This document shows, one piece after another, positions 1 through 64,000 of a stretch of DNA of 64,000 bases. The DNA is taken from positions 92,163 to 156,162 of the IMG/VR virus record IMGVR_UViG_3300044797_000394, one strand, 5' to 3'. The DNA comes from a virus. The notes beneath the pieces were generated by a model that did no database searches, was not told the origin of the DNA, and worked only from the letters and a program-made list of their open reading frames with translations. Made by a program: the position numbers and the translations under genes. Position 1 is the stretch's first letter. Every line of letters starts with the position of its first letter.

Positions 1-2
1 CG

Positions 3-134
3 CGCGAGGAGCTCCTCCGTTGGTATAGCGTCAACCGGGCCAAGATTGACTCCATCGTGGACGTGAAGTTGAGAAATGAGCTGTTCGATGGGATTCGGGC
101 AAAGCAGTCCCATTTCATCCCGAGGAGTAACTGA
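3..134 (+). CDS. partial CDS (3' end), hypothetical
   Basis: Open frame REELLRWYSVN...FIPRSN* from window edge, ending 3 nt before next ATG. Confidence 0.55.
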   Translation, partial: REELLRWYSVNRAKIDSIVDVKLRNELFDGIRAKQSHFIPRSN

Positions 135-137
135 ATC

Positions 138-725
138 ATGGCATACGATAGTGACTTTTTCAAAGCCTATGCCGAGTACCTGGAAGAGTACTCGGTTCGC
201 GAGAGTCACAGCACGGCTTTCAAGTGGTTCCGCAATCTATCCTGGCCGGATAGGCTTGAGGTTGTAGACTTGGGTTGCGGTCTGGGGGAGTTCTGGAAGT
301 ATGGGAGCTGGTCAAAGTACGTAGGCATCGACTTGGAGCCTCGCGGCGCAAACACCATTCAGGGCGATTATCGCAAAATCAACCTGAACACGGACCTCCC
401 ATTCAAACCGAACACGTTTATCAGCCTGTTTTCGATTGAACCGTGCAACTACCCCGAGGAGCGGTACGAGATCTACCGTAACCTGTTTGACAAAAACCCC
501 TCAATTCAGTACGGATTGTCGGCTGGATTCTACTACGCCGATCGCATAGAGCAAGAGCAGGTTACGGAAAGTGGCGATATCGTCAGCCATCAGAGTATTC
601 AACCGCTCGCATTGTATTCGGCAGGCGGTCTCTTCACGGAGCAGTGGCTTACACTTCGAACTCCGTCGAAGATGTTCGGGAGTGACGTTGTCGAGGTTTG
701 GAAGGCCTTTCGTCGTCGGGATTGA
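138..725 (+). CDS. class I SAM-dependent methyltransferase
   Basis: Motif I VVDLGCGLG, then YVGIDL; GGAG SD upstream. Confidence 0.75.
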   Translation: MAYDSDFFKAYAEYLEEYSVRESHSTAFKWFRNLSWPDRLEVVDLGCGLGEFWKYGSWSKYVGIDLEPRGANTIQGDYRKINLNTDLPFKPNTFISLFSIEPCNYPEERYEIYRNLFDKNPSIQYGLSAGFYYADRIEQEQVTESGDIVSHQSIQPLALYSAGGLFTEQWLTLRTPSKMFGSDVVEVWKAFRRRD

Positions 726-733
726 GGCCAGGT

Positions 734-740
734 CGGTGTA
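734..740 (+). promoter_or_regulatory. CGGTGTA promoter-like motif
   Basis: 10 nt before ATG 751; motif recurs throughout window. Confidence 0.75.
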
Positions 741-750
741 GATAGGGGGT

Positions 751-1752
751 ATGACCCTAGACCTCAGCGGTATCAAAGTTGTCATCAGTCACGACAACTG
801 TGCAGATGGCAAGGCCTCTGCGATTTTGATCCACGACGCCATTCCTACGGCAGAGATTCTCTTTCACCAATACGGTAACGACGAGTACCGCAATATGAAA
901 GCGGAACCCGGGATGCTGTTCGTCGACTTTTCTCCTCCACCTGAACGGGCACAGGAGTTCGTTGACGCGGGCGCCATCGTGCTCGACCACCACAAGTCGG
1001 CAAAGGAGACGGTTGCCAAGTTCGGGAACCGGGGAGTGTTTGCTGATGAGTTGGAAAACCCAGGAGTGTGTGGGGCAACGCTCGCCTTCCGTGAAGTTTG
1101 GAAAGTTTTGAGGGGTTATCGTCGTGATGACCCCTGTATTCACGTGGCTTCATTTGATCGGCTGTCCTTGTTCGCCGAACGCTTTGCCATGTTGGCTGGA
1201 GTCTACGATACCTGGCAACGGCAATCGCCATTTTGGGAGGAAGCTCGAGCTCAAAAAGAGGTTCTGTCTTTCATGCCGTGGGAACGTTGGTCGAAGATGT
1301 ACCTTTCTGACATTAGTGAGAACTGGCGAGCCCAATTTCAGTGGGTGGGGGAGGTACTCATTGAAAAAGATGACCAATCCACGGAAAAAACGGTGAAAGG
1401 GGCCCGTCGCTTTACTACGAGTCGGGGAACTCGCGTCGCAATCTTCGAGGGGTCCACGAAGTCAAGCAGCGTAGCGGAGTATATCGGTTCGGACGCTGAC
1501 CTTGCGGCAGGATTTAGCTTCTTCGAGGAGGATACCGATCAAGGTCGGGTCACCAAGATGGTTGTTTCTACACGGAGTCGCACAACGTACAATTGTTCGG
1601 CGCTCGCCAAGTTATACGGGGGCGGCGGGCATACGAAGGCGGCCGGCTTCAACATTACCCTGCACCCCAACACGGGTAATCCCTACGCCGTGATTGAGTA
1701 CCTCATTGAAGAATTCGAGCGGGCACCGTCGGTGTATGGGAACAACTTATGA
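751..1752 (+). CDS. DHH/DHHA1 family phosphoesterase
   Basis: SHDNCADG, FVDFS, VLDHHKS, C-terminal GGGGHTKAAGF. Confidence 0.85.
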   Translation: MTLDLSGIKVVISHDNCADGKASAILIHDAIPTAEILFHQYGNDEYRNMKAEPGMLFVDFSPPPERAQEFVDAGAIVLDHHKSAKETVAKFGNRGVFADELENPGVCGATLAFREVWKVLRGYRRDDPCIHVASFDRLSLFAERFAMLAGVYDTWQRQSPFWEEARAQKEVLSFMPWERWSKMYLSDISENWRAQFQWVGEVLIEKDDQSTEKTVKGARRFTTSRGTRVAIFEGSTKSSSVAEYIGSDADLAAGFSFFEEDTDQGRVTKMVVSTRSRTTYNCSALAKLYGGGGHTKAAGFNITLHPNTGNPYAVIEYLIEEFERAPSVYGNNL

Positions 1753-3350
1753 TCAAAACAGGTGACAACTTACTTCTGTTAGAAGAGTTGGATGCGTTAA
1801 CTATCCAGTTCATTTATGCGGATCCCCCATTCGGAAAAGGGAAAAGGCACAACCTCATCGATGATAGCGAAGCCCACGAGAAAGCGTACCAAGACACGTG
1901 GTCGTGGTCGGAATCGGATATGAGGGACTACCGCGAATTCGAAGAGAAAGTCAACAAGAGCCCGGTTGAAATTCGCTTGTGGAGCTATTACGAACACATA
2001 CGTCAATGCGCCGATCCGGACTCTTTGGCCTATATCTTTCGGATGGGGCCTAGATTGATCCAGTGTCATCGCGTGCTCACGTCCACTGGTACGATCGCGG
2101 TCCATTGTAGTCCCACGTACTCACATCGTTTGCGCGAGGTTTTGGATGCTATTTTCGGAGCGGACCATTTCGTTTCTGAGATCGTATGGAAACGGTCGAA
2201 TGGTCACAGTGACGGACATCGACCTGGGGCAATGCACGATACGATCCTTATCTACTCAAAGTCTCATTCCTACACCTATAACCAGTACCTTCCTGAAGGC
2301 CTGAAAGCAAGGATCAAGAGGCACTACCGACACAAGGATGATAACGGTCGATTGTACTCTTTAGATAACCCTACCGCCAATGGCCTCGATGGAGGTGGGT
2401 ACTCCTACGAATGGAAGGGAGTTTTTCGGCAATGGAGATTCTCTAAAGAGAGAATGGAGGAGCTTGATCGACTTGGTCGACTTCAGGATCCAAAACGACC
2501 TAAAGGTGTAGTCAGAATTAAACGGTTCTTGGATGAGCACAAGGGGGTGGTGGTACAGGATCTGTGGACTGACATACCGTACGTGTCATATTTCTCGAGG
2601 GAGAGGGTCCCCAATTACGTAGGCCAGAAACCTGTGGGATTGATATCTCGTTTGATCGAAATGTTTTCCAATCCCGGAGATCTCGTGTTGGACCCCTTTC
2701 TGGGAAGTGGCACGACTGCCATTGCGGCACAAAGACTCCGACGTCAATGGTTAGGCTTCGAACTCACCCACAAATCCGCAAAAGTCGCTTTTGAGAGGAT
2801 CTACAAAGAGTTCGGCACGTGCTGTGAAAAAAATGTATACCCCTCGGACATCGAGGACGCCCGTTACTTGGCCAAGTCTGACCCGCATGCTCTCGAGCGA
2901 TGGGTGGTACGCCAAATCAAAGGTCGTCATAGCGGAAAGAAGAGCGCGGACGGTGGTATCGATGGAACGTTGGAGCTACTCACGTTCGCGGGACCAGTGA
3001 GATTTGTGGTTCAGGTCACCGGCGGCGCCAACATTTCCGATCATTTCGGCAACTTCGTTGCAACCGTTCTGACGAAGCATAAAGCTGGGTTATACTTCGC
3101 TTTTCGGGACTCAATTACAGACAGCATGCGTGTCCGAGCGTTTAATAGTGGTAGTCTTGTACTTGAGTGTAGGGGTGATTCCTACAGTATCCCGAAAATC
3201 CAAATCGTCGAAATAGAAACTACCCTCTCACTGGGCAACTCCCCTCTGCTTCCAGGTTTGGTTGTGCCCTACAATTATGATCAGACTCATGAAGCCATGG
3301 AACGCAGGTCTAAGGAACAGATGGCAATGATGTTACAGGGTATGCTCTGA
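1749..3350 (+). CDS. N4/N6 DNA methyltransferase (beta class) with C-terminal Mrr-like nuclease-fold domain
   Basis: YADPPF, QKPVGLI, VLDPFLGSGTT; C-terminal ADGGIDG...VVQV. Confidence 0.85.
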   Translation: MIKTGDNLLLLEELDALTIQFIYADPPFGKGKRHNLIDDSEAHEKAYQDTWSWSESDMRDYREFEEKVNKSPVEIRLWSYYEHIRQCADPDSLAYIFRMGPRLIQCHRVLTSTGTIAVHCSPTYSHRLREVLDAIFGADHFVSEIVWKRSNGHSDGHRPGAMHDTILIYSKSHSYTYNQYLPEGLKARIKRHYRHKDDNGRLYSLDNPTANGLDGGGYSYEWKGVFRQWRFSKERMEELDRLGRLQDPKRPKGVVRIKRFLDEHKGVVVQDLWTDIPYVSYFSRERVPNYVGQKPVGLISRLIEMFSNPGDLVLDPFLGSGTTAIAAQRLRRQWLGFELTHKSAKVAFERIYKEFGTCCEKNVYPSDIEDARYLAKSDPHALERWVVRQIKGRHSGKKSADGGIDGTLELLTFAGPVRFVVQVTGGANISDHFGNFVATVLTKHKAGLYFAFRDSITDSMRVRAFNSGSLVLECRGDSYSIPKIQIVEIETTLSLGNSPLLPGLVVPYNYDQTHEAMERRSKEQMAMMLQGML

Positions 3351-4064
3351 ATGGCTCCCTTAGACCTCTCCGCTGGTGCTTACTTTTTCGTCTACAATTG
3401 CGACGAAGACAGTGCGATTCAAGTGCGGAAGGACGGTCACCATATTCATGATACTATCCATCTGTTGAAGCCTGGGCCCACGACTGAATGCATTTTGCTT
3501 TGTAGGAAGACTCTCACGTCGCCTACGGTCATCGATCAGGCCATATTGACTGGTACCGGGGCACTTCAAATCGACGCATGTAGGATCAGACACAACGAGC
3601 CGGTGAAGATGACGGTGCGTACGTCCGACAAGTTTTCAGGCATTATGAATGGGGGACAACTTGGTCACTTCCGCACGGAGTCCGAATTTGCTGGACCGTC
3701 TCCCCTTGGTAGATGGCCACCAAATATAATCTTTGTTCACTCCCCAGAATGCAAGCCGGGTTATACTAGAGTGGACGGTCACAGGGGATACCCGAACGGT
3801 CCAGGGGGTAGCTCGTCTCAGTTCTCCCAGAAGGGCACTGCAACGACTCGTACGGGTGCCTGGAGGGGGCACGCTGATGCCGATGGGAAGGAAACGATAC
3901 CATCATGGCAGTGCGAGTCGGGGTGCCCGGTGCGTCTCTTCGATGAGCAGACAGTTAACGTAGGGAGTATCTCCCGTTTCTTTCCGCAGTTTGCCGATCG
4001 AGAAGCTGCCGTTGATTGGCTCATTACCCTTATTCTCCCCCCTGGAACGGTGCTCTTTCGATAG
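3351..4064 (+). CDS. DNA methyltransferase-derived protein lacking catalytic motifs
   Basis: GTGALQIDACRI, GRWPPNI, SRFFPQF, LITLILPPG resemble phage MTase segments; no DPPY or FxGxG; paralog at 29004-29903. Confidence 0.55.
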   Translation: MAPLDLSAGAYFFVYNCDEDSAIQVRKDGHHIHDTIHLLKPGPTTECILLCRKTLTSPTVIDQAILTGTGALQIDACRIRHNEPVKMTVRTSDKFSGIMNGGQLGHFRTESEFAGPSPLGRWPPNIIFVHSPECKPGYTRVDGHRGYPNGPGGSSSQFSQKGTATTRTGAWRGHADADGKETIPSWQCESGCPVRLFDEQTVNVGSISRFFPQFADREAAVDWLITLILPPGTVLFR

Positions 4065-4075
4065 GTTGGGTAGGT

Positions 4076-5497
4076 GTGGATCGCATCGAATTTCGAGTTT
4101 TGAGCAGGTGGAAGTCAGCGAATGCTATCAAAATTACGATAGATCGTGACGCCACGAATAAAGCTCGTCAGCAATTCCCATCGATGACAGATCAAATCGT
4201 CGGTACGTTTGAGTCTCCGGTGAAAATGTATCGCATTTTTGATGGGGAGGAGTTGAGTCGTATTCTGCGAACGGGAAGGATTACGGGCGGGACTTACTCA
4301 GCCAAGGCGGAACGAACTCACGGAGCGTCTTGGGGGCACAACATCACGGAAGTCATTGAAATAGGGAATAAACTCAGGGGAAAACGGTACGGAGACGATC
4401 TCTTCCTCGCTCGTTTGGACGCAATGGGCGTCCGATTTCACCATTTGAATCCAAAGGTGCCCTTTGACCCGAACGGGCCACCTCATCAATCCGGGGTCAT
4501 GGAAGACTCCGCTTGCTGTTTTGGACTAGGGTGCTCGATGATTGTCGGACTTGAGGATGTCGACCTATTCGTCGTGCACTCAAATCATCAGATGGACCCA
4601 ATCTCTACGGAAGAGGCTAGAAATTACGTTGAGAAGCGACCCAAGAAGGATGTGGACCTGCGAGAAATAAATCCGCAATTATACCAGGGCTCCATTCTGG
4701 ATCATGATGTGCGGGTTTGGCTGACCGATGGTAAGTGGCAGGTCATTCTCAATGATGATCGAGTCATAGTCAATGACGCCCCGACGAAGGACGATGCGAT
4801 CGAAACAGCTAAGATTGGAATTCGCCTGCGGCCAGGGAAACCCGTGCCCACCTCCTACCAAATCCTACTCCGAAAGAAAAAGTACGAAAAGCATTTTGAG
4901 CAGGATGAGGACCCAAACAAGATTCGTGGTGACTTCTCTCTCAAGCCTAGAGATCGTGTGCTCGTTGAGAAGGGTTCTCGGGGACTAAACATTCCAGCTC
5001 ACTCGAGCGCTACCGTAGCCGACGTATATCAACGGACAGGGGATAGGACTGTTACTGTTAAGCTCATCATTGGAGACCGCCCCGTTTCTCTTTATGCCCA
5101 ACACCCCAACCGTCTTGGGGACCCTGAAATTGCATTGATGAATAGTGGTGGTGACCGCATCTTGATCCGAAAGAAAGCCACTATGAGTAAGCTCACCCTC
5201 AAAGTTGCTGCCCGCTATGCCGCCGAGCATGGCGGTTTGGATGTCGGGTACGGTCCCGCTGGTACGGGGCTGACGTACCAGGCCGAGTTTGACCCCACTA
5301 CGAAGTGCTTCAAATGTGGTAAGGATGCCAGGCTAGCTATTACCATCAAGGAGAAGCCGGGCGGGGATGCTGTGTGCCACCTGTACGACAATCATGATGA
5401 GGGCAAGTTCTGGCTTCACGATTTGGCAGCCTACGCCATTTATCTCTGTCCTGATGTCGATTGTGCTGAAGCCACCACCCTATGGAATCAAGGATGA
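4076..5497 (+). CDS. hypothetical protein with RVAARF-like motifs (putative virion protein)
   Basis: Long ORF; FRVLSRW near N-terminus, LKVAARY before Cys-containing C-terminal domain. Confidence 0.6.
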   Translation: MDRIEFRVLSRWKSANAIKITIDRDATNKARQQFPSMTDQIVGTFESPVKMYRIFDGEELSRILRTGRITGGTYSAKAERTHGASWGHNITEVIEIGNKLRGKRYGDDLFLARLDAMGVRFHHLNPKVPFDPNGPPHQSGVMEDSACCFGLGCSMIVGLEDVDLFVVHSNHQMDPISTEEARNYVEKRPKKDVDLREINPQLYQGSILDHDVRVWLTDGKWQVILNDDRVIVNDAPTKDDAIETAKIGIRLRPGKPVPTSYQILLRKKKYEKHFEQDEDPNKIRGDFSLKPRDRVLVEKGSRGLNIPAHSSATVADVYQRTGDRTVTVKLIIGDRPVSLYAQHPNRLGDPEIALMNSGGDRILIRKKATMSKLTLKVAARYAAEHGGLDVGYGPAGTGLTYQAEFDPTTKCFKCGKDARLAITIKEKPGGDAVCHLYDNHDEGKFWLHDLAAYAIYLCPDVDCAEATTLWNQG

Positions 5498-6888
5498 ACG
5501 ATATTGATCCTGAGTGGGGCATCGCCGCCCTCGAGTGGTGCCGTAGCCAACCCATGAGCGCATGCTCGGGGGAGGACGGTCTTGAGGACGTAATCTACGA
5601 CGACGTCGCTCCGACCGACGCAATCTCAGCCAGAGTTGCCGCACGAGTTTTGATCGCCAGGGGGTTCTTCGCCCCCGGGGACGAAATTGTATTCGGGAAG
5701 TACAAGAACAAGCACGGCATCATCGAGCGCATTTGGGCCGATGATCGTGGACACCCGATGATTGAGATTCGTCCAGTCCCACAAGGCCGCAAAAAGAACA
5801 AGATCATGGGTCTCTACAAGATCTGGCACGACCCCGACCCGCCCGACCCCGAAGAAGAAGAGAAGAAGACGGCTGCCGAACGAGTCGTTGAGCGCTATGC
5901 GGCGTCCGTAGTTCTCGAGAAGAAGTTTGGTCGATTCAAGGTGATTTATCTGAAGCAGCACGAAGAACACGTGGACAAGCTGGGTGCTTTGCTCGAGGAA
6001 GCGGAGCGTATGTACGCCGCTGCTGGTGTCCCCATCGTTCACGATATTTCGTCTGTACTAAGCGGGCGAGGTGCTTCCCATGCCGGCGCACTTTACACAA
6101 TGGGTAGTGTGCCTCCTACCATTCAGTTTGCACCGAAGTCCTACGAGGATCCTAAACTTATCCATACGGTCATTCATGAGCTTGGACACTACTGCCACGA
6201 TAAGGTGGTGCCAGGTGGAATTAATAACTCAGCAATCATCAGTAAGCACATGTGGGCTGTTCGTCAGAAGTCGACCGGTAAAAGCAACAAGGTTGACATT
6301 CTGAACCGAAAAATGAAGGCTCTGAATGAAGCGTATTCCCGACTGAGTGAGGAGCAAAACAAGCGAAAGCCATTGCCACGCAAGGGACAGGTATTTGAAT
6401 ACGATACGTGGGTCAATGGTGTGCAGTACCATGTGAAGGGTCGCATCGTTGGTAAGGCGGATAGTCGCACTGTCAACGTGGAGGTCATTGACGCCCCAGA
6501 GGCTTATATCAAGCGTCAGCAAATCTACCGACGAGGCCCTGGACCCTTAATTGTGCCTGAATCCGTCGATTCCCTTACCTATGCTGGTAAAGACGAAGCC
6601 AAAGAGGCGGAACTCAAAAAGGTTGAGGAAGAAAGGCATACGGTTTACGTAGAGTTGTCCTCCCTCATAAAGAGTGGCGAAGGACGGAGTGACTACAAAA
6701 CCCATCTACATGATTGGGTCCCCACGAACTATGCCCGTAAGAACCACATGGAGTATTTTGCAGAGATGATGACCACCTACATTCTTGGTCATCTAAAACC
6801 AGAACCGTCCGAGTGGCTCAAGAGTGTTGTCAAGACGGGTAAAGCTCCCGAGGCGCCTGAACCCGTACCCACAGAAGAGCCCGAATGA
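5494..6888 (+). CDS. zincin-type metallopeptidase domain protein with RVAARF-like motifs
   Basis: VIHELGH (HExxH), distal TNYARKNHMEYFAE; ARVAARV, ERVVERY. Confidence 0.7.
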   Translation: MNDIDPEWGIAALEWCRSQPMSACSGEDGLEDVIYDDVAPTDAISARVAARVLIARGFFAPGDEIVFGKYKNKHGIIERIWADDRGHPMIEIRPVPQGRKKNKIMGLYKIWHDPDPPDPEEEEKKTAAERVVERYAASVVLEKKFGRFKVIYLKQHEEHVDKLGALLEEAERMYAAAGVPIVHDISSVLSGRGASHAGALYTMGSVPPTIQFAPKSYEDPKLIHTVIHELGHYCHDKVVPGGINNSAIISKHMWAVRQKSTGKSNKVDILNRKMKALNEAYSRLSEEQNKRKPLPRKGQVFEYDTWVNGVQYHVKGRIVGKADSRTVNVEVIDAPEAYIKRQQIYRRGPGPLIVPESVDSLTYAGKDEAKEAELKKVEEERHTVYVELSSLIKSGEGRSDYKTHLHDWVPTNYARKNHMEYFAEMMTTYILGHLKPEPSEWLKSVVKTGKAPEAPEPVPTEEPE

Positions 6889-7619
6889 GGTTCCTTGTTG
6901 TTGCCCGCGCCCGGTCGAAAGGGCTTGTCAGTGAGGAGCGACAGCTTCGGTCTCGCAGTCGACGACTGAGCCGTGTCCGATCCTCCATGGAAGCGCTTCA
7001 AGCCAAAGTCAAGCGAGACCTACGCTCGAGCGATCCCAATCGTTTTCTCACCGCGTTGGCGGTCGGACTCATGGCTGAGACGAGCGAGGACCCCGTCTTC
7101 TCTTGGCGGAAGAAGAACGTCCAGCTCGATGATCGAGAGGCGTACTTCCGAGCCAAGGGGAAACGCAAGCCCATCACCAACGCATCGATCGTCAGAGCTT
7201 TGGCGGATGCCTACGAAGCGGTCGAGGATGTGGACGACGAGCTCTTTGCACACGACACGGGTCGCGTGACGGCGGACATGGTGAACGAATACCTGGGCGG
7301 ATTCAAGCTCAATATGAGTGATATCCGAGGGTTCAACGCCAATAGAATCATGTCTTCCAAGTTGTCTCAGGTTCGATCTGAGGGTCCCGAACTCCCAAGG
7401 CAAAAACGATCAAGAACGAAGCTCCTTCAAGGGGAGTTCCTCAAGGCACTCGAAGCCACTGCGGAAGAGGTAGGACTCGAGGCCGACATGATCCGATTTA
7501 ATTGCCTTGATCCGGGAATGGAAGCCGCCTACCTCGACAATGGAACCCTGGAGAAAACAGCCTCTTTGGATCCGCTGACCGTGAAGGTTGCGAGTCGGTT
7601 TCAGAAACTCCACGGATAG
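6885..7619 (+). CDS. DNA topoisomerase IB-like protein, apparently catalytically degenerate
   Basis: KVKRDL, ALAVGLMAET, FRAKG, VTADMVNEYL, SDIRGFNAN, RFNCLDP follow TopIB order; catalytic Tyr position appears to be Cys. Confidence 0.6.
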   Translation: MRFLVVARARSKGLVSEERQLRSRSRRLSRVRSSMEALQAKVKRDLRSSDPNRFLTALAVGLMAETSEDPVFSWRKKNVQLDDREAYFRAKGKRKPITNASIVRALADAYEAVEDVDDELFAHDTGRVTADMVNEYLGGFKLNMSDIRGFNANRIMSSKLSQVRSEGPELPRQKRSRTKLLQGEFLKALEATAEEVGLEADMIRFNCLDPGMEAAYLDNGTLEKTASLDPLTVKVASRFQKLHG

Positions 7620-7718
7620 TTCACTTTAGTTTTGAGGGTACGTAACAGAACCTCGTCTTGATGCGTCGAGAACGGTGTACTCTAAGAACGAACCCCAACC
7701 ACAACCCAGGAAATCAGG

Positions 7719-8798
7719 ATGCACTACCTCACCCCCACCAAGGAAACGGCTCACGTCGTCATCTTCTACCGCGACTTCAAGTCCTACGGTGGAGACTACG
7801 AGGATTACAACAGCGAAGGCGGCAAGTGCCATCGCGGTCTCGGTGTCAACGCCCTTCACACGGCCAAGGTCCTCCGCAAGGCGGGGGTCCGATGCGATAT
7901 CGCGCCCGTCTGGAACATCGACTCCGTTCGCAAGGCACTCCAGAAGTACATGCCAACTCACGCGATCGTCGAGGCCTTCTGGATCAAAGCTCCGGACATG
8001 TCCACGCTTCTCACGGAGTTCCCCAGCGTCCACTTCGTCGTCCGTTGCCACAGTCAGATCGGCTTCCTCCAAGTCGAGCCGGGCGCCATCAAGATTCTCC
8101 GGGATATGCTCCTCCTGCAAGAAGTCCAACTCAATCTCACCGTCTCGGCAAATACGCTGCGTCTCAAGCAGTTCATCGATCGTACGTACAAGAGCCGATG
8201 CTTGCTCTTGCCGAATCTCTACAACGTCGATCGCGAGAACCGCAAGCCCGGTGTCAGCCATGATCATCGGAGCCTTCGCATCGGCTGCTTCGGCGCCCAT
8301 CGTCTGTTGAAGAATCACACGACCTCGGCCGCTGCCGCTCTCATGATGGCGAATCGACGCGGTTCCGACCTCGAATTTTACGTGAATTCGGGTCGCACGG
8401 AGAACCCTCAGAGCAAGAGCATCATGCTTGCGCTAAACAACATGTTCAACAATCTTCGCTGGGCGAAGATTGTTCAGGTTCCATGGGAAGAGTGGAGCCA
8501 GTTCCGACTGACCGTCTCCCATATGGACCTCGTCGTTCAAGCCTCATTCACAGAAACTTTTAACATAGTGACGGCCGACGCGGTTTCCGAAGGAGTTCCG
8601 GCCGTCGTAGGTCCCGCCATCGAATGGGTTCCCGAATCATGGCAGGCAGATCCGGACGATGCCGATGACATCGCTCGAGTCGGCTCGGCTCTCCTCTGGG
8701 ACACCGGCAGCGCCGCCGAGGGTCTCTGCGCCCTCGAAAAGTACGTTTCCGAGGGTCTCTGCAAATGGCTGAAATATCTGGACAGTAACCCCACGTAA
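7719..8798 (+). CDS. GT-B (GT4-like) glycosyltransferase
   Basis: SFTETFNIVTADAVSEGVPAV signature; LKNH; CGGTGTA at 7673-7679. Confidence 0.75.
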   Translation: MHYLTPTKETAHVVIFYRDFKSYGGDYEDYNSEGGKCHRGLGVNALHTAKVLRKAGVRCDIAPVWNIDSVRKALQKYMPTHAIVEAFWIKAPDMSTLLTEFPSVHFVVRCHSQIGFLQVEPGAIKILRDMLLLQEVQLNLTVSANTLRLKQFIDRTYKSRCLLLPNLYNVDRENRKPGVSHDHRSLRIGCFGAHRLLKNHTTSAAAALMMANRRGSDLEFYVNSGRTENPQSKSIMLALNNMFNNLRWAKIVQVPWEEWSQFRLTVSHMDLVVQASFTETFNIVTADAVSEGVPAVVGPAIEWVPESWQADPDDADDIARVGSALLWDTGSAAEGLCALEKYVSEGLCKWLKYLDSNPT

Positions 8799-8826
8799 TC
8801 TGACGATTACGATTTCGGGTCGGTGT

Positions 8827-8860
8827 AAGGGCTCGTCGGAACATCCGACGAGCCCTTTTT
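8827..8860 (+). terminator. intrinsic terminator
   Basis: AAGGGCTCGTCGGA-ACA-TCCGACGAGCCCTT perfect stem with T-run, after glycosyltransferase. Confidence 0.8.
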
Positions 8861-8967
8861 CATTTGGGAGTGTGAAATTCGTCGATGAACCTCTAATCAA
8901 TACGACAGTTTCATCTACGTACGTGCGCGCTCACGCGCACGTGACCAAACCCCAAGACGGAGCGCCA

Positions 8968-10296
8968 ATGTCCTTAGTATGGAGTGAGAGTGATCTTCGT
9001 GTTGCCAAACTCATCTTGTCGAAGTACCCCATCTACCAATTCAGGGAAGCCCTGAAGGAGATCCAGGACAACGTTGACCACCCGGTCACCCAAGGGGCAC
9101 TGAGAGCCGCGTTTCAGCGAAACAAGCTGAACGCCCCCTCCTCCTACTGCAAGGAACTCAGCCCTTCCGAGGAAGAGCTCCTCGATGATAAAGAAGAAAA
9201 GAAGGCCTACGAGGGCGATGATGACGAGCCCGACTTCGACCCGGTGGAGCGAAGGGAACAGCAAGAAGAAATCTCTCGGGACAAGAGGCAGATCCGACAG
9301 CTCGTCGACCAGCTACGTGAGGCCCGCGCTCGACAGTCGTTCATCGACGTTGTACATAGCTTCAAGGCGCCGCCCCGTATCATGCCTCGAGAGAAGAACT
9401 CGGGTGTGAGAGAAATGACAGCCGTAGCCCTATGTTCCGATTGGCACGTTGAAGAGCCGGTTGAACCGGAGAGCGTTGCCTATCGTAACGAGTATAACCT
9501 CGATATCGCCGATCATAGAATTCGCCGCTTGTTTGATGGAATCATTTGGAACATCGAGCACCATCGTGCGAGCAAGCGACTCACCATCAACGATCTGGTG
9601 CTCTGGCTTGGTGGCGATTTAATGACCGGCTACATTCACGAGGAACTGGTTGAAACGAATGCCCTCTCGCCCACGGAAACGATTCGATGGCTACTCCCTA
9701 GAATTCGTGATGGGATTTGGACCCTTCTGAATCGCCTCGACTTTGCCCATATCGAGGTTCCGTGTTCTTACGGTAATCACGGAAGGACGACTGCAAAGCC
9801 TCGAATCTCCTCTGGATTTGCAAATAGTTTTGAGTGGCTCATGTACCACTCCCTGGCGGATGAGTTCCGCAATGAGAAACGGATTCACTTCGAAATCACC
9901 AACTCCCCACACCAGTACGTTCAGGTCTACGATTGGACTCTTCACTTCCACCACGGTGACGATGTGAAGTACATGGGTGGGGTCGGTGGACTCGGCATTC
10001 CGTTGCTCAAGTCCCTACCAATGTGGGACCTTGTCAAAAGGGCCGACGTCCACAACATAGGGCACCATCACTCCCTACTTGACTATGGTAGAGCCGTAGT
10101 CAATGGGTCGCTCATTGGGTACGGGCCTTACAGCCAACGTATCAGAGCAGCTTTCGAAGTTCCCCAACAAGCCATGTACTACATGGATAAAAAACGCGGG
10201 AAATCGATGTTGACCTCTCTCTGGGTCGACGAGGAGGCTCCCAATCAGCTACACGGTGTTCCACCTCAGCCATTGGAAGATCTTACCGACCGATAA
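8968..10296 (+). CDS. calcineurin-like metallophosphoesterase
   Basis: SDWH, GGDL, GNHG, HHGD, GHHH motifs; GGAG SD before 8968. Confidence 0.8.
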   Translation: MSLVWSESDLRVAKLILSKYPIYQFREALKEIQDNVDHPVTQGALRAAFQRNKLNAPSSYCKELSPSEEELLDDKEEKKAYEGDDDEPDFDPVERREQQEEISRDKRQIRQLVDQLREARARQSFIDVVHSFKAPPRIMPREKNSGVREMTAVALCSDWHVEEPVEPESVAYRNEYNLDIADHRIRRLFDGIIWNIEHHRASKRLTINDLVLWLGGDLMTGYIHEELVETNALSPTETIRWLLPRIRDGIWTLLNRLDFAHIEVPCSYGNHGRTTAKPRISSGFANSFEWLMYHSLADEFRNEKRIHFEITNSPHQYVQVYDWTLHFHHGDDVKYMGGVGGLGIPLLKSLPMWDLVKRADVHNIGHHHSLLDYGRAVVNGSLIGYGPYSQRIRAAFEVPQQAMYYMDKKRGKSMLTSLWVDEEAPNQLHGVPPQPLEDLTDR

Positions 10297-10319
10297 CCTT
10301 TGGTGCTAAGCTTAGGGAC

Positions 10320-10502
10320 ATGGACCGACGAGAGGTAGCCGGGCTTTGTGGGGGACTAAACCTAGGGAACGTGGTTGCGATCGGCGTAGCTGTGGCGGCA
10401 CACGCATCCGAGCACACGCTATCAATAGTGACTTTTACCGCCGCGAGCATTTCTCTGCTCTCCGTCATTATCCTGGCCCTACACAACAAGCGAACGTCCT
10501 AG
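10320..10502 (+). CDS. small membrane protein (two hydrophobic segments)
   Basis: 60 aa, two hydrophobic stretches, basic C-tail. Confidence 0.5.
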   Translation: MDRREVAGLCGGLNLGNVVAIGVAVAAHASEHTLSIVTFTAASISLLSVIILALHNKRTS

Positions 10503-10510
10503 GGGCCGTC

Positions 10511-10879
10511 ATGAGGGGTCGTCGTATATGGGTGAAGCTACAGACCCAACGCGGCGAACTCCGGGTTTACGTCGTCAAGTGGGTCCTCAAGGATGATGAC
10601 GGCAATGTGGCCGACGCTCTCTACGACTCGGACAACAATTGCATTGAGGTCACCTGGGGCCCAGACGACAACTTTATGAAGATGAAACTTCTGCACGAGC
10701 TACTGCACGTGTGCTTCTCCCCACACTCCGGGGACATAAAGTATTCGGTACTGGGAGGCAACTTGCTCGAGACTCGATGGTTCCGAGAGGAGATGGTGGT
10801 CAGTTTCCTTGAGCCCGTTCTCTATGACCTACTCACCCGGAATGCTCTGCTCAAGTTTCCGAAACCACCGAAGGTCTAA
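10511..10879 (+). CDS. small HExxH metallopeptidase-like protein
   Basis: LLHELLHV followed by EEMVV. Confidence 0.6.
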   Translation: MRGRRIWVKLQTQRGELRVYVVKWVLKDDDGNVADALYDSDNNCIEVTWGPDDNFMKMKLLHELLHVCFSPHSGDIKYSVLGGNLLETRWFREEMVVSFLEPVLYDLLTRNALLKFPKPPKV

Positions 10880-11087
10880 TCGCTGTTGTCAGTTTGAACT
10901 CAACGGTACATAAAGAGCCGTTCACATTGGCAAGAGACGTATAGAGTCCGTTCGACTGCCTAGTCGCGTTTCCTATTAGTTGGATGCCGTTGTCGAGGAT
11001 GGTGCCGTCCACGTCGTACTGAGGCTCGGCTAACAGAACCGAGCCATCGCATGAGGCACCAAAAGTGCCCTTCTCTTCGTTACCCAT
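10851..11087 (-). CDS. hypothetical protein
   Basis: ORF directly downstream of dam. Confidence 0.5.
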   Translation of the reverse strand: MGNEEKGTFGASCDGSVLLAEPQYDVDGTILDNGIQLIGNATRQSNGLYTSLANVNGSLCTVEFKLTTAIRPSVVSET

Positions 11088-11088
11088 C

Positions 11089-11946
11089 TTAGATCGTCCC
11101 CTCAAAAGTTTCGGATGCCGTTTTCGACAAGACCAGAACTTCGTTCACGGGTCCTCGGCCGCTCCCCTTGCTGTTGACCGCTCGACGGGCGAAAATCGTC
11201 AAAATGGCGAACTCCTTGTACAAATCTCGGATGACTTCGGTATCCGAGTTGGACAGCACGACGTGAACGCCTCGGTCTGAGAGCTCCCTGAAGGTGCTGG
11301 CGAGCTGCTTCTGATTCTCGATAGTGAACCCGTCCGAGGTGTACGATGTGAAGTTTGAGGTTGGGTTGAGGGGCACGTACGGAGGATCGAAGTAGACGAG
11401 ATCTCCGATGCCCGCCCGGTCCAAAATCCTTGTATAGTCCCCCGAGGTGATTTTGGCCTTTCGTAGAACGCGGGAGCATGCCTCGATGTTGTCCTGATCA
11501 AACAAGGTCGGGTTCTCGTGTTTGCCCCACGGGACATTGAACCCGCCCGACTTGTTTACGCGGTAGAGCCCGTTGAAACCCGTCTTGTTGAGGAAGATGA
11601 ACCGAGCCGCCCGGTCGAGCGGGAGCATCGTCTTGGGGTCGTCCTTTCGAACGTCGTAGTAGAAGGTCTTTGGATCCTTCAGGTACATCTCTTTCCACTG
11701 GGTGAGCAGGAGGCACAATCGTTCGTGGTCATGTGCGACTTGAGTGTACGTGTTGACCAGTTCTTCATTGAGATCGTTCAGGTGTGCCATTACGAACGGG
11801 TGTTCTTTGGAGGAAGCCAGAGCGAAGAAGACAGCACCTCCCCCGAGGAACGGTTCGTAGTAGTTCTCAATGGATTTGGGAAAAACACGGAGCAGCTCGG
11901 GCAGGAGCTGTGTCTTCCCACCGACCCACTTGATCAAGGATTTCAT
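11089..11946 (-). CDS. dam: DNA adenine methyltransferase (Dam/D12 class)
   Basis: KWVGGK, YYEPFLGGGAVF, FNGLYRVN, YFDPPY. Confidence 0.92.
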   Translation of the reverse strand: MKSLIKWVGGKTQLLPELLRVFPKSIENYYEPFLGGGAVFFALASSKEHPFVMAHLNDLNEELVNTYTQVAHDHERLCLLLTQWKEMYLKDPKTFYYDVRKDDPKTMLPLDRAARFIFLNKTGFNGLYRVNKSGGFNVPWGKHENPTLFDQDNIEACSRVLRKAKITSGDYTRILDRAGIGDLVYFDPPYVPLNPTSNFTSYTSDGFTIENQKQLASTFRELSDRGVHVVLSNSDTEVIRDLYKEFAILTIFARRAVNSKGSGRGPVNEVLVLSKTASETFEGTI

Positions 11947-12653
11947 GACTTTCCCCCTCTCCCTAGATTGGGGAGTTGAGACCAGACGTCTCGTTCTTTC
12001 AAGGTCCGGGTGCTCATCCGATGGATCGGACACGGACCTAGAGCCTTGATCGCCTTGCGGTGCTCGAGTGTGTCGTATCCGACAGATTCCTCAAAACCGT
12101 ACCCCGGGTACTTTTTGGCCGCGACGTTGATCATCCATGTGTCACGGGCGCACTTGGCAAGGACGGCGGCCATGGACACCACGGGGCACACAAGATCGGC
12201 TTTCGGGATGCTGACCGCATTCGGAATGTTGAGATTGCCGTCGACGATAGCTAGAGTGGTGAAAGGCTCCGTTTCGAGATACGTGCTCCGGATGTACTCC
12301 ACCCCGGACTGAAGAAGTCCCTTACGGACCTTTCCGAGTCCGTCTCTGTCGATCTCTTCGGAGTCGCCCCAGAAAAGGGCGTACTTGATCCCAATCCCCC
12401 GTGAGAGGACCTCGTCGTAGAACGCCCCCGCCAAGGTTATTATTTGCCTTCTGGAGAGGTTTTTGGAGTCAGTAAGGCCCGTGGGTGGCGTCCAATCGAC
12501 GGGCACGCCCACGGCGCCGATTACGACCGGCCCTGCGATTGGTCCGTAGCCGACCTCATCCACGCCGATCAGGTAATCCGGGGACCGTTCACGGATGAGC
12601 TCTTCGGCTCGAGCCTTATATTCCGCGACCTTCCGTGGGTCAAGATCCGCCAT
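11943..12653 (-). CDS. rnhB: ribonuclease HII
   Basis: IGVDEVGYGPIAGPV, DSK, VDGN, KAD, GPCPIHRMS; CGGTGTA (12665-12671, minus) 11 nt upstream. Confidence 0.92.
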   Translation of the reverse strand: MADLDPRKVAEYKARAEELIRERSPDYLIGVDEVGYGPIAGPVVIGAVGVPVDWTPPTGLTDSKNLSRRQIITLAGAFYDEVLSRGIGIKYALFWGDSEEIDRDGLGKVRKGLLQSGVEYIRSTYLETEPFTTLAIVDGNLNIPNAVSIPKADLVCPVVSMAAVLAKCARDTWMINVAAKKYPGYGFEESVGYDTLEHRKAIKALGPCPIHRMSTRTLKERDVWSQLPNLGRGGKS

Positions 12654-12678
12654 AGTCCTCTTGTTACACCGCCTCCTC

Positions 12679-13011
12679 GTGGGAGCTTGGGAGAAGAGGC
12701 GAGCGGCGCACAAACGCCGGACTGATTTACGGGCGATGGCGGTAGCCCACCTTGGCGGTCGGTGTAGGATATGTACCTATGATGGGACGCCCGCCGCGTT
12801 TGACTTTCACCATGTGAATCCGCTCGAGAAAGACTTCACGATTTCGGACCGAATGACTTCCTGGGAACGTATCCGCCCCGAGCTCGAAAAGTGCGTGCTT
12901 TTATGCTGCCGCTGCCACCGAGAAGTTCATGAGGGGATGCACGGCGGTTTTCTTGTTGACGAGTCCGACGAGCGTGGTTCGGACGACCTACTCCTTGACG
13001 AGGCGGTATGA
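12679..13011 (+). CDS. HNH endonuclease
   Basis: CRIC, FDFHH, KCVLLCCRCHREVH; start uncertain. Confidence 0.8.
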   Translation: MGAWEKRRAAHKRRTDLRAMAVAHLGGRCRICTYDGTPAAFDFHHVNPLEKDFTISDRMTSWERIRPELEKCVLLCCRCHREVHEGMHGGFLVDESDERGSDDLLLDEAV

Positions 13012-14276
13012 CGTACAGCTATGATCGCCGAGTGGCGAAGGACATCACGTTGGACCTCGAGTGGATTGAGAACCTGCGTAAGGACTTTCTCACACTCATG
13101 AAGAACATTCCTCGCATCAAAAGCTACAAGGATGCGGACAAGGTTCGGGACGGTGTCAAAGCCTTTCGTAAGAACTTCGACCATATCGTTTTCGAGACCT
13201 TTCTCAATCACGACTTCAAGTATGATGACAAGGTCTCTGAATCGGACCGTAAGTGGTACGGTGACAAGCTTCGGAAGACCGGGTGGGATTTTTCAATTGA
13301 ACTCAATCTCCCTCTTGGGTACCCGGATAGCAAGTACAATCCTCAGTCTCAGGAGTCGTTGTTTGCCAGCTTCGAAATGGAGAAGGACAAGTGGGCAGCC
13401 AAGGTAAAGGAGAAGGCACGGCTCTTTTGGAAAGAGATGAAGGAGTTCGTGGAATACCGAGAACGAGTCACGGGCACCCCTAACTACACGGTGAAAACCC
13501 GGGACACTGAGAAAGTCGAGATGGAGGGCTTTCATGTTTCAGTCGTCGGGTATGAGAATGACGAAGACGGCTTCTTGGAACGTTTCAAGGAAGGACTTAG
13601 GGTTTTTCGACGCCGTGCAAAACAGGTATTTCCCTGGCTTCTACAGCATATGCTGCCCATTCGACTGAATGCATATGTTACCATGGGCGAGGGCGGTAGG
13701 TATGAGGGGGATCATATTGAAATCGCTATGGGCGGGTTCTTTGATCACAAGAATCCAAATATCGTGGCTCACGTTATTGCCCATGAAATGGGGCACCACA
13801 TCTACAAGGTGTACCTGAGCGAGGCGGACCGCACGTTCTGGTCAAAAGCAATTAGCGACGATGCCGAACCTCTTGACGTTGACAAGCTTTTGAAGGTCTG
13901 GCCAGAAGGCGCTTGGGCTCATGAACTCGTAGAAAAACTCGTGGACGTGGACCCACTCTTAGCCCTTCAAGTTGACGTCATAGCTCACGGGCAAGCGCGA
14001 TCGGGCGGAGTTGAATTCAATACGAGGGAAGACTTCGAGAAGCTTCTTGCTGATGGGGTCAAGTTCGTTACCGTCAAGCATCCCATCACGGGTTACGGTG
14101 GAAAGAACGTTGAAGAATCATTCTGCGAGGTGATGGGTTTGCTGGTCGGGTACGGTCCAGCTACAGTGCAGCCCATCGTCAAACACTGGCTGAATCTCAT
14201 CATGCCTGACGTCAAAGTCGCGTCCGATCGTACCGCCAGGGAAGCCGTTCGGGCCGTTCTCCGCCGCTCGGTGTAA
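13008..14276 (+). CDS. zincin-type metallopeptidase domain protein
   Basis: IAHEMGHH, distal ITGYGGKNVEESFCE; RRVA and KVA motifs at termini. Confidence 0.7.
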   Translation: MTYSYDRRVAKDITLDLEWIENLRKDFLTLMKNIPRIKSYKDADKVRDGVKAFRKNFDHIVFETFLNHDFKYDDKVSESDRKWYGDKLRKTGWDFSIELNLPLGYPDSKYNPQSQESLFASFEMEKDKWAAKVKEKARLFWKEMKEFVEYRERVTGTPNYTVKTRDTEKVEMEGFHVSVVGYENDEDGFLERFKEGLRVFRRRAKQVFPWLLQHMLPIRLNAYVTMGEGGRYEGDHIEIAMGGFFDHKNPNIVAHVIAHEMGHHIYKVYLSEADRTFWSKAISDDAEPLDVDKLLKVWPEGAWAHELVEKLVDVDPLLALQVDVIAHGQARSGGVEFNTREDFEKLLADGVKFVTVKHPITGYGGKNVEESFCEVMGLLVGYGPATVQPIVKHWLNLIMPDVKVASDRTAREAVRAVLRRSV

Positions 14277-14285
14277 CCTTTGGGT

Positions 14286-14648
14286 ATGCCCAGCGAGCCA
14301 CGTTTCAGGGTACCCGAGGAGCCGAAGATCGTTCTCGACGTGACCCCGGCACTGGTGACGGTGAACTTGAGGGTCACCGTCGACCCGACGCCCGAGGACG
14401 TCGACAAATTCGGCAAATCCGTGGGGCAGTTTGGCGAGGTCGAAAAGCTTCGGGAACTTTGCTTTGCGGCTCAGGTTTACGTCAATTCATTGTCCGGATT
14501 CGAGAAGATTCACATGAGTTCCGAGTTCGTCGCACCCCTTCGTTCTGCTCTTGAGACCATCGAAGCTCACATGAAGAAGCTCGTTGACGAGCATATGGAC
14601 AAGCTGGCGTCTCAGGTTTTTGCCGAGGAGAACGACGATGCTGGTTGA
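14286..14648 (+). CDS. hypothetical protein
   Basis: CGGTGTA at 14269-14275, 10 nt upstream. Confidence 0.6.
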   Translation: MPSEPRFRVPEEPKIVLDVTPALVTVNLRVTVDPTPEDVDKFGKSVGQFGEVEKLRELCFAAQVYVNSLSGFEKIHMSSEFVAPLRSALETIEAHMKKLVDEHMDKLASQVFAEENDDAG

Positions 14649-15273
14649 GGAGCTTGAAAAGCGGTGGATGACCCTCACAAAGTCTTTGGGGGCGAAGACG
14701 CTACCTTCGGAAAAGGCCTTTTTGGAAGAGCTTGTGCCGTCGTATGACGCGTCGTCACGTATGTACCATTCTCTCTCGCACATCAAAGCGTGTCTCGAGG
14801 TTTCGGACAAGCACGTGCCCTCAGAGGTAAAGCCCTGGGTCGATATGGCAATCTTCTGGCATGACCTCGTCTACGTTCCCGGTCGAACGGACAACGAGGT
14901 GAAGAGCGCCCTTGAATTTCAACGTTGGGGTCGGCGAATGGACCTCAAAGAGCGGTTTATCGCTGATGTAATGGATATGATCCCGTACACGAGGCATTCC
15001 GCGGAGCTTGGGGGAATGCACGAACGATATCTCTTCCTGGTTGACGTCGATCTTTCGATCTTGGGGGAGAATGAAGCCATTTTTGATGAATATGAAAAGG
15101 GAGTTCGATACGAGTATTCGTTCGTCCCAGAGAACGTGTTCCGAGCAGGTCGTGCCAAGGTACTCATCGACTTTCTGAAGAGGCCCTACATCTACGAGAC
15201 GGACGTATTTCGGGCAAACTACGAATCGATGGCTCAGGCGAACATCACTCGATCTCTCAATAAGCTCACTTGA
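14638..15273 (+). CDS. HD-superfamily metal-dependent phosphohydrolase
   Basis: RMYHSLSHI, FWHD, DNEVKSA, DVDLSILG, VRYEY. Confidence 0.85.
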   Translation: MLVEELEKRWMTLTKSLGAKTLPSEKAFLEELVPSYDASSRMYHSLSHIKACLEVSDKHVPSEVKPWVDMAIFWHDLVYVPGRTDNEVKSALEFQRWGRRMDLKERFIADVMDMIPYTRHSAELGGMHERYLFLVDVDLSILGENEAIFDEYEKGVRYEYSFVPENVFRAGRAKVLIDFLKRPYIYETDVFRANYESMAQANITRSLNKLT

Positions 15274-15523
15274 GTTTTAGGGGCGGCGGACGAGATGAGT
15301 AGAGGCTGTCCACCATGATTCGGTAGCGCTGTTCGGAGCGGTACGACGCTAGATAGACGAGGACGAGGACGGCGAACGAGATGCCTCCCGTCCAGACGAG
15401 GTACATCACGATGTCCTCATCCAGGGAACTGCCATCTCGGAGCTGATATGCACGGTATCCAGCTCCGATGCAAACGGACGTCACGGCAGCGATCAAAAAC
15501 TTGAGGATCGGTAAAAATCGCAT
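15266..15523 (-). CDS. small membrane protein
   Basis: Two hydrophobic segments. Confidence 0.55.
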   Translation of the reverse strand: MRFLPILKFLIAAVTSVCIGAGYRAYQLRDGSSLDEDIVMYLVWTGGISFAVLVLVYLASYRSEQRYRIMVDSLYSSRPPPLKLK

Positions 15524-15578
15524 GATCTCAAGTAGTGTTTTCCAATCGGATAAAATTTAATCGGTGTAGGGCGCCGCC

Positions 15579-15806
15579 ATGAGTGCGGAGTCCACACGAG
15601 TACGTGAATTAGAACAAGAGCTCATGAGGCGAGAAGAAGAGCTAGTTCGCGCAAGAAGTTCGTATAGTCAGAGTACGCTCACTTTGCAGGGGCGAGCAAA
15701 CGATGCTGAGGCTCGAGCTGATGCAGCAGAACGTCGGGTCCGCGAGTTGGAAGCCGAAGTCAAAGAGCTTAGGTCTGAGATCAAAACACTTAGGAAAGGT
15801 GCCTAA
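15579..15806 (+). CDS. coiled-coil hypothetical protein
   Basis: E/R/L/A heptads; CGGTGTA 15562-15568 10 nt upstream. Confidence 0.65.
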   Translation: MSAESTRVRELEQELMRREEELVRARSSYSQSTLTLQGRANDAEARADAAERRVRELEAEVKELRSEIKTLRKGA

Positions 15807-15817
15807 AGGAGCGTAAC

Positions 15818-16615
15818 ATGCGAGAACTATATGGAATTTCAGGTAAAAAATACCACGGAAAAGATACTTTCGCTCGATTCGTGCGGGAGGCGAACCCGAA
15901 CTTTCAGATCGCCCACTTCGCGGGTGCCCTGAAGAAGATTGCCGCCGACGTGTTCGGACTCACTCACGACGAGATGTACGATCCCGCCGTCAAGGAAGCC
16001 CCCTTCACCGACGGGCGCGTGATCGTTATGGACGACTACCTCGACGGAATGCGAGAGGCAACCGGTCTCGACCTCAAGCCCGCGGGAATGATCGCCCACT
16101 CTCCCAGAGAGCTCATGCAGTTCATCGGCACCGAGTACGTTCGCAAGGCCCAGTCCGACTATTGGGTCCGACGACTCTTCAAAGACACTGCCGATTTCGA
16201 ACACGTCCTCGTTCCCGATACGCGGTTTCCCAACGAGGGCGACGCCATTCGAGCGGAGGGCGGTTGGGTCATCAAGACCGTTCGCATCGACATGCCGGAG
16301 GCCAAGGACGCTCATCTTTCTGAGACGGAAATCGACAAGATCGAACCGGACCTCCTCATCGGCACGAGGACGGGAGACCTGTCCCTGCCCAAGAAGGTCG
16401 CGGAGCTCATCGCCCAGGGGAACTTCGAGGGTGCCCAGATGTTCGACCTTCGCGGCGCTCTGGTGGCCATCGACGAATGCGCCCGAGGAATGCGACCCTG
16501 GGATGCGGCCGCAGTCCTACACGGTAAGGGAGACAAGGTAGCCACCGTGTACACACTTCTCGAATACTACACATCTCCGGCCAAGACCGAGGAGTCCAAG
16601 CGTTTCAATCAATGA
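15818..16615 (+). CDS. deoxynucleoside monophosphate kinase
   Basis: GISGKKYHGKDT, FAGALK, PRELMQFIGTE, DTRFPNE. Confidence 0.88.
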   Translation: MRELYGISGKKYHGKDTFARFVREANPNFQIAHFAGALKKIAADVFGLTHDEMYDPAVKEAPFTDGRVIVMDDYLDGMREATGLDLKPAGMIAHSPRELMQFIGTEYVRKAQSDYWVRRLFKDTADFEHVLVPDTRFPNEGDAIRAEGGWVIKTVRIDMPEAKDAHLSETEIDKIEPDLLIGTRTGDLSLPKKVAELIAQGNFEGAQMFDLRGALVAIDECARGMRPWDAAAVLHGKGDKVATVYTLLEYYTSPAKTEESKRFNQ

Positions 16616-16684
16616 CGCAGAGAGTCACGACAAAGCGTTGAAGTGTGTCTTGATTGTTTCTAGTTCGTGACGTAGTAAAGGGGC

Positions 16685-16849
16685 ATGGTCATTGATGCCG
16701 ACGACATTTCTATGGCGATACGCACCAATATCGAGCGCCTCGCCAAATTCGTTGGCGTGGACTTATCGAAGCCTGCCTACAGGAACAAGGAAACGTTGGC
16801 TCGTGCTGTCGCTCGGCGTCTGAACCGGATCAAGTGTCAGGGAAAATGA
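16685..16849 (+). CDS. small hypothetical protein (54 aa, not in ORF track)
   Basis: MVIDADDISMAIRTNIERLAKF...; variant TGACGTA 10 nt upstream. Confidence 0.45.
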   Translation: MVIDADDISMAIRTNIERLAKFVGVDLSKPAYRNKETLARAVARRLNRIKCQGK

Positions 16850-18626
16850 TCTCGCAGGTGACGAGCATATCGTCACCTTTCGAGGACATGCTCACGGAGG
16901 AGCGGAAAGCTTCGTCCCGAACTTCGTGATTAATGCTTTCCTTCAGGACTCCATCGAGAGACGACTTGAGTTTTCGGAATGCGGTCGTGTCGCCTTCGGC
17001 GCCCTTGACCGTGACGTATACGATGGGGCCCTCGCCCGCCTCTGCGGAGATTTCATAGCCCTCGACTGAGACCTTCGCTTGGAGCTCCTTGGCGAGCTTG
17101 CTCATCCATCCGTGCAGCCAGCCTTTTTGATTCGCCATAACAACGCGTTCCTTCCATCGGACCACCACGCGGGCGGCCATCATGATGTTGTCTCGAGCAC
17201 TAGCCTTCTTCGACTTCTTCCACTCCTCATAGTAGCGCTTCTGGTGCTCCCAGGGAAGGTTCCGAATCTTACGACTGCGGGGATTTGACGGAGATTCTTT
17301 GTGGGTGGAATTGAAGTTCGGGTTGGGAACCTCTTTTTCGCCCATGGAATCGAGGAAGGTGGACTTCGTTTTGCTATCGTTGTCTTTTTCAGACTTATCG
17401 TGATCCTTCTTTTCCTCTGGTTTCTTCGAACCACCGCCGGCTCGAGCCTCGGCGTCCTCGTTCATCGCCTTGACAGCCTCTGCGATGTTCTTTTCGGGCT
17501 TCTTGGGGAGCCCCTTGAGGGTACGTCCGTAGCTCGTTTCCTTCTGGAGCTTGTACTGTGCGGCGCCGTACAGAATCTCGTTGATCTTGGTCTTTGCCTC
17601 CCCCTTTTCTTGCTCGCTCATTGTGGAGAGCTTGTTCATGAGGTCTCGAGCCTGCTTACGACGGGCTTCGGCTTCCTCGGGAGTGTGCGCGGGGGGGCCC
17701 TTGCGGTAATGCAGGAAGTTGTCCGGATCAGCTTCCTGAATCGACTTCAGAGCCTTTTCGTTCTTCTTGTACCAGTTGTCGATGTCCGATTGATCCACCA
17801 TTCTCTTGCCCATGACTTTGCCACGGCTGAGGTTGGATAGTTCGGTGTCGGCCTTCTCGGGGTGTAGGAAGATGACGCTGACCTGGTACCCCGCCGCCTT
17901 GGCGTGTTCGACCTGGCCCTTGAAGTCCATCGTGTCGATGTCCTCGCCCGCCGAGTCGACAATCAGCATGTGGGAGGCGTCATCGTGCTCCGCCATACGA
18001 CGAACCTTATCGTCGAAACGATGTCTGGCCTCATCCTTGTAGCGCTCCTTAGGTTTGCCAGTTTCCTCGTTTTTCTCGTCGACGTCGTTGTGCCAACCTC
18101 GCATAGAGACGTAGAAGTCCGTGTTGTACTTCTTCAGAAACGCCTTGTGCCCTTCGATTGGGTCGTCGGTTTTGGGGAAATCCTCATATTTGGCGTACTT
18201 TGAGAGATCCTGACGTTCCCCGTCCTTCGTCTTGTACCAGATGTCAGCCAGCGCCTTGTCGAAGGATTCCTTGCCTTCCTTGTGGGCTGTGACGAGGTCC
18301 TCATAGTGACCTTTGGACTCTTCGAATTGGATGGCTCGAAGGTGATTGTCACTCTCATCTTGGTCCGGAATGGCAGGAATGTCCTCATCCGTAAAGAGTC
18401 CGGTCGTACTCTTTGGGAGTCGATACCCGAAGGTTGTTTCTCGCTCCTCGCCTTTTTCGGTTTTGTACTTCTTGGTCTGACCGCCCTTGTCCTTTTCGGG
18501 CTCTCCGAGGAAGTAACCTTTTCCAGCGGCGGGCGGACCGATCATTACGACCATTTTCTTAGCCCGTTTGGGCTCAGAGTCGGCCAGGACACGTCGTAAG
18601 ACTCGAAGGGCTATGGGACTCGGCAC
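16830..18626 (-). CDS. zeta-toxin-like P-loop kinase domain protein with RVAARF-like motifs
   Basis: MIGPPAAGKG, LIVDSAG, GYQVSVIFL...RGKVMGKRMVD; ALRVLRRV and AARVVVRW; AAGGAG SD before GTG. Confidence 0.6.
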   Translation of the reverse strand: MPSPIALRVLRRVLADSEPKRAKKMVVMIGPPAAGKGYFLGEPEKDKGGQTKKYKTEKGEERETTFGYRLPKSTTGLFTDEDIPAIPDQDESDNHLRAIQFEESKGHYEDLVTAHKEGKESFDKALADIWYKTKDGERQDLSKYAKYEDFPKTDDPIEGHKAFLKKYNTDFYVSMRGWHNDVDEKNEETGKPKERYKDEARHRFDDKVRRMAEHDDASHMLIVDSAGEDIDTMDFKGQVEHAKAAGYQVSVIFLHPEKADTELSNLSRGKVMGKRMVDQSDIDNWYKKNEKALKSIQEADPDNFLHYRKGPPAHTPEEAEARRKQARDLMNKLSTMSEQEKGEAKTKINEILYGAAQYKLQKETSYGRTLKGLPKKPEKNIAEAVKAMNEDAEARAGGGSKKPEEKKDHDKSEKDNDSKTKSTFLDSMGEKEVPNPNFNSTHKESPSNPRSRKIRNLPWEHQKRYYEEWKKSKKASARDNIMMAARVVVRWKERVVMANQKGWLHGWMSKLAKELQAKVSVEGYEISAEAGEGPIVYVTVKGAEGDTTAFRKLKSSLDGVLKESINHEVRDEAFRSSVSMSSKGDDMLVTCEIIFPDT

Positions 18627-18685
18627 CTTGAAAGACCTCTCCTTGGGGATTGTAAGCAATAGACTATGGATTGACCCATTTAGGT

Positions 18686-19333
18686 ATGGACCTGCAAGTT
18701 GTTGCCGCCCCCTCGGGTGCGAAAGGTGTTGACACCGTTACGCCGTTCACCGCTGCCATTGCGGCGAAATTCAAGGCCGCAGGGTATGAATTCGTGGTCC
18801 GGTATCTAGGAGCCGTTCACCCAGAGGAGCTACAAGCGATTCTCGGTGCTGGACTTGCCTTGCTTATGGTGGGTTATTCGAGGCGTCCCGGATGGCAGCC
18901 GACCGCCGCTCTTGGAGTCGAGGACGGTGACAATGCGGTTCTACATGCTCAACAGGCGGGTCTCCCCAAGGGGATGACCCTTTACTGCGATCTCGAAGGT
19001 CCTGCCTCCAGCACAACCGCTGCCGACTGCATCGCCTACGTCAACGCGTGGGCGGACGCGGTCTCCGCCGCTGGGTACATTGCAGGACTCTACGTTGGGT
19101 ACGGAGTTCCGCTGACCCCACAGCAGCTCTACCAAGACCTGCACGTTACGGCTTACTGGCACAGTTGCTCGAAAGTTCAAAATGTCGCGGTTCGAGGATA
19201 CCAGATGATCCAGCAAGCCCCGGGTAATCAAATGTGCCTCGGAGTGCTCGTCGATTTTGACGTCATTCAAACCGACGCGAACGGGGACACGCCTCACTGG
19301 CTCGTTTCGTCAGATTCTTCGCTCGTCTCCTGA
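18686..19333 (+). CDS. DUF1906/Rv2525c-like glycoside hydrolase, candidate endolysin
   Basis: GVDT, AGYEFVVRYL, LYCDLE, GYIAGLY, VDFD pattern of GH25-like barrel. Confidence 0.75.
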   Translation: MDLQVVAAPSGAKGVDTVTPFTAAIAAKFKAAGYEFVVRYLGAVHPEELQAILGAGLALLMVGYSRRPGWQPTAALGVEDGDNAVLHAQQAGLPKGMTLYCDLEGPASSTTAADCIAYVNAWADAVSAAGYIAGLYVGYGVPLTPQQLYQDLHVTAYWHSCSKVQNVAVRGYQMIQQAPGNQMCLGVLVDFDVIQTDANGDTPHWLVSSDSSLVS

Positions 19334-19662
19334 GCGGGCGTTTCGCTCATCGTGTCGGGCGCGAGAGCATCGTCAACGAGCTTCTCGAGTTCTTCGACGG
19401 CGTTCGGCGGTGGAGCAAGAGATTCTTCCTCTTCCTCCTTGGCTTGCTCTTCCTCTTCGGGAGAGGGGTCGTCGCCCAGGCTTGCCTCGAGCTCCGCAAT
19501 CATCCCGAGTAGAGCGAGTGCGTTTGGCACGGTGCTCGAGGGAGCGGTCGCCCCTTCGTTCACGAGTTGCGCTGCGATTTCGTCTGATTTGGCGATGTCA
19601 TAGCCGAAATGGTAGGCGGCGATGCAGCGCTTCTTCAGGGCCAGGAGTTCTTGCTCGGTCAT
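19294..19662 (-). CDS. acidic hypothetical protein
   Basis: E-rich C-terminus; start chosen to avoid overlap with divergent gene. Confidence 0.55.
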   Translation of the reverse strand: MTEQELLALKKRCIAAYHFGYDIAKSDEIAAQLVNEGATAPSSTVPNALALLGMIAELEASLGDDPSPEEEEQAKEEEEESLAPPPNAVEELEKLVDDALAPDTMSETPAQETSEESDETSQ

Positions 19663-19755
19663 ATACTTGCGGACTGATAAGAGAATTCGTTCGTTGGTCC
19701 GACGGTAGAGCTTCCAAAACCCCCAATAAGTACAATCCTCGGTGTAGAGATTTTC

Positions 19756-20220
19756 GTGACCATTCGGAGTCTTTACCTCGCTCATGCGTCCCTCTACGGG
19801 GAGCCTCCCCAACCAGTGCACACGCGGTTGTATGACGGGTTCCCGGTCGTAAAGGGGGTATCCAGTCAGGCTCTTGACCCGGAGGTCTTTGCGGCCACTC
19901 TCATTATGGCCATCGTGCAGACGTACCCACGGGGACAGCAACCTGATCCGTACAAGTGCCTCTTTTTCGTACGTGGACAGGCGCACCATTGGGCGCTCGA
20001 GCAATTGGGCCTACTTGCAAAGAAGATGTTTGGCGTCCAAAAGGAGCGGAAAAGAGCGGATATCGCTAGACATCTTGGGGCGTTTCTCCGCGCGATTTCA
20101 ATGGGGAGCCGTGTACTCCAGTTCAAAGAGGCTCCCGACCGTTGGGTTGCTTTTGGCTTCAATGAATCGGATCAGGTTCCAGCGTGGATGCAATCAGCTC
20201 TGATTGAGGGGGAACCGTGA
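19756..20220 (+). CDS. hypothetical protein
   Basis: CGGTGTA 19740-19746 9 nt before GTG; overlap-coupled to next gene. Confidence 0.6.
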   Translation: MTIRSLYLAHASLYGEPPQPVHTRLYDGFPVVKGVSSQALDPEVFAATLIMAIVQTYPRGQQPDPYKCLFFVRGQAHHWALEQLGLLAKKMFGVQKERKRADIARHLGAFLRAISMGSRVLQFKEAPDRWVAFGFNESDQVPAWMQSALIEGEP

Positions 20221-21020
20221 ATTTCTCCGACATGCTCCAGTGGGTCAAAAACTTCTCGGATCCGAGCCGATCCGCTCTCATCGTAGTTCCCAGGTCGGCG
20301 GAAGAGTCAACGTGGCATATGTTCGGACACGGGCATACACTCTCGCACGAGTCCTGGCGACTGAACGGGGTGGTCGACACAGCAACGATGAGGGTTCGTC
20401 GAGCCTCCCCGTGGAGCAAGAAGGGGTTGCCCGTTTGGTTTCCGCCTGAGCCTCGCGAATGGGAGCTTCTGTGGGGGCTGGCCTCTGTTACCGACTTCGT
20501 AATTGACGAGCCTCTACGAACCCTTGTAGACCAGGGATCGTTTCTTGCTTACGAATTCTACCGATTGATTTGGGAGGCAAGGTTTCTGACGACGGAGAAC
20601 CTGAACCTACACTCGGCGCAGGACGTGGTCCATTCGGTCACGGAGTGGCTGTCCGGGTCTGGGCCGACGGGGGACAAGCAGGGCTGGTTTCGGGCGATGG
20701 GCCTTCGGGGGACGACACCGTCGATGGCCCAAAGGTGTGATCTTCTGTGCATGCTTTTGACTTTGGCGGCACAGAATGACCTCATCTCCGACTTCTGCTT
20801 TTCGTTCTCAAGCCTAGAAAAGGCCGTCGTTACGGATGCGACGCTCCTTAAGGACTTAGAGATTCTCATCTCTACCACAGAACGTTGGATCAAAATGGGA
20901 TCCCCGATCGGTGTAATCCTAGGATTTGATGCAACGGACGAGACGTTAGCAGCTCTACAGGAAAAGAATCCGAAGCTTGCGGCTCGTGTGGAAGCTAGTC
21001 TGAAGGAAAGACGAAAATGA
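20217..21020 (+). CDS. hypothetical protein
   Basis: GTGA/ATGA overlaps with neighbours. Confidence 0.65.
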   Translation: MNFSDMLQWVKNFSDPSRSALIVVPRSAEESTWHMFGHGHTLSHESWRLNGVVDTATMRVRRASPWSKKGLPVWFPPEPREWELLWGLASVTDFVIDEPLRTLVDQGSFLAYEFYRLIWEARFLTTENLNLHSAQDVVHSVTEWLSGSGPTGDKQGWFRAMGLRGTTPSMAQRCDLLCMLLTLAAQNDLISDFCFSFSSLEKAVVTDATLLKDLEILISTTERWIKMGSPIGVILGFDATDETLAALQEKNPKLAARVEASLKERRK

Positions 21021-21460
21021 TACACATCGACCTCTCAAACGACGCCCCGATGATCGAAACGAACGAAGGCCCACCCGTTTCCACGGAAGCTCTTCTGTGC
21101 ATTACTACAGTAACCAAGGGCGGTGACGCAGACCGAGTCCTTTGGACGCCAGTTGGAGAAAGCAAACCCCAGGAGGTAGCCGTTGCCGCCTCGGTTCGGT
21201 CCACGAACAAAATGGGCAAGAACGTCATCGAGTACAGCGTTCGTGAGCGGTTCCTTCCGTCCTACGGAAGTTACGAAATTCAGTGTTGGACTCGACGCGG
21301 TCAGGAGCGTAGTTTCCACCTGACCTTTGCACCCATTGACGGTGACGATTCCCACTACACGATGACCATCGGCCCGACGAGTACGCCGACGTCTTGGGTC
21401 ACGGAAGAAGAAGTCTACCCGGTCAAAGGCACCTCGTTCGATATTACATTGAGCCTGTAG
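21017..21460 (+). CDS. hypothetical protein
   Basis: ATGA overlap, AAGGA SD. Confidence 0.6.
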   Translation: MIHIDLSNDAPMIETNEGPPVSTEALLCITTVTKGGDADRVLWTPVGESKPQEVAVAASVRSTNKMGKNVIEYSVRERFLPSYGSYEIQCWTRRGQERSFHLTFAPIDGDDSHYTMTIGPTSTPTSWVTEEEVYPVKGTSFDITLSL

Positions 21461-21473
21461 CATTGGATTTCCG

Positions 21474-21749
21474 ATGGACTACGACGACTTGGAATTTCCT
21501 CCTTCTCATTTGATGAAACCCACGCATCGTGCTTCGGTTGTGGCCGAAGATTTCAAGTGCCCCAAATGCAAGGCACCTATGGTTGAGAAAATAGGGAAGT
21601 TCGGACCATTCTTCGGTTGTGTGCGGTTCCCTTCCTGCAAGGGCTCCCTCGACGTCACCAAGTCCAAGTCCAAGTCCAAGTTTAAGTCGGTCAGCAAACC
21701 GTCCGCCCCAGCAAGGAAGACAGTTTGGGACCACTTGGTCGGGGACTAA
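21474..21749 (+). CDS. topoisomerase I-type C4 zinc finger protein with C-terminal TVWDHL motif
   Basis: CPKCKAPMVEKIGKFGPFFGCVRFPSC; ends KTVWDHLVGD. Confidence 0.8.
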   Translation: MDYDDLEFPPSHLMKPTHRASVVAEDFKCPKCKAPMVEKIGKFGPFFGCVRFPSCKGSLDVTKSKSKSKFKSVSKPSAPARKTVWDHLVGD

Positions 21750-22213
21750 TTGAGAAACTTCTTCGGGACTTCCATCGGCTCCGCTTTGACCTCTTCTTCT
21801 CGGTTGTGCCGATTTCGGTAGGCGATGCCACGGGCGAATTCAATGAGCTCATGCCAGAGGAGTTGAAGCTGACTCATTGCCATTTCAGCGCTGAATGAGT
21901 CACGCGGGTCCTCGGACTTCTGGGCTTTCTCCCGAGCCGCTTCGACCTTGAGATCCTGTTCACCAACGCGGGCTAGTAGCTGCTCGACGTGAGTGATGAA
22001 TACGAGGCGGACCTCATAGTCGCTACGCCGCCTTGCTATAGCCTCCCAGAATTCCTTTGCGGCTTCGTCTGGGGTGTAGTCCTCTCCGTACGAAAGGTCG
22101 CCGTTGGGTTGAATTCGTACAAGCACGCGACCCGAGGAAGTTCCGATCACCAGTTCGTTTGGGTTTCGGGGAATCTTTGAATCGTCTCTATCATCCATTT
22201 TCATAATCCTCAT
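21746..22213 (-). CDS. hypothetical protein
   Basis: Long ORF convergent with Zn finger gene. Confidence 0.6.
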   Translation of the reverse strand: MRIMKMDDRDDSKIPRNPNELVIGTSSGRVLVRIQPNGDLSYGEDYTPDEAAKEFWEAIARRRSDYEVRLVFITHVEQLLARVGEQDLKVEAAREKAQKSEDPRDSFSAEMAMSQLQLLWHELIEFARGIAYRNRHNREEEVKAEPMEVPKKFLN

Positions 22214-22244
22214 GCCCAAGAGAGCCGATAAGTCGACTTTTACC

Positions 22245-22793
22245 CTACTCCTCATCCAGAATGTGTTCGTGCCAGGACTTTTTGGGGGTGGGCGGAACAG
22301 GAGCCTTAGACTCTTCGGGAGGCGGAGAGGGTGAAACTGTCTGAACCTGAACCGGACGTTGGATCCCAGGAACTCTGGTAAAGAGCTCGCGAGAGATACG
22401 AACTGGGGTGGGAGCCAGGTTATCCACTACCCGGTTAATCTCCTCTAGGCTCCGTTCAATCTGATCGTTCAATCCGCTAAGAGAATCGTTGACCGAATTG
22501 AACAGACTTTGACCCGACGTCAAAGGCGGTAGGGGAGGGAGTGGGGGGATTGGCGGTAAAGGTGGAATCGATGGTACAGTCCTTGTCCTTTCAAGACTTT
22601 GCCTCAGTCGTTCAGTTCTTAATCGTAGCGACCGGACCCGTTCTTGTCGGGCTGTTTCGGGGGAGTTTAACAGTAACCCTTGAATTTGTTGACGATGCCG
22701 GCGGCCGCCCAGCCAAATGAGTGTGGCCCAAATGGTAAGTAGGACCGCAGAAAGGCCGTACTCCGCGATAGCCACATAGTTTATCTCATCCAT
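22245..22793 (-). CDS. membrane-anchored Pro-rich protein with C-terminal SWHEHILDEE motif
   Basis: N-terminal TM; CGGTGTA (22805-22811, minus) 11 nt upstream. Confidence 0.65.
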   Translation of the reverse strand: MDEINYVAIAEYGLSAVLLTIWATLIWLGGRRHRQQIQGLLLNSPETARQERVRSLRLRTERLRQSLERTRTVPSIPPLPPIPPLPPLPPLTSGQSLFNSVNDSLSGLNDQIERSLEEINRVVDNLAPTPVRISRELFTRVPGIQRPVQVQTVSPSPPPEESKAPVPPTPKKSWHEHILDEE

Positions 22794-22858
22794 CCACTCT
22801 AGTTTACACCGTCCCCGTAAAATACGGGGTGCCACTTCTTCTTGTGTAGTGGTAAGGT

Positions 22859-23878
22859 GTGGCGTTCGTTGGATTAAAGGTTCCTGTTGAGCTAGGAAGC
22901 CTGTTCAGTCAGGTTGAGGTTCCCGGTCGTAGGGAATCCAAGGACAAGTACCACGTAACCATTCTAAATATGGGAAAAGACGTACCAATCGAGCAGATTG
23001 GCAAAGCCTCAGTCGTTGCCTTCAAAGTCTGCGAACAGACCCCGCCCTTCATGGTTACTACGAAAAAGGTGTCTCAGTTCCCAAAGGGTTCCGATGGGGT
23101 TCCCATCATCGCCCTCATCGAATCCCCCGCCCTGCACAATCTTCAGGCCAACCTCAAGAAGGCCTTCGATAAAGAGGGGGTCAGCTACTCCAAGAAGTTT
23201 CCCGAATTTAAACCGCACGTCACCCTCGCATATAGTGACACAGGTATGCCCGAGCAGGCCATTGTCCCGATCAGTTGGACGGTCAGTGACATCAACCTCT
23301 GGGGCGGGGATTCTGGAGAGGAGCGGATCGTTACCAGGTTCCCCCTTAGCATGGACGCGCATAGCTCTCGGATGGCGTCGGTTAGAAACGATCGGGTGTC
23401 GGCTCTTCGGGTAGCCGCTCGATATCAGATTGCTTGTGAGGGAGGAGTTTGCACTTGCGGCGGTACCTGTTCTTGCGGTAAGTCCTCTGCGAAACGTCAA
23501 AATCCTACGGATGCGACGTTGGGAAAAGTGTGGGAGGAAGGTGGAAAAGCAAAGTTCGTCACCTGGGCAAACCGTAAATTTCTACCAGAATTCAAGAAAG
23601 CTCTAGGCTCTTCGGACAGTGTTGCAGCAGACTTATTCGGAGAGGGCGTTTTCGACAATTTCCTTCGGACGGTTCAAGAACTACCGAACATATCTAAGAC
23701 CTTCGGGTACCCTCTTGCAGGGACTCGTGATGACTCACTAATGGGTATGTGGGGACAAATCATAAGCACCTTGCGATACCGTCACCCGGACTTTCGTAAG
23801 GTGGAAACTCCGTACCGTCTATATGAAAATGATTACGTCACCTTGAAGGGGATTGTCGACACTTTAGGTCGTCGATGA
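22859..23878 (+). CDS. 2H phosphoesterase (ThpR/Acb1-like) fused to C-terminal domain
   Basis: Two HxT motifs (YHVTI, PHVTL); internal ALRVAARY. Confidence 0.8.
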   Translation: MAFVGLKVPVELGSLFSQVEVPGRRESKDKYHVTILNMGKDVPIEQIGKASVVAFKVCEQTPPFMVTTKKVSQFPKGSDGVPIIALIESPALHNLQANLKKAFDKEGVSYSKKFPEFKPHVTLAYSDTGMPEQAIVPISWTVSDINLWGGDSGEERIVTRFPLSMDAHSSRMASVRNDRVSALRVAARYQIACEGGVCTCGGTCSCGKSSAKRQNPTDATLGKVWEEGGKAKFVTWANRKFLPEFKKALGSSDSVAADLFGEGVFDNFLRTVQELPNISKTFGYPLAGTRDDSLMGMWGQIISTLRYRHPDFRKVETPYRLYENDYVTLKGIVDTLGRR

Positions 23879-24723
23879 GCATCGCGCTCCGAGTTGCCGC
23901 GAGGTTCATGATAGCCTCTCTCCTTGAGGAACTTCGGCACAAGATGGATGATCTCCTCAAGGACAGCCCGCTCGACGCGGCTAAGGGAGAAGCCTTAGCT
24001 AAGTGGCTCGAGGATAACTTCTACATTCTGTCCCCGAAGACGCCCAAGGGTCAAAAGGCGGTCAAGGCCATCGCTGAAAAACTGCATTGGTGGCTCAAGT
24101 CAGGCATCCGAATGCATCAGGACCCGGAAGCGCCCAAACGGACGATCGAAGAGACTTGGAAGGAGCTCGAATCACACTTGAGCGACTTCGTCAAGTACTT
24201 TTCGGCTGAGGGCGGCAACGTTGTGCCCAAGGAAATCAAGCTCGACGGGAACACTTTCACCAACGGGGCGGGGCTGAACGAGAAAAAGTTGAACGAGTAC
24301 GCCTCGCGCCTTTCGGACGTCTTCAAGGATCTCAAGGGATGGCGTAGGGGAGCCCTGGAGGGGGGCGTCAGGGTCTACTTTGCCAGCCCTAAGGACTTCG
24401 GCGGAGGGACTGCGGGCGGCAAGTACAAGTCCGACCAGGACGTCTTGTACGTTCGCGCCACGCCCGACGTTCTCAAGCGAGAGGGTAAGTCTTACGCTGG
24501 GTTTGAGTACATCATTGTGCATGAGCTCGGTCATCGGTACGAACGCAAGCATCATGTGCCCACGGACTTCGACCGTCCCGAGTGGCATACGACTCCATAT
24601 TCCAAGAAAGAGGGGGAGGGGTTTGCGGAGCTTTTTGCCCTGACGAACTTCGGGATCACCAACGCCCATACGAACTGGGGATCAGAATTGAACGAGCGTT
24701 TCGAAAAATTAATGGGTGGCTAA
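23875..24723 (+). CDS. zincin-type metallopeptidase domain protein with N-terminal RVAARF
   Basis: IVHELGH, distal TPYSKKEGEGFAE; MSIALRVAARF. Confidence 0.7.
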   Translation: MSIALRVAARFMIASLLEELRHKMDDLLKDSPLDAAKGEALAKWLEDNFYILSPKTPKGQKAVKAIAEKLHWWLKSGIRMHQDPEAPKRTIEETWKELESHLSDFVKYFSAEGGNVVPKEIKLDGNTFTNGAGLNEKKLNEYASRLSDVFKDLKGWRRGALEGGVRVYFASPKDFGGGTAGGKYKSDQDVLYVRATPDVLKREGKSYAGFEYIIVHELGHRYERKHHVPTDFDRPEWHTTPYSKKEGEGFAELFALTNFGITNAHTNWGSELNERFEKLMGG

Positions 24724-25169
24724 TGGGAATCGTTGAGAGGGTCGTGCTCCGGCACATGACGGCTGCCAGGTGGGACAATTCCGTGAACGGGTCGTACTTC
24801 TCACTCCGCTGGAATAAGACCAAGTGGAGCCTTGAGGAAATGTTGGACGGGTCACGTATTCCCGCAACGTCTAACTTTGGGGAAGGCCATGCGGGTCTTG
24901 TGACTTACGAGATGCCTCAACTGGGCGCCCTTCTGTCAAAGTACGACACACCCATCAACGCCCACTCGGACAGTATCCGAGTGGGCGCCAAGCTCCAGGG
25001 TGAGGATACTGGCCCCGTTGCTCGTCAGAAGCTCATTACAGCGAGCAATGAGCACATGAAGCTCGCTATTGATAGCTTAAGAGAGGATGGTTCACCGGAC
25101 CTGAACAAGGTCATCCACTTGGCGAAGGAGTTCGAGAAGAAGCTCGTTTGGAAGAAGATCAAGGCGTAG
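24723..25169 (+). CDS. hypothetical protein with N-terminal RVAARF-like motif
   Basis: TAATG overlap; MGIVERVVLRH. Confidence 0.6.
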   Translation: MGIVERVVLRHMTAARWDNSVNGSYFSLRWNKTKWSLEEMLDGSRIPATSNFGEGHAGLVTYEMPQLGALLSKYDTPINAHSDSIRVGAKLQGEDTGPVARQKLITASNEHMKLAIDSLREDGSPDLNKVIHLAKEFEKKLVWKKIKA

Positions 25170-25449
25170 GCTCGTCGACATCTTCTTTCGGGGCTCGGAT
25201 ACTGGTTGCCACCCAGGTGACCTTCGAATCACGGAAAAAGGACATGGCTAGACCTTTCTCCTCGAGCCATGCTACGCAGTGACCCAATAGCATTGGATTG
25301 AGATTCCTGGCGTCCGCCCACGGACGGATCTCGGACCAATCCCTCGGTTGGGAGAGGAACTCAAGGACCGGGGCTGACATTTCAATCCAGATGGGGTCCG
25401 CGACGTTTGGGATACGCTCTTCCTCATCGTCCGTGTCAATTTCGATCAT
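25159..25449 (-). CDS. hypothetical protein (possible winged helix)
   Basis: AAGGA SD; VAWLEEKGLA. Confidence 0.55.
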   Translation of the reverse strand: MIEIDTDDEEERIPNVADPIWIEMSAPVLEFLSQPRDWSEIRPWADARNLNPMLLGHCVAWLEEKGLAMSFFRDSKVTWVATSIRAPKEDVDEPTP

Positions 25450-25458
25450 GGTATTCCT

Positions 25459-25881
25459 TCAGAGGTGGACTAGATCCCCATTACACAAAAGGTTCGCCCC
25501 TTCACCGATTCTTGGTTCTTTACCGTGAGAAAGGTACGCTTTTCCGCATTCTTTGCAGATGTTGGATCCAGAGGATCTTCTGACCTGATGCCATAGAAAC
25601 GCCATGGGTCCCTCTTCCGTCTCGTACACTTTTTGAACAGCTAGAACCGTTCCCTCGTCCGCCCGACCCATAATCGTGCGGCATACGTCTCTCAAGACAA
25701 CGTGATAACGAACGTCCGGGGACATCACTCGTTCTGGCCAGTAGTTGTACAGAACCTTAGGAATAGCGATGACGGCCAGAACGAGGTTCTGACTTCTTCG
25801 CACCTTGGGATCGGGCACTTGAGAAACGACGAATTCCCCCATCCTTTGGTTGCCAACGATGACGGTTCTCGTAGGATGCAT
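25459..25881 (-). CDS. hypothetical protein
   Basis: CGGTGTA (25895-25901, minus) 13 nt upstream; C-terminal CxxC/H/C. Confidence 0.55.
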   Translation of the reverse strand: MHPTRTVIVGNQRMGEFVVSQVPDPKVRRSQNLVLAVIAIPKVLYNYWPERVMSPDVRYHVVLRDVCRTIMGRADEGTVLAVQKVYETEEGPMAFLWHQVRRSSGSNICKECGKAYLSHGKEPRIGEGANLLCNGDLVHL

Positions 25882-25942
25882 GGGCTTTCATGGATACACC
25901 GGCGAAAATGCTTATCATATTACTTTATTGGAGATCTTTCCG

Positions 25943-26935
25943 ATGCCTACCCCTATCGATTGGTGCTCAAGGTGTGCTGCTCAGGTCTACGACGTAGACG
26001 GAGTTGACGGCGCCTGCGGGTGCCCTGAGGGACAGCTCAAGCAACTGCTAGCGAGCGTCACATCCAAAAAAACCATCCCAACTGGCAAGATAGAGGGCTG
26101 CTTCGGACCCGTGCCCAAAGTGACGGTTCCGTCCACAGTAGAGATGCCGAAGATCGGTCACATCCACTATCGGACCTCGTGCACGGGATGTGGAAGTGTC
26201 GAAACATGCCGTTGTATAGGATCTAGGGTGGACGTGACTGTCGCCTCTTGTTATCGCTGCCAAATAAAGCAAGCAGCTAGTCCGAAGACGGACGACGACT
26301 TTCTAAGCGACCTTTTCGCTCGAGAGGGTTCCGTGGCTCCGACCACGGCGGACGAGGCGCTTCAGGGTCTTTGGAGCACGGAACCGACGATGGACGAGGA
26401 TGTTGGGGTCACGGCATCCGTAGAGCAGACGGGTCTCGAAGGGCTCTGGATGGGGCGCGTGGCGTCCGAAACAGGGCGACACGTGCAATCGGGTGCGGAA
26501 TTGGAGTCCCTGTGGATGCAGGAACTTTCGACGCCGACGGGAACGACGGCTCGAGTGGAATCAGACGATATCACGTTCGATAACGACATGGACATGGACA
26601 CCGAACTGTCTCAATACCGTACGACTCCTGATCGCCGCAATGCCTTTCGCGTGGACAGACCTCCTCGTCCTACGCAAATCGGGCAGTCCGGTCGATTTCC
26701 TGTCGTGAGGGAGGCTCAAGACCTCAATGAGATCCTGAGACCTCGTCCTGTGTCACCACGCCCCTCGTCTAGCGCTAGGAGTAGCATCACAGAAGTGCGT
26801 CAGATGGCGGCTTCAATGCGACCGCCGCCGCCCCAGCCCGTACGACAGCAAGAGACTCGGTCGGCTGTACAACGGGCGGCCGAATACTCAAAGCGGACGA
26901 CCGTCTTTGAAAGATTGATGAGTGACGACGATTGA
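25943..26935 (+). CDS. Cys-rich, largely disordered protein with C-terminal TVFERLMSDDD motif
   Basis: N-terminal CxxC clusters; repeated LxxLW; acidic tail. Confidence 0.6.
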   Translation: MPTPIDWCSRCAAQVYDVDGVDGACGCPEGQLKQLLASVTSKKTIPTGKIEGCFGPVPKVTVPSTVEMPKIGHIHYRTSCTGCGSVETCRCIGSRVDVTVASCYRCQIKQAASPKTDDDFLSDLFAREGSVAPTTADEALQGLWSTEPTMDEDVGVTASVEQTGLEGLWMGRVASETGRHVQSGAELESLWMQELSTPTGTTARVESDDITFDNDMDMDTELSQYRTTPDRRNAFRVDRPPRPTQIGQSGRFPVVREAQDLNEILRPRPVSPRPSSSARSSITEVRQMAASMRPPPPQPVRQQETRSAVQRAAEYSKRTTVFERLMSDDD

Positions 26936-26952
26936 CCGGTGTATGGGCGAGC

Positions 26953-27372
26953 ATGAACATCACACGAGACGATTTGCTCATCCTGAATGTGTTTCGAGAC
27001 TATGTCGCCGCGAACGCCGTCTCCAAGGGGTTCCGCGCCCAAATGTTCGAGAGTTTGACTCGAGAACAGATCGAGGGGCCAATCGGCAAATTGGTCCAGG
27101 CGTCGGTGTACGTCGCCAATGAACACGGAGAAGTCAGCGAGTTCTGGGAGGCGTTCCGAAAGGGAACCCTCCACGAGCCCTGTGACAAGGCCCCCAAGAT
27201 GGTCGCATTGGGACTTCCCGCCCTTTCTTGCGTCGAAGAGGAGGTAGCGGACATCATCATTCGAGCCCTCGATACGGCTCAAGCTTACGGGGTCGATGTG
27301 GCCAAAGCCCTTGCCGTCAAGCACGCATACAATACGACTCGTCCGACCCTCCACGGCGGGAAAAAGGCCTAG
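26953..27372 (+). CDS. MazG-like nucleotide pyrophosphohydrolase
   Basis: EHGEVSEFWEAFRK, EEEVADIIIR, KHAYNTTRP; CGGTGTA 9 nt upstream. Confidence 0.85.
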   Translation: MNITRDDLLILNVFRDYVAANAVSKGFRAQMFESLTREQIEGPIGKLVQASVYVANEHGEVSEFWEAFRKGTLHEPCDKAPKMVALGLPALSCVEEEVADIIIRALDTAQAYGVDVAKALAVKHAYNTTRPTLHGGKKA

Positions 27373-27377
27373 ACCCC

Positions 27378-27830
27378 ATGCCGGCGGCGATAACGAATAG
27401 CACTCTTCTTTCGGCTATCGCGGACGCTACGGAAGGCAAGGGTGTCCTATTCCTCGTTGACCAGGTGGCATCCACTCAGAGACTGATCGAACGGTCAATC
27501 GATCTGACCATCGACGGTCTTCGTAACTACGGGGGATTGACGAAAGAGCAAGCCGAAGGTTACGTAACCGTTGGTAACGTTTCCTGGCGTCTCAACTTAG
27601 GTTCCGGGGGTTGGCTCTTTTTCTTCCCCGTCATGAACCTGAAACCGCACGAGGACGTGGGCAACCCCACTTATGTCTACGGTCGAAACAACAAGGGCGT
27701 GTACGAGCGTACGTCTTACAAATTGTGGAAGGCCAAGTTTCCCACACCTTCAGAACCGGACGAGGATTCTGATGAGTTCGAGAAGCCCCCGTTGAAAAGC
27801 GTCTGGTCTCACTTACTGGAGGATGATTGA
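27378..27830 (+). CDS. hypothetical protein with C-terminal SVWSHLLEDD motif
   Basis: In operon after MazG. Confidence 0.65.
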   Translation: MPAAITNSTLLSAIADATEGKGVLFLVDQVASTQRLIERSIDLTIDGLRNYGGLTKEQAEGYVTVGNVSWRLNLGSGGWLFFFPVMNLKPHEDVGNPTYVYGRNNKGVYERTSYKLWKAKFPTPSEPDEDSDEFEKPPLKSVWSHLLEDD

Positions 27831-28161
27831 GATGGTTGGAAACGAACTATCCACCGAGTATCAGGAGCTCATGGGGTTGTCGTCCTCAAATGCACCTGTC
27901 ATGACCAAGGCCTCGGGTAAGAGGTCGAAGAAGGTCTTGGCCCAGGGCGTTGTTGAAAAGGCTCAGGTATCCGTTGACACGAATTTGAGGCCATCCACCA
28001 AACTCATGAAGATCGTCAGCATCACAAGGACCGCTACGGATCGAATTGCCAAAATCGAAATGCGAGTCAAAGACGGGACCCTGTTTGAGATCGACATCGA
28101 TGAACCGACGGCTCAAGCTTTAGTCAATGTCTTCCTTCATGACCCAATCATGCCAACTTAG
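27823..28161 (+). CDS. hypothetical protein
   Basis: GGAGG SD; overlaps upstream stop. Confidence 0.55.
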   Translation: MIEMVGNELSTEYQELMGLSSSNAPVMTKASGKRSKKVLAQGVVEKAQVSVDTNLRPSTKLMKIVSITRTATDRIAKIEMRVKDGTLFEIDIDEPTAQALVNVFLHDPIMPT

Positions 28162-28353
28162 GGGGATTGGGGGCGGTCCGATAGGACGAAACCTTTCTCG
28201 GAACTCTCGGATGGTCATGTTAGTGTGCCAGTTCGTGCGCCACTCTTTGATAGTAATCCAGGGCTCTCCCCTCGAAATGAACAGCTCCCTGACCTCGTAG
28301 TAGACCCCGTTAGTCGACTTAGCCCAAGCTCCAATCTCAATCTCGTCACTCAA
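28120..28353 (-). CDS. small protein with C-terminal SWHDWVMKED motif
   Basis: Beta-rich N-domain, Pro linker, motif. Confidence 0.6.
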   Translation of the reverse strand: MSDEIEIGAWAKSTNGVYYEVRELFISRGEPWITIKEWRTNWHTNMTIREFRERFRPIGPPPIPLSWHDWVMKEDID

Positions 28354-29053
28354 GGGACGTGGCTTTCAAGAGAGATTCGAGATGCTCGGATCTCCTCTTG
28401 TAGACTTTGAGAAGTACTGAGTTCTTGTTGTTCATAGTCGACTGAAAGTAGTGGAATCCTCGGCTTTGTTCGATCATAGTTGAAGTTCTGCCATACCACT
28501 CTGTCCGCCCTGCGAGCTCGAGAATAGCTAGGTACAACCCTGACTTTGACGGGGCATTGCACAAGGAGAAGGAGATGGAAGCGCAGTTCATAGCCAGGGA
28601 GTGAAACTTGTCGGCATTCTCTCCTATGGCTTTTGATTCGGCATCAATTGCCTCATCTGAAGCGCGGTCGCACCATTCGGTTAGGAGATTCTCCGTAACC
28701 GAGCTATGGTTCACAACAAAACAGGCGCCCCCGGCCGTTAGAAACGGTCCCTGCTCTAGGACTTTGGCGGAGATGACGTCATTGACGGCGTCATCTAGAA
28801 ATGGGAAGTGCGACCTGAGGAGCCAAACCTCAGCGCTTTTGAATAAGGGTTCTGGCGGTATGATGCACAAACCTTGTTTTTGAAGGGCCTCAACGTCCCC
28901 TTCCAGGTCCTCCACCTCAACGTTATCACCCGAGTACCCGATGACTTTGAACAAGGCGCCTGCCTTGTCTTGAATGATCGGTTTGGCTCTGATAAGTGGG
29001 GAGCTACCCGCCCACTCGAAGGGGGCTCCCACAATTGTCCAATTCGAGTCCAT
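28346..29053 (-). CDS. hypothetical protein
   Basis: Long ORF in minus-strand run; start uncertain. Confidence 0.55.
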   Translation of the reverse strand: MDSNWTIVGAPFEWAGSSPLIRAKPIIQDKAGALFKVIGYSGDNVEVEDLEGDVEALQKQGLCIIPPEPLFKSAEVWLLRSHFPFLDDAVNDVISAKVLEQGPFLTAGGACFVVNHSSVTENLLTEWCDRASDEAIDAESKAIGENADKFHSLAMNCASISFSLCNAPSKSGLYLAILELAGRTEWYGRTSTMIEQSRGFHYFQSTMNNKNSVLLKVYKRRSEHLESLLKATSLE

Positions 29054-29903
29054 CAAAGATATTACCACCAGTTCTGGCCACGAGAGTGCAAATCCAACTG
29101 ATGAGCTCAACCCGATTGCGGAACTGGGGATAAAAGCGAGACGCCCCACCCATATCCGCATAGACTTTGGATGCTTTGGCATCTCCCCCACTGAACCAGG
29201 AGTCTGTTTTTGCCGACGACGGGTGCTCGTGGTTTGATTTGGGGTCCGCCCGTCCCGTCAGGGTCGACGCACGGTTACCGCTTTGAAGATCTAGTTCATG
29301 TACGAAACACCCCTGTTCGCATTCGTACGTGGGTATAGTTTCTTTGCCCCCCTCTTCGGCGTAGGTCATGTCGTCCATCGGGGGTTTTTCGATGTTACCC
29401 CCGAACGTTTTACCTCCGCTTTTCGTGCGATGGGCAACGCCTGTCGTAACGCTTCTCGTCCCAACGAGGCGGCATCCGTCGCTATGAACGAAGGCCATAT
29501 TTGTTGGCCAGCGACCGCCCTTGTTAGGCGGATTCGCCTTGTCACCCCCATACCCATCCCCCATTCCAAAGCCGCGAGCATGGCCCATCCCAGAGCGCGG
29601 TTTGCCCGTTGCCGAAAAGAATTCGCTGAGATCCGCTTTGATACGACTCCCGTTGATGTTCATCGGGCCCGTACCGTACTTGATGACCGAATCAATGACT
29701 GTCCCCTCGATGGGTGCTCGGTAGAGTAGAGCGTAGGACGTTGATAACCCGGGTCCGAAGATGGCGAGAGTGTCTTTTAGGGAGAAGCCCGCAACTCGAG
29801 CTCGAACCGAAGCGTCAAAGTCTTCCGTTAGGAGAACGACGTACCCACCGGGAAAGACGTCCACGGAAGTCCAATCACGTAGGATCGCTGCATCGAAGGT
29901 CAT
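29004..29903 (-). CDS. DNA methyltransferase-derived protein lacking catalytic motifs (paralog of 3351-4064)
   Basis: YGTGPMNINGSRI, GRWPTNM, GKETIPTYECEQGC, GGASRFYPQF, ICTLVARTGG. Confidence 0.6.
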   Translation of the reverse strand: MTFDAAILRDWTSVDVFPGGYVVLLTEDFDASVRARVAGFSLKDTLAIFGPGLSTSYALLYRAPIEGTVIDSVIKYGTGPMNINGSRIKADLSEFFSATGKPRSGMGHARGFGMGDGYGGDKANPPNKGGRWPTNMAFVHSDGCRLVGTRSVTTGVAHRTKSGGKTFGGNIEKPPMDDMTYAEEGGKETIPTYECEQGCFVHELDLQSGNRASTLTGRADPKSNHEHPSSAKTDSWFSGGDAKASKVYADMGGASRFYPQFRNRVELISWICTLVARTGGNIFDGLELDNCGSPLRVGG

Positions 29904-37715: not shown

Positions 37716-37933
37716 AGTACATTGGGGTCACTGCGGAGTGTGCTTGGGCGTGTGGTCCCGATGTGCTCGTATGCGTCGGAGAGTTGCCTTTTCCTGTGAT
37801 TGAGGTGGACGAGGGCTACTCCTTCGGCATCTCCTCCGAACAGGCGAGGGTGTTGGCGGCGGAGCTTGTACACTGCGCCGATAGGGCCGATGAGTTGAAC
37901 CGTGAGTATGAGGAGTTGACCAAGCCCAAGTGA
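37712..37933 (+). CDS. hypothetical protein
   Basis: ATGA overlap with ATPase. Confidence 0.5.
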   Translation: MKYIGVTAECAWACGPDVLVCVGELPFPVIEVDEGYSFGISSEQARVLAAELVHCADRADELNREYEELTKPK

Positions 37934-38298
37934 GAGAATAGGGCGAAATTGTACTCGTGAAATGTGCAGTTAGAATCGAGCAGTTGTGGAACGGTCAGCC
38001 ACCCCACATCGATGCCCGGCTCCCCTTGCGTAGGCTCCCCCTCCCATTCAAGGATGCGGTAGCACCAAGCGTTCCTGCCGTCTACGCTATCGAGGCGCTC
38101 GTAAAGGAACACAAGCCTCACAACGATGATTCGAATCTCCTCGAGAAGTTCTCGACGGACGGCCGCTTCGGGACTCTCATCCGTAGGGTCGATCTTACCC
38201 CCTGGTAGGCCCCAGTCGCCCGGCTTGTTTCTCCGGGTCACCCCACAAAATAACCCGTCCCTCTCGAGAAGCCCCACTACAGAAAACGGCGTTGCCAT
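37816..38298 (-). CDS. NUDIX hydrolase
   Basis: WGLPGGKIDPTDESPEAAVRRELLEE; CGGTGTA (38310-38316, minus) 11 nt upstream. Confidence 0.88.
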   Translation of the reverse strand: MATPFSVVGLLERDGLFCGVTRRNKPGDWGLPGGKIDPTDESPEAAVRRELLEEIRIIVVRLVFLYERLDSVDGRNAWCYRILEWEGEPTQGEPGIDVGWLTVPQLLDSNCTFHEYNFALFSHLGLVNSSYSRFNSSALSAQCTSSAANTLACSEEMPKE

Positions 38299-38339
38299 GA
38301 CTTGACTTCTACACCGAGTTGGGGTAGTTTCGTGAGACC

Positions 38340-38642
38340 ATGTTCGTGTTCCACAAGAAAGAGGAACTCCCCCGGTTGACTTACGGCGAGAATGAGCGTC
38401 CGAAGTATGCCTTTTGTGAGGCGTCGACCGTAACGACGGCATCTCCGTGGCACATCCGTCCAGTTCCCGAGGGCATCCTCAAGCTCGGTGGGGGAATCAC
38501 GACGTCCTCTCTCTGCGGTCGAGTCAAGGGAATCCACGAAAGTCGGAACGGTTGGGATCTTCGAGTGCGAATTACCGACGAACACTTGACCCACTGCTGT
38601 CAAACCTGCGCTGAGATATACCGAGGCCTTCCTGATAAGTGA
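38340..38642 (+). CDS. hypothetical Zn-binding protein
   Basis: WHIR...SLCG...CQTC. Confidence 0.55.
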   Translation: MFVFHKKEELPRLTYGENERPKYAFCEASTVTTASPWHIRPVPEGILKLGGGITTSSLCGRVKGIHESRNGWDLRVRITDEHLTHCCQTCAEIYRGLPDK

Positions 38643-38644
38643 AG

Positions 38645-38941
38645 TTACTTCCCAGGGGGCTTCAGTGGTCGGTTCTTGACCAGTTCGTCATAAGGACTCG
38701 CCGTCACCCCGTTAGGCTTTGACGGCAACTTTTTGAACTTAGACGGTTTCGCATCATCCAGCTTCAGCTTGTTGTAGATTTCGTCGGCCCACATGCGTTG
38801 GGGCGGCGTGAGACGGATCTGCCCATTTTCCAACGCGTTGAACATCGAACGGAAAGCCCGCTCCTCGTCCAGAGTCACTTTACCGGACAAAAGGAGGGCG
38901 GATAGGGTTTGTCTGTCGGAACGTCCTGGTTTTAATGCCAT
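38645..38941 (-). CDS. hypothetical protein
   Basis: Minus-strand run. Confidence 0.5.
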   Translation of the reverse strand: MALKPGRSDRQTLSALLLSGKVTLDEERAFRSMFNALENGQIRLTPPQRMWADEIYNKLKLDDAKPSKFKKLPSKPNGVTASPYDELVKNRPLKPPGK

Positions 38942-38964
38942 CGTTCCGAGACATACACCGTCTC

Positions 38965-39381
38965 CTAGGATGCGAGGGCAGCGGCATCCAACATGATCTT
39001 CCAGTTGTTTTGGAGTTGGGAGTAGGACAAAAGCTTCTCTTGGGGGAAGGACTGCCAAAACGAATAAATCTCGGAACCCAGTTCCTCGATGTTTTGGTCT
39101 TGCCCAGGACGAAGATCGATTCCGTGGACGATCAGGTGTTGCTTGCCATTCTCATCCGTGTGAACGATCTGAATAGCGAGTCCCTCCCGAACGAAGACAA
39201 CGTTGATGGGCGCCTCCCCGACTAGATGGTCAAGGGGGACCCCATAATCAGCGAGGACTCGGTCACGGTAGGACGTAGGGATGGCAAGGACCTTGAGTGG
39301 ATCGTTCAGCACTCGAAGCATCTGAATGGGACCGTTGCGATCCGCGGCCATCTTGCGAAGGACCTTTTTGATATCCGACAT
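38965..39381 (-). CDS. hypothetical protein
   Basis: Minus-strand run. Confidence 0.6.
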   Translation of the reverse strand: MSDIKKVLRKMAADRNGPIQMLRVLNDPLKVLAIPTSYRDRVLADYGVPLDHLVGEAPINVVFVREGLAIQIVHTDENGKQHLIVHGIDLRPGQDQNIEELGSEIYSFWQSFPQEKLLSYSQLQNNWKIMLDAAALAS

Positions 39382-39390
39382 TTCCCCAGT

Positions 39391-39630
39391 TTAGGTCAGA
39401 GCGTTCATGATGGCAAGAAGGCGTTTGACGGATACCTCGATATCCGAGAGGTCTTCCTTTGGACCGCTCAGATTCCCGAGGGCCATGACCACGGGGGATA
39501 GGGCGTTGCGCACCTCGGAGACGAGGAGTCGAGTTTGGTTCTGATTGAGATCCAACTGTCGTGCTACCTTCGCAGCATGAGCTTTCAGATCGGCGCTTGT
39601 ACTACCTTGGGGACTGGAGGGGGTGTCCAT
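39391..39630 (-). CDS. hypothetical protein
   Basis: Minus-strand run. Confidence 0.55.
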   Translation of the reverse strand: MDTPSSPQGSTSADLKAHAAKVARQLDLNQNQTRLLVSEVRNALSPVVMALGNLSGPKEDLSDIEVSVKRLLAIMNALT

Positions 39631-39636
39631 CTGAAT

Positions 39637-39876
39637 TCACCAGGGAAAGAGTTCGTCGACAACCGTCGGGAGAGGATCGAGAGCAGGAATCGTGCCCATC
39701 GGCAGATGGCGGCGTTCTTCGAGCCACGTCAAAAAGTTGACGGGGACGGGACAGTCCCTCATCTCTCGCTCGAAGATTTCAAGGGACTCGTCGAATCCCG
39801 GATCCACGAGGAGGGCGCCGATCAATTCGTCGGAGGTGATTTTGTGGTAGTCCACCAAAGTCGCCGCGATGTCCAT
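39637..39876 (-). CDS. hypothetical protein
   Basis: Minus-strand run. Confidence 0.5.
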   Translation of the reverse strand: MDIAATLVDYHKITSDELIGALLVDPGFDESLEIFEREMRDCPVPVNFLTWLEERRHLPMGTIPALDPLPTVVDELFPW

Positions 39877-39967
39877 GGTTGTAGTAATTACCCGGAGCCC
39901 GGATAGTTCAAGCCTTTTTTGAAACAATGTTCACCGACTCGGTGTAAGAATGGGGTGAGGGTCCACC

Positions 39968-40498
39968 ATGAGGATGCTGGTCGTTATGCATGCGGTGGAG
40001 CGGTACCAGGACCGGTGGGTACCTCACCTTACATTTAGAGAGGCTCGGAGAGAGCTCGTGGCTCTTTTCCACGGGGCGCGACCGACGCGGCGAAAGACCC
40101 GCACGGGGGAGGAGCTCTGGACCGTATCGGCACCCGTAAAGATTTTGCTCGTCGTAAAGCGCGATCCGGACGGCACATGCGTTTGTGTTACCGTGCTGCC
40201 AGAAGGTGCGAACGAGGGGAACGCCGGGCTACGCGCGGAAGAGTACCTAGAATACCAGGAAGACCGCGCCATCGAGAACCTGCGGATTCTTCGGCTCTGC
40301 GACCGACTCTGCCAGAAGTGTGAGTCCGAGAGGGCAGTTCGATACAATCCCCGCGTCAAGCAGAAGTGGTGCGACATCTGCTACCAAGCTGCGAAAAAAG
40401 CGGCTCCCCAAAAGCTCGGGTGGGTGCCCCTAATCGAGGAGTGGGAGAAGTTCGAGCGAACGACCCGCGTGGCGCAGGTGATGGAGGAGGCCAAGTGA
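39968..40498 (+). CDS. hypothetical protein
   Basis: HAVERYQDR...CVTVL motif plus CxxC pairs; CGGTGTA 39940-39946. Confidence 0.6.
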   Translation: MRMLVVMHAVERYQDRWVPHLTFREARRELVALFHGARPTRRKTRTGEELWTVSAPVKILLVVKRDPDGTCVCVTVLPEGANEGNAGLRAEEYLEYQEDRAIENLRILRLCDRLCQKCESERAVRYNPRVKQKWCDICYQAAKKAAPQKLGWVPLIEEWEKFERTTRVAQVMEEAK

Positions 40499-40974
40499 GA
40501 CCTACAGGGGGGAAGATCATTTTCCTTGACTTCGACGGAGTTCTCAACAACTCCCCCTTTCTGTACAGCCGGGATAGAAAGAGGCGGGGTCCGAACGACG
40601 ACATCGACGAAAAGAACGTGGAGGAGTTGAACTGGCTGATCAAACAGAGCGGGGCCTGGGTCGTCGTGTCATCGATTTGGCGAATGAATCGGTCCCGAGT
40701 GCAGCTCCAGGAAACTCTCGCAGAGAAGGGCTTCAAGGGCACCGTTCTCAGTGCCACGCCTGACCTCGATCACGTTCCCAACATCACGAGGGGTCAAGAG
40801 ATTGACGCTTGGATGCGAGGAAACCGTCGGTTTTTTGACGTGACGTCGTTCGTGATCTTGGACGACCATGACGACATGGGTCCCCTCACGCCCAAACTTG
40901 TCCTCACCGATAGCAGTCGGGGTCTGACGAGGGTCGAGGCAGAACTCGCGCTTGAGATTCTTGGAGCGGTGTAG
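40495..40974 (+). CDS. HAD-superfamily domain protein (RNA-repair type)
   Basis: IIFLDFDGVLN, VVSSIWR, RGQEIDAW, FVILDD. Confidence 0.85.
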   Translation: MRPTGGKIIFLDFDGVLNNSPFLYSRDRKRRGPNDDIDEKNVEELNWLIKQSGAWVVVSSIWRMNRSRVQLQETLAEKGFKGTVLSATPDLDHVPNITRGQEIDAWMRGNRRFFDVTSFVILDDHDDMGPLTPKLVLTDSSRGLTRVEAELALEILGAV

Positions 40975-40984
40975 TAGTAGCGCT

Positions 40985-41941
40985 ATGCGTCTACACGGGG
41001 CAGAGTGGCCACACGTCTATAACTCGAGTGGGGCGAGGGGGTTCTTCGGTGAGGGTTACTGGTACCACCGGCTCTGGAAACATCTCGGACTCAATTACGA
41101 GGGGTCTTGCTTCGTTGCGAAGACAACGACCCTCTGCTCTCGCAAAGGGAACATGCCCTTAGATTCAGAACAGCGACCTAAGGAATTAGTCCCCAAATGC
41201 ATCGTGGTGAAACCCTTGAAAGGAGTCGTGCTCAACTCCGTGGGTTTGTCAGGTCCTGGAGCCGATTGCCTCATTGACAAGTGGAGTGAGGCGCCGCCCG
41301 ATGCCCGCTGGATGGTTTCCTTCATGTCCGTCGCCCCAACCTCATCGGAGCGGATTCATGAGGCAAAGCTGTTCTTCGAAAAGCTTCAGAAGCTCATCCG
41401 TCAGTGCGGGGTCATGAACCTGGGGTTGCAGATCAATGTATCATGTCCCAATGTAGGCCACGTCTTGAGTGAACTCATGCTTGAGGTAGAGCACACGCTG
41501 GACCTCGCAAGTGACTTGGGGATCCCGGTTCTTGTGAAAGTCAATGCCCTTCTTCGGCCCGGCGAAGCGATACGACTCACCGACCACCCCGCGTGCGATG
41601 GACTCATTGTTTCCAATTCCATACCCTGGGGAGGTCTTGGGGATAAAATCCCATGGCGAAAGCTATTCGGGACCGATGTCTCTCCGTTGGCGAATATAGG
41701 GGGCGGGGGCTTATCAGGCGCACCTCTGCTCCGTATAGTCGGAGAGTGGATCACGGCTGCCAAGCGTCTTGGAGTGAAAAAGCCCATCGTAGGTGGGGGC
41801 GGCATTTTATCGACTGACGATGCGTCGTACATGTTAGATTGCGGTGCCGACGCAATTGAAATCGGCTCGGTCTCAATCCTCCGACCCTGGCGAGTTCAGG
41901 GCATCATTCGCTACGTCAACACTCGACTCGGGTACATGTGA
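40985..41941 (+). CDS. pyrD: dihydroorotate dehydrogenase
   Basis: AKTTT, RKGN, NSVGLSGPG, INVSCPN, GGLSG, GGGGI; CGGTGTA 11 nt upstream. Confidence 0.85.
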   Translation: MRLHGAEWPHVYNSSGARGFFGEGYWYHRLWKHLGLNYEGSCFVAKTTTLCSRKGNMPLDSEQRPKELVPKCIVVKPLKGVVLNSVGLSGPGADCLIDKWSEAPPDARWMVSFMSVAPTSSERIHEAKLFFEKLQKLIRQCGVMNLGLQINVSCPNVGHVLSELMLEVEHTLDLASDLGIPVLVKVNALLRPGEAIRLTDHPACDGLIVSNSIPWGGLGDKIPWRKLFGTDVSPLANIGGGGLSGAPLLRIVGEWITAAKRLGVKKPIVGGGGILSTDDASYMLDCGADAIEIGSVSILRPWRVQGIIRYVNTRLGYM

Positions 41942-41942
41942 A

Positions 41943-42308
41943 ATGTCCTGTAGCAATCGTTTAGTCGACCTAATTCTGAAGGATGTCAACCAGTCAGTAG
42001 TGAACGACTGCTTCAAGGGGATCGGGGATTCTGTTCTAGACGATTATGAAATGTTTCAAAGTGCCCTCGACGAGGCCCAGGAATTGTTGGGACGTCCTGT
42101 AAAGCTCGATGAAATCCTGGATTGTCCGAACATTCGGAGTACGGACAAGCCCCTCGTGGCATCTCTGCTCCTCGACGGACCTCCTCTACCTACTGGAAGG
42201 ATCACATATCCCTATCGACGGGATATGTTTCTGCTGCCGCCCCCAATCCCAGCTAGGAAAACCGGTCTCCTAGACAAACTTGTACAATTTTTCAAGAGGG
42301 TACTATGA
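41943..42308 (+). CDS. hypothetical protein
   Basis: Between pyrD and pyrC; ATGA overlap. Confidence 0.55.
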   Translation: MSCSNRLVDLILKDVNQSVVNDCFKGIGDSVLDDYEMFQSALDEAQELLGRPVKLDEILDCPNIRSTDKPLVASLLLDGPPLPTGRITYPYRRDMFLLPPPIPARKTGLLDKLVQFFKRVL

Positions 42309-43312
42309 GCTCCTTCAGTACATCGATCCGCAAGCCCATTGACTTTCACGTTCACTTGCGAGACGGGGACATGTTGAAAGCAATGGTCCCTCACACTTCC
42401 AGGCATTTCAGTCGGGCGCTCGTGATGCCAAACACGACGAAGCCCATCTTGACGGCGGAGGATGTCAAGCGGTACCGAAACGAGATCAACAGTATTGACA
42501 AGGACTTCATCGCTGACATGACGGTCAAACTGACCGGGAAAACGACGGCCGACACCATCAAAGAGGCCAAAGACGTCATCATCGCTGCAAAACTCTACCC
42601 CGAGGGGGTGACAACCAACTCGGAAGATGGCATCCGTTCCATTCGAGACCTCTTCCCCGTACTCAAAGCGATGCAGGACTACGATAGAGTCCTTTGCATC
42701 CATGGGGAGATGCCAGGGGTCTTTACCTTGGACCGAGAAGCGGCGTACTTCGAAACCGTGACGGAGATCTCCGACAACTTCCCCCGTCTGCGGATCGTTC
42801 TCGAACACATTACAACTGCTGCCGCCGTTGGATTTGTTGCCTCGATGCCCTCGAACGTCGCGGCAACTATCACGGTTCACCATTTGTTCCTGACTTTGGA
42901 CGACGTCATTGGCGGTTCCCTGAGGCCCCACCTCTTCTGTAAGCCGGTTGCGAAGAGAGCTGAAGACCGAGCCGCCCTTGTGAGAGCGGCGCTAAACGGC
43001 AACCCAAAGTTCTTTCTGGGCACGGACTCGGCTCCCCACCTGGTCGGAAAAAAGGAGTGCTCGAGCGGTTGTGCTGGCGTCTTCACCGCTCCCGTAGCCA
43101 TGAGCTGCTTGGCAGAGTTGTTTTTCACCAACGGAAGGCTCACATATCTAGAAGATTTTACCTCTACCTTCGGTGCTCGATTCTACGGCCTGAGTCGTCC
43201 GGGAAACAGAATCGAAATCGTTCGGGAGTTCTGGCGGGTCCCTGACCAGTACGACGGCGTCGTGCCATTCCGAGCGGGAGAACCGCTCGAGTGGACCGTC
43301 AAAGTAAATTGA
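42305..43312 (+). CDS. pyrC: dihydroorotase (type II)
   Basis: DFHVHLRDG, VMPN, KLYPEGVTTNS, LEHITT, FLGTDSAPH. Confidence 0.95.
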   Translation: MSSFSTSIRKPIDFHVHLRDGDMLKAMVPHTSRHFSRALVMPNTTKPILTAEDVKRYRNEINSIDKDFIADMTVKLTGKTTADTIKEAKDVIIAAKLYPEGVTTNSEDGIRSIRDLFPVLKAMQDYDRVLCIHGEMPGVFTLDREAAYFETVTEISDNFPRLRIVLEHITTAAAVGFVASMPSNVAATITVHHLFLTLDDVIGGSLRPHLFCKPVAKRAEDRAALVRAALNGNPKFFLGTDSAPHLVGKKECSSGCAGVFTAPVAMSCLAELFFTNGRLTYLEDFTSTFGARFYGLSRPGNRIEIVREFWRVPDQYDGVVPFRAGEPLEWTVKVN

Positions 43313-43317
43313 ATCCA

Positions 43318-43608
43318 ATGGGTACGTTTCCGCCTCGCAACAGGAGTGTGATCGAAGTTCCAATGACGTGCCGGCATGGCCGACACGTCTACTCGTCTTG
43401 CGACACCTGCGACCAAGTGGACCCCCTCAACTCCGCCTTGAATCATGCAGAGGAGTACATGAGATTGATCCTCCAAGGTCGCGAGGTGAGTACGAAAGAG
43501 ATAGAGGATCTCCTCACCTTTATCAAAGCTCTTCGTGACGGACAGGACGAGGCGGGGCTGTACAACCCCCTCGATGATATCCCGGAGGCTTTCACACGTT
43601 CGGTGTAG
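43318..43608 (+). CDS. hypothetical protein
   Basis: CRHG..CDTC; acidic tail. Confidence 0.5.
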   Translation: MGTFPPRNRSVIEVPMTCRHGRHVYSSCDTCDQVDPLNSALNHAEEYMRLILQGREVSTKEIEDLLTFIKALRDGQDEAGLYNPLDDIPEAFTRSV

Positions 43609-43617
43609 AGATAGGGT

Positions 43618-43821
43618 ATGGGTCGAGCTCTCGTCTTTCTCTTTTTCACATTGTTCGTTTTGTGCACCCTGGGGATCCTTTCGGTTTCTGTGCTTGAGTT
43701 CCTGTATGGAGCCAAACGAAACTCGATGCTCAACACAATGTGTGCCATTCCTTTTTGCGTCATGACGGTCAAGTTCTACGACCTCTTCCAGTACTTTCCA
43801 CGCTCACGAGGAAAAGCATGA
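43618..43821 (+). CDS. small membrane protein
   Basis: Hydrophobic; CGGTGTA 43601-43607 10 nt upstream. Confidence 0.6.
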   Translation: MGRALVFLFFTLFVLCTLGILSVSVLEFLYGAKRNSMLNTMCAIPFCVMTVKFYDLFQYFPRSRGKA

Positions 43822-44450
43822 ATCCCACCGTTTTTGGACTGACCGGAGGAATCGCCAGCGGTAAGAGCACGGTCTCGAAAGTTTTCGCCAGGCGGGGGAT
43901 TCCCATTGTCGACGCCGACGAGATAGCTCACCTGATCGTGCGCCCCGGTATGCCAGCTCTCAAAGCTCTTGTGAAAGAATTCGGGGACGGTATTCTGACG
44001 AACGACGGAGAGATGGATCGCCAGAAGGTGGGTTCGATGGTCTTCGGGAACCCAAAGGAGATGGCCCGTTTGAACTACACAATCGGACCGTATCTCCGGG
44101 CCGCCTGTCAACTTAGGATCGAAAAGAAGCTCAGTGAGGGGCATGACCTCGTTTGCTTCGATGCACCTCTCCTGATCGAGAAGGGGCTGCAATCTCTCTA
44201 TCGCCCCGTTGTGGTCGTCTACTGCGAGGTAGAGACTCAGATCCGACGTATGAAAACTCGAAACGGCCTAACGGAAGAGGAGGCTCGAGCTCGTATCGCC
44301 TCCCAGGCTACGCACGATCAACGATTGTGGCACGCCGACTTTCTGATCAGCACCGACAACACAATGGAAGAGACGGCCATCTTGGCCAATCAAGTACTCG
44401 ACCGGGTCATCAGTTGGTGCCGCAGGTCTCGCAAACCACTGATGTGGTAA
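43818..44450 (+). CDS. coaE: dephospho-CoA kinase
   Basis: GLTGGIASGKSTV, VDADEIA, DAPLLIE, ARARIASQ. Confidence 0.93.
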   Translation: MNPTVFGLTGGIASGKSTVSKVFARRGIPIVDADEIAHLIVRPGMPALKALVKEFGDGILTNDGEMDRQKVGSMVFGNPKEMARLNYTIGPYLRAACQLRIEKKLSEGHDLVCFDAPLLIEKGLQSLYRPVVVVYCEVETQIRRMKTRNGLTEEEARARIASQATHDQRLWHADFLISTDNTMEETAILANQVLDRVISWCRRSRKPLMW

Positions 44451-44492
44451 GATTCCCAAATGTAGCCCCTCCATGGAAGACGAGTAGGACCC

Positions 44493-44951
44493 ATGATGTT
44501 CACAGTTCGAAATCGAGGAGACGCCGAGGCGGCACCCCAGTGTGATAAGCCACACGCATTCGTTAGTATTCGCTCTCCTGAGGATCGTAAGGCGAACCTA
44601 CCAATCAATGAGCACACCCTGGGAGCCTTGTTCCTTGAGTTCAGTGACGCGGACGTTCCTAAAGAAGGTGTGACCCTCTTTACGTCTGAGCTGGCAAAGG
44701 AAGTTTTGGACTTCGCCATTGACATGCGGCGGAAAAACGTGGAGGAGCTCTATTTCAACTGCAACATGGGTCGGAGTCGTTCGCCCGCCGTAGCCGCTGC
44801 CATCGCCCTCACGGTGTTTGACGATGCCGAAGCGGAGAAAGAGTTCTTTCGCCGGTATACCCCCAACATGCTTGTCTATCGCAGCATTTGTAGTGCCTAC
44901 ATGCTGATGCTCGACGAGTCCTCCCCACTTACGAATTCCGATGTTGTGTAA
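44493..44951 (+). CDS. Cys-based protein tyrosine/dual-specificity phosphatase
   Basis: CNMGRSRS (Cx5R), FSDAD, PNMLVY. Confidence 0.85.
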   Translation: MMFTVRNRGDAEAAPQCDKPHAFVSIRSPEDRKANLPINEHTLGALFLEFSDADVPKEGVTLFTSELAKEVLDFAIDMRRKNVEELYFNCNMGRSRSPAVAAAIALTVFDDAEAEKEFFRRYTPNMLVYRSICSAYMLMLDESSPLTNSDVV

Positions 44952-45267
44952 CAAATGCGTGTTGCATGAATTGTGCAACACCGTGCAACATGAGGGTGGC
45001 AAGGTTTACGTCGAGGACCCCGACGAGTATGGGGTCAGCATCTACGTCATCCCCAAAGGGGCTAAACCGGACATCAAACTGAGACGGGACGGGACGGTCG
45101 GACCACAACGGAAACTCTGGCTAAACGAGATTCCGGACAAGTGCACATGCGGAGAGGAAGTAACGTGCACACTCGATCTGACGTGGAAGCCCACGGCTCA
45201 AACCGAGATGCACGTTATAGTGAACGACGGACCCATCGAACGACGTGAGCACCTCAACCTGTTGTGA
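44941..45267 (+). CDS. hypothetical protein
   Basis: Overlaps upstream stop. Confidence 0.5.
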   Translation: MLCNKCVLHELCNTVQHEGGKVYVEDPDEYGVSIYVIPKGAKPDIKLRRDGTVGPQRKLWLNEIPDKCTCGEEVTCTLDLTWKPTAQTEMHVIVNDGPIERREHLNLL

Positions 45268-46678
45268 GGTAAGCGGACTCCAAGTTTCGAATGTATGGTT
45301 TCGCATCGAAGCCGCCGTTCATGTCCGATAGATCCGCGAACGAATACCTACCCCCGTGTTGATAGACGCGATCCTGGAGGTACGTTCGAATGTTCTCGGG
45401 GGAATCTTTGGGCGAAGATTCCCAGAGTTGAGCCGCGAATGCCGCTCCAATGATGTAGCACGGGAAGTATCCGAATAGACCGCTCGGCCAGTGGGTATCC
45501 TGAAGAACCCCTTCGCGTCGATCCTCTTTAGGCTCCCGTCCGAGGTAGGACTTGCAGAGCTCGTTGAATCGGCCTTTCATGTCTTTCACTTCGAGCCCGT
45601 TCTCGAAAAGGTCTCGCTCGAGTTCGTAGCGGATGAGAATGTGTAGACCGTAATCAAGGTTTCCCGACTGGAGCCGAATCAGATTCGATTGATCGTTGTG
45701 ACGGAAGTCCGCTAGTAAGTCGTTGGGGTGCGTGTAACGGTAACAGGTCATACTGGAAAAATCGTCAAACCATCGATTCCAGAACAAGTCGGACTGTCCG
45801 ACCATGCATTCCCAGAAGAGACTTTGGGACTCGTGAATCGAGGTGGAGTCTAGGGTGAAGAACCTCGTATGCTCCGCATTCTGTTCGTAGAGCGCGTGCC
45901 CCGCTTCATGAACCACGGCCTTTATGGTCCAGAGTGGATCCTTCGGCCTCAAAGAGGCGGCTATCCGTACATCATCCCGATGTACGCTCGCCATGAAAGG
46001 GTGCTCGGTCTCCGCAATCACGCCTCGATTGTAGTCGTAACCCATCCACTGAGTAACATTTTTGCAAAAGGCCAAAAGGGTAGGTTTCGTGGCCTGGAGG
46101 TGGCTCTTCGTCAAAAAAGAGGCTCGAGGACCGGGGTTGACCTGTTCTCGGATTCTCAAGAGTTCGGGCTTGATGGCGGGTACGATCTTGGTATCCAGAA
46201 ATTCCTGGGTCATACCAGGGTCAAAGCCGTCGAGTAGGCAGTCGTACGGCTTATACTCCGGATAGCAGGCGGCGTAGGAACGGTTCAAATGCACAAGCCT
46301 CTCGAGGAACGGTTGGACTTCCTCGAATGTAGTTGCATCGTGCCAAACGGAAGTTCCCTTAGAAGCCACTTCCGCCAGTTCGGACATGAGAGCCTCAGGC
46401 ACCTTCCTCATGTCCTCGTGCGTTTCTAGCCAGTACTTGCCAGCTTCTTTGAGTAGAGCGTCCTCTCCCGCTGCATAGATGGCGTTTTGAGCCAGTTCTC
46501 CTAGCTCCGGGCCGGTCATTTTTCGATGGATCTCGCGTTCGATGAGCGCCATCGCTCGAGCTCGACTGTCCGCCCCCTCGGTTGGCATGTATGTGTCCTG
46601 GTCCCAACTAAGTAGGCTCTGGATACCAGACAAGTCATTGACTTCTTGGATATACTCGAGAAAAGTTGTCATCTGCAT
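45254..46678 (-). CDS. M32 carboxypeptidase
   Basis: LSWDQDTYMP, HPF, HEAGHALYEQ, IHESQS, GVLQDTHW, GYFPCY. Confidence 0.93.
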   Translation of the reverse strand: MQMTTFLEYIQEVNDLSGIQSLLSWDQDTYMPTEGADSRARAMALIEREIHRKMTGPELGELAQNAIYAAGEDALLKEAGKYWLETHEDMRKVPEALMSELAEVASKGTSVWHDATTFEEVQPFLERLVHLNRSYAACYPEYKPYDCLLDGFDPGMTQEFLDTKIVPAIKPELLRIREQVNPGPRASFLTKSHLQATKPTLLAFCKNVTQWMGYDYNRGVIAETEHPFMASVHRDDVRIAASLRPKDPLWTIKAVVHEAGHALYEQNAEHTRFFTLDSTSIHESQSLFWECMVGQSDLFWNRWFDDFSSMTCYRYTHPNDLLADFRHNDQSNLIRLQSGNLDYGLHILIRYELERDLFENGLEVKDMKGRFNELCKSYLGREPKEDRREGVLQDTHWPSGLFGYFPCYIIGAAFAAQLWESSPKDSPENIRTYLQDRVYQHGGRYSFADLSDMNGGFDAKPYIRNLESAYLTTG

Positions 46679-47109
46679 AATTCCAAGTTGTCCTGAAGGT
46701 TTTCGAACATTTCTTTGAGTGGGCGGCATTCGTAGTCAGGTGGGGACGAATCTTCCACGCAATAACAAATCGCCTCACTGTCTGCAATCTGCCAATGCAC
46801 CACTCGAACCACCCTGTAGACAAAAGGCACCAAGTTCAAAAATTCTCCGACTACAGGGACGCGACTGAGTACGACTACTTCGTTGTGGTCCGTCACATCC
46901 AAACACGATATTGTTACACGAGTCCCTACCTCCACGAATTCCGGTGTGTGTCCCGATTTTTCGCTTTTGTCGCACGTACGACACTTAGATGGGGACGGCT
47001 TTACCCTTAATGGGTGATGTGGACCATTATCCGGTTCGATCATCGACCCACCGCACGAGATGCAGGGTATCCAGGTTTTTATGTACTTTTTCATGTTTAA
47101 CTCTCCCAA
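46669..47109 (-). CDS. hypothetical Zn-finger protein
   Basis: CISCGG...CRTC. Confidence 0.5.
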   Translation of the reverse strand: MGELNMKKYIKTWIPCISCGGSMIEPDNGPHHPLRVKPSPSKCRTCDKSEKSGHTPEFVEVGTRVTISCLDVTDHNEVVVLSRVPVVGEFLNLVPFVYRVVRVVHWQIADSEAICYCVEDSSPPDYECRPLKEMFENLQDNLELCR

Positions 47110-47504
47110 CTTTCGCCAACATTGAAGAGACCCTCAATCACCTCTTTGGACTCATGTTTGGGGCACAGGCGGAACATGCGAGTCCCGACTTCTCCGTACC
47201 GTTCGGTCCACTCAGCACAAACTTGACACCTGCGCTGTGTACCATTACAAGTGCCGAATCTGAGATTCGTGTCAAGGAGGTACTTCTTGTAGCAAGCCTG
47301 CGCTTCTTCCTCGGTTGCGTGACCGTCCGTATGGTAGTTTTCCTTGAGTTCAAGGTGCCTCTTCACCTCTTCTTCTGAGACCGCGTCGTCCTGGGTATAT
47401 TCGGTCCACTCGGTGCAATATCCGATGGGCCATATATGGTCGTTGTTTCGGCACGTGTAGTCAAACCGTCCCGAGCTGCGTTGACGAGCTTTAAGGTGAT
47501 TCAT
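47097..47504 (-). CDS. hypothetical protein
   Basis: CGGTGTA (47515-47521, minus) 10 nt upstream. Confidence 0.65.
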   Translation of the reverse strand: MNHLKARQRSSGRFDYTCRNNDHIWPIGYCTEWTEYTQDDAVSEEEVKRHLELKENYHTDGHATEEEAQACYKKYLLDTNLRFGTCNGTQRRCQVCAEWTERYGEVGTRMFRLCPKHESKEVIEGLFNVGESWES

Positions 47505-47585
47505 GACGCGCCCCTACACCGCATTTCGAAGTTCGTGGGGAAAATAAATCGTGACGACTCAACCGTCCCGGTGTATAGGTAGGGC

Positions 47586-47792
47586 ATGACCAAGAACAAG
47601 GTGTCTCGACGCGCAGAAAAGCAGTTGACCCGACGGCAGGCCGAGGATCTGATTGCCGGGAGTTCGGATCCGGCCTTTCTGGCAAAGCTTCAGTTTTCGG
47701 AACACAAAAACAAGCACGTGAAGGCGAAGGCGAAGTACAAGCTGGCGAAGCTCTCGGCCTCGGAATCGGCGGCGCCTACTGAAGCGGCTTAG
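47586..47792 (+). CDS. small basic protein
   Basis: CGGTGTA 47569-47575 10 nt upstream. Confidence 0.65.
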   Translation: MTKNKVSRRAEKQLTRRQAEDLIAGSSDPAFLAKLQFSEHKNKHVKAKAKYKLAKLSASESAAPTEAA

Positions 47793-48177
47793 GGTTCCGC
47801 TTCAGCTTCCAACGGCGGGGTTCGTCGACCGGTGACGGGTCTTTGACTGGCCTCACTGGGTGAACGTAGTCGACGGGTACGGGCGGCACGGGAAGCACTG
47901 GTTTCGGGTGTTTTGGCGGGTGCATGGGAGCCGGGGTTGTCGCCCGAGGAATGTCGGGTTTATGCGGCAATTTTGGCTTCTGGGGACGGTCCGGCCGTCT
48001 CGGCTTTCCGTGGTGTTTGATGTGATCCTCGGAATCGGCGGGTACCCGCTCGTACGTGCCCGTTTCCTCTTCAGCCGTCTCGGGAAGGACGTACACAATT
48101 CGGTCCTTTTCCTTGTTGATCACGGGTATCTTGGTTTCGGCCAGAAACCGAGCGGCGACCCTCTCGACGATTCCCAT
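47776..48177 (-). CDS. Pro/Lys/His-rich protein with N-terminal RVAARF
   Basis: MGIVERVAARFLA; PxxP-rich tail. Confidence 0.65.
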   Translation of the reverse strand: MGIVERVAARFLAETKIPVINKEKDRIVYVLPETAEEETGTYERVPADSEDHIKHHGKPRRPDRPQKPKLPHKPDIPRATTPAPMHPPKHPKPVLPVPPVPVDYVHPVRPVKDPSPVDEPRRWKLKRNPKPLQ

Positions 48178-48203
48178 ACCCACCATTGGTGTATCAGTGA
48201 GAT

Positions 48204-48428
48204 ATGACCAAAGTGTCCGTACCCCTGTCCGCCGACCTTATTGAATTTTTGGAGGATCACCCCATGGCTCAGGCCGTGGTCCGAGGCATGATGCGCAAGG
48301 CCGCGACTACGGGCGACGATCCAAAGCAGGTTGCCAAGCTATGCAAGGAGTGCAGCGGGTTCGACGGCGAACACAGGGAGAATTGTTCACACAAGGTAAG
48401 TCAATGTCATTTGAAACCGCAGAGCTGA
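48204..48428 (+). CDS. hypothetical protein
   Basis: TGGTGTA 10 nt upstream. Confidence 0.6.
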   Translation: MTKVSVPLSADLIEFLEDHPMAQAVVRGMMRKAATTGDDPKQVAKLCKECSGFDGEHRENCSHKVSQCHLKPQS

Positions 48429-48694
48429 GCCGTTCCCCGCACGAGCTACGGGTTCGAACATTCGGCGGGCTTATCGTCAGCCGTCATAGCGCGGCTACGA
48501 GTCCGGACGGGCGGTACATGTTTCAGCTCGGAATGAGTGAGGAGCCCGTTGAGTGCCACGACATTCTCCCAAACGAGCTCGTGGTCAAGGGACACGGAAT
48601 CGATGAGGAGGGCCACCTTGTCGTGACCGATGACTGTAAGTTTTGCGGGCTGCCTGCGGGAAAGTATGTTCTAGTGAACGGCTCCGGTGTATAG
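48404..48694 (+). CDS. hypothetical protein
   Basis: AAGG SD; fills gap in operon. Confidence 0.5.
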   Translation: MSFETAELSRSPHELRVRTFGGLIVSRHSAATSPDGRYMFQLGMSEEPVECHDILPNELVVKGHGIDEEGHLVVTDDCKFCGLPAGKYVLVNGSGV

Positions 48695-48703
48695 ATACGA
48701 AAC

Positions 48704-48931
48704 ATGGCGACCAAAAACGCACCTAAGGTCGTTCTCGACCCCACTCAGAAACAGGCTTTGGACCGACTGACCTCGGCTGCCAGCGACATCCTGAGGTTAC
48801 AGAACAAGGACATCGAGAAGATGATGGACTTTCTCGAGTCGGTTCCGGAGACCGACTCGAACAAGAGGGGAGTGTCCATACTCGTCGAGGACTTGCTCAG
48901 CGTGATTCTCGACCAGATGGAATCGCCCTGA
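48704..48931 (+). CDS. hypothetical protein
   Basis: CGGTGTA 48685-48691 12 nt upstream. Confidence 0.6.
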   Translation: MATKNAPKVVLDPTQKQALDRLTSAASDILRLQNKDIEKMMDFLESVPETDSNKRGVSILVEDLLSVILDQMESP

Positions 48932-49115
48932 CGTCCGAATGACTCTGACGTCGGCACCAATCGGACAACGCCAGGACCACGGTGTGGACCTCGTCGGGAA
49001 CTTTGCCGCCTTTGGCGAAAGTCTTGTGAGTTCCGTCCTTTCGCACAATTGCGTAACACCCCGTGTCTCGGATCAACCAAGAGCCATCGCCTTGATGACT
49101 GAGTTCGACTTCCAT
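48897..49115 (-). CDS. hypothetical protein
   Basis: AGGAG SD. Confidence 0.5.
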   Translation of the reverse strand: MEVELSHQGDGSWLIRDTGCYAIVRKDGTHKTFAKGGKVPDEVHTVVLALSDWCRRQSHSDVRAIPSGRESR

Positions 49116-49123
49116 CGGTACTC

Positions 49124-49651
49124 CTAAGTGTTCCTCTGGTACACCCTACCATACACTGTTTTGTGATGGGGTCCAACCCGATCCACAGATTCTTCGATGC
49201 ATTGGAAACTAGGCCAAGTCTCCCCGCGGGCTTTCAGCGGTGACACTACGATGATCGACGTCACCCCCGCCTCACACAGACGGTAATCCACCATCGAGAC
49301 GCGCGATTCGGGGCACAGATGGATCGAGTAGCAGAAAACGGCACTATCCGCCTTTGGGAGAGGGTCCCAGAAGTCCCCTACGACTCCACGGTGCATGGTC
49401 TCCTGTTGGTAACGGTCGATCATCCCTGGCTCTGAATCCACTCCGATGATTTCATTCGAGTAGCTCCAGAGAATCATAGATGCGAGTCCGTTTCCACACC
49501 CCAAGTCCAACACGGTTCCGTGTAGGTGGTGCATGTGCTTATCCACAACGTAGCGTATCCCCGGGGAATGTGGGTTATTGTAGCTACCGTGGTGTAGCTT
49601 GTAGTACTCTTTCGGACTGAGATCCTTGCCGAGGTACTGCCTGGTGCCCAC
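49124..49651 (-). CDS. class I SAM-dependent methyltransferase
   Basis: VLDLGCGNG, IIGVD, FCYSIHL. Confidence 0.75.
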   Translation of the reverse strand: MGTRQYLGKDLSPKEYYKLHHGSYNNPHSPGIRYVVDKHMHHLHGTVLDLGCGNGLASMILWSYSNEIIGVDSEPGMIDRYQQETMHRGVVGDFWDPLPKADSAVFCYSIHLCPESRVSMVDYRLCEAGVTSIIVVSPLKARGETWPSFQCIEESVDRVGPHHKTVYGRVYQRNT

Positions 49652-49727
49652 GCCCCTAGCGGTACACTAAAACATTAGACAGATGACCTTTGAACCCTCC
49701 ACGGGTTCGAGTTGTACTAGGAGGACC

Positions 49728-50531
49728 ATGCGAGAAGTTCGAATCGAGCCCAAAGAAGAGGGCAAAGGTCGTACCTTCTTTTCGACATGTCTCGCCACAG
49801 TCGAGTGCGATAACCTTTGGGAGGGCGGGCAGACGAGCACGGACACTGTTCGTCCAGTTTGGGCGATGTTCGCGGGTAGCGAGCAGGAGCTTCGCCCCTT
49901 CATCGCCAATGTGACCCTAGGGAAAAAGATTTTGATCGGTGGGGATCGAAACGCTTACCGTCGCAAAGAGGATCGCATGGAATTCCTCAAGTCGACGGGA
50001 TACCAAACCGTTTGGCAGCGGGAGCCTGAGGGTTCCGTTGTGACTGTTTTTCTTCCCGATCTATTCCAGCTCGATCCCGGAATGGTCGATCCGTCGGGCG
50101 CTGCTTTCATCATTCTTCCCCCTACCGCATGGGCGGCCAGTCAGAAAATCGAGGCGGAACCCATTCTTGACCACGTCATGTCTCTCGAGCCGAACCTTGA
50201 AGCGTGCATCAAACGAGACGATCTGGCGCAACTGGTTCCCCTGTCCTTTCTCTTCGGGGCTTATCTCGATCGTCGTACCCGTTGCCCGCTCGTATCGGAC
50301 GGGCGTTTTTACCTCCAACTCATGCTCGCCTGCCTTGACAAGGGACTGGCTTCCTGGTCCGGTGACGGATACTCAAGACGGTTTGGGGTGCATGCAAGGT
50401 TTCGATTCACCGAAGAGGGGACGGCTCGAATCGGCCTCGATCAAGGTCTAGCGTTCCAGGCGAGCCACGAAAGCATTGAATCCGTACTCTCGCAGCAAGT
50501 CGAACTCTTTTTCTCAATCGTGAAGGGCTAA
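49728..50531 (+). CDS. hypothetical protein, partner of MTase-helicase
   Basis: AGGAGG SD; ends 2 nt before helicase start. Confidence 0.7.
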   Translation: MREVRIEPKEEGKGRTFFSTCLATVECDNLWEGGQTSTDTVRPVWAMFAGSEQELRPFIANVTLGKKILIGGDRNAYRRKEDRMEFLKSTGYQTVWQREPEGSVVTVFLPDLFQLDPGMVDPSGAAFIILPPTAWAASQKIEAEPILDHVMSLEPNLEACIKRDDLAQLVPLSFLFGAYLDRRTRCPLVSDGRFYLQLMLACLDKGLASWSGDGYSRRFGVHARFRFTEEGTARIGLDQGLAFQASHESIESVLSQQVELFFSIVKG

Positions 50532-50533
50532 CC

Positions 50534-53500
50534 ATGGCACGGATAGAATCGGTTGCGCTCGGAGGATTTTACCCCACTCCCCGGCATTTGGTGCCGATGA
50601 TCGCAGGGGTACTCTCGGTGACGGTTCCCGAGAGGTCCTCCCAGTATGCGTCACGAAAAACTTTGAACGTTCTCGACCCGTGCGCTGGCGAGGGTGAGGC
50701 AATTCTGGAGCTCATCAAGTCCGTCTTGGCGGTCCCGAATCTCCGTGAGGCGCCCGTTGACGTGAAGCTATTCACCTGTGAGCTCGAGGAAACCCGAGCC
50801 AAAACTCTGCGAGGTAACGTTTCCCACGAGATCCACTACACCGTCGGAAACGAAGCTCTCCACGGGGACGCGTTTCGCACGACATTTACGACCAAAGGGA
50901 AGTACGAGGATAACGATGGCGTTTCTCTGCTTTATCTGAACCCACCGTACGATACGGATCGTGTGCATGGGCGCCTCGAGCAACGATTTCTCGACCGATT
51001 TTCGAGTTCTCTGACCGTCGATGGTGTCCTTGTTTTCGTCGTTCCATTCTACGCGCTCGAGGCTTCGGCCAATTTACTCGGTCTGGAGTACAGCGACGTG
51101 CGGTGCTTCAAGTTTCCAGAGGAGGACTACAACATCTACCACCAGGTCGTACTATACGCTCGCAAGGGTGAGCGGGTGTTCGAGCCCAACCCGGCGATCG
51201 TCTCGAAGGTCCTTGGGTGGTCACGAGACGCATCCACGATTGAGGAGTTCCCCGGGGCGCCGCTCTATGACTTGCGACTCGATGACTACGGACGCGGCGG
51301 ACTGAAAGAGTGGAAGATCCAAACGATCGATATGACCGCTCTCCTTGCTAAGGTGCAACCCTGGATGCACTCCAAACGTGGCGGGGAACTCGCGCCCGTG
51401 CACGGGGTCATCCCACAGGAGCCTGTTCGAGATATCTTGCTCCGTAACTTCCCGCTCGCCACTCCTCCCAGGCCCGCACACATCGCGTCCGGCATCGCAT
51501 CGGGACTGTTCAACGGGTCGAAAATCGAACCGACGGACACGAGCACGGGTCTCCCGTCCCTGCTGATCAAGGGCGTCTTCGACCGTGAGTTTCGAACCGT
51601 CGAAGAGAAAACGAACAAGGATGGGGAGACCGTTGGCTACATCCAAATCCAACAACCAAAACTCGTGACCACGGTTCTTGACCTCAGTACACACAAGTAC
51701 CACATGCTCAAGACGGGCGTCGAAGAGACCGGCCGCAAAACGATCGATTCAATGAACGTGGCCGACCTTCTCAAATTCTACGGCGAATCGCTGATGGGGG
51801 TCATGGAACGACAGTGCCCGGTTCTCTATGACCCTCGCCGCGACGCGGAATCGATTCCCATTGCGGCGTCTCCCCGTAAGCCCTTCACGGCTCAAGGACA
51901 CGCAACGCGCGCGATAGTCAAGCTCCTAGGCGGCGTGAAAGCCACCAAACGGTCTCGACGTGGAAAGGCCGCGATTCTCCTGGGCGAGATCGGATCTGGC
52001 AAATCGACCGTTGCTCTACTCGCAGGACGGACGATTGGGGCGCATCGGTTCCTTATCATGTGCCCCCCGCATCTGCTCAAGTCTTGGCAGAATGAGATCG
52101 GTGCGGTCGTTCCGTCAGCGACCGTAATGGTCCTCTCCACGATCGAAGATCTTCAGGCGTTGGACCAAATCGAGTCCGATTCGGAAAGCCCCCTGATCTG
52201 CATCCTTTCGCGCGAGGTTGGCAAGCTGTCTCATGCCTGGGCGGGCGTCGGTGAAGTGTGCCCCAAATGCGGGCAAAAGACCCCTGAAAAGGTCGACTTG
52301 GCAAAGAAGAGGTCAAAATGCGAGCATAAGGGTCTCGTCGCAAAGGATTTTCTCGCCAGAACAGCGCAGGAGCTTGCGGCGTACCTATCGGCCTTCGTCC
52401 CTAAAGAGTATCCCATACCCTCTGTCCTTAGGGGTCGGTTCGACCAAGTTCGTCTCGAACGATACGAGGCGTTGCATGAGCAGGGCGAGGGTCGTCCGTA
52501 CTCGGGTCTCGGCAAAATGAGCGATAAACTTGACGAGGTACTCTTTACCCTCCTCGGACGAGAAGCGAGTGAAGCCATTGACCGCACAATTCGTGGTATT
52601 CTTCTTGCCAATTGGAGCGTGACACGGATCGCTTCGACAGTACGGTTTCTGCTTGGGAATCGTGGCAAGCGTGAGGGCGGTCTTGTTCCGCACGCGGACG
52701 ATTTCTCCAGATCTCTGCTTTTGATGCTGCCCCCGGGTCACCCAGAGCAAGAACGAATCATGGAGGAGTTTTCGTCGGAATCCTCCTACTTTACGTGGTC
52801 CAGTGTCAAACTGGCCATCAAAGAGCTGTCCGAAGGTCGGTCCGTTAAGTACCCATTTCCCATTTCATGGGCGGAGGGTGTGCTCAAAATGGGAACCGAG
52901 GACACTATCGTAAACAGTGCTAAAGCGGCGTGCAACGTCGTAGCGTACCTCGTTCAGCTCGGAGCCTTCAGGTGGACGGACGAATGCGGTGAGCACCTGT
53001 TTGGGGCGATTCCTGAACCGCGACGGGTTTCGCTCGCGAAGCACATTATCCGCTACCACCAAAATACGTTTGACTATCTTGTACTCGATGAAGGGCACGA
53101 GTATTCAACGGATGGGAGCGCGCAGGAACGATCCGCACACCGTTTGACGTCTCTTCAACTGCCCACGGTTTTAATGTCCGGATCCATCATGAACGGGTAT
53201 GCTGAGAGCTTATTCGCTAATATGTGGGCCCTGTCGGCGGACTTCCGAATGGAATTCTCTCGAGAAGATCGACAGAAGTTTGTGGACCGTTATGGGTACC
53301 GTAAGCGCCTCGTTGAGGGAAAAGATGAGGAGAGCAAAGTCGTTGAGTTCGGATCGAATTCCGATCGTGTAACTAGGTCCGAACGAATGATCGGAAATGC
53401 CCCAGGCATTCTGCCCTTGTTCTTACTAAAACACCTTCTCCCCATTTCGGTCACGTTGCACAAAGCCGATCTGGCGATCGACCTCCCGCCGTGTCGTCAA

Positions 53501-54340
53501 CAGAAGCACGTGGTCTCGCCTGAAAAGGATCAGAAAGATCGCTTCGAGGAGTTGCAGAACGCGCTCATCGAACGCATTCGCAAGGACCAATTCGATAAGG
53601 ACCTTGCGGGGAAGCTCTTCGGTCAGTTGGCGGAACTCCCTAGTTACCTGGACCGTGCCACATGTGACGTCGGCAACGTGGAATCGGGGGACTATGAGAT
53701 CCGTTACCCTGAGTCGGTCGGAGATGGGCTCGTGGCTTCTCAGCCTGGCATGCCATCGGACAAGTTGTTACCGAAAGAAGAATGGATGCTCGATCTCATT
53801 GAGAAAGAGCTTGACGAGGGTCGTAATGTAATGGTCTTCTCTTGGCACACCGCTCTCCTTCCCAGGATCGCGAAGCTGATCCAAGATCGTTTCGATATCG
53901 CGGTGCCCATTCTGTACGCCGACAAGGTTCCGACGGCCAAACGGCAAGATTGGATTGACCGTGAGGTGGTGCGGAAGCGGCGACGGATCATGGTGACGAA
54001 CCCAGTTTGCATCCAAACGGGTCTCAATAACCTCGTCCACTTCGCTAGCGAGATTTGGCTCGAGAACCCAGCGTGCAACCCTGTCATTTTTCGTCAGGCA
54101 ATCGGACGCATCGATCGTATCGGGCAAAAACTTGAAACACGAGTCCATACGGCCATCTACGGTGACACGTTACAAGTCGCGCTCTATGATCTGCTCATGA
54201 AAAAGGTTGCCGTCTCGGTCTCAACGGATGGGCTGGACCCAGAGGCGGCACTCCATGCGGCGGGTCTCGGAGAGGATAATTACCTCGCGGGTCTATCCAT
54301 CGGCAAGCAACTCTGGAATATGATCGGCGCAATGAACTGA
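50534..54340 (+). CDS. N6-adenine methyltransferase-SF2 (SNF2-like) helicase fusion
   Basis: GFYPTP, LDPCAGEG, LYLNPPY; GEIGSGKS, LVLDEGH, MSGS, QTGLNN, RQAIGRIDRIGQ. Confidence 0.88.
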   Translation: MARIESVALGGFYPTPRHLVPMIAGVLSVTVPERSSQYASRKTLNVLDPCAGEGEAILELIKSVLAVPNLREAPVDVKLFTCELEETRAKTLRGNVSHEIHYTVGNEALHGDAFRTTFTTKGKYEDNDGVSLLYLNPPYDTDRVHGRLEQRFLDRFSSSLTVDGVLVFVVPFYALEASANLLGLEYSDVRCFKFPEEDYNIYHQVVLYARKGERVFEPNPAIVSKVLGWSRDASTIEEFPGAPLYDLRLDDYGRGGLKEWKIQTIDMTALLAKVQPWMHSKRGGELAPVHGVIPQEPVRDILLRNFPLATPPRPAHIASGIASGLFNGSKIEPTDTSTGLPSLLIKGVFDREFRTVEEKTNKDGETVGYIQIQQPKLVTTVLDLSTHKYHMLKTGVEETGRKTIDSMNVADLLKFYGESLMGVMERQCPVLYDPRRDAESIPIAASPRKPFTAQGHATRAIVKLLGGVKATKRSRRGKAAILLGEIGSGKSTVALLAGRTIGAHRFLIMCPPHLLKSWQNEIGAVVPSATVMVLSTIEDLQALDQIESDSESPLICILSREVGKLSHAWAGVGEVCPKCGQKTPEKVDLAKKRSKCEHKGLVAKDFLARTAQELAAYLSAFVPKEYPIPSVLRGRFDQVRLERYEALHEQGEGRPYSGLGKMSDKLDEVLFTLLGREASEAIDRTIRGILLANWSVTRIASTVRFLLGNRGKREGGLVPHADDFSRSLLLMLPPGHPEQERIMEEFSSESSYFTWSSVKLAIKELSEGRSVKYPFPISWAEGVLKMGTEDTIVNSAKAACNVVAYLVQLGAFRWTDECGEHLFGAIPEPRRVSLAKHIIRYHQNTFDYLVLDEGHEYSTDGSAQERSAHRLTSLQLPTVLMSGSIMNGYAESLFANMWALSADFRMEFSREDRQKFVDRYGYRKRLVEGKDEESKVVEFGSNSDRVTRSERMIGNAPGILPLFLLKHLLPISVTLHKADLAIDLPPCRQQKHVVSPEKDQKDRFEELQNALIERIRKDQFDKDLAGKLFGQLAELPSYLDRATCDVGNVESGDYEIRYPESVGDGLVASQPGMPSDKLLPKEEWMLDLIEKELDEGRNVMVFSWHTALLPRIAKLIQDRFDIAVPILYADKVPTAKRQDWIDREVVRKRRRIMVTNPVCIQTGLNNLVHFASEIWLENPACNPVIFRQAIGRIDRIGQKLETRVHTAIYGDTLQVALYDLLMKKVAVSVSTDGLDPEAALHAAGLGEDNYLAGLSIGKQLWNMIGAMN

Positions 54341-54361
54341 CCGACGGTGTAACAGTGGAGA

Positions 54362-54775
54362 ATGACGTTCGCTGACTTTCTGCGAAAGGTTCTCCCGCAC
54401 AAGGAACTAGGGTGGAAGGAAATCGGGGAGGAGTTCACCCGATTCACGTTGCTCAAGACCCCGTGGTTTCGGGTGTACCTTCACCGGTTGTACGCCCCGC
54501 TGTGGCATAACCTAGCGCACGACCATCCCTGGGACTTCTTCGTTCTCATCCTTCGCAAGGGGTACCTCGAGATGGACCGTGACGGGTACCAGCATCGGCG
54601 ATTCGGAAGTTTCTTCTTTCATCCGGCCGAGTACGCTCACAACGTCAAGACGGGCGGCTACGACGTAGCTTGGTCGATCGTCTTCACGGGCCCCAAGCGT
54701 CGACCGTGGGGCCACGTGGACATTCGAAAAACTTTCCCCGGAATACCCTACCGCGGTGTAGAAGTGGAATCATGA
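54362..54775 (+). CDS. cupin-like protein
   Basis: YLHR, HDHPW, GYLE, HNV, TGPKRRPWG; CGGTGTA 10 nt upstream. Confidence 0.75.
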   Translation: MTFADFLRKVLPHKELGWKEIGEEFTRFTLLKTPWFRVYLHRLYAPLWHNLAHDHPWDFFVLILRKGYLEMDRDGYQHRRFGSFFFHPAEYAHNVKTGGYDVAWSIVFTGPKRRPWGHVDIRKTFPGIPYRGVEVES

Positions 54776-55743
54776 GCGAAGCTCCGAAGGAGATCGTTGA
54801 CCCGGACCCGCCTCCGCCGGCCGTGGAAATCGGTGGAATTGCGTACAAGCTCAGCCAGAGATTCTCCCAAGGAGACCTTTGCGATCTGTACGATTGTGAT
54901 TACATTCCACCTACACCGAAGCCTGAGGACAAACCCACGAGAGAGATGACGGTTTGGGACTTTCTGACCGAACCGGACGAGGGCGACCCCGTCGATGCGG
55001 TGAGCGTCCTTTTCAAAGTCGTGCGGAGCAGGCTGGACAACGATCTTGTGCGAAACGAGGCGGAAGTCTTGGGACAGCTCTATCCAGCGGATCAGAAAGA
55101 TGAGAAGTACTTTCGGTACTTACCGAAGCTCTACAACTCGTTTTCTTACTCTGGAAATGACGGAGCTCGCACCGTCAACCTTTTGGCCAAGTACGACGGC
55201 TTCTACTCTATGTCGGACGTTCTCGGGGTCTATCCGAAAGGACTTGACTACAGGGATGCCGTTTGGATGTACAAGAGACTGATCGTTGGTCTCGGTTACG
55301 TTCACAATCGGGGTTTCATTCACGGAGCGGTGCTACCCACGCATGTGCTCGTGCATCCCGTACAACACGGGGCTCGGATCATCGACTGGTCCTACGCGGT
55401 GAAAAGGTCTGAGGGGACGAAAGTCAAAGCCATCAGCAAAGCGTACCGAGCGTTTTACGCACCAGAAATCTTGGCAAGGAGGGTTCCGACGCCCGCCACG
55501 GATATCTACATGGCGACGGCGTGCTTTCTCGTGATGATCGGCGGAGACATCGAAACGCAGAAGATGCCGGATGAGGTTCCCCAGCCGATTCAGAAGTTCA
55601 TTCGCAGGTGTCTCCTAGCAAGTCCCTCGGCTAGACCCGATGATGCCTGGAAGCTTCACGACGAGCTCGAAGAGTTGTTAAAAACAACCGTGGGCAAACC
55701 CAAGTATCGACCGTTGGTAATGTCACCAACGGTAAAAGCGTAA
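54772..55743 (+). CDS. Ser/Thr protein kinase-like protein
   Basis: LFKV, NEAEVL, FIHGAVLPTHVLV, IIDWSY, YAPE, TDIY; CGGTGTA 11 nt upstream. Confidence 0.8.
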   Translation: MSEAPKEIVDPDPPPPAVEIGGIAYKLSQRFSQGDLCDLYDCDYIPPTPKPEDKPTREMTVWDFLTEPDEGDPVDAVSVLFKVVRSRLDNDLVRNEAEVLGQLYPADQKDEKYFRYLPKLYNSFSYSGNDGARTVNLLAKYDGFYSMSDVLGVYPKGLDYRDAVWMYKRLIVGLGYVHNRGFIHGAVLPTHVLVHPVQHGARIIDWSYAVKRSEGTKVKAISKAYRAFYAPEILARRVPTPATDIYMATACFLVMIGGDIETQKMPDEVPQPIQKFIRRCLLASPSARPDDAWKLHDELEELLKTTVGKPKYRPLVMSPTVKA

Positions 55744-55764
55744 CAATAACAAGGAGAGTACACC

Positions 55765-56793
55765 ATGGGTGGATCAAGCTGGAGTGACAGTCATTACACG
55801 GATCGAGTTGCAATCAGAGATGCGACGCATACGCCGACTTTCGCTCACGACGCAGCGGTTCGTGCTGGTACGGCTCGCACGACGATTCACGAGACTCTCG
55901 ATCCCAAGAACATCAAAGGGGTCCGAGAATCTCGAGATTCCGACGCACATCCGAACAGCAAGCCGGTCGCCGTGTTCTTCGACGTGACGGGCTCAATGAA
56001 AACAATTCCCCGTCAATTGCAGACGGTTCTTCCGAAGCTCATGGGCCTGCTTCTCCGCAAGGGCTACATCACCGATCCGCAGGTCCTCATGGGCGCGATC
56101 GGCGACTGCCACTCGAGCAACCGCAACTACGAGGGTGGGTACGGATTCGGCGGGGATCAAGCCCCCCTTCAAGTGGGTCAGTTCGAGTCCGGGATCGAAA
56201 TGGACAACGACCTGACCAACATGTTCCTCGAAGGAGCAGGCGGTGGCCAGAGCCCCCCGCAAGAGAGCTACGAGCTTGCCTTCTACACGGCGGCGCGAAA
56301 GACCTCCTTCGATGCATTCGAAAAGCGCGGGCAAAAAGGGTACCTCTTCACCATCGGGGATGAGCGACCGTACCCCGAAGTGACGAAAGAAGCCGCACTC
56401 GCCATCTTCGGCGACACACTCGAAGTCGAGGCGATTCCTACAACGCAGCTCGTGAAGGAAGTCCAGGAGCGCTGGGAGACCTTCCACATCATCCCGCTCA
56501 ACGCGGCCCACGGTCATGACCGGTCGATGCGAAAAGCCTGGGAAGACCTTCTCGGAGTCGAATACGTTCTCACCATCGACGACGCGAACAACATCTGCGA
56601 GCTGATCGGCTCCACGATCGGAGTCATGGAGGGTACGACAGACCAGGAAGCGGTCGTTGCGGATCTGAAAGACGTCGGTACGAGCGCGTCGGATGCCAAG
56701 AGTGTCTCGAGGGCACTCGACGGCGTTACCACCCTCGCGGCGAAGAAGGGCGTGGGTACCAAGAGGGACACCGAATTGACCGAGCGCCTGTAA
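55765..56793 (+). CDS. vWA domain protein
   Basis: MIDAS FDVTGSM, AIGD, GGG..ESYE, FTIGDE; AAGGAG SD. Confidence 0.8.
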   Translation: MGGSSWSDSHYTDRVAIRDATHTPTFAHDAAVRAGTARTTIHETLDPKNIKGVRESRDSDAHPNSKPVAVFFDVTGSMKTIPRQLQTVLPKLMGLLLRKGYITDPQVLMGAIGDCHSSNRNYEGGYGFGGDQAPLQVGQFESGIEMDNDLTNMFLEGAGGGQSPPQESYELAFYTAARKTSFDAFEKRGQKGYLFTIGDERPYPEVTKEAALAIFGDTLEVEAIPTTQLVKEVQERWETFHIIPLNAAHGHDRSMRKAWEDLLGVEYVLTIDDANNICELIGSTIGVMEGTTDQEAVVADLKDVGTSASDAKSVSRALDGVTTLAAKKGVGTKRDTELTERL

Positions 56794-56912
56794 CAAGAAT
56801 CCGGAGCGCTTAGGCGTCTCCTACCCGCATCAGGTAAACGCGACCTCGCGGTTAAGGTTGAATTGCGTGACTACCGGGGAGAGACCGGTACAACTCTTCA
56901 GAGGAGTCCGTA

Positions 56913-64000: not shown

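Follow-up and report, generated by a model that had tools for sequence, protein, structure and literature searches.

The window, the final 64 kb of a 156-kb fragment from an uncultured huge phage, holds a series of genes whose products share a short peptide with the core R-V-A-A-R-F/Y (Table 1). A sequence-only reading had listed eleven such motifs as the mark of a second protein class. All eleven lie in frame in long ORFs of the genes it named, and the class with its shared short peptide proved to be real, reaching far beyond the present genome. The weak forms it had noted in the gene at 13008..14276 are degenerate tags, since relatives carry canonical tags at the homologous places (C-terminal in L035, N-terminal in L072).

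Table 1. Tagged genes of the window. Each motif starts at the first core coordinate on the plus strand and at the last on the minus strand.
Protein	Gene	Strand	Tags and flanking element	Pfam match
Unknown-fold protein, 473 aa, two tags	4076..5497	+	N-terminal FRVLSRW, core 4091-4111; internal LKVAARY, core 5198-5218, K-K-A-T-M before internal core	
HExxH (zincin-like) protein, 464 aa, two tags near N-terminus	5494..6888	+	ARVAARV, core 5629-5649; ERVVERY, core 5878-5898, K-K-T-A before second	
Topoisomerase-IB-like protein, C-terminal tag	6885..7619 (start 6885/6987)	+	VKVASRF, core 7581-7601, K-T-A ahead, ten residues before gene end	
HEMGH zincin-like protein, 422 aa	13008..14276	+	Degenerate N- and C-terminal tags	
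Zeta_toxin-type P-loop kinase domain protein, 598 aa	16830..18626	-	N-terminal LRVLRRV, core 18588-18608; internal ARVVVRW, core 17154-17174, after K-K-A-S	PF06414, 2e-7
2H phosphoesterase (LigT-like), then joint tag, then Cys-rich C-terminal part	22859..23878	+	LRVAARY, core 23405-23425, after R-M-A-S	PF13563, 3e-12
HELGH zincin-like protein, 282 aa, N-terminal tag	23875..24723	+	LRVAARF, core 23887-23907	
Protein of 148 aa, N-terminal tag	24723..25169	+	ERVVLRH, core 24735-24755	
Proline-rich basic protein, 136 aa, N-terminal tag	47776..48186	-	ERVAARF, core 48145-48165	

The whole 156-kb record contains 14 copies of the tag on 12 proteins, at N-termini, C-termini and domain joints. Five of the 14 are internal or C-terminal, unlike a strictly N-terminal propeptide of the T4 type. 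In the called genes of the record, RVAAR occurs five times, against 0.05 in residue shuffles, and the pattern [RK]V[ALVS][ASVLRE]R[FYWVH] gave 12 matches where 0.42 were expected (shuffle maximum 2; n=200). A near-identical pattern, which also admits Q at the fourth position, is nine times as frequent in the coding frame as in the other five frames. Codon choice varies from copy to copy, so the repeat exists at the protein level and is not a DNA repeat. No similarity outside the tag was detectable among the 12 bearer proteins of the record, and the T4 capsid targeting sequence likewise heads otherwise unrelated proteins of one phage.

The consensus is (M)-D-P-[LI]-A-L-R-V-[AV]-A-R-[FY]-[KL]-x-A; in its clade-wide form, position -1 is variable. 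Both arginines are invariant, and the second arginine and the aromatic residue are the most conserved. The peptide is amphipathic and basic, and specific residues, beyond mere amphipathicity, are conserved across proteins that are 30-50% identical. Structure modeling placed the tag in a helix (residues 3-22, pLDDT 78-88) preceding a loop (whole model pLDDT 93.8). We conclude that the R-V-A-A-R-F/Y peptide is genuine, kept in related huge phages and previously undescribed, and that it is a real, autonomous module.

The individual genes were compared with databases and relatives. The first protein of Table 1 is without a Pfam or PHROG match, and the two-tag region of its neighbor at 5494..6888 is conserved in L012:18063-18953. 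The topoisomerase-IB-like protein is 33% identical over 231 aa to L035 and 39% identical to the product of G004 194914-195951, which matches PF01028 at 5e-29; in the homologous regions of relatives, by contrast, the tag is N-terminal. On the 2H phosphoesterase protein, the Acb1 model scored under its cut-off; in L033, a tag joins a 2H domain to a zincin. The N-terminal tag of the HELGH protein is kept by orthologues in L039, L019 and G004. That of the 148-aa protein also begins the orthologue L020:326-766 (48% identity), which supports a gene start at 24723. The tag region of the proline-rich protein matches residues 62-109 of L008:1286-4159 and is homologous to the tag region of a large protein located just after the portal gene in relatives. 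Five of the seven HExxH proteins of the record are tagged, the zincin fold matches of the structure model being weak.

As a descriptive comparison, tagged proteins are more basic than the other non-structural proteins (median pI 7.9 versus 6.0) and contain less cysteine (0.64% versus 1.46%). Their genes lie among, and in operons with, replication and nucleotide-metabolism genes, away from the structural block at 0-62 kb of the record. The sequence-only reading would have been contradicted by a motif equally common in metabolic enzymes, but none of the replication and nucleotide-metabolism enzymes bears the tag, the bearers being effector-like enzymes. It had also described the CGGTGTA box as scarce at tagged genes. 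This is true (0 of 14) but not significant, since the box is present at just 20 of the 122 non-structural genes; several tagged genes occupy later positions of operons headed by the box.

In relatives of 350-512 kb, the tag was found on at least 34 BLAST-unrelated protein families, among them zincin peptidases, topoisomerase IB, a 2H phosphoesterase and a zeta-toxin-like kinase. The Pfam families on tagged proteins include Peptidase_Mx/Mx1, Topoisom_I, N6_N4_Mtase, LigT and Zeta_toxin. DNA enzymes (topoisomerase IB, methylase and endonucleases) are frequent among the bearers; less expected as head cargo are DnaJ-domain proteins, HicB-like proteins and proteins that hold homing endonucleases. 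Placement in the genomes varies among relatives, orthologues bear the tag at opposite ends, and tags mark the joints of the fused proteins L035 (1077 aa), L036 and L033.

The tags are accompanied by a second element. In agreement with the K/R-x-A motifs that the sequence-only reading had seen nearby, 10 of the 21 tags that are internal or C-terminal have K-[TK]-[AS] no more than 13 residues upstream, compared with a background of 2.9% (p about 1e-10). In 29 of 69 tags, the core is followed at +6 to +8 by [KL]-x-[AS]. Across the proteome, K-T-A shows no enrichment. A scaffold-like protein has three K-[TK]-A copies in a span of 35 residues, conserved in 5 to 7 of the 7 genomes, and the major head protein has one in an almost invariant stretch at its N-terminus. 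Since the scaffold region with K-T-A is conserved overall, the case for cleavage comes down to co-occurrence. Acidic residues are not enriched at any position after the core, and neither an L/I-x-E (T4) nor an A/S/G-x-E (phiKZ) site directly follows the tag.

The surroundings of tagged genes in relatives were also analyzed. In G004, a complete, syntenic relative, the gene for a tagged basic protein of 132 aa is followed by one of 193 aa (possibly TerS) and that of the large terminase. Next come topoisomerase IB, which bears a variant of the tag, three paralogues of 172-176 aa and the portal. After the portal stand a tagged low-complexity protein of 1196 aa, a gene of 282 aa and the maturation protease, and then a scaffold-like protein rich in Q, a gene of 213 aa and the major head protein. 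The post-portal protein of G001 has its tag at the same place as in G004, and G005 and G006 each have a tagged topoisomerase IB at a distance of about 3 kb from the portal gene. Thus, several tagged genes of these four relatives adjoin virion genes, whereas those of the window do not. A MuF domain was looked for and not found.

Tentatively, and short of calling it probable, we take as the likeliest of the readings that the tag is a portable address that loads host-attacking, effector-like enzymes into the phage head for delivery with the DNA. A helix of about 14 residues, amphipathic and with the core R-V-[AV]-A-R-[FY], would dock its bearer on a component of the assembling head, and the docked enzymes would ride in the virion and enter the cell together with the DNA. 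The cargo would comprise zincin peptidases, topoisomerase IB, the 2H phosphoesterase, the zeta-type kinase, RelA/SpoT-like and methylase modules and small basic proteins. The tag would function at either protein end or between domains. The K-[TK]-A and [KL]-x-A brackets would be sites of the head maturation protease, whose cuts would separate the cargo from its tag and divide the fused multi-domain forms. The sequence-only reading had likewise proposed head targeting and K/R-x-A cleavage. Circumstantial support for both comes from the terminase-portal-protease-capsid module of relatives, the K-[TK]-A element, the polyvalent-like protein set and the basic, low-cysteine composition; against them stand the tags outside N-termini and the lack of an acidic site. 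The place of the tagged genes of the record apart from its structural block, the variable placement in relatives, the odd cargo and the failure to find a MuF domain also weigh against head packaging.

Peptides that act in this manner exist elsewhere. Encapsulin cargo-loading peptides and the encapsulation peptides of bacterial microcompartments, located at N- or C-termini or between domains, send unrelated enzymes into a protein shell, and encapsulin shells have the HK97 fold in common with phage capsids. Their consensus sequences are different and they serve cellular compartments rather than virions, so the analogy is one of logic only. The inner proteins of SPN3US and phiKZ are cut at A/S/G-x-E motifs, and we know of no single short consensus tag across their unrelated families. 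The heads of these phages contain dozens of proteins that the prohead protease processes and that are ejected into the host cell (PMC5694885, PMC7411985, PMC10052503). Such propeptide-bearing ejection and inner-body proteins parallel the proposed head cargo but have no sequence relation to the present clade. The capsid targeting sequence (CTS) of T4 (IPI-III, Alt; Mullaney and Black 1996, reviewed in PMC9026906) is likewise a short portable peptide that loads unrelated, often basic proteins, and both termini of Alt undergo processing. Prohead loading and removal by the head protease have been demonstrated for T4, while for the present tag we infer them from sequences. In contrast to the CTS, which is N-terminal, precedes an L/I-x-E site and is unrelated in sequence, the present tag is also C-terminal, internal or tandem, and has K-[TK]-A on its flanks instead of an acidic site.

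The tagged set draws on the same palette as the polyvalent proteins of phages and conjugative elements, i.e., zincin-like peptidases (their commonest domain), RelA/SpoT, DNA-modifying and nucleic-acid enzymes, for which head packaging and processing have been proposed (Iyer, Burroughs, Anand, de Souza, Aravind 2017, PMC5512222). No shared linear tag is known to be described there. Polyvalent proteins combine two to fifteen conflict-related domains, whereas those of the window have one or two; L035, L036 and L033 do combine several. A zincin hub is evident here too, together with nucleic-acid and nucleotide enzymes. In relatives, fused forms of three or four polyvalent-type modules adjoin virion genes, whereas most modules of the window have a gene of their own, each tagged, just as joints are tagged in the fused forms. 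The clade, whose hosts are probably Planctomycetota-Verrucomicrobiota, might have split a polyvalent-protein arsenal into single genes, each sent to the head by a position-independent helical tag bracketed by K-T-A maturation-protease sites, although we regard this scenario as somewhat doubtful.

The main rival is that the tag tethers its bearers to the zinc-binding N domain of phage or host ClpX, like the XB tail of SspB, and marks a regulon for ClpX-dependent delivery, remodeling or timed degradation via host ClpP. The phage ClpX has a C4 zinc domain (C-x2-C ... C-x2-C), the GYVG pore loop and the LGF loop for ClpP, while the R-K-H loop is lost. Homologues (54-69% identical to it, weaker in two split frames) occur in seven relatives with the tagged zincin family (G002-G006, G007, G010), and none was seen in three fragments of 98-159 kb (G001, G008, G009); ClpP is missing from four of five relatives. 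Moreover, tagged genes of families that differ by genome flank ClpX in nearly every genome (at 82296, 83938, 84686 and 85902 in G000; two zincins in G004, G007 and G010), and 4 of the 12 tag matches of G004 lie less than 5 kb from it. This adjacency, like that to the head module, may reflect mere accessory islands. Nor do the two traits always coincide: LR745208 (485 kb) has three real tags and no ClpX match, although host ClpX could serve there; the huge phages Atu_ph07, G, Phosso and LR756511 encode ClpX and lack the tag; G005 has ClpX and just two tags. XB, a short docking peptide (RGGRPALRVVK; PMC3983244), binds wherever in the chain it stands (PMC12373786), as would suit a tag that occurs at both protein ends and in tandem copies, and the match to the tag of the present genome covers four to five residues (A-L-R-V-[VA]). 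Since position -1 is variable, this likeness shrinks to A-x-R-V-[AV] in the clade consensus, and the second arginine and the aromatic residue have no XB counterpart. In the published complex, XB is bound as a strand, but the structure prediction for the tag is a helix. The K-T-A bracket is also left unexplained. With an N-domain ClpX gene beside tagged genes, the putative docking of the tag on ClpX is still a live rival, although we regard it as unlikely.

Docking on some other common partner, such as portal or terminase (with DNA enzymes acting at packaging), a host hub protein, or zincins that cut tagged joints, demands just what was observed, a shared, position-independent peptide. The two invariant arginines and the aromatic residue imply one specific groove, and many bearers are DNA enzymes. 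Zincins are over-represented among the bearers and tags lie at fused joints, as in the self-processing suggested for polyvalent proteins (PMC5512222), yet a tag at Met1 of a single-domain protein would offer a peptidase nothing useful. No candidate partner is linked better than the head module or ClpX, and we consider such a partner rather unlikely. A motif devoid of any addressing role, be it a conserved helix that diverged paralogues have inherited or an amphipathic helix that binds membranes in a generic way, would suit the amphipathic, basic peptide, and some of the five HExxH bearers could be distant paralogues. However, most bearers are not detectably similar outside the tag and differ in fold and Pfam family, the tag shifts ends between orthologues, and its conservation is residue-specific, all of which makes this explanation very improbable.

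The proteins that huge phages of uncultured lineages carry into cells are largely unknown and likely include first-strike counter-defence enzymes. If the tag indeed addresses head cargo, the carried set would be predictable in hundreds of metagenomic genomes, and the injected proteome, 3-8% of genes, would be readable from sequence alone. It would also point to new anti-defence activities among the tagged zincins, 2H phosphoesterase, zeta-type kinase and topoisomerase IB, and the small tag, placed at either end, could bring foreign proteins into capsids. If instead it docks on ClpX, it would define a proteolysis regulon run by the phage, likewise a novelty. Under either reading, the tag is a handle for a pull-down that identifies its partner.

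The sequence-only reading of this stretch had listed eleven positions of a recurring motif with the core R-V-A-A-R-F/Y. All eleven were correct, and each copy lies in frame within a long ORF. Counted over the entire record, the core of five residues, RVAAR, appears 5 times in the called genes compared to 0.05 in shuffled proteins, and a stricter form of the originally described motif occurs 12 times compared to 0.42 expected. For a nearly identical pattern, in which Q is also permitted at the fourth position, the rate in the coding frame was 9 times that in the other five frames. Since synonymous codon use varies among the copies, we conclude that the repeat is selected at the protein level; the codon differences also exclude a DNA-level repeat as its origin. 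In total, 12 proteins of the record bear 14 copies of this tag, and the protein of window 13008-14276 has a degenerate pair in addition. All copies are located within 63.8-140 kb of the record and none in its structural block (the first 62 kb), and a position-specific matrix derived from all 14 revealed no additional strong copy in the record. BLAST among the tag bearers of the record detected no similarity outside the tag, excluding paralogy as the only cause of its sharing. A search of a literature library for the motif strings returned no relevant use of them.

Three of the bearers in the window have the zincin-like peptidase signature HExxH, and a fourth protein with this signature has the degenerate tags. 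The other bearers are a Zeta_toxin-type kinase, a topoisomerase-IB-like protein, a 2H phosphoesterase whose tag follows the domain, and three proteins without an assigned fold. Pfam analysis of 50 tagged proteins added DnaJ, DNA methylase, HicB-like, HTH and LAGLIDADG domains, and a RelA/SpoT-like signature was noted by eye in one further tagged protein. The tag is present on 5 of the 7 HExxH proteins of the record, and it was not found on the polymerase, helicases, thymidylate synthase, DHFR and ClpX of the phage. Tagged proteins are more basic and contain less cysteine than their neighbors. Five separate HExxH zincin-like families occur in this one phage; nearly all are tagged, and they have an E-x-F-A-E-like element downstream in common.

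The tag is longer and far more widespread than originally noted. The consensus of the aligned copies is (M)-D-P-[LI]-A-L-R-V-[AV]-A-R-[FY]-[KL]-x-A. The zincin-like family headed by the protein of genome 63828-65141 has 163 homologues, and 80 of the best 120 of these carry the pattern in their first 60 residues; some members have a second, C-terminal copy, some a tandem pair, and longer fused members a copy at the joint. A twin-arginine signal peptide, suggested by R-R-F-L variants in this family, was excluded by eye, the stretch after the tag being polar, not hydrophobic. In an AlphaFold model of the zincin, which has a pLDDT of 93.8, the tandem tag is helical at residues 3-22 (pLDDT 78-88) and leads into a loop; a fold search with this model returned only weak zincin matches (E > 0.05). 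Furthermore, in 25 loci of huge-phage contigs the tag also begins neighboring unrelated ORFs, the 61 tagged ORFs of these loci falling into 34 BLAST clusters. A tag profile matched 12 times in this record and 8, 12, 11 and 2 times in the related huge phages G001, G004, G006 and G005, respectively, and gave no match in four other huge phages.

The tag switches ends between orthologues: it is C-terminal in the topoisomerase-IB-like protein of window 6885-7619 and N-terminal in the homologous parts of proteins from locus L035 and from G005. In fused proteins of relatives, tags lie exactly at domain joints, as in L035, where the order is tag, topoisomerase IB, HEMGH zincin, two tags, zincin; loci L036 and L033 show comparable arrangements. 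By eye, about 9 of 21 internal tags follow a methionine at a distance of 5-12 residues (e.g., K-K-A-T-M, R-M-A-S), as would be expected if internal tags are former N termini of fused genes, or internal starts. Several proteins have a module, F-P-[ST]-P-[EK]-A-L-K-x-Y-L-x-E-H-P-K-A-D-x-x-x-H, directly after the tag, with 60-72% identity across otherwise different proteins. Upstream of several tagged genes, 9-12 nt from the start codon, lies a GGGT[AG]G or GGTGTA-like box. It resembles the CGGTGTA box found ahead of 20 of 122 nonstructural and 0 of 28 structural genes.

Coordinates of the tag-associated features and of the major head protein
Feature	Window	Genome (whole record)	Relatives	Remark
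Internal tags with upstream Met (examples)	5183-5236; 23380-23425			by eye
GGGT[AG]G/GGTGTA-like boxes	4030-4075; 22815-22858	83895-83937; 84645-84685		
Post-tag module		85902-86783	L012:722-1186; L012:10409-10972; L017:18285-19541; L039:13988-15601	genome copy upstream of window
HExxH zincin-like families	5494-6888; 13008-14276; 23875-24723	63828-65141; 83938-84657		
C-terminal K-T-[VA]-[FW] tag	21579-21749; 25880-26935; 27378-27830; 31731-33119 (-)	90121-90627		
Major head protein			G004 209357-210229 (L050:9357-10229); L079-L083	

The window spans bases 92163-156162, the end of a single virus record of 156,162 bp. The record encodes giant structural proteins in its first 62 kb, and replication, nucleotide-metabolism and many unknown genes in the remainder. 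The IMG/VR contigs related to it measure 300-512 kb, and some have direct terminal repeats; one of its proteins is also carried by a 463,523-bp contig. On these grounds, the record is a huge-phage fragment, covering about one third of the genome. G004 (379,936 bp, with terminal repeats) is syntenic with it. G001 was ruled out as a separate lineage: it has 87 proteins in common with G004 and represents another part of a same-clade genome. Searches of cultured phages by DNA and protein found no close relative of the record; the tag was not found in the genome of Atu_ph07, for which a virion proteome exists (PMC6102473). Contigs binned as Verrucomicrobiota, Omnitrophota and Planctomycetota carry homologues of one tagged family, which hints at hosts in this group.

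Our tentative preference is that the tag addresses proteins to the head as cargo. The head module of G004 begins with a tagged 132-aa basic protein, a 193-aa gene (possibly TerS) and the large terminase, followed by a topoisomerase IB with a tag variant, three paralogous 172- to 176-aa genes and the portal. Next come a tagged 1196-aa low-complexity protein, a 282-aa gene, an intein-split maturation protease, a Q-rich scaffold-like protein, a 213-aa gene and the major head protein. The post-portal protein, in which no MuF domain was found, has a tag at the equal place in G001, and the small protein of window 47776-48186 is homologous to its tag region. In G005 and G006, the portal is about 3 kb from a tagged topoisomerase IB. 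The remark that K/R-x-A elements adjoin the motif was robust: of 21 internal or C-terminal tags, 10 have K-[TK]-[AS] no more than 13 residues upstream, compared to a background of 2.9%, and the core is followed by [KL]-x-[AS] in 29 of 69 tags. In the scaffold-like protein, three copies of K-[TK]-A lie inside a 35-residue span and are conserved in 5 to 7 of 7 genomes; the major head protein has one copy, in a nearly invariant stretch at its N terminus. We infer that K-[TK]-A is a candidate maturation protease site, and that tags may be bracketed by such sites. The major head protein shows 92-97% identity between genomes, compared to about 50% for their other proteins, and partial paralogues of it occur elsewhere in the genomes. 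The head maturation protease is interrupted by inteins or homing-endonuclease insertions (G004 204280-207237); ClpX is probably interrupted in some relatives too, its frames measuring 781-795 aa in G006 and the related G010.

The tag might instead tether its bearers to ClpX, which we consider unlikely. The phage ClpX (genome 82628-83914, upstream of the window) has the zinc-binding N domain, GYVG loop and LGF loop, and a longer loop in place of the absent R-K-H loop. ClpX is encoded by seven relatives. ClpP is absent from four of five, so host ClpP is the probable docking partner of the phage ClpX, with a changed selection of substrates. Tagged genes flank ClpX in most ClpX loci examined, the flanking families varying by genome. 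The ClpX-binding tail of the adaptor SspB, RGGRPALRVVK (PMC3983244), functions at any chain position (PMC12373786) and has A-L-R-V-[AV] in common with the tags of this genome. However, this likeness is weaker for the clade consensus, and nothing in the SspB tail is equivalent to the invariant R-[FY]. Moreover, a 485-kb phage has genuine tags but no detected ClpX, and four ClpX-encoding huge phages lack the tag, excluding that it occurs wherever phage ClpX does. In Bacillus phage G, a ClpX-like gene adjoins a ClpP-like head maturation protease. Docking on another common partner is somewhat doubtful, and a tag without any addressing role very improbable. The genomes compared for tag contexts are all of one clade, and the head-module and ClpX contexts could partly reflect accessory-gene islands.

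The head-cargo reading shares its logic with the T4 capsid targeting sequence (PMC9026906), but the tag differs from it in sequence, position-independence and flanking motif and is therefore outside that family. The tagged set also has the domain palette of the multidomain polyvalent proteins of phages, in which the zincin-like peptidase is the commonest domain and for which packaging and head processing are proposed (PMC5512222). Five otherwise unrelated proteins have a second shared tag, K-T-[VA]-[FW]-[DES]-[HR]-L-[LMV]-x-D-D, at their C termini, which suggests a second address system of the same phage.
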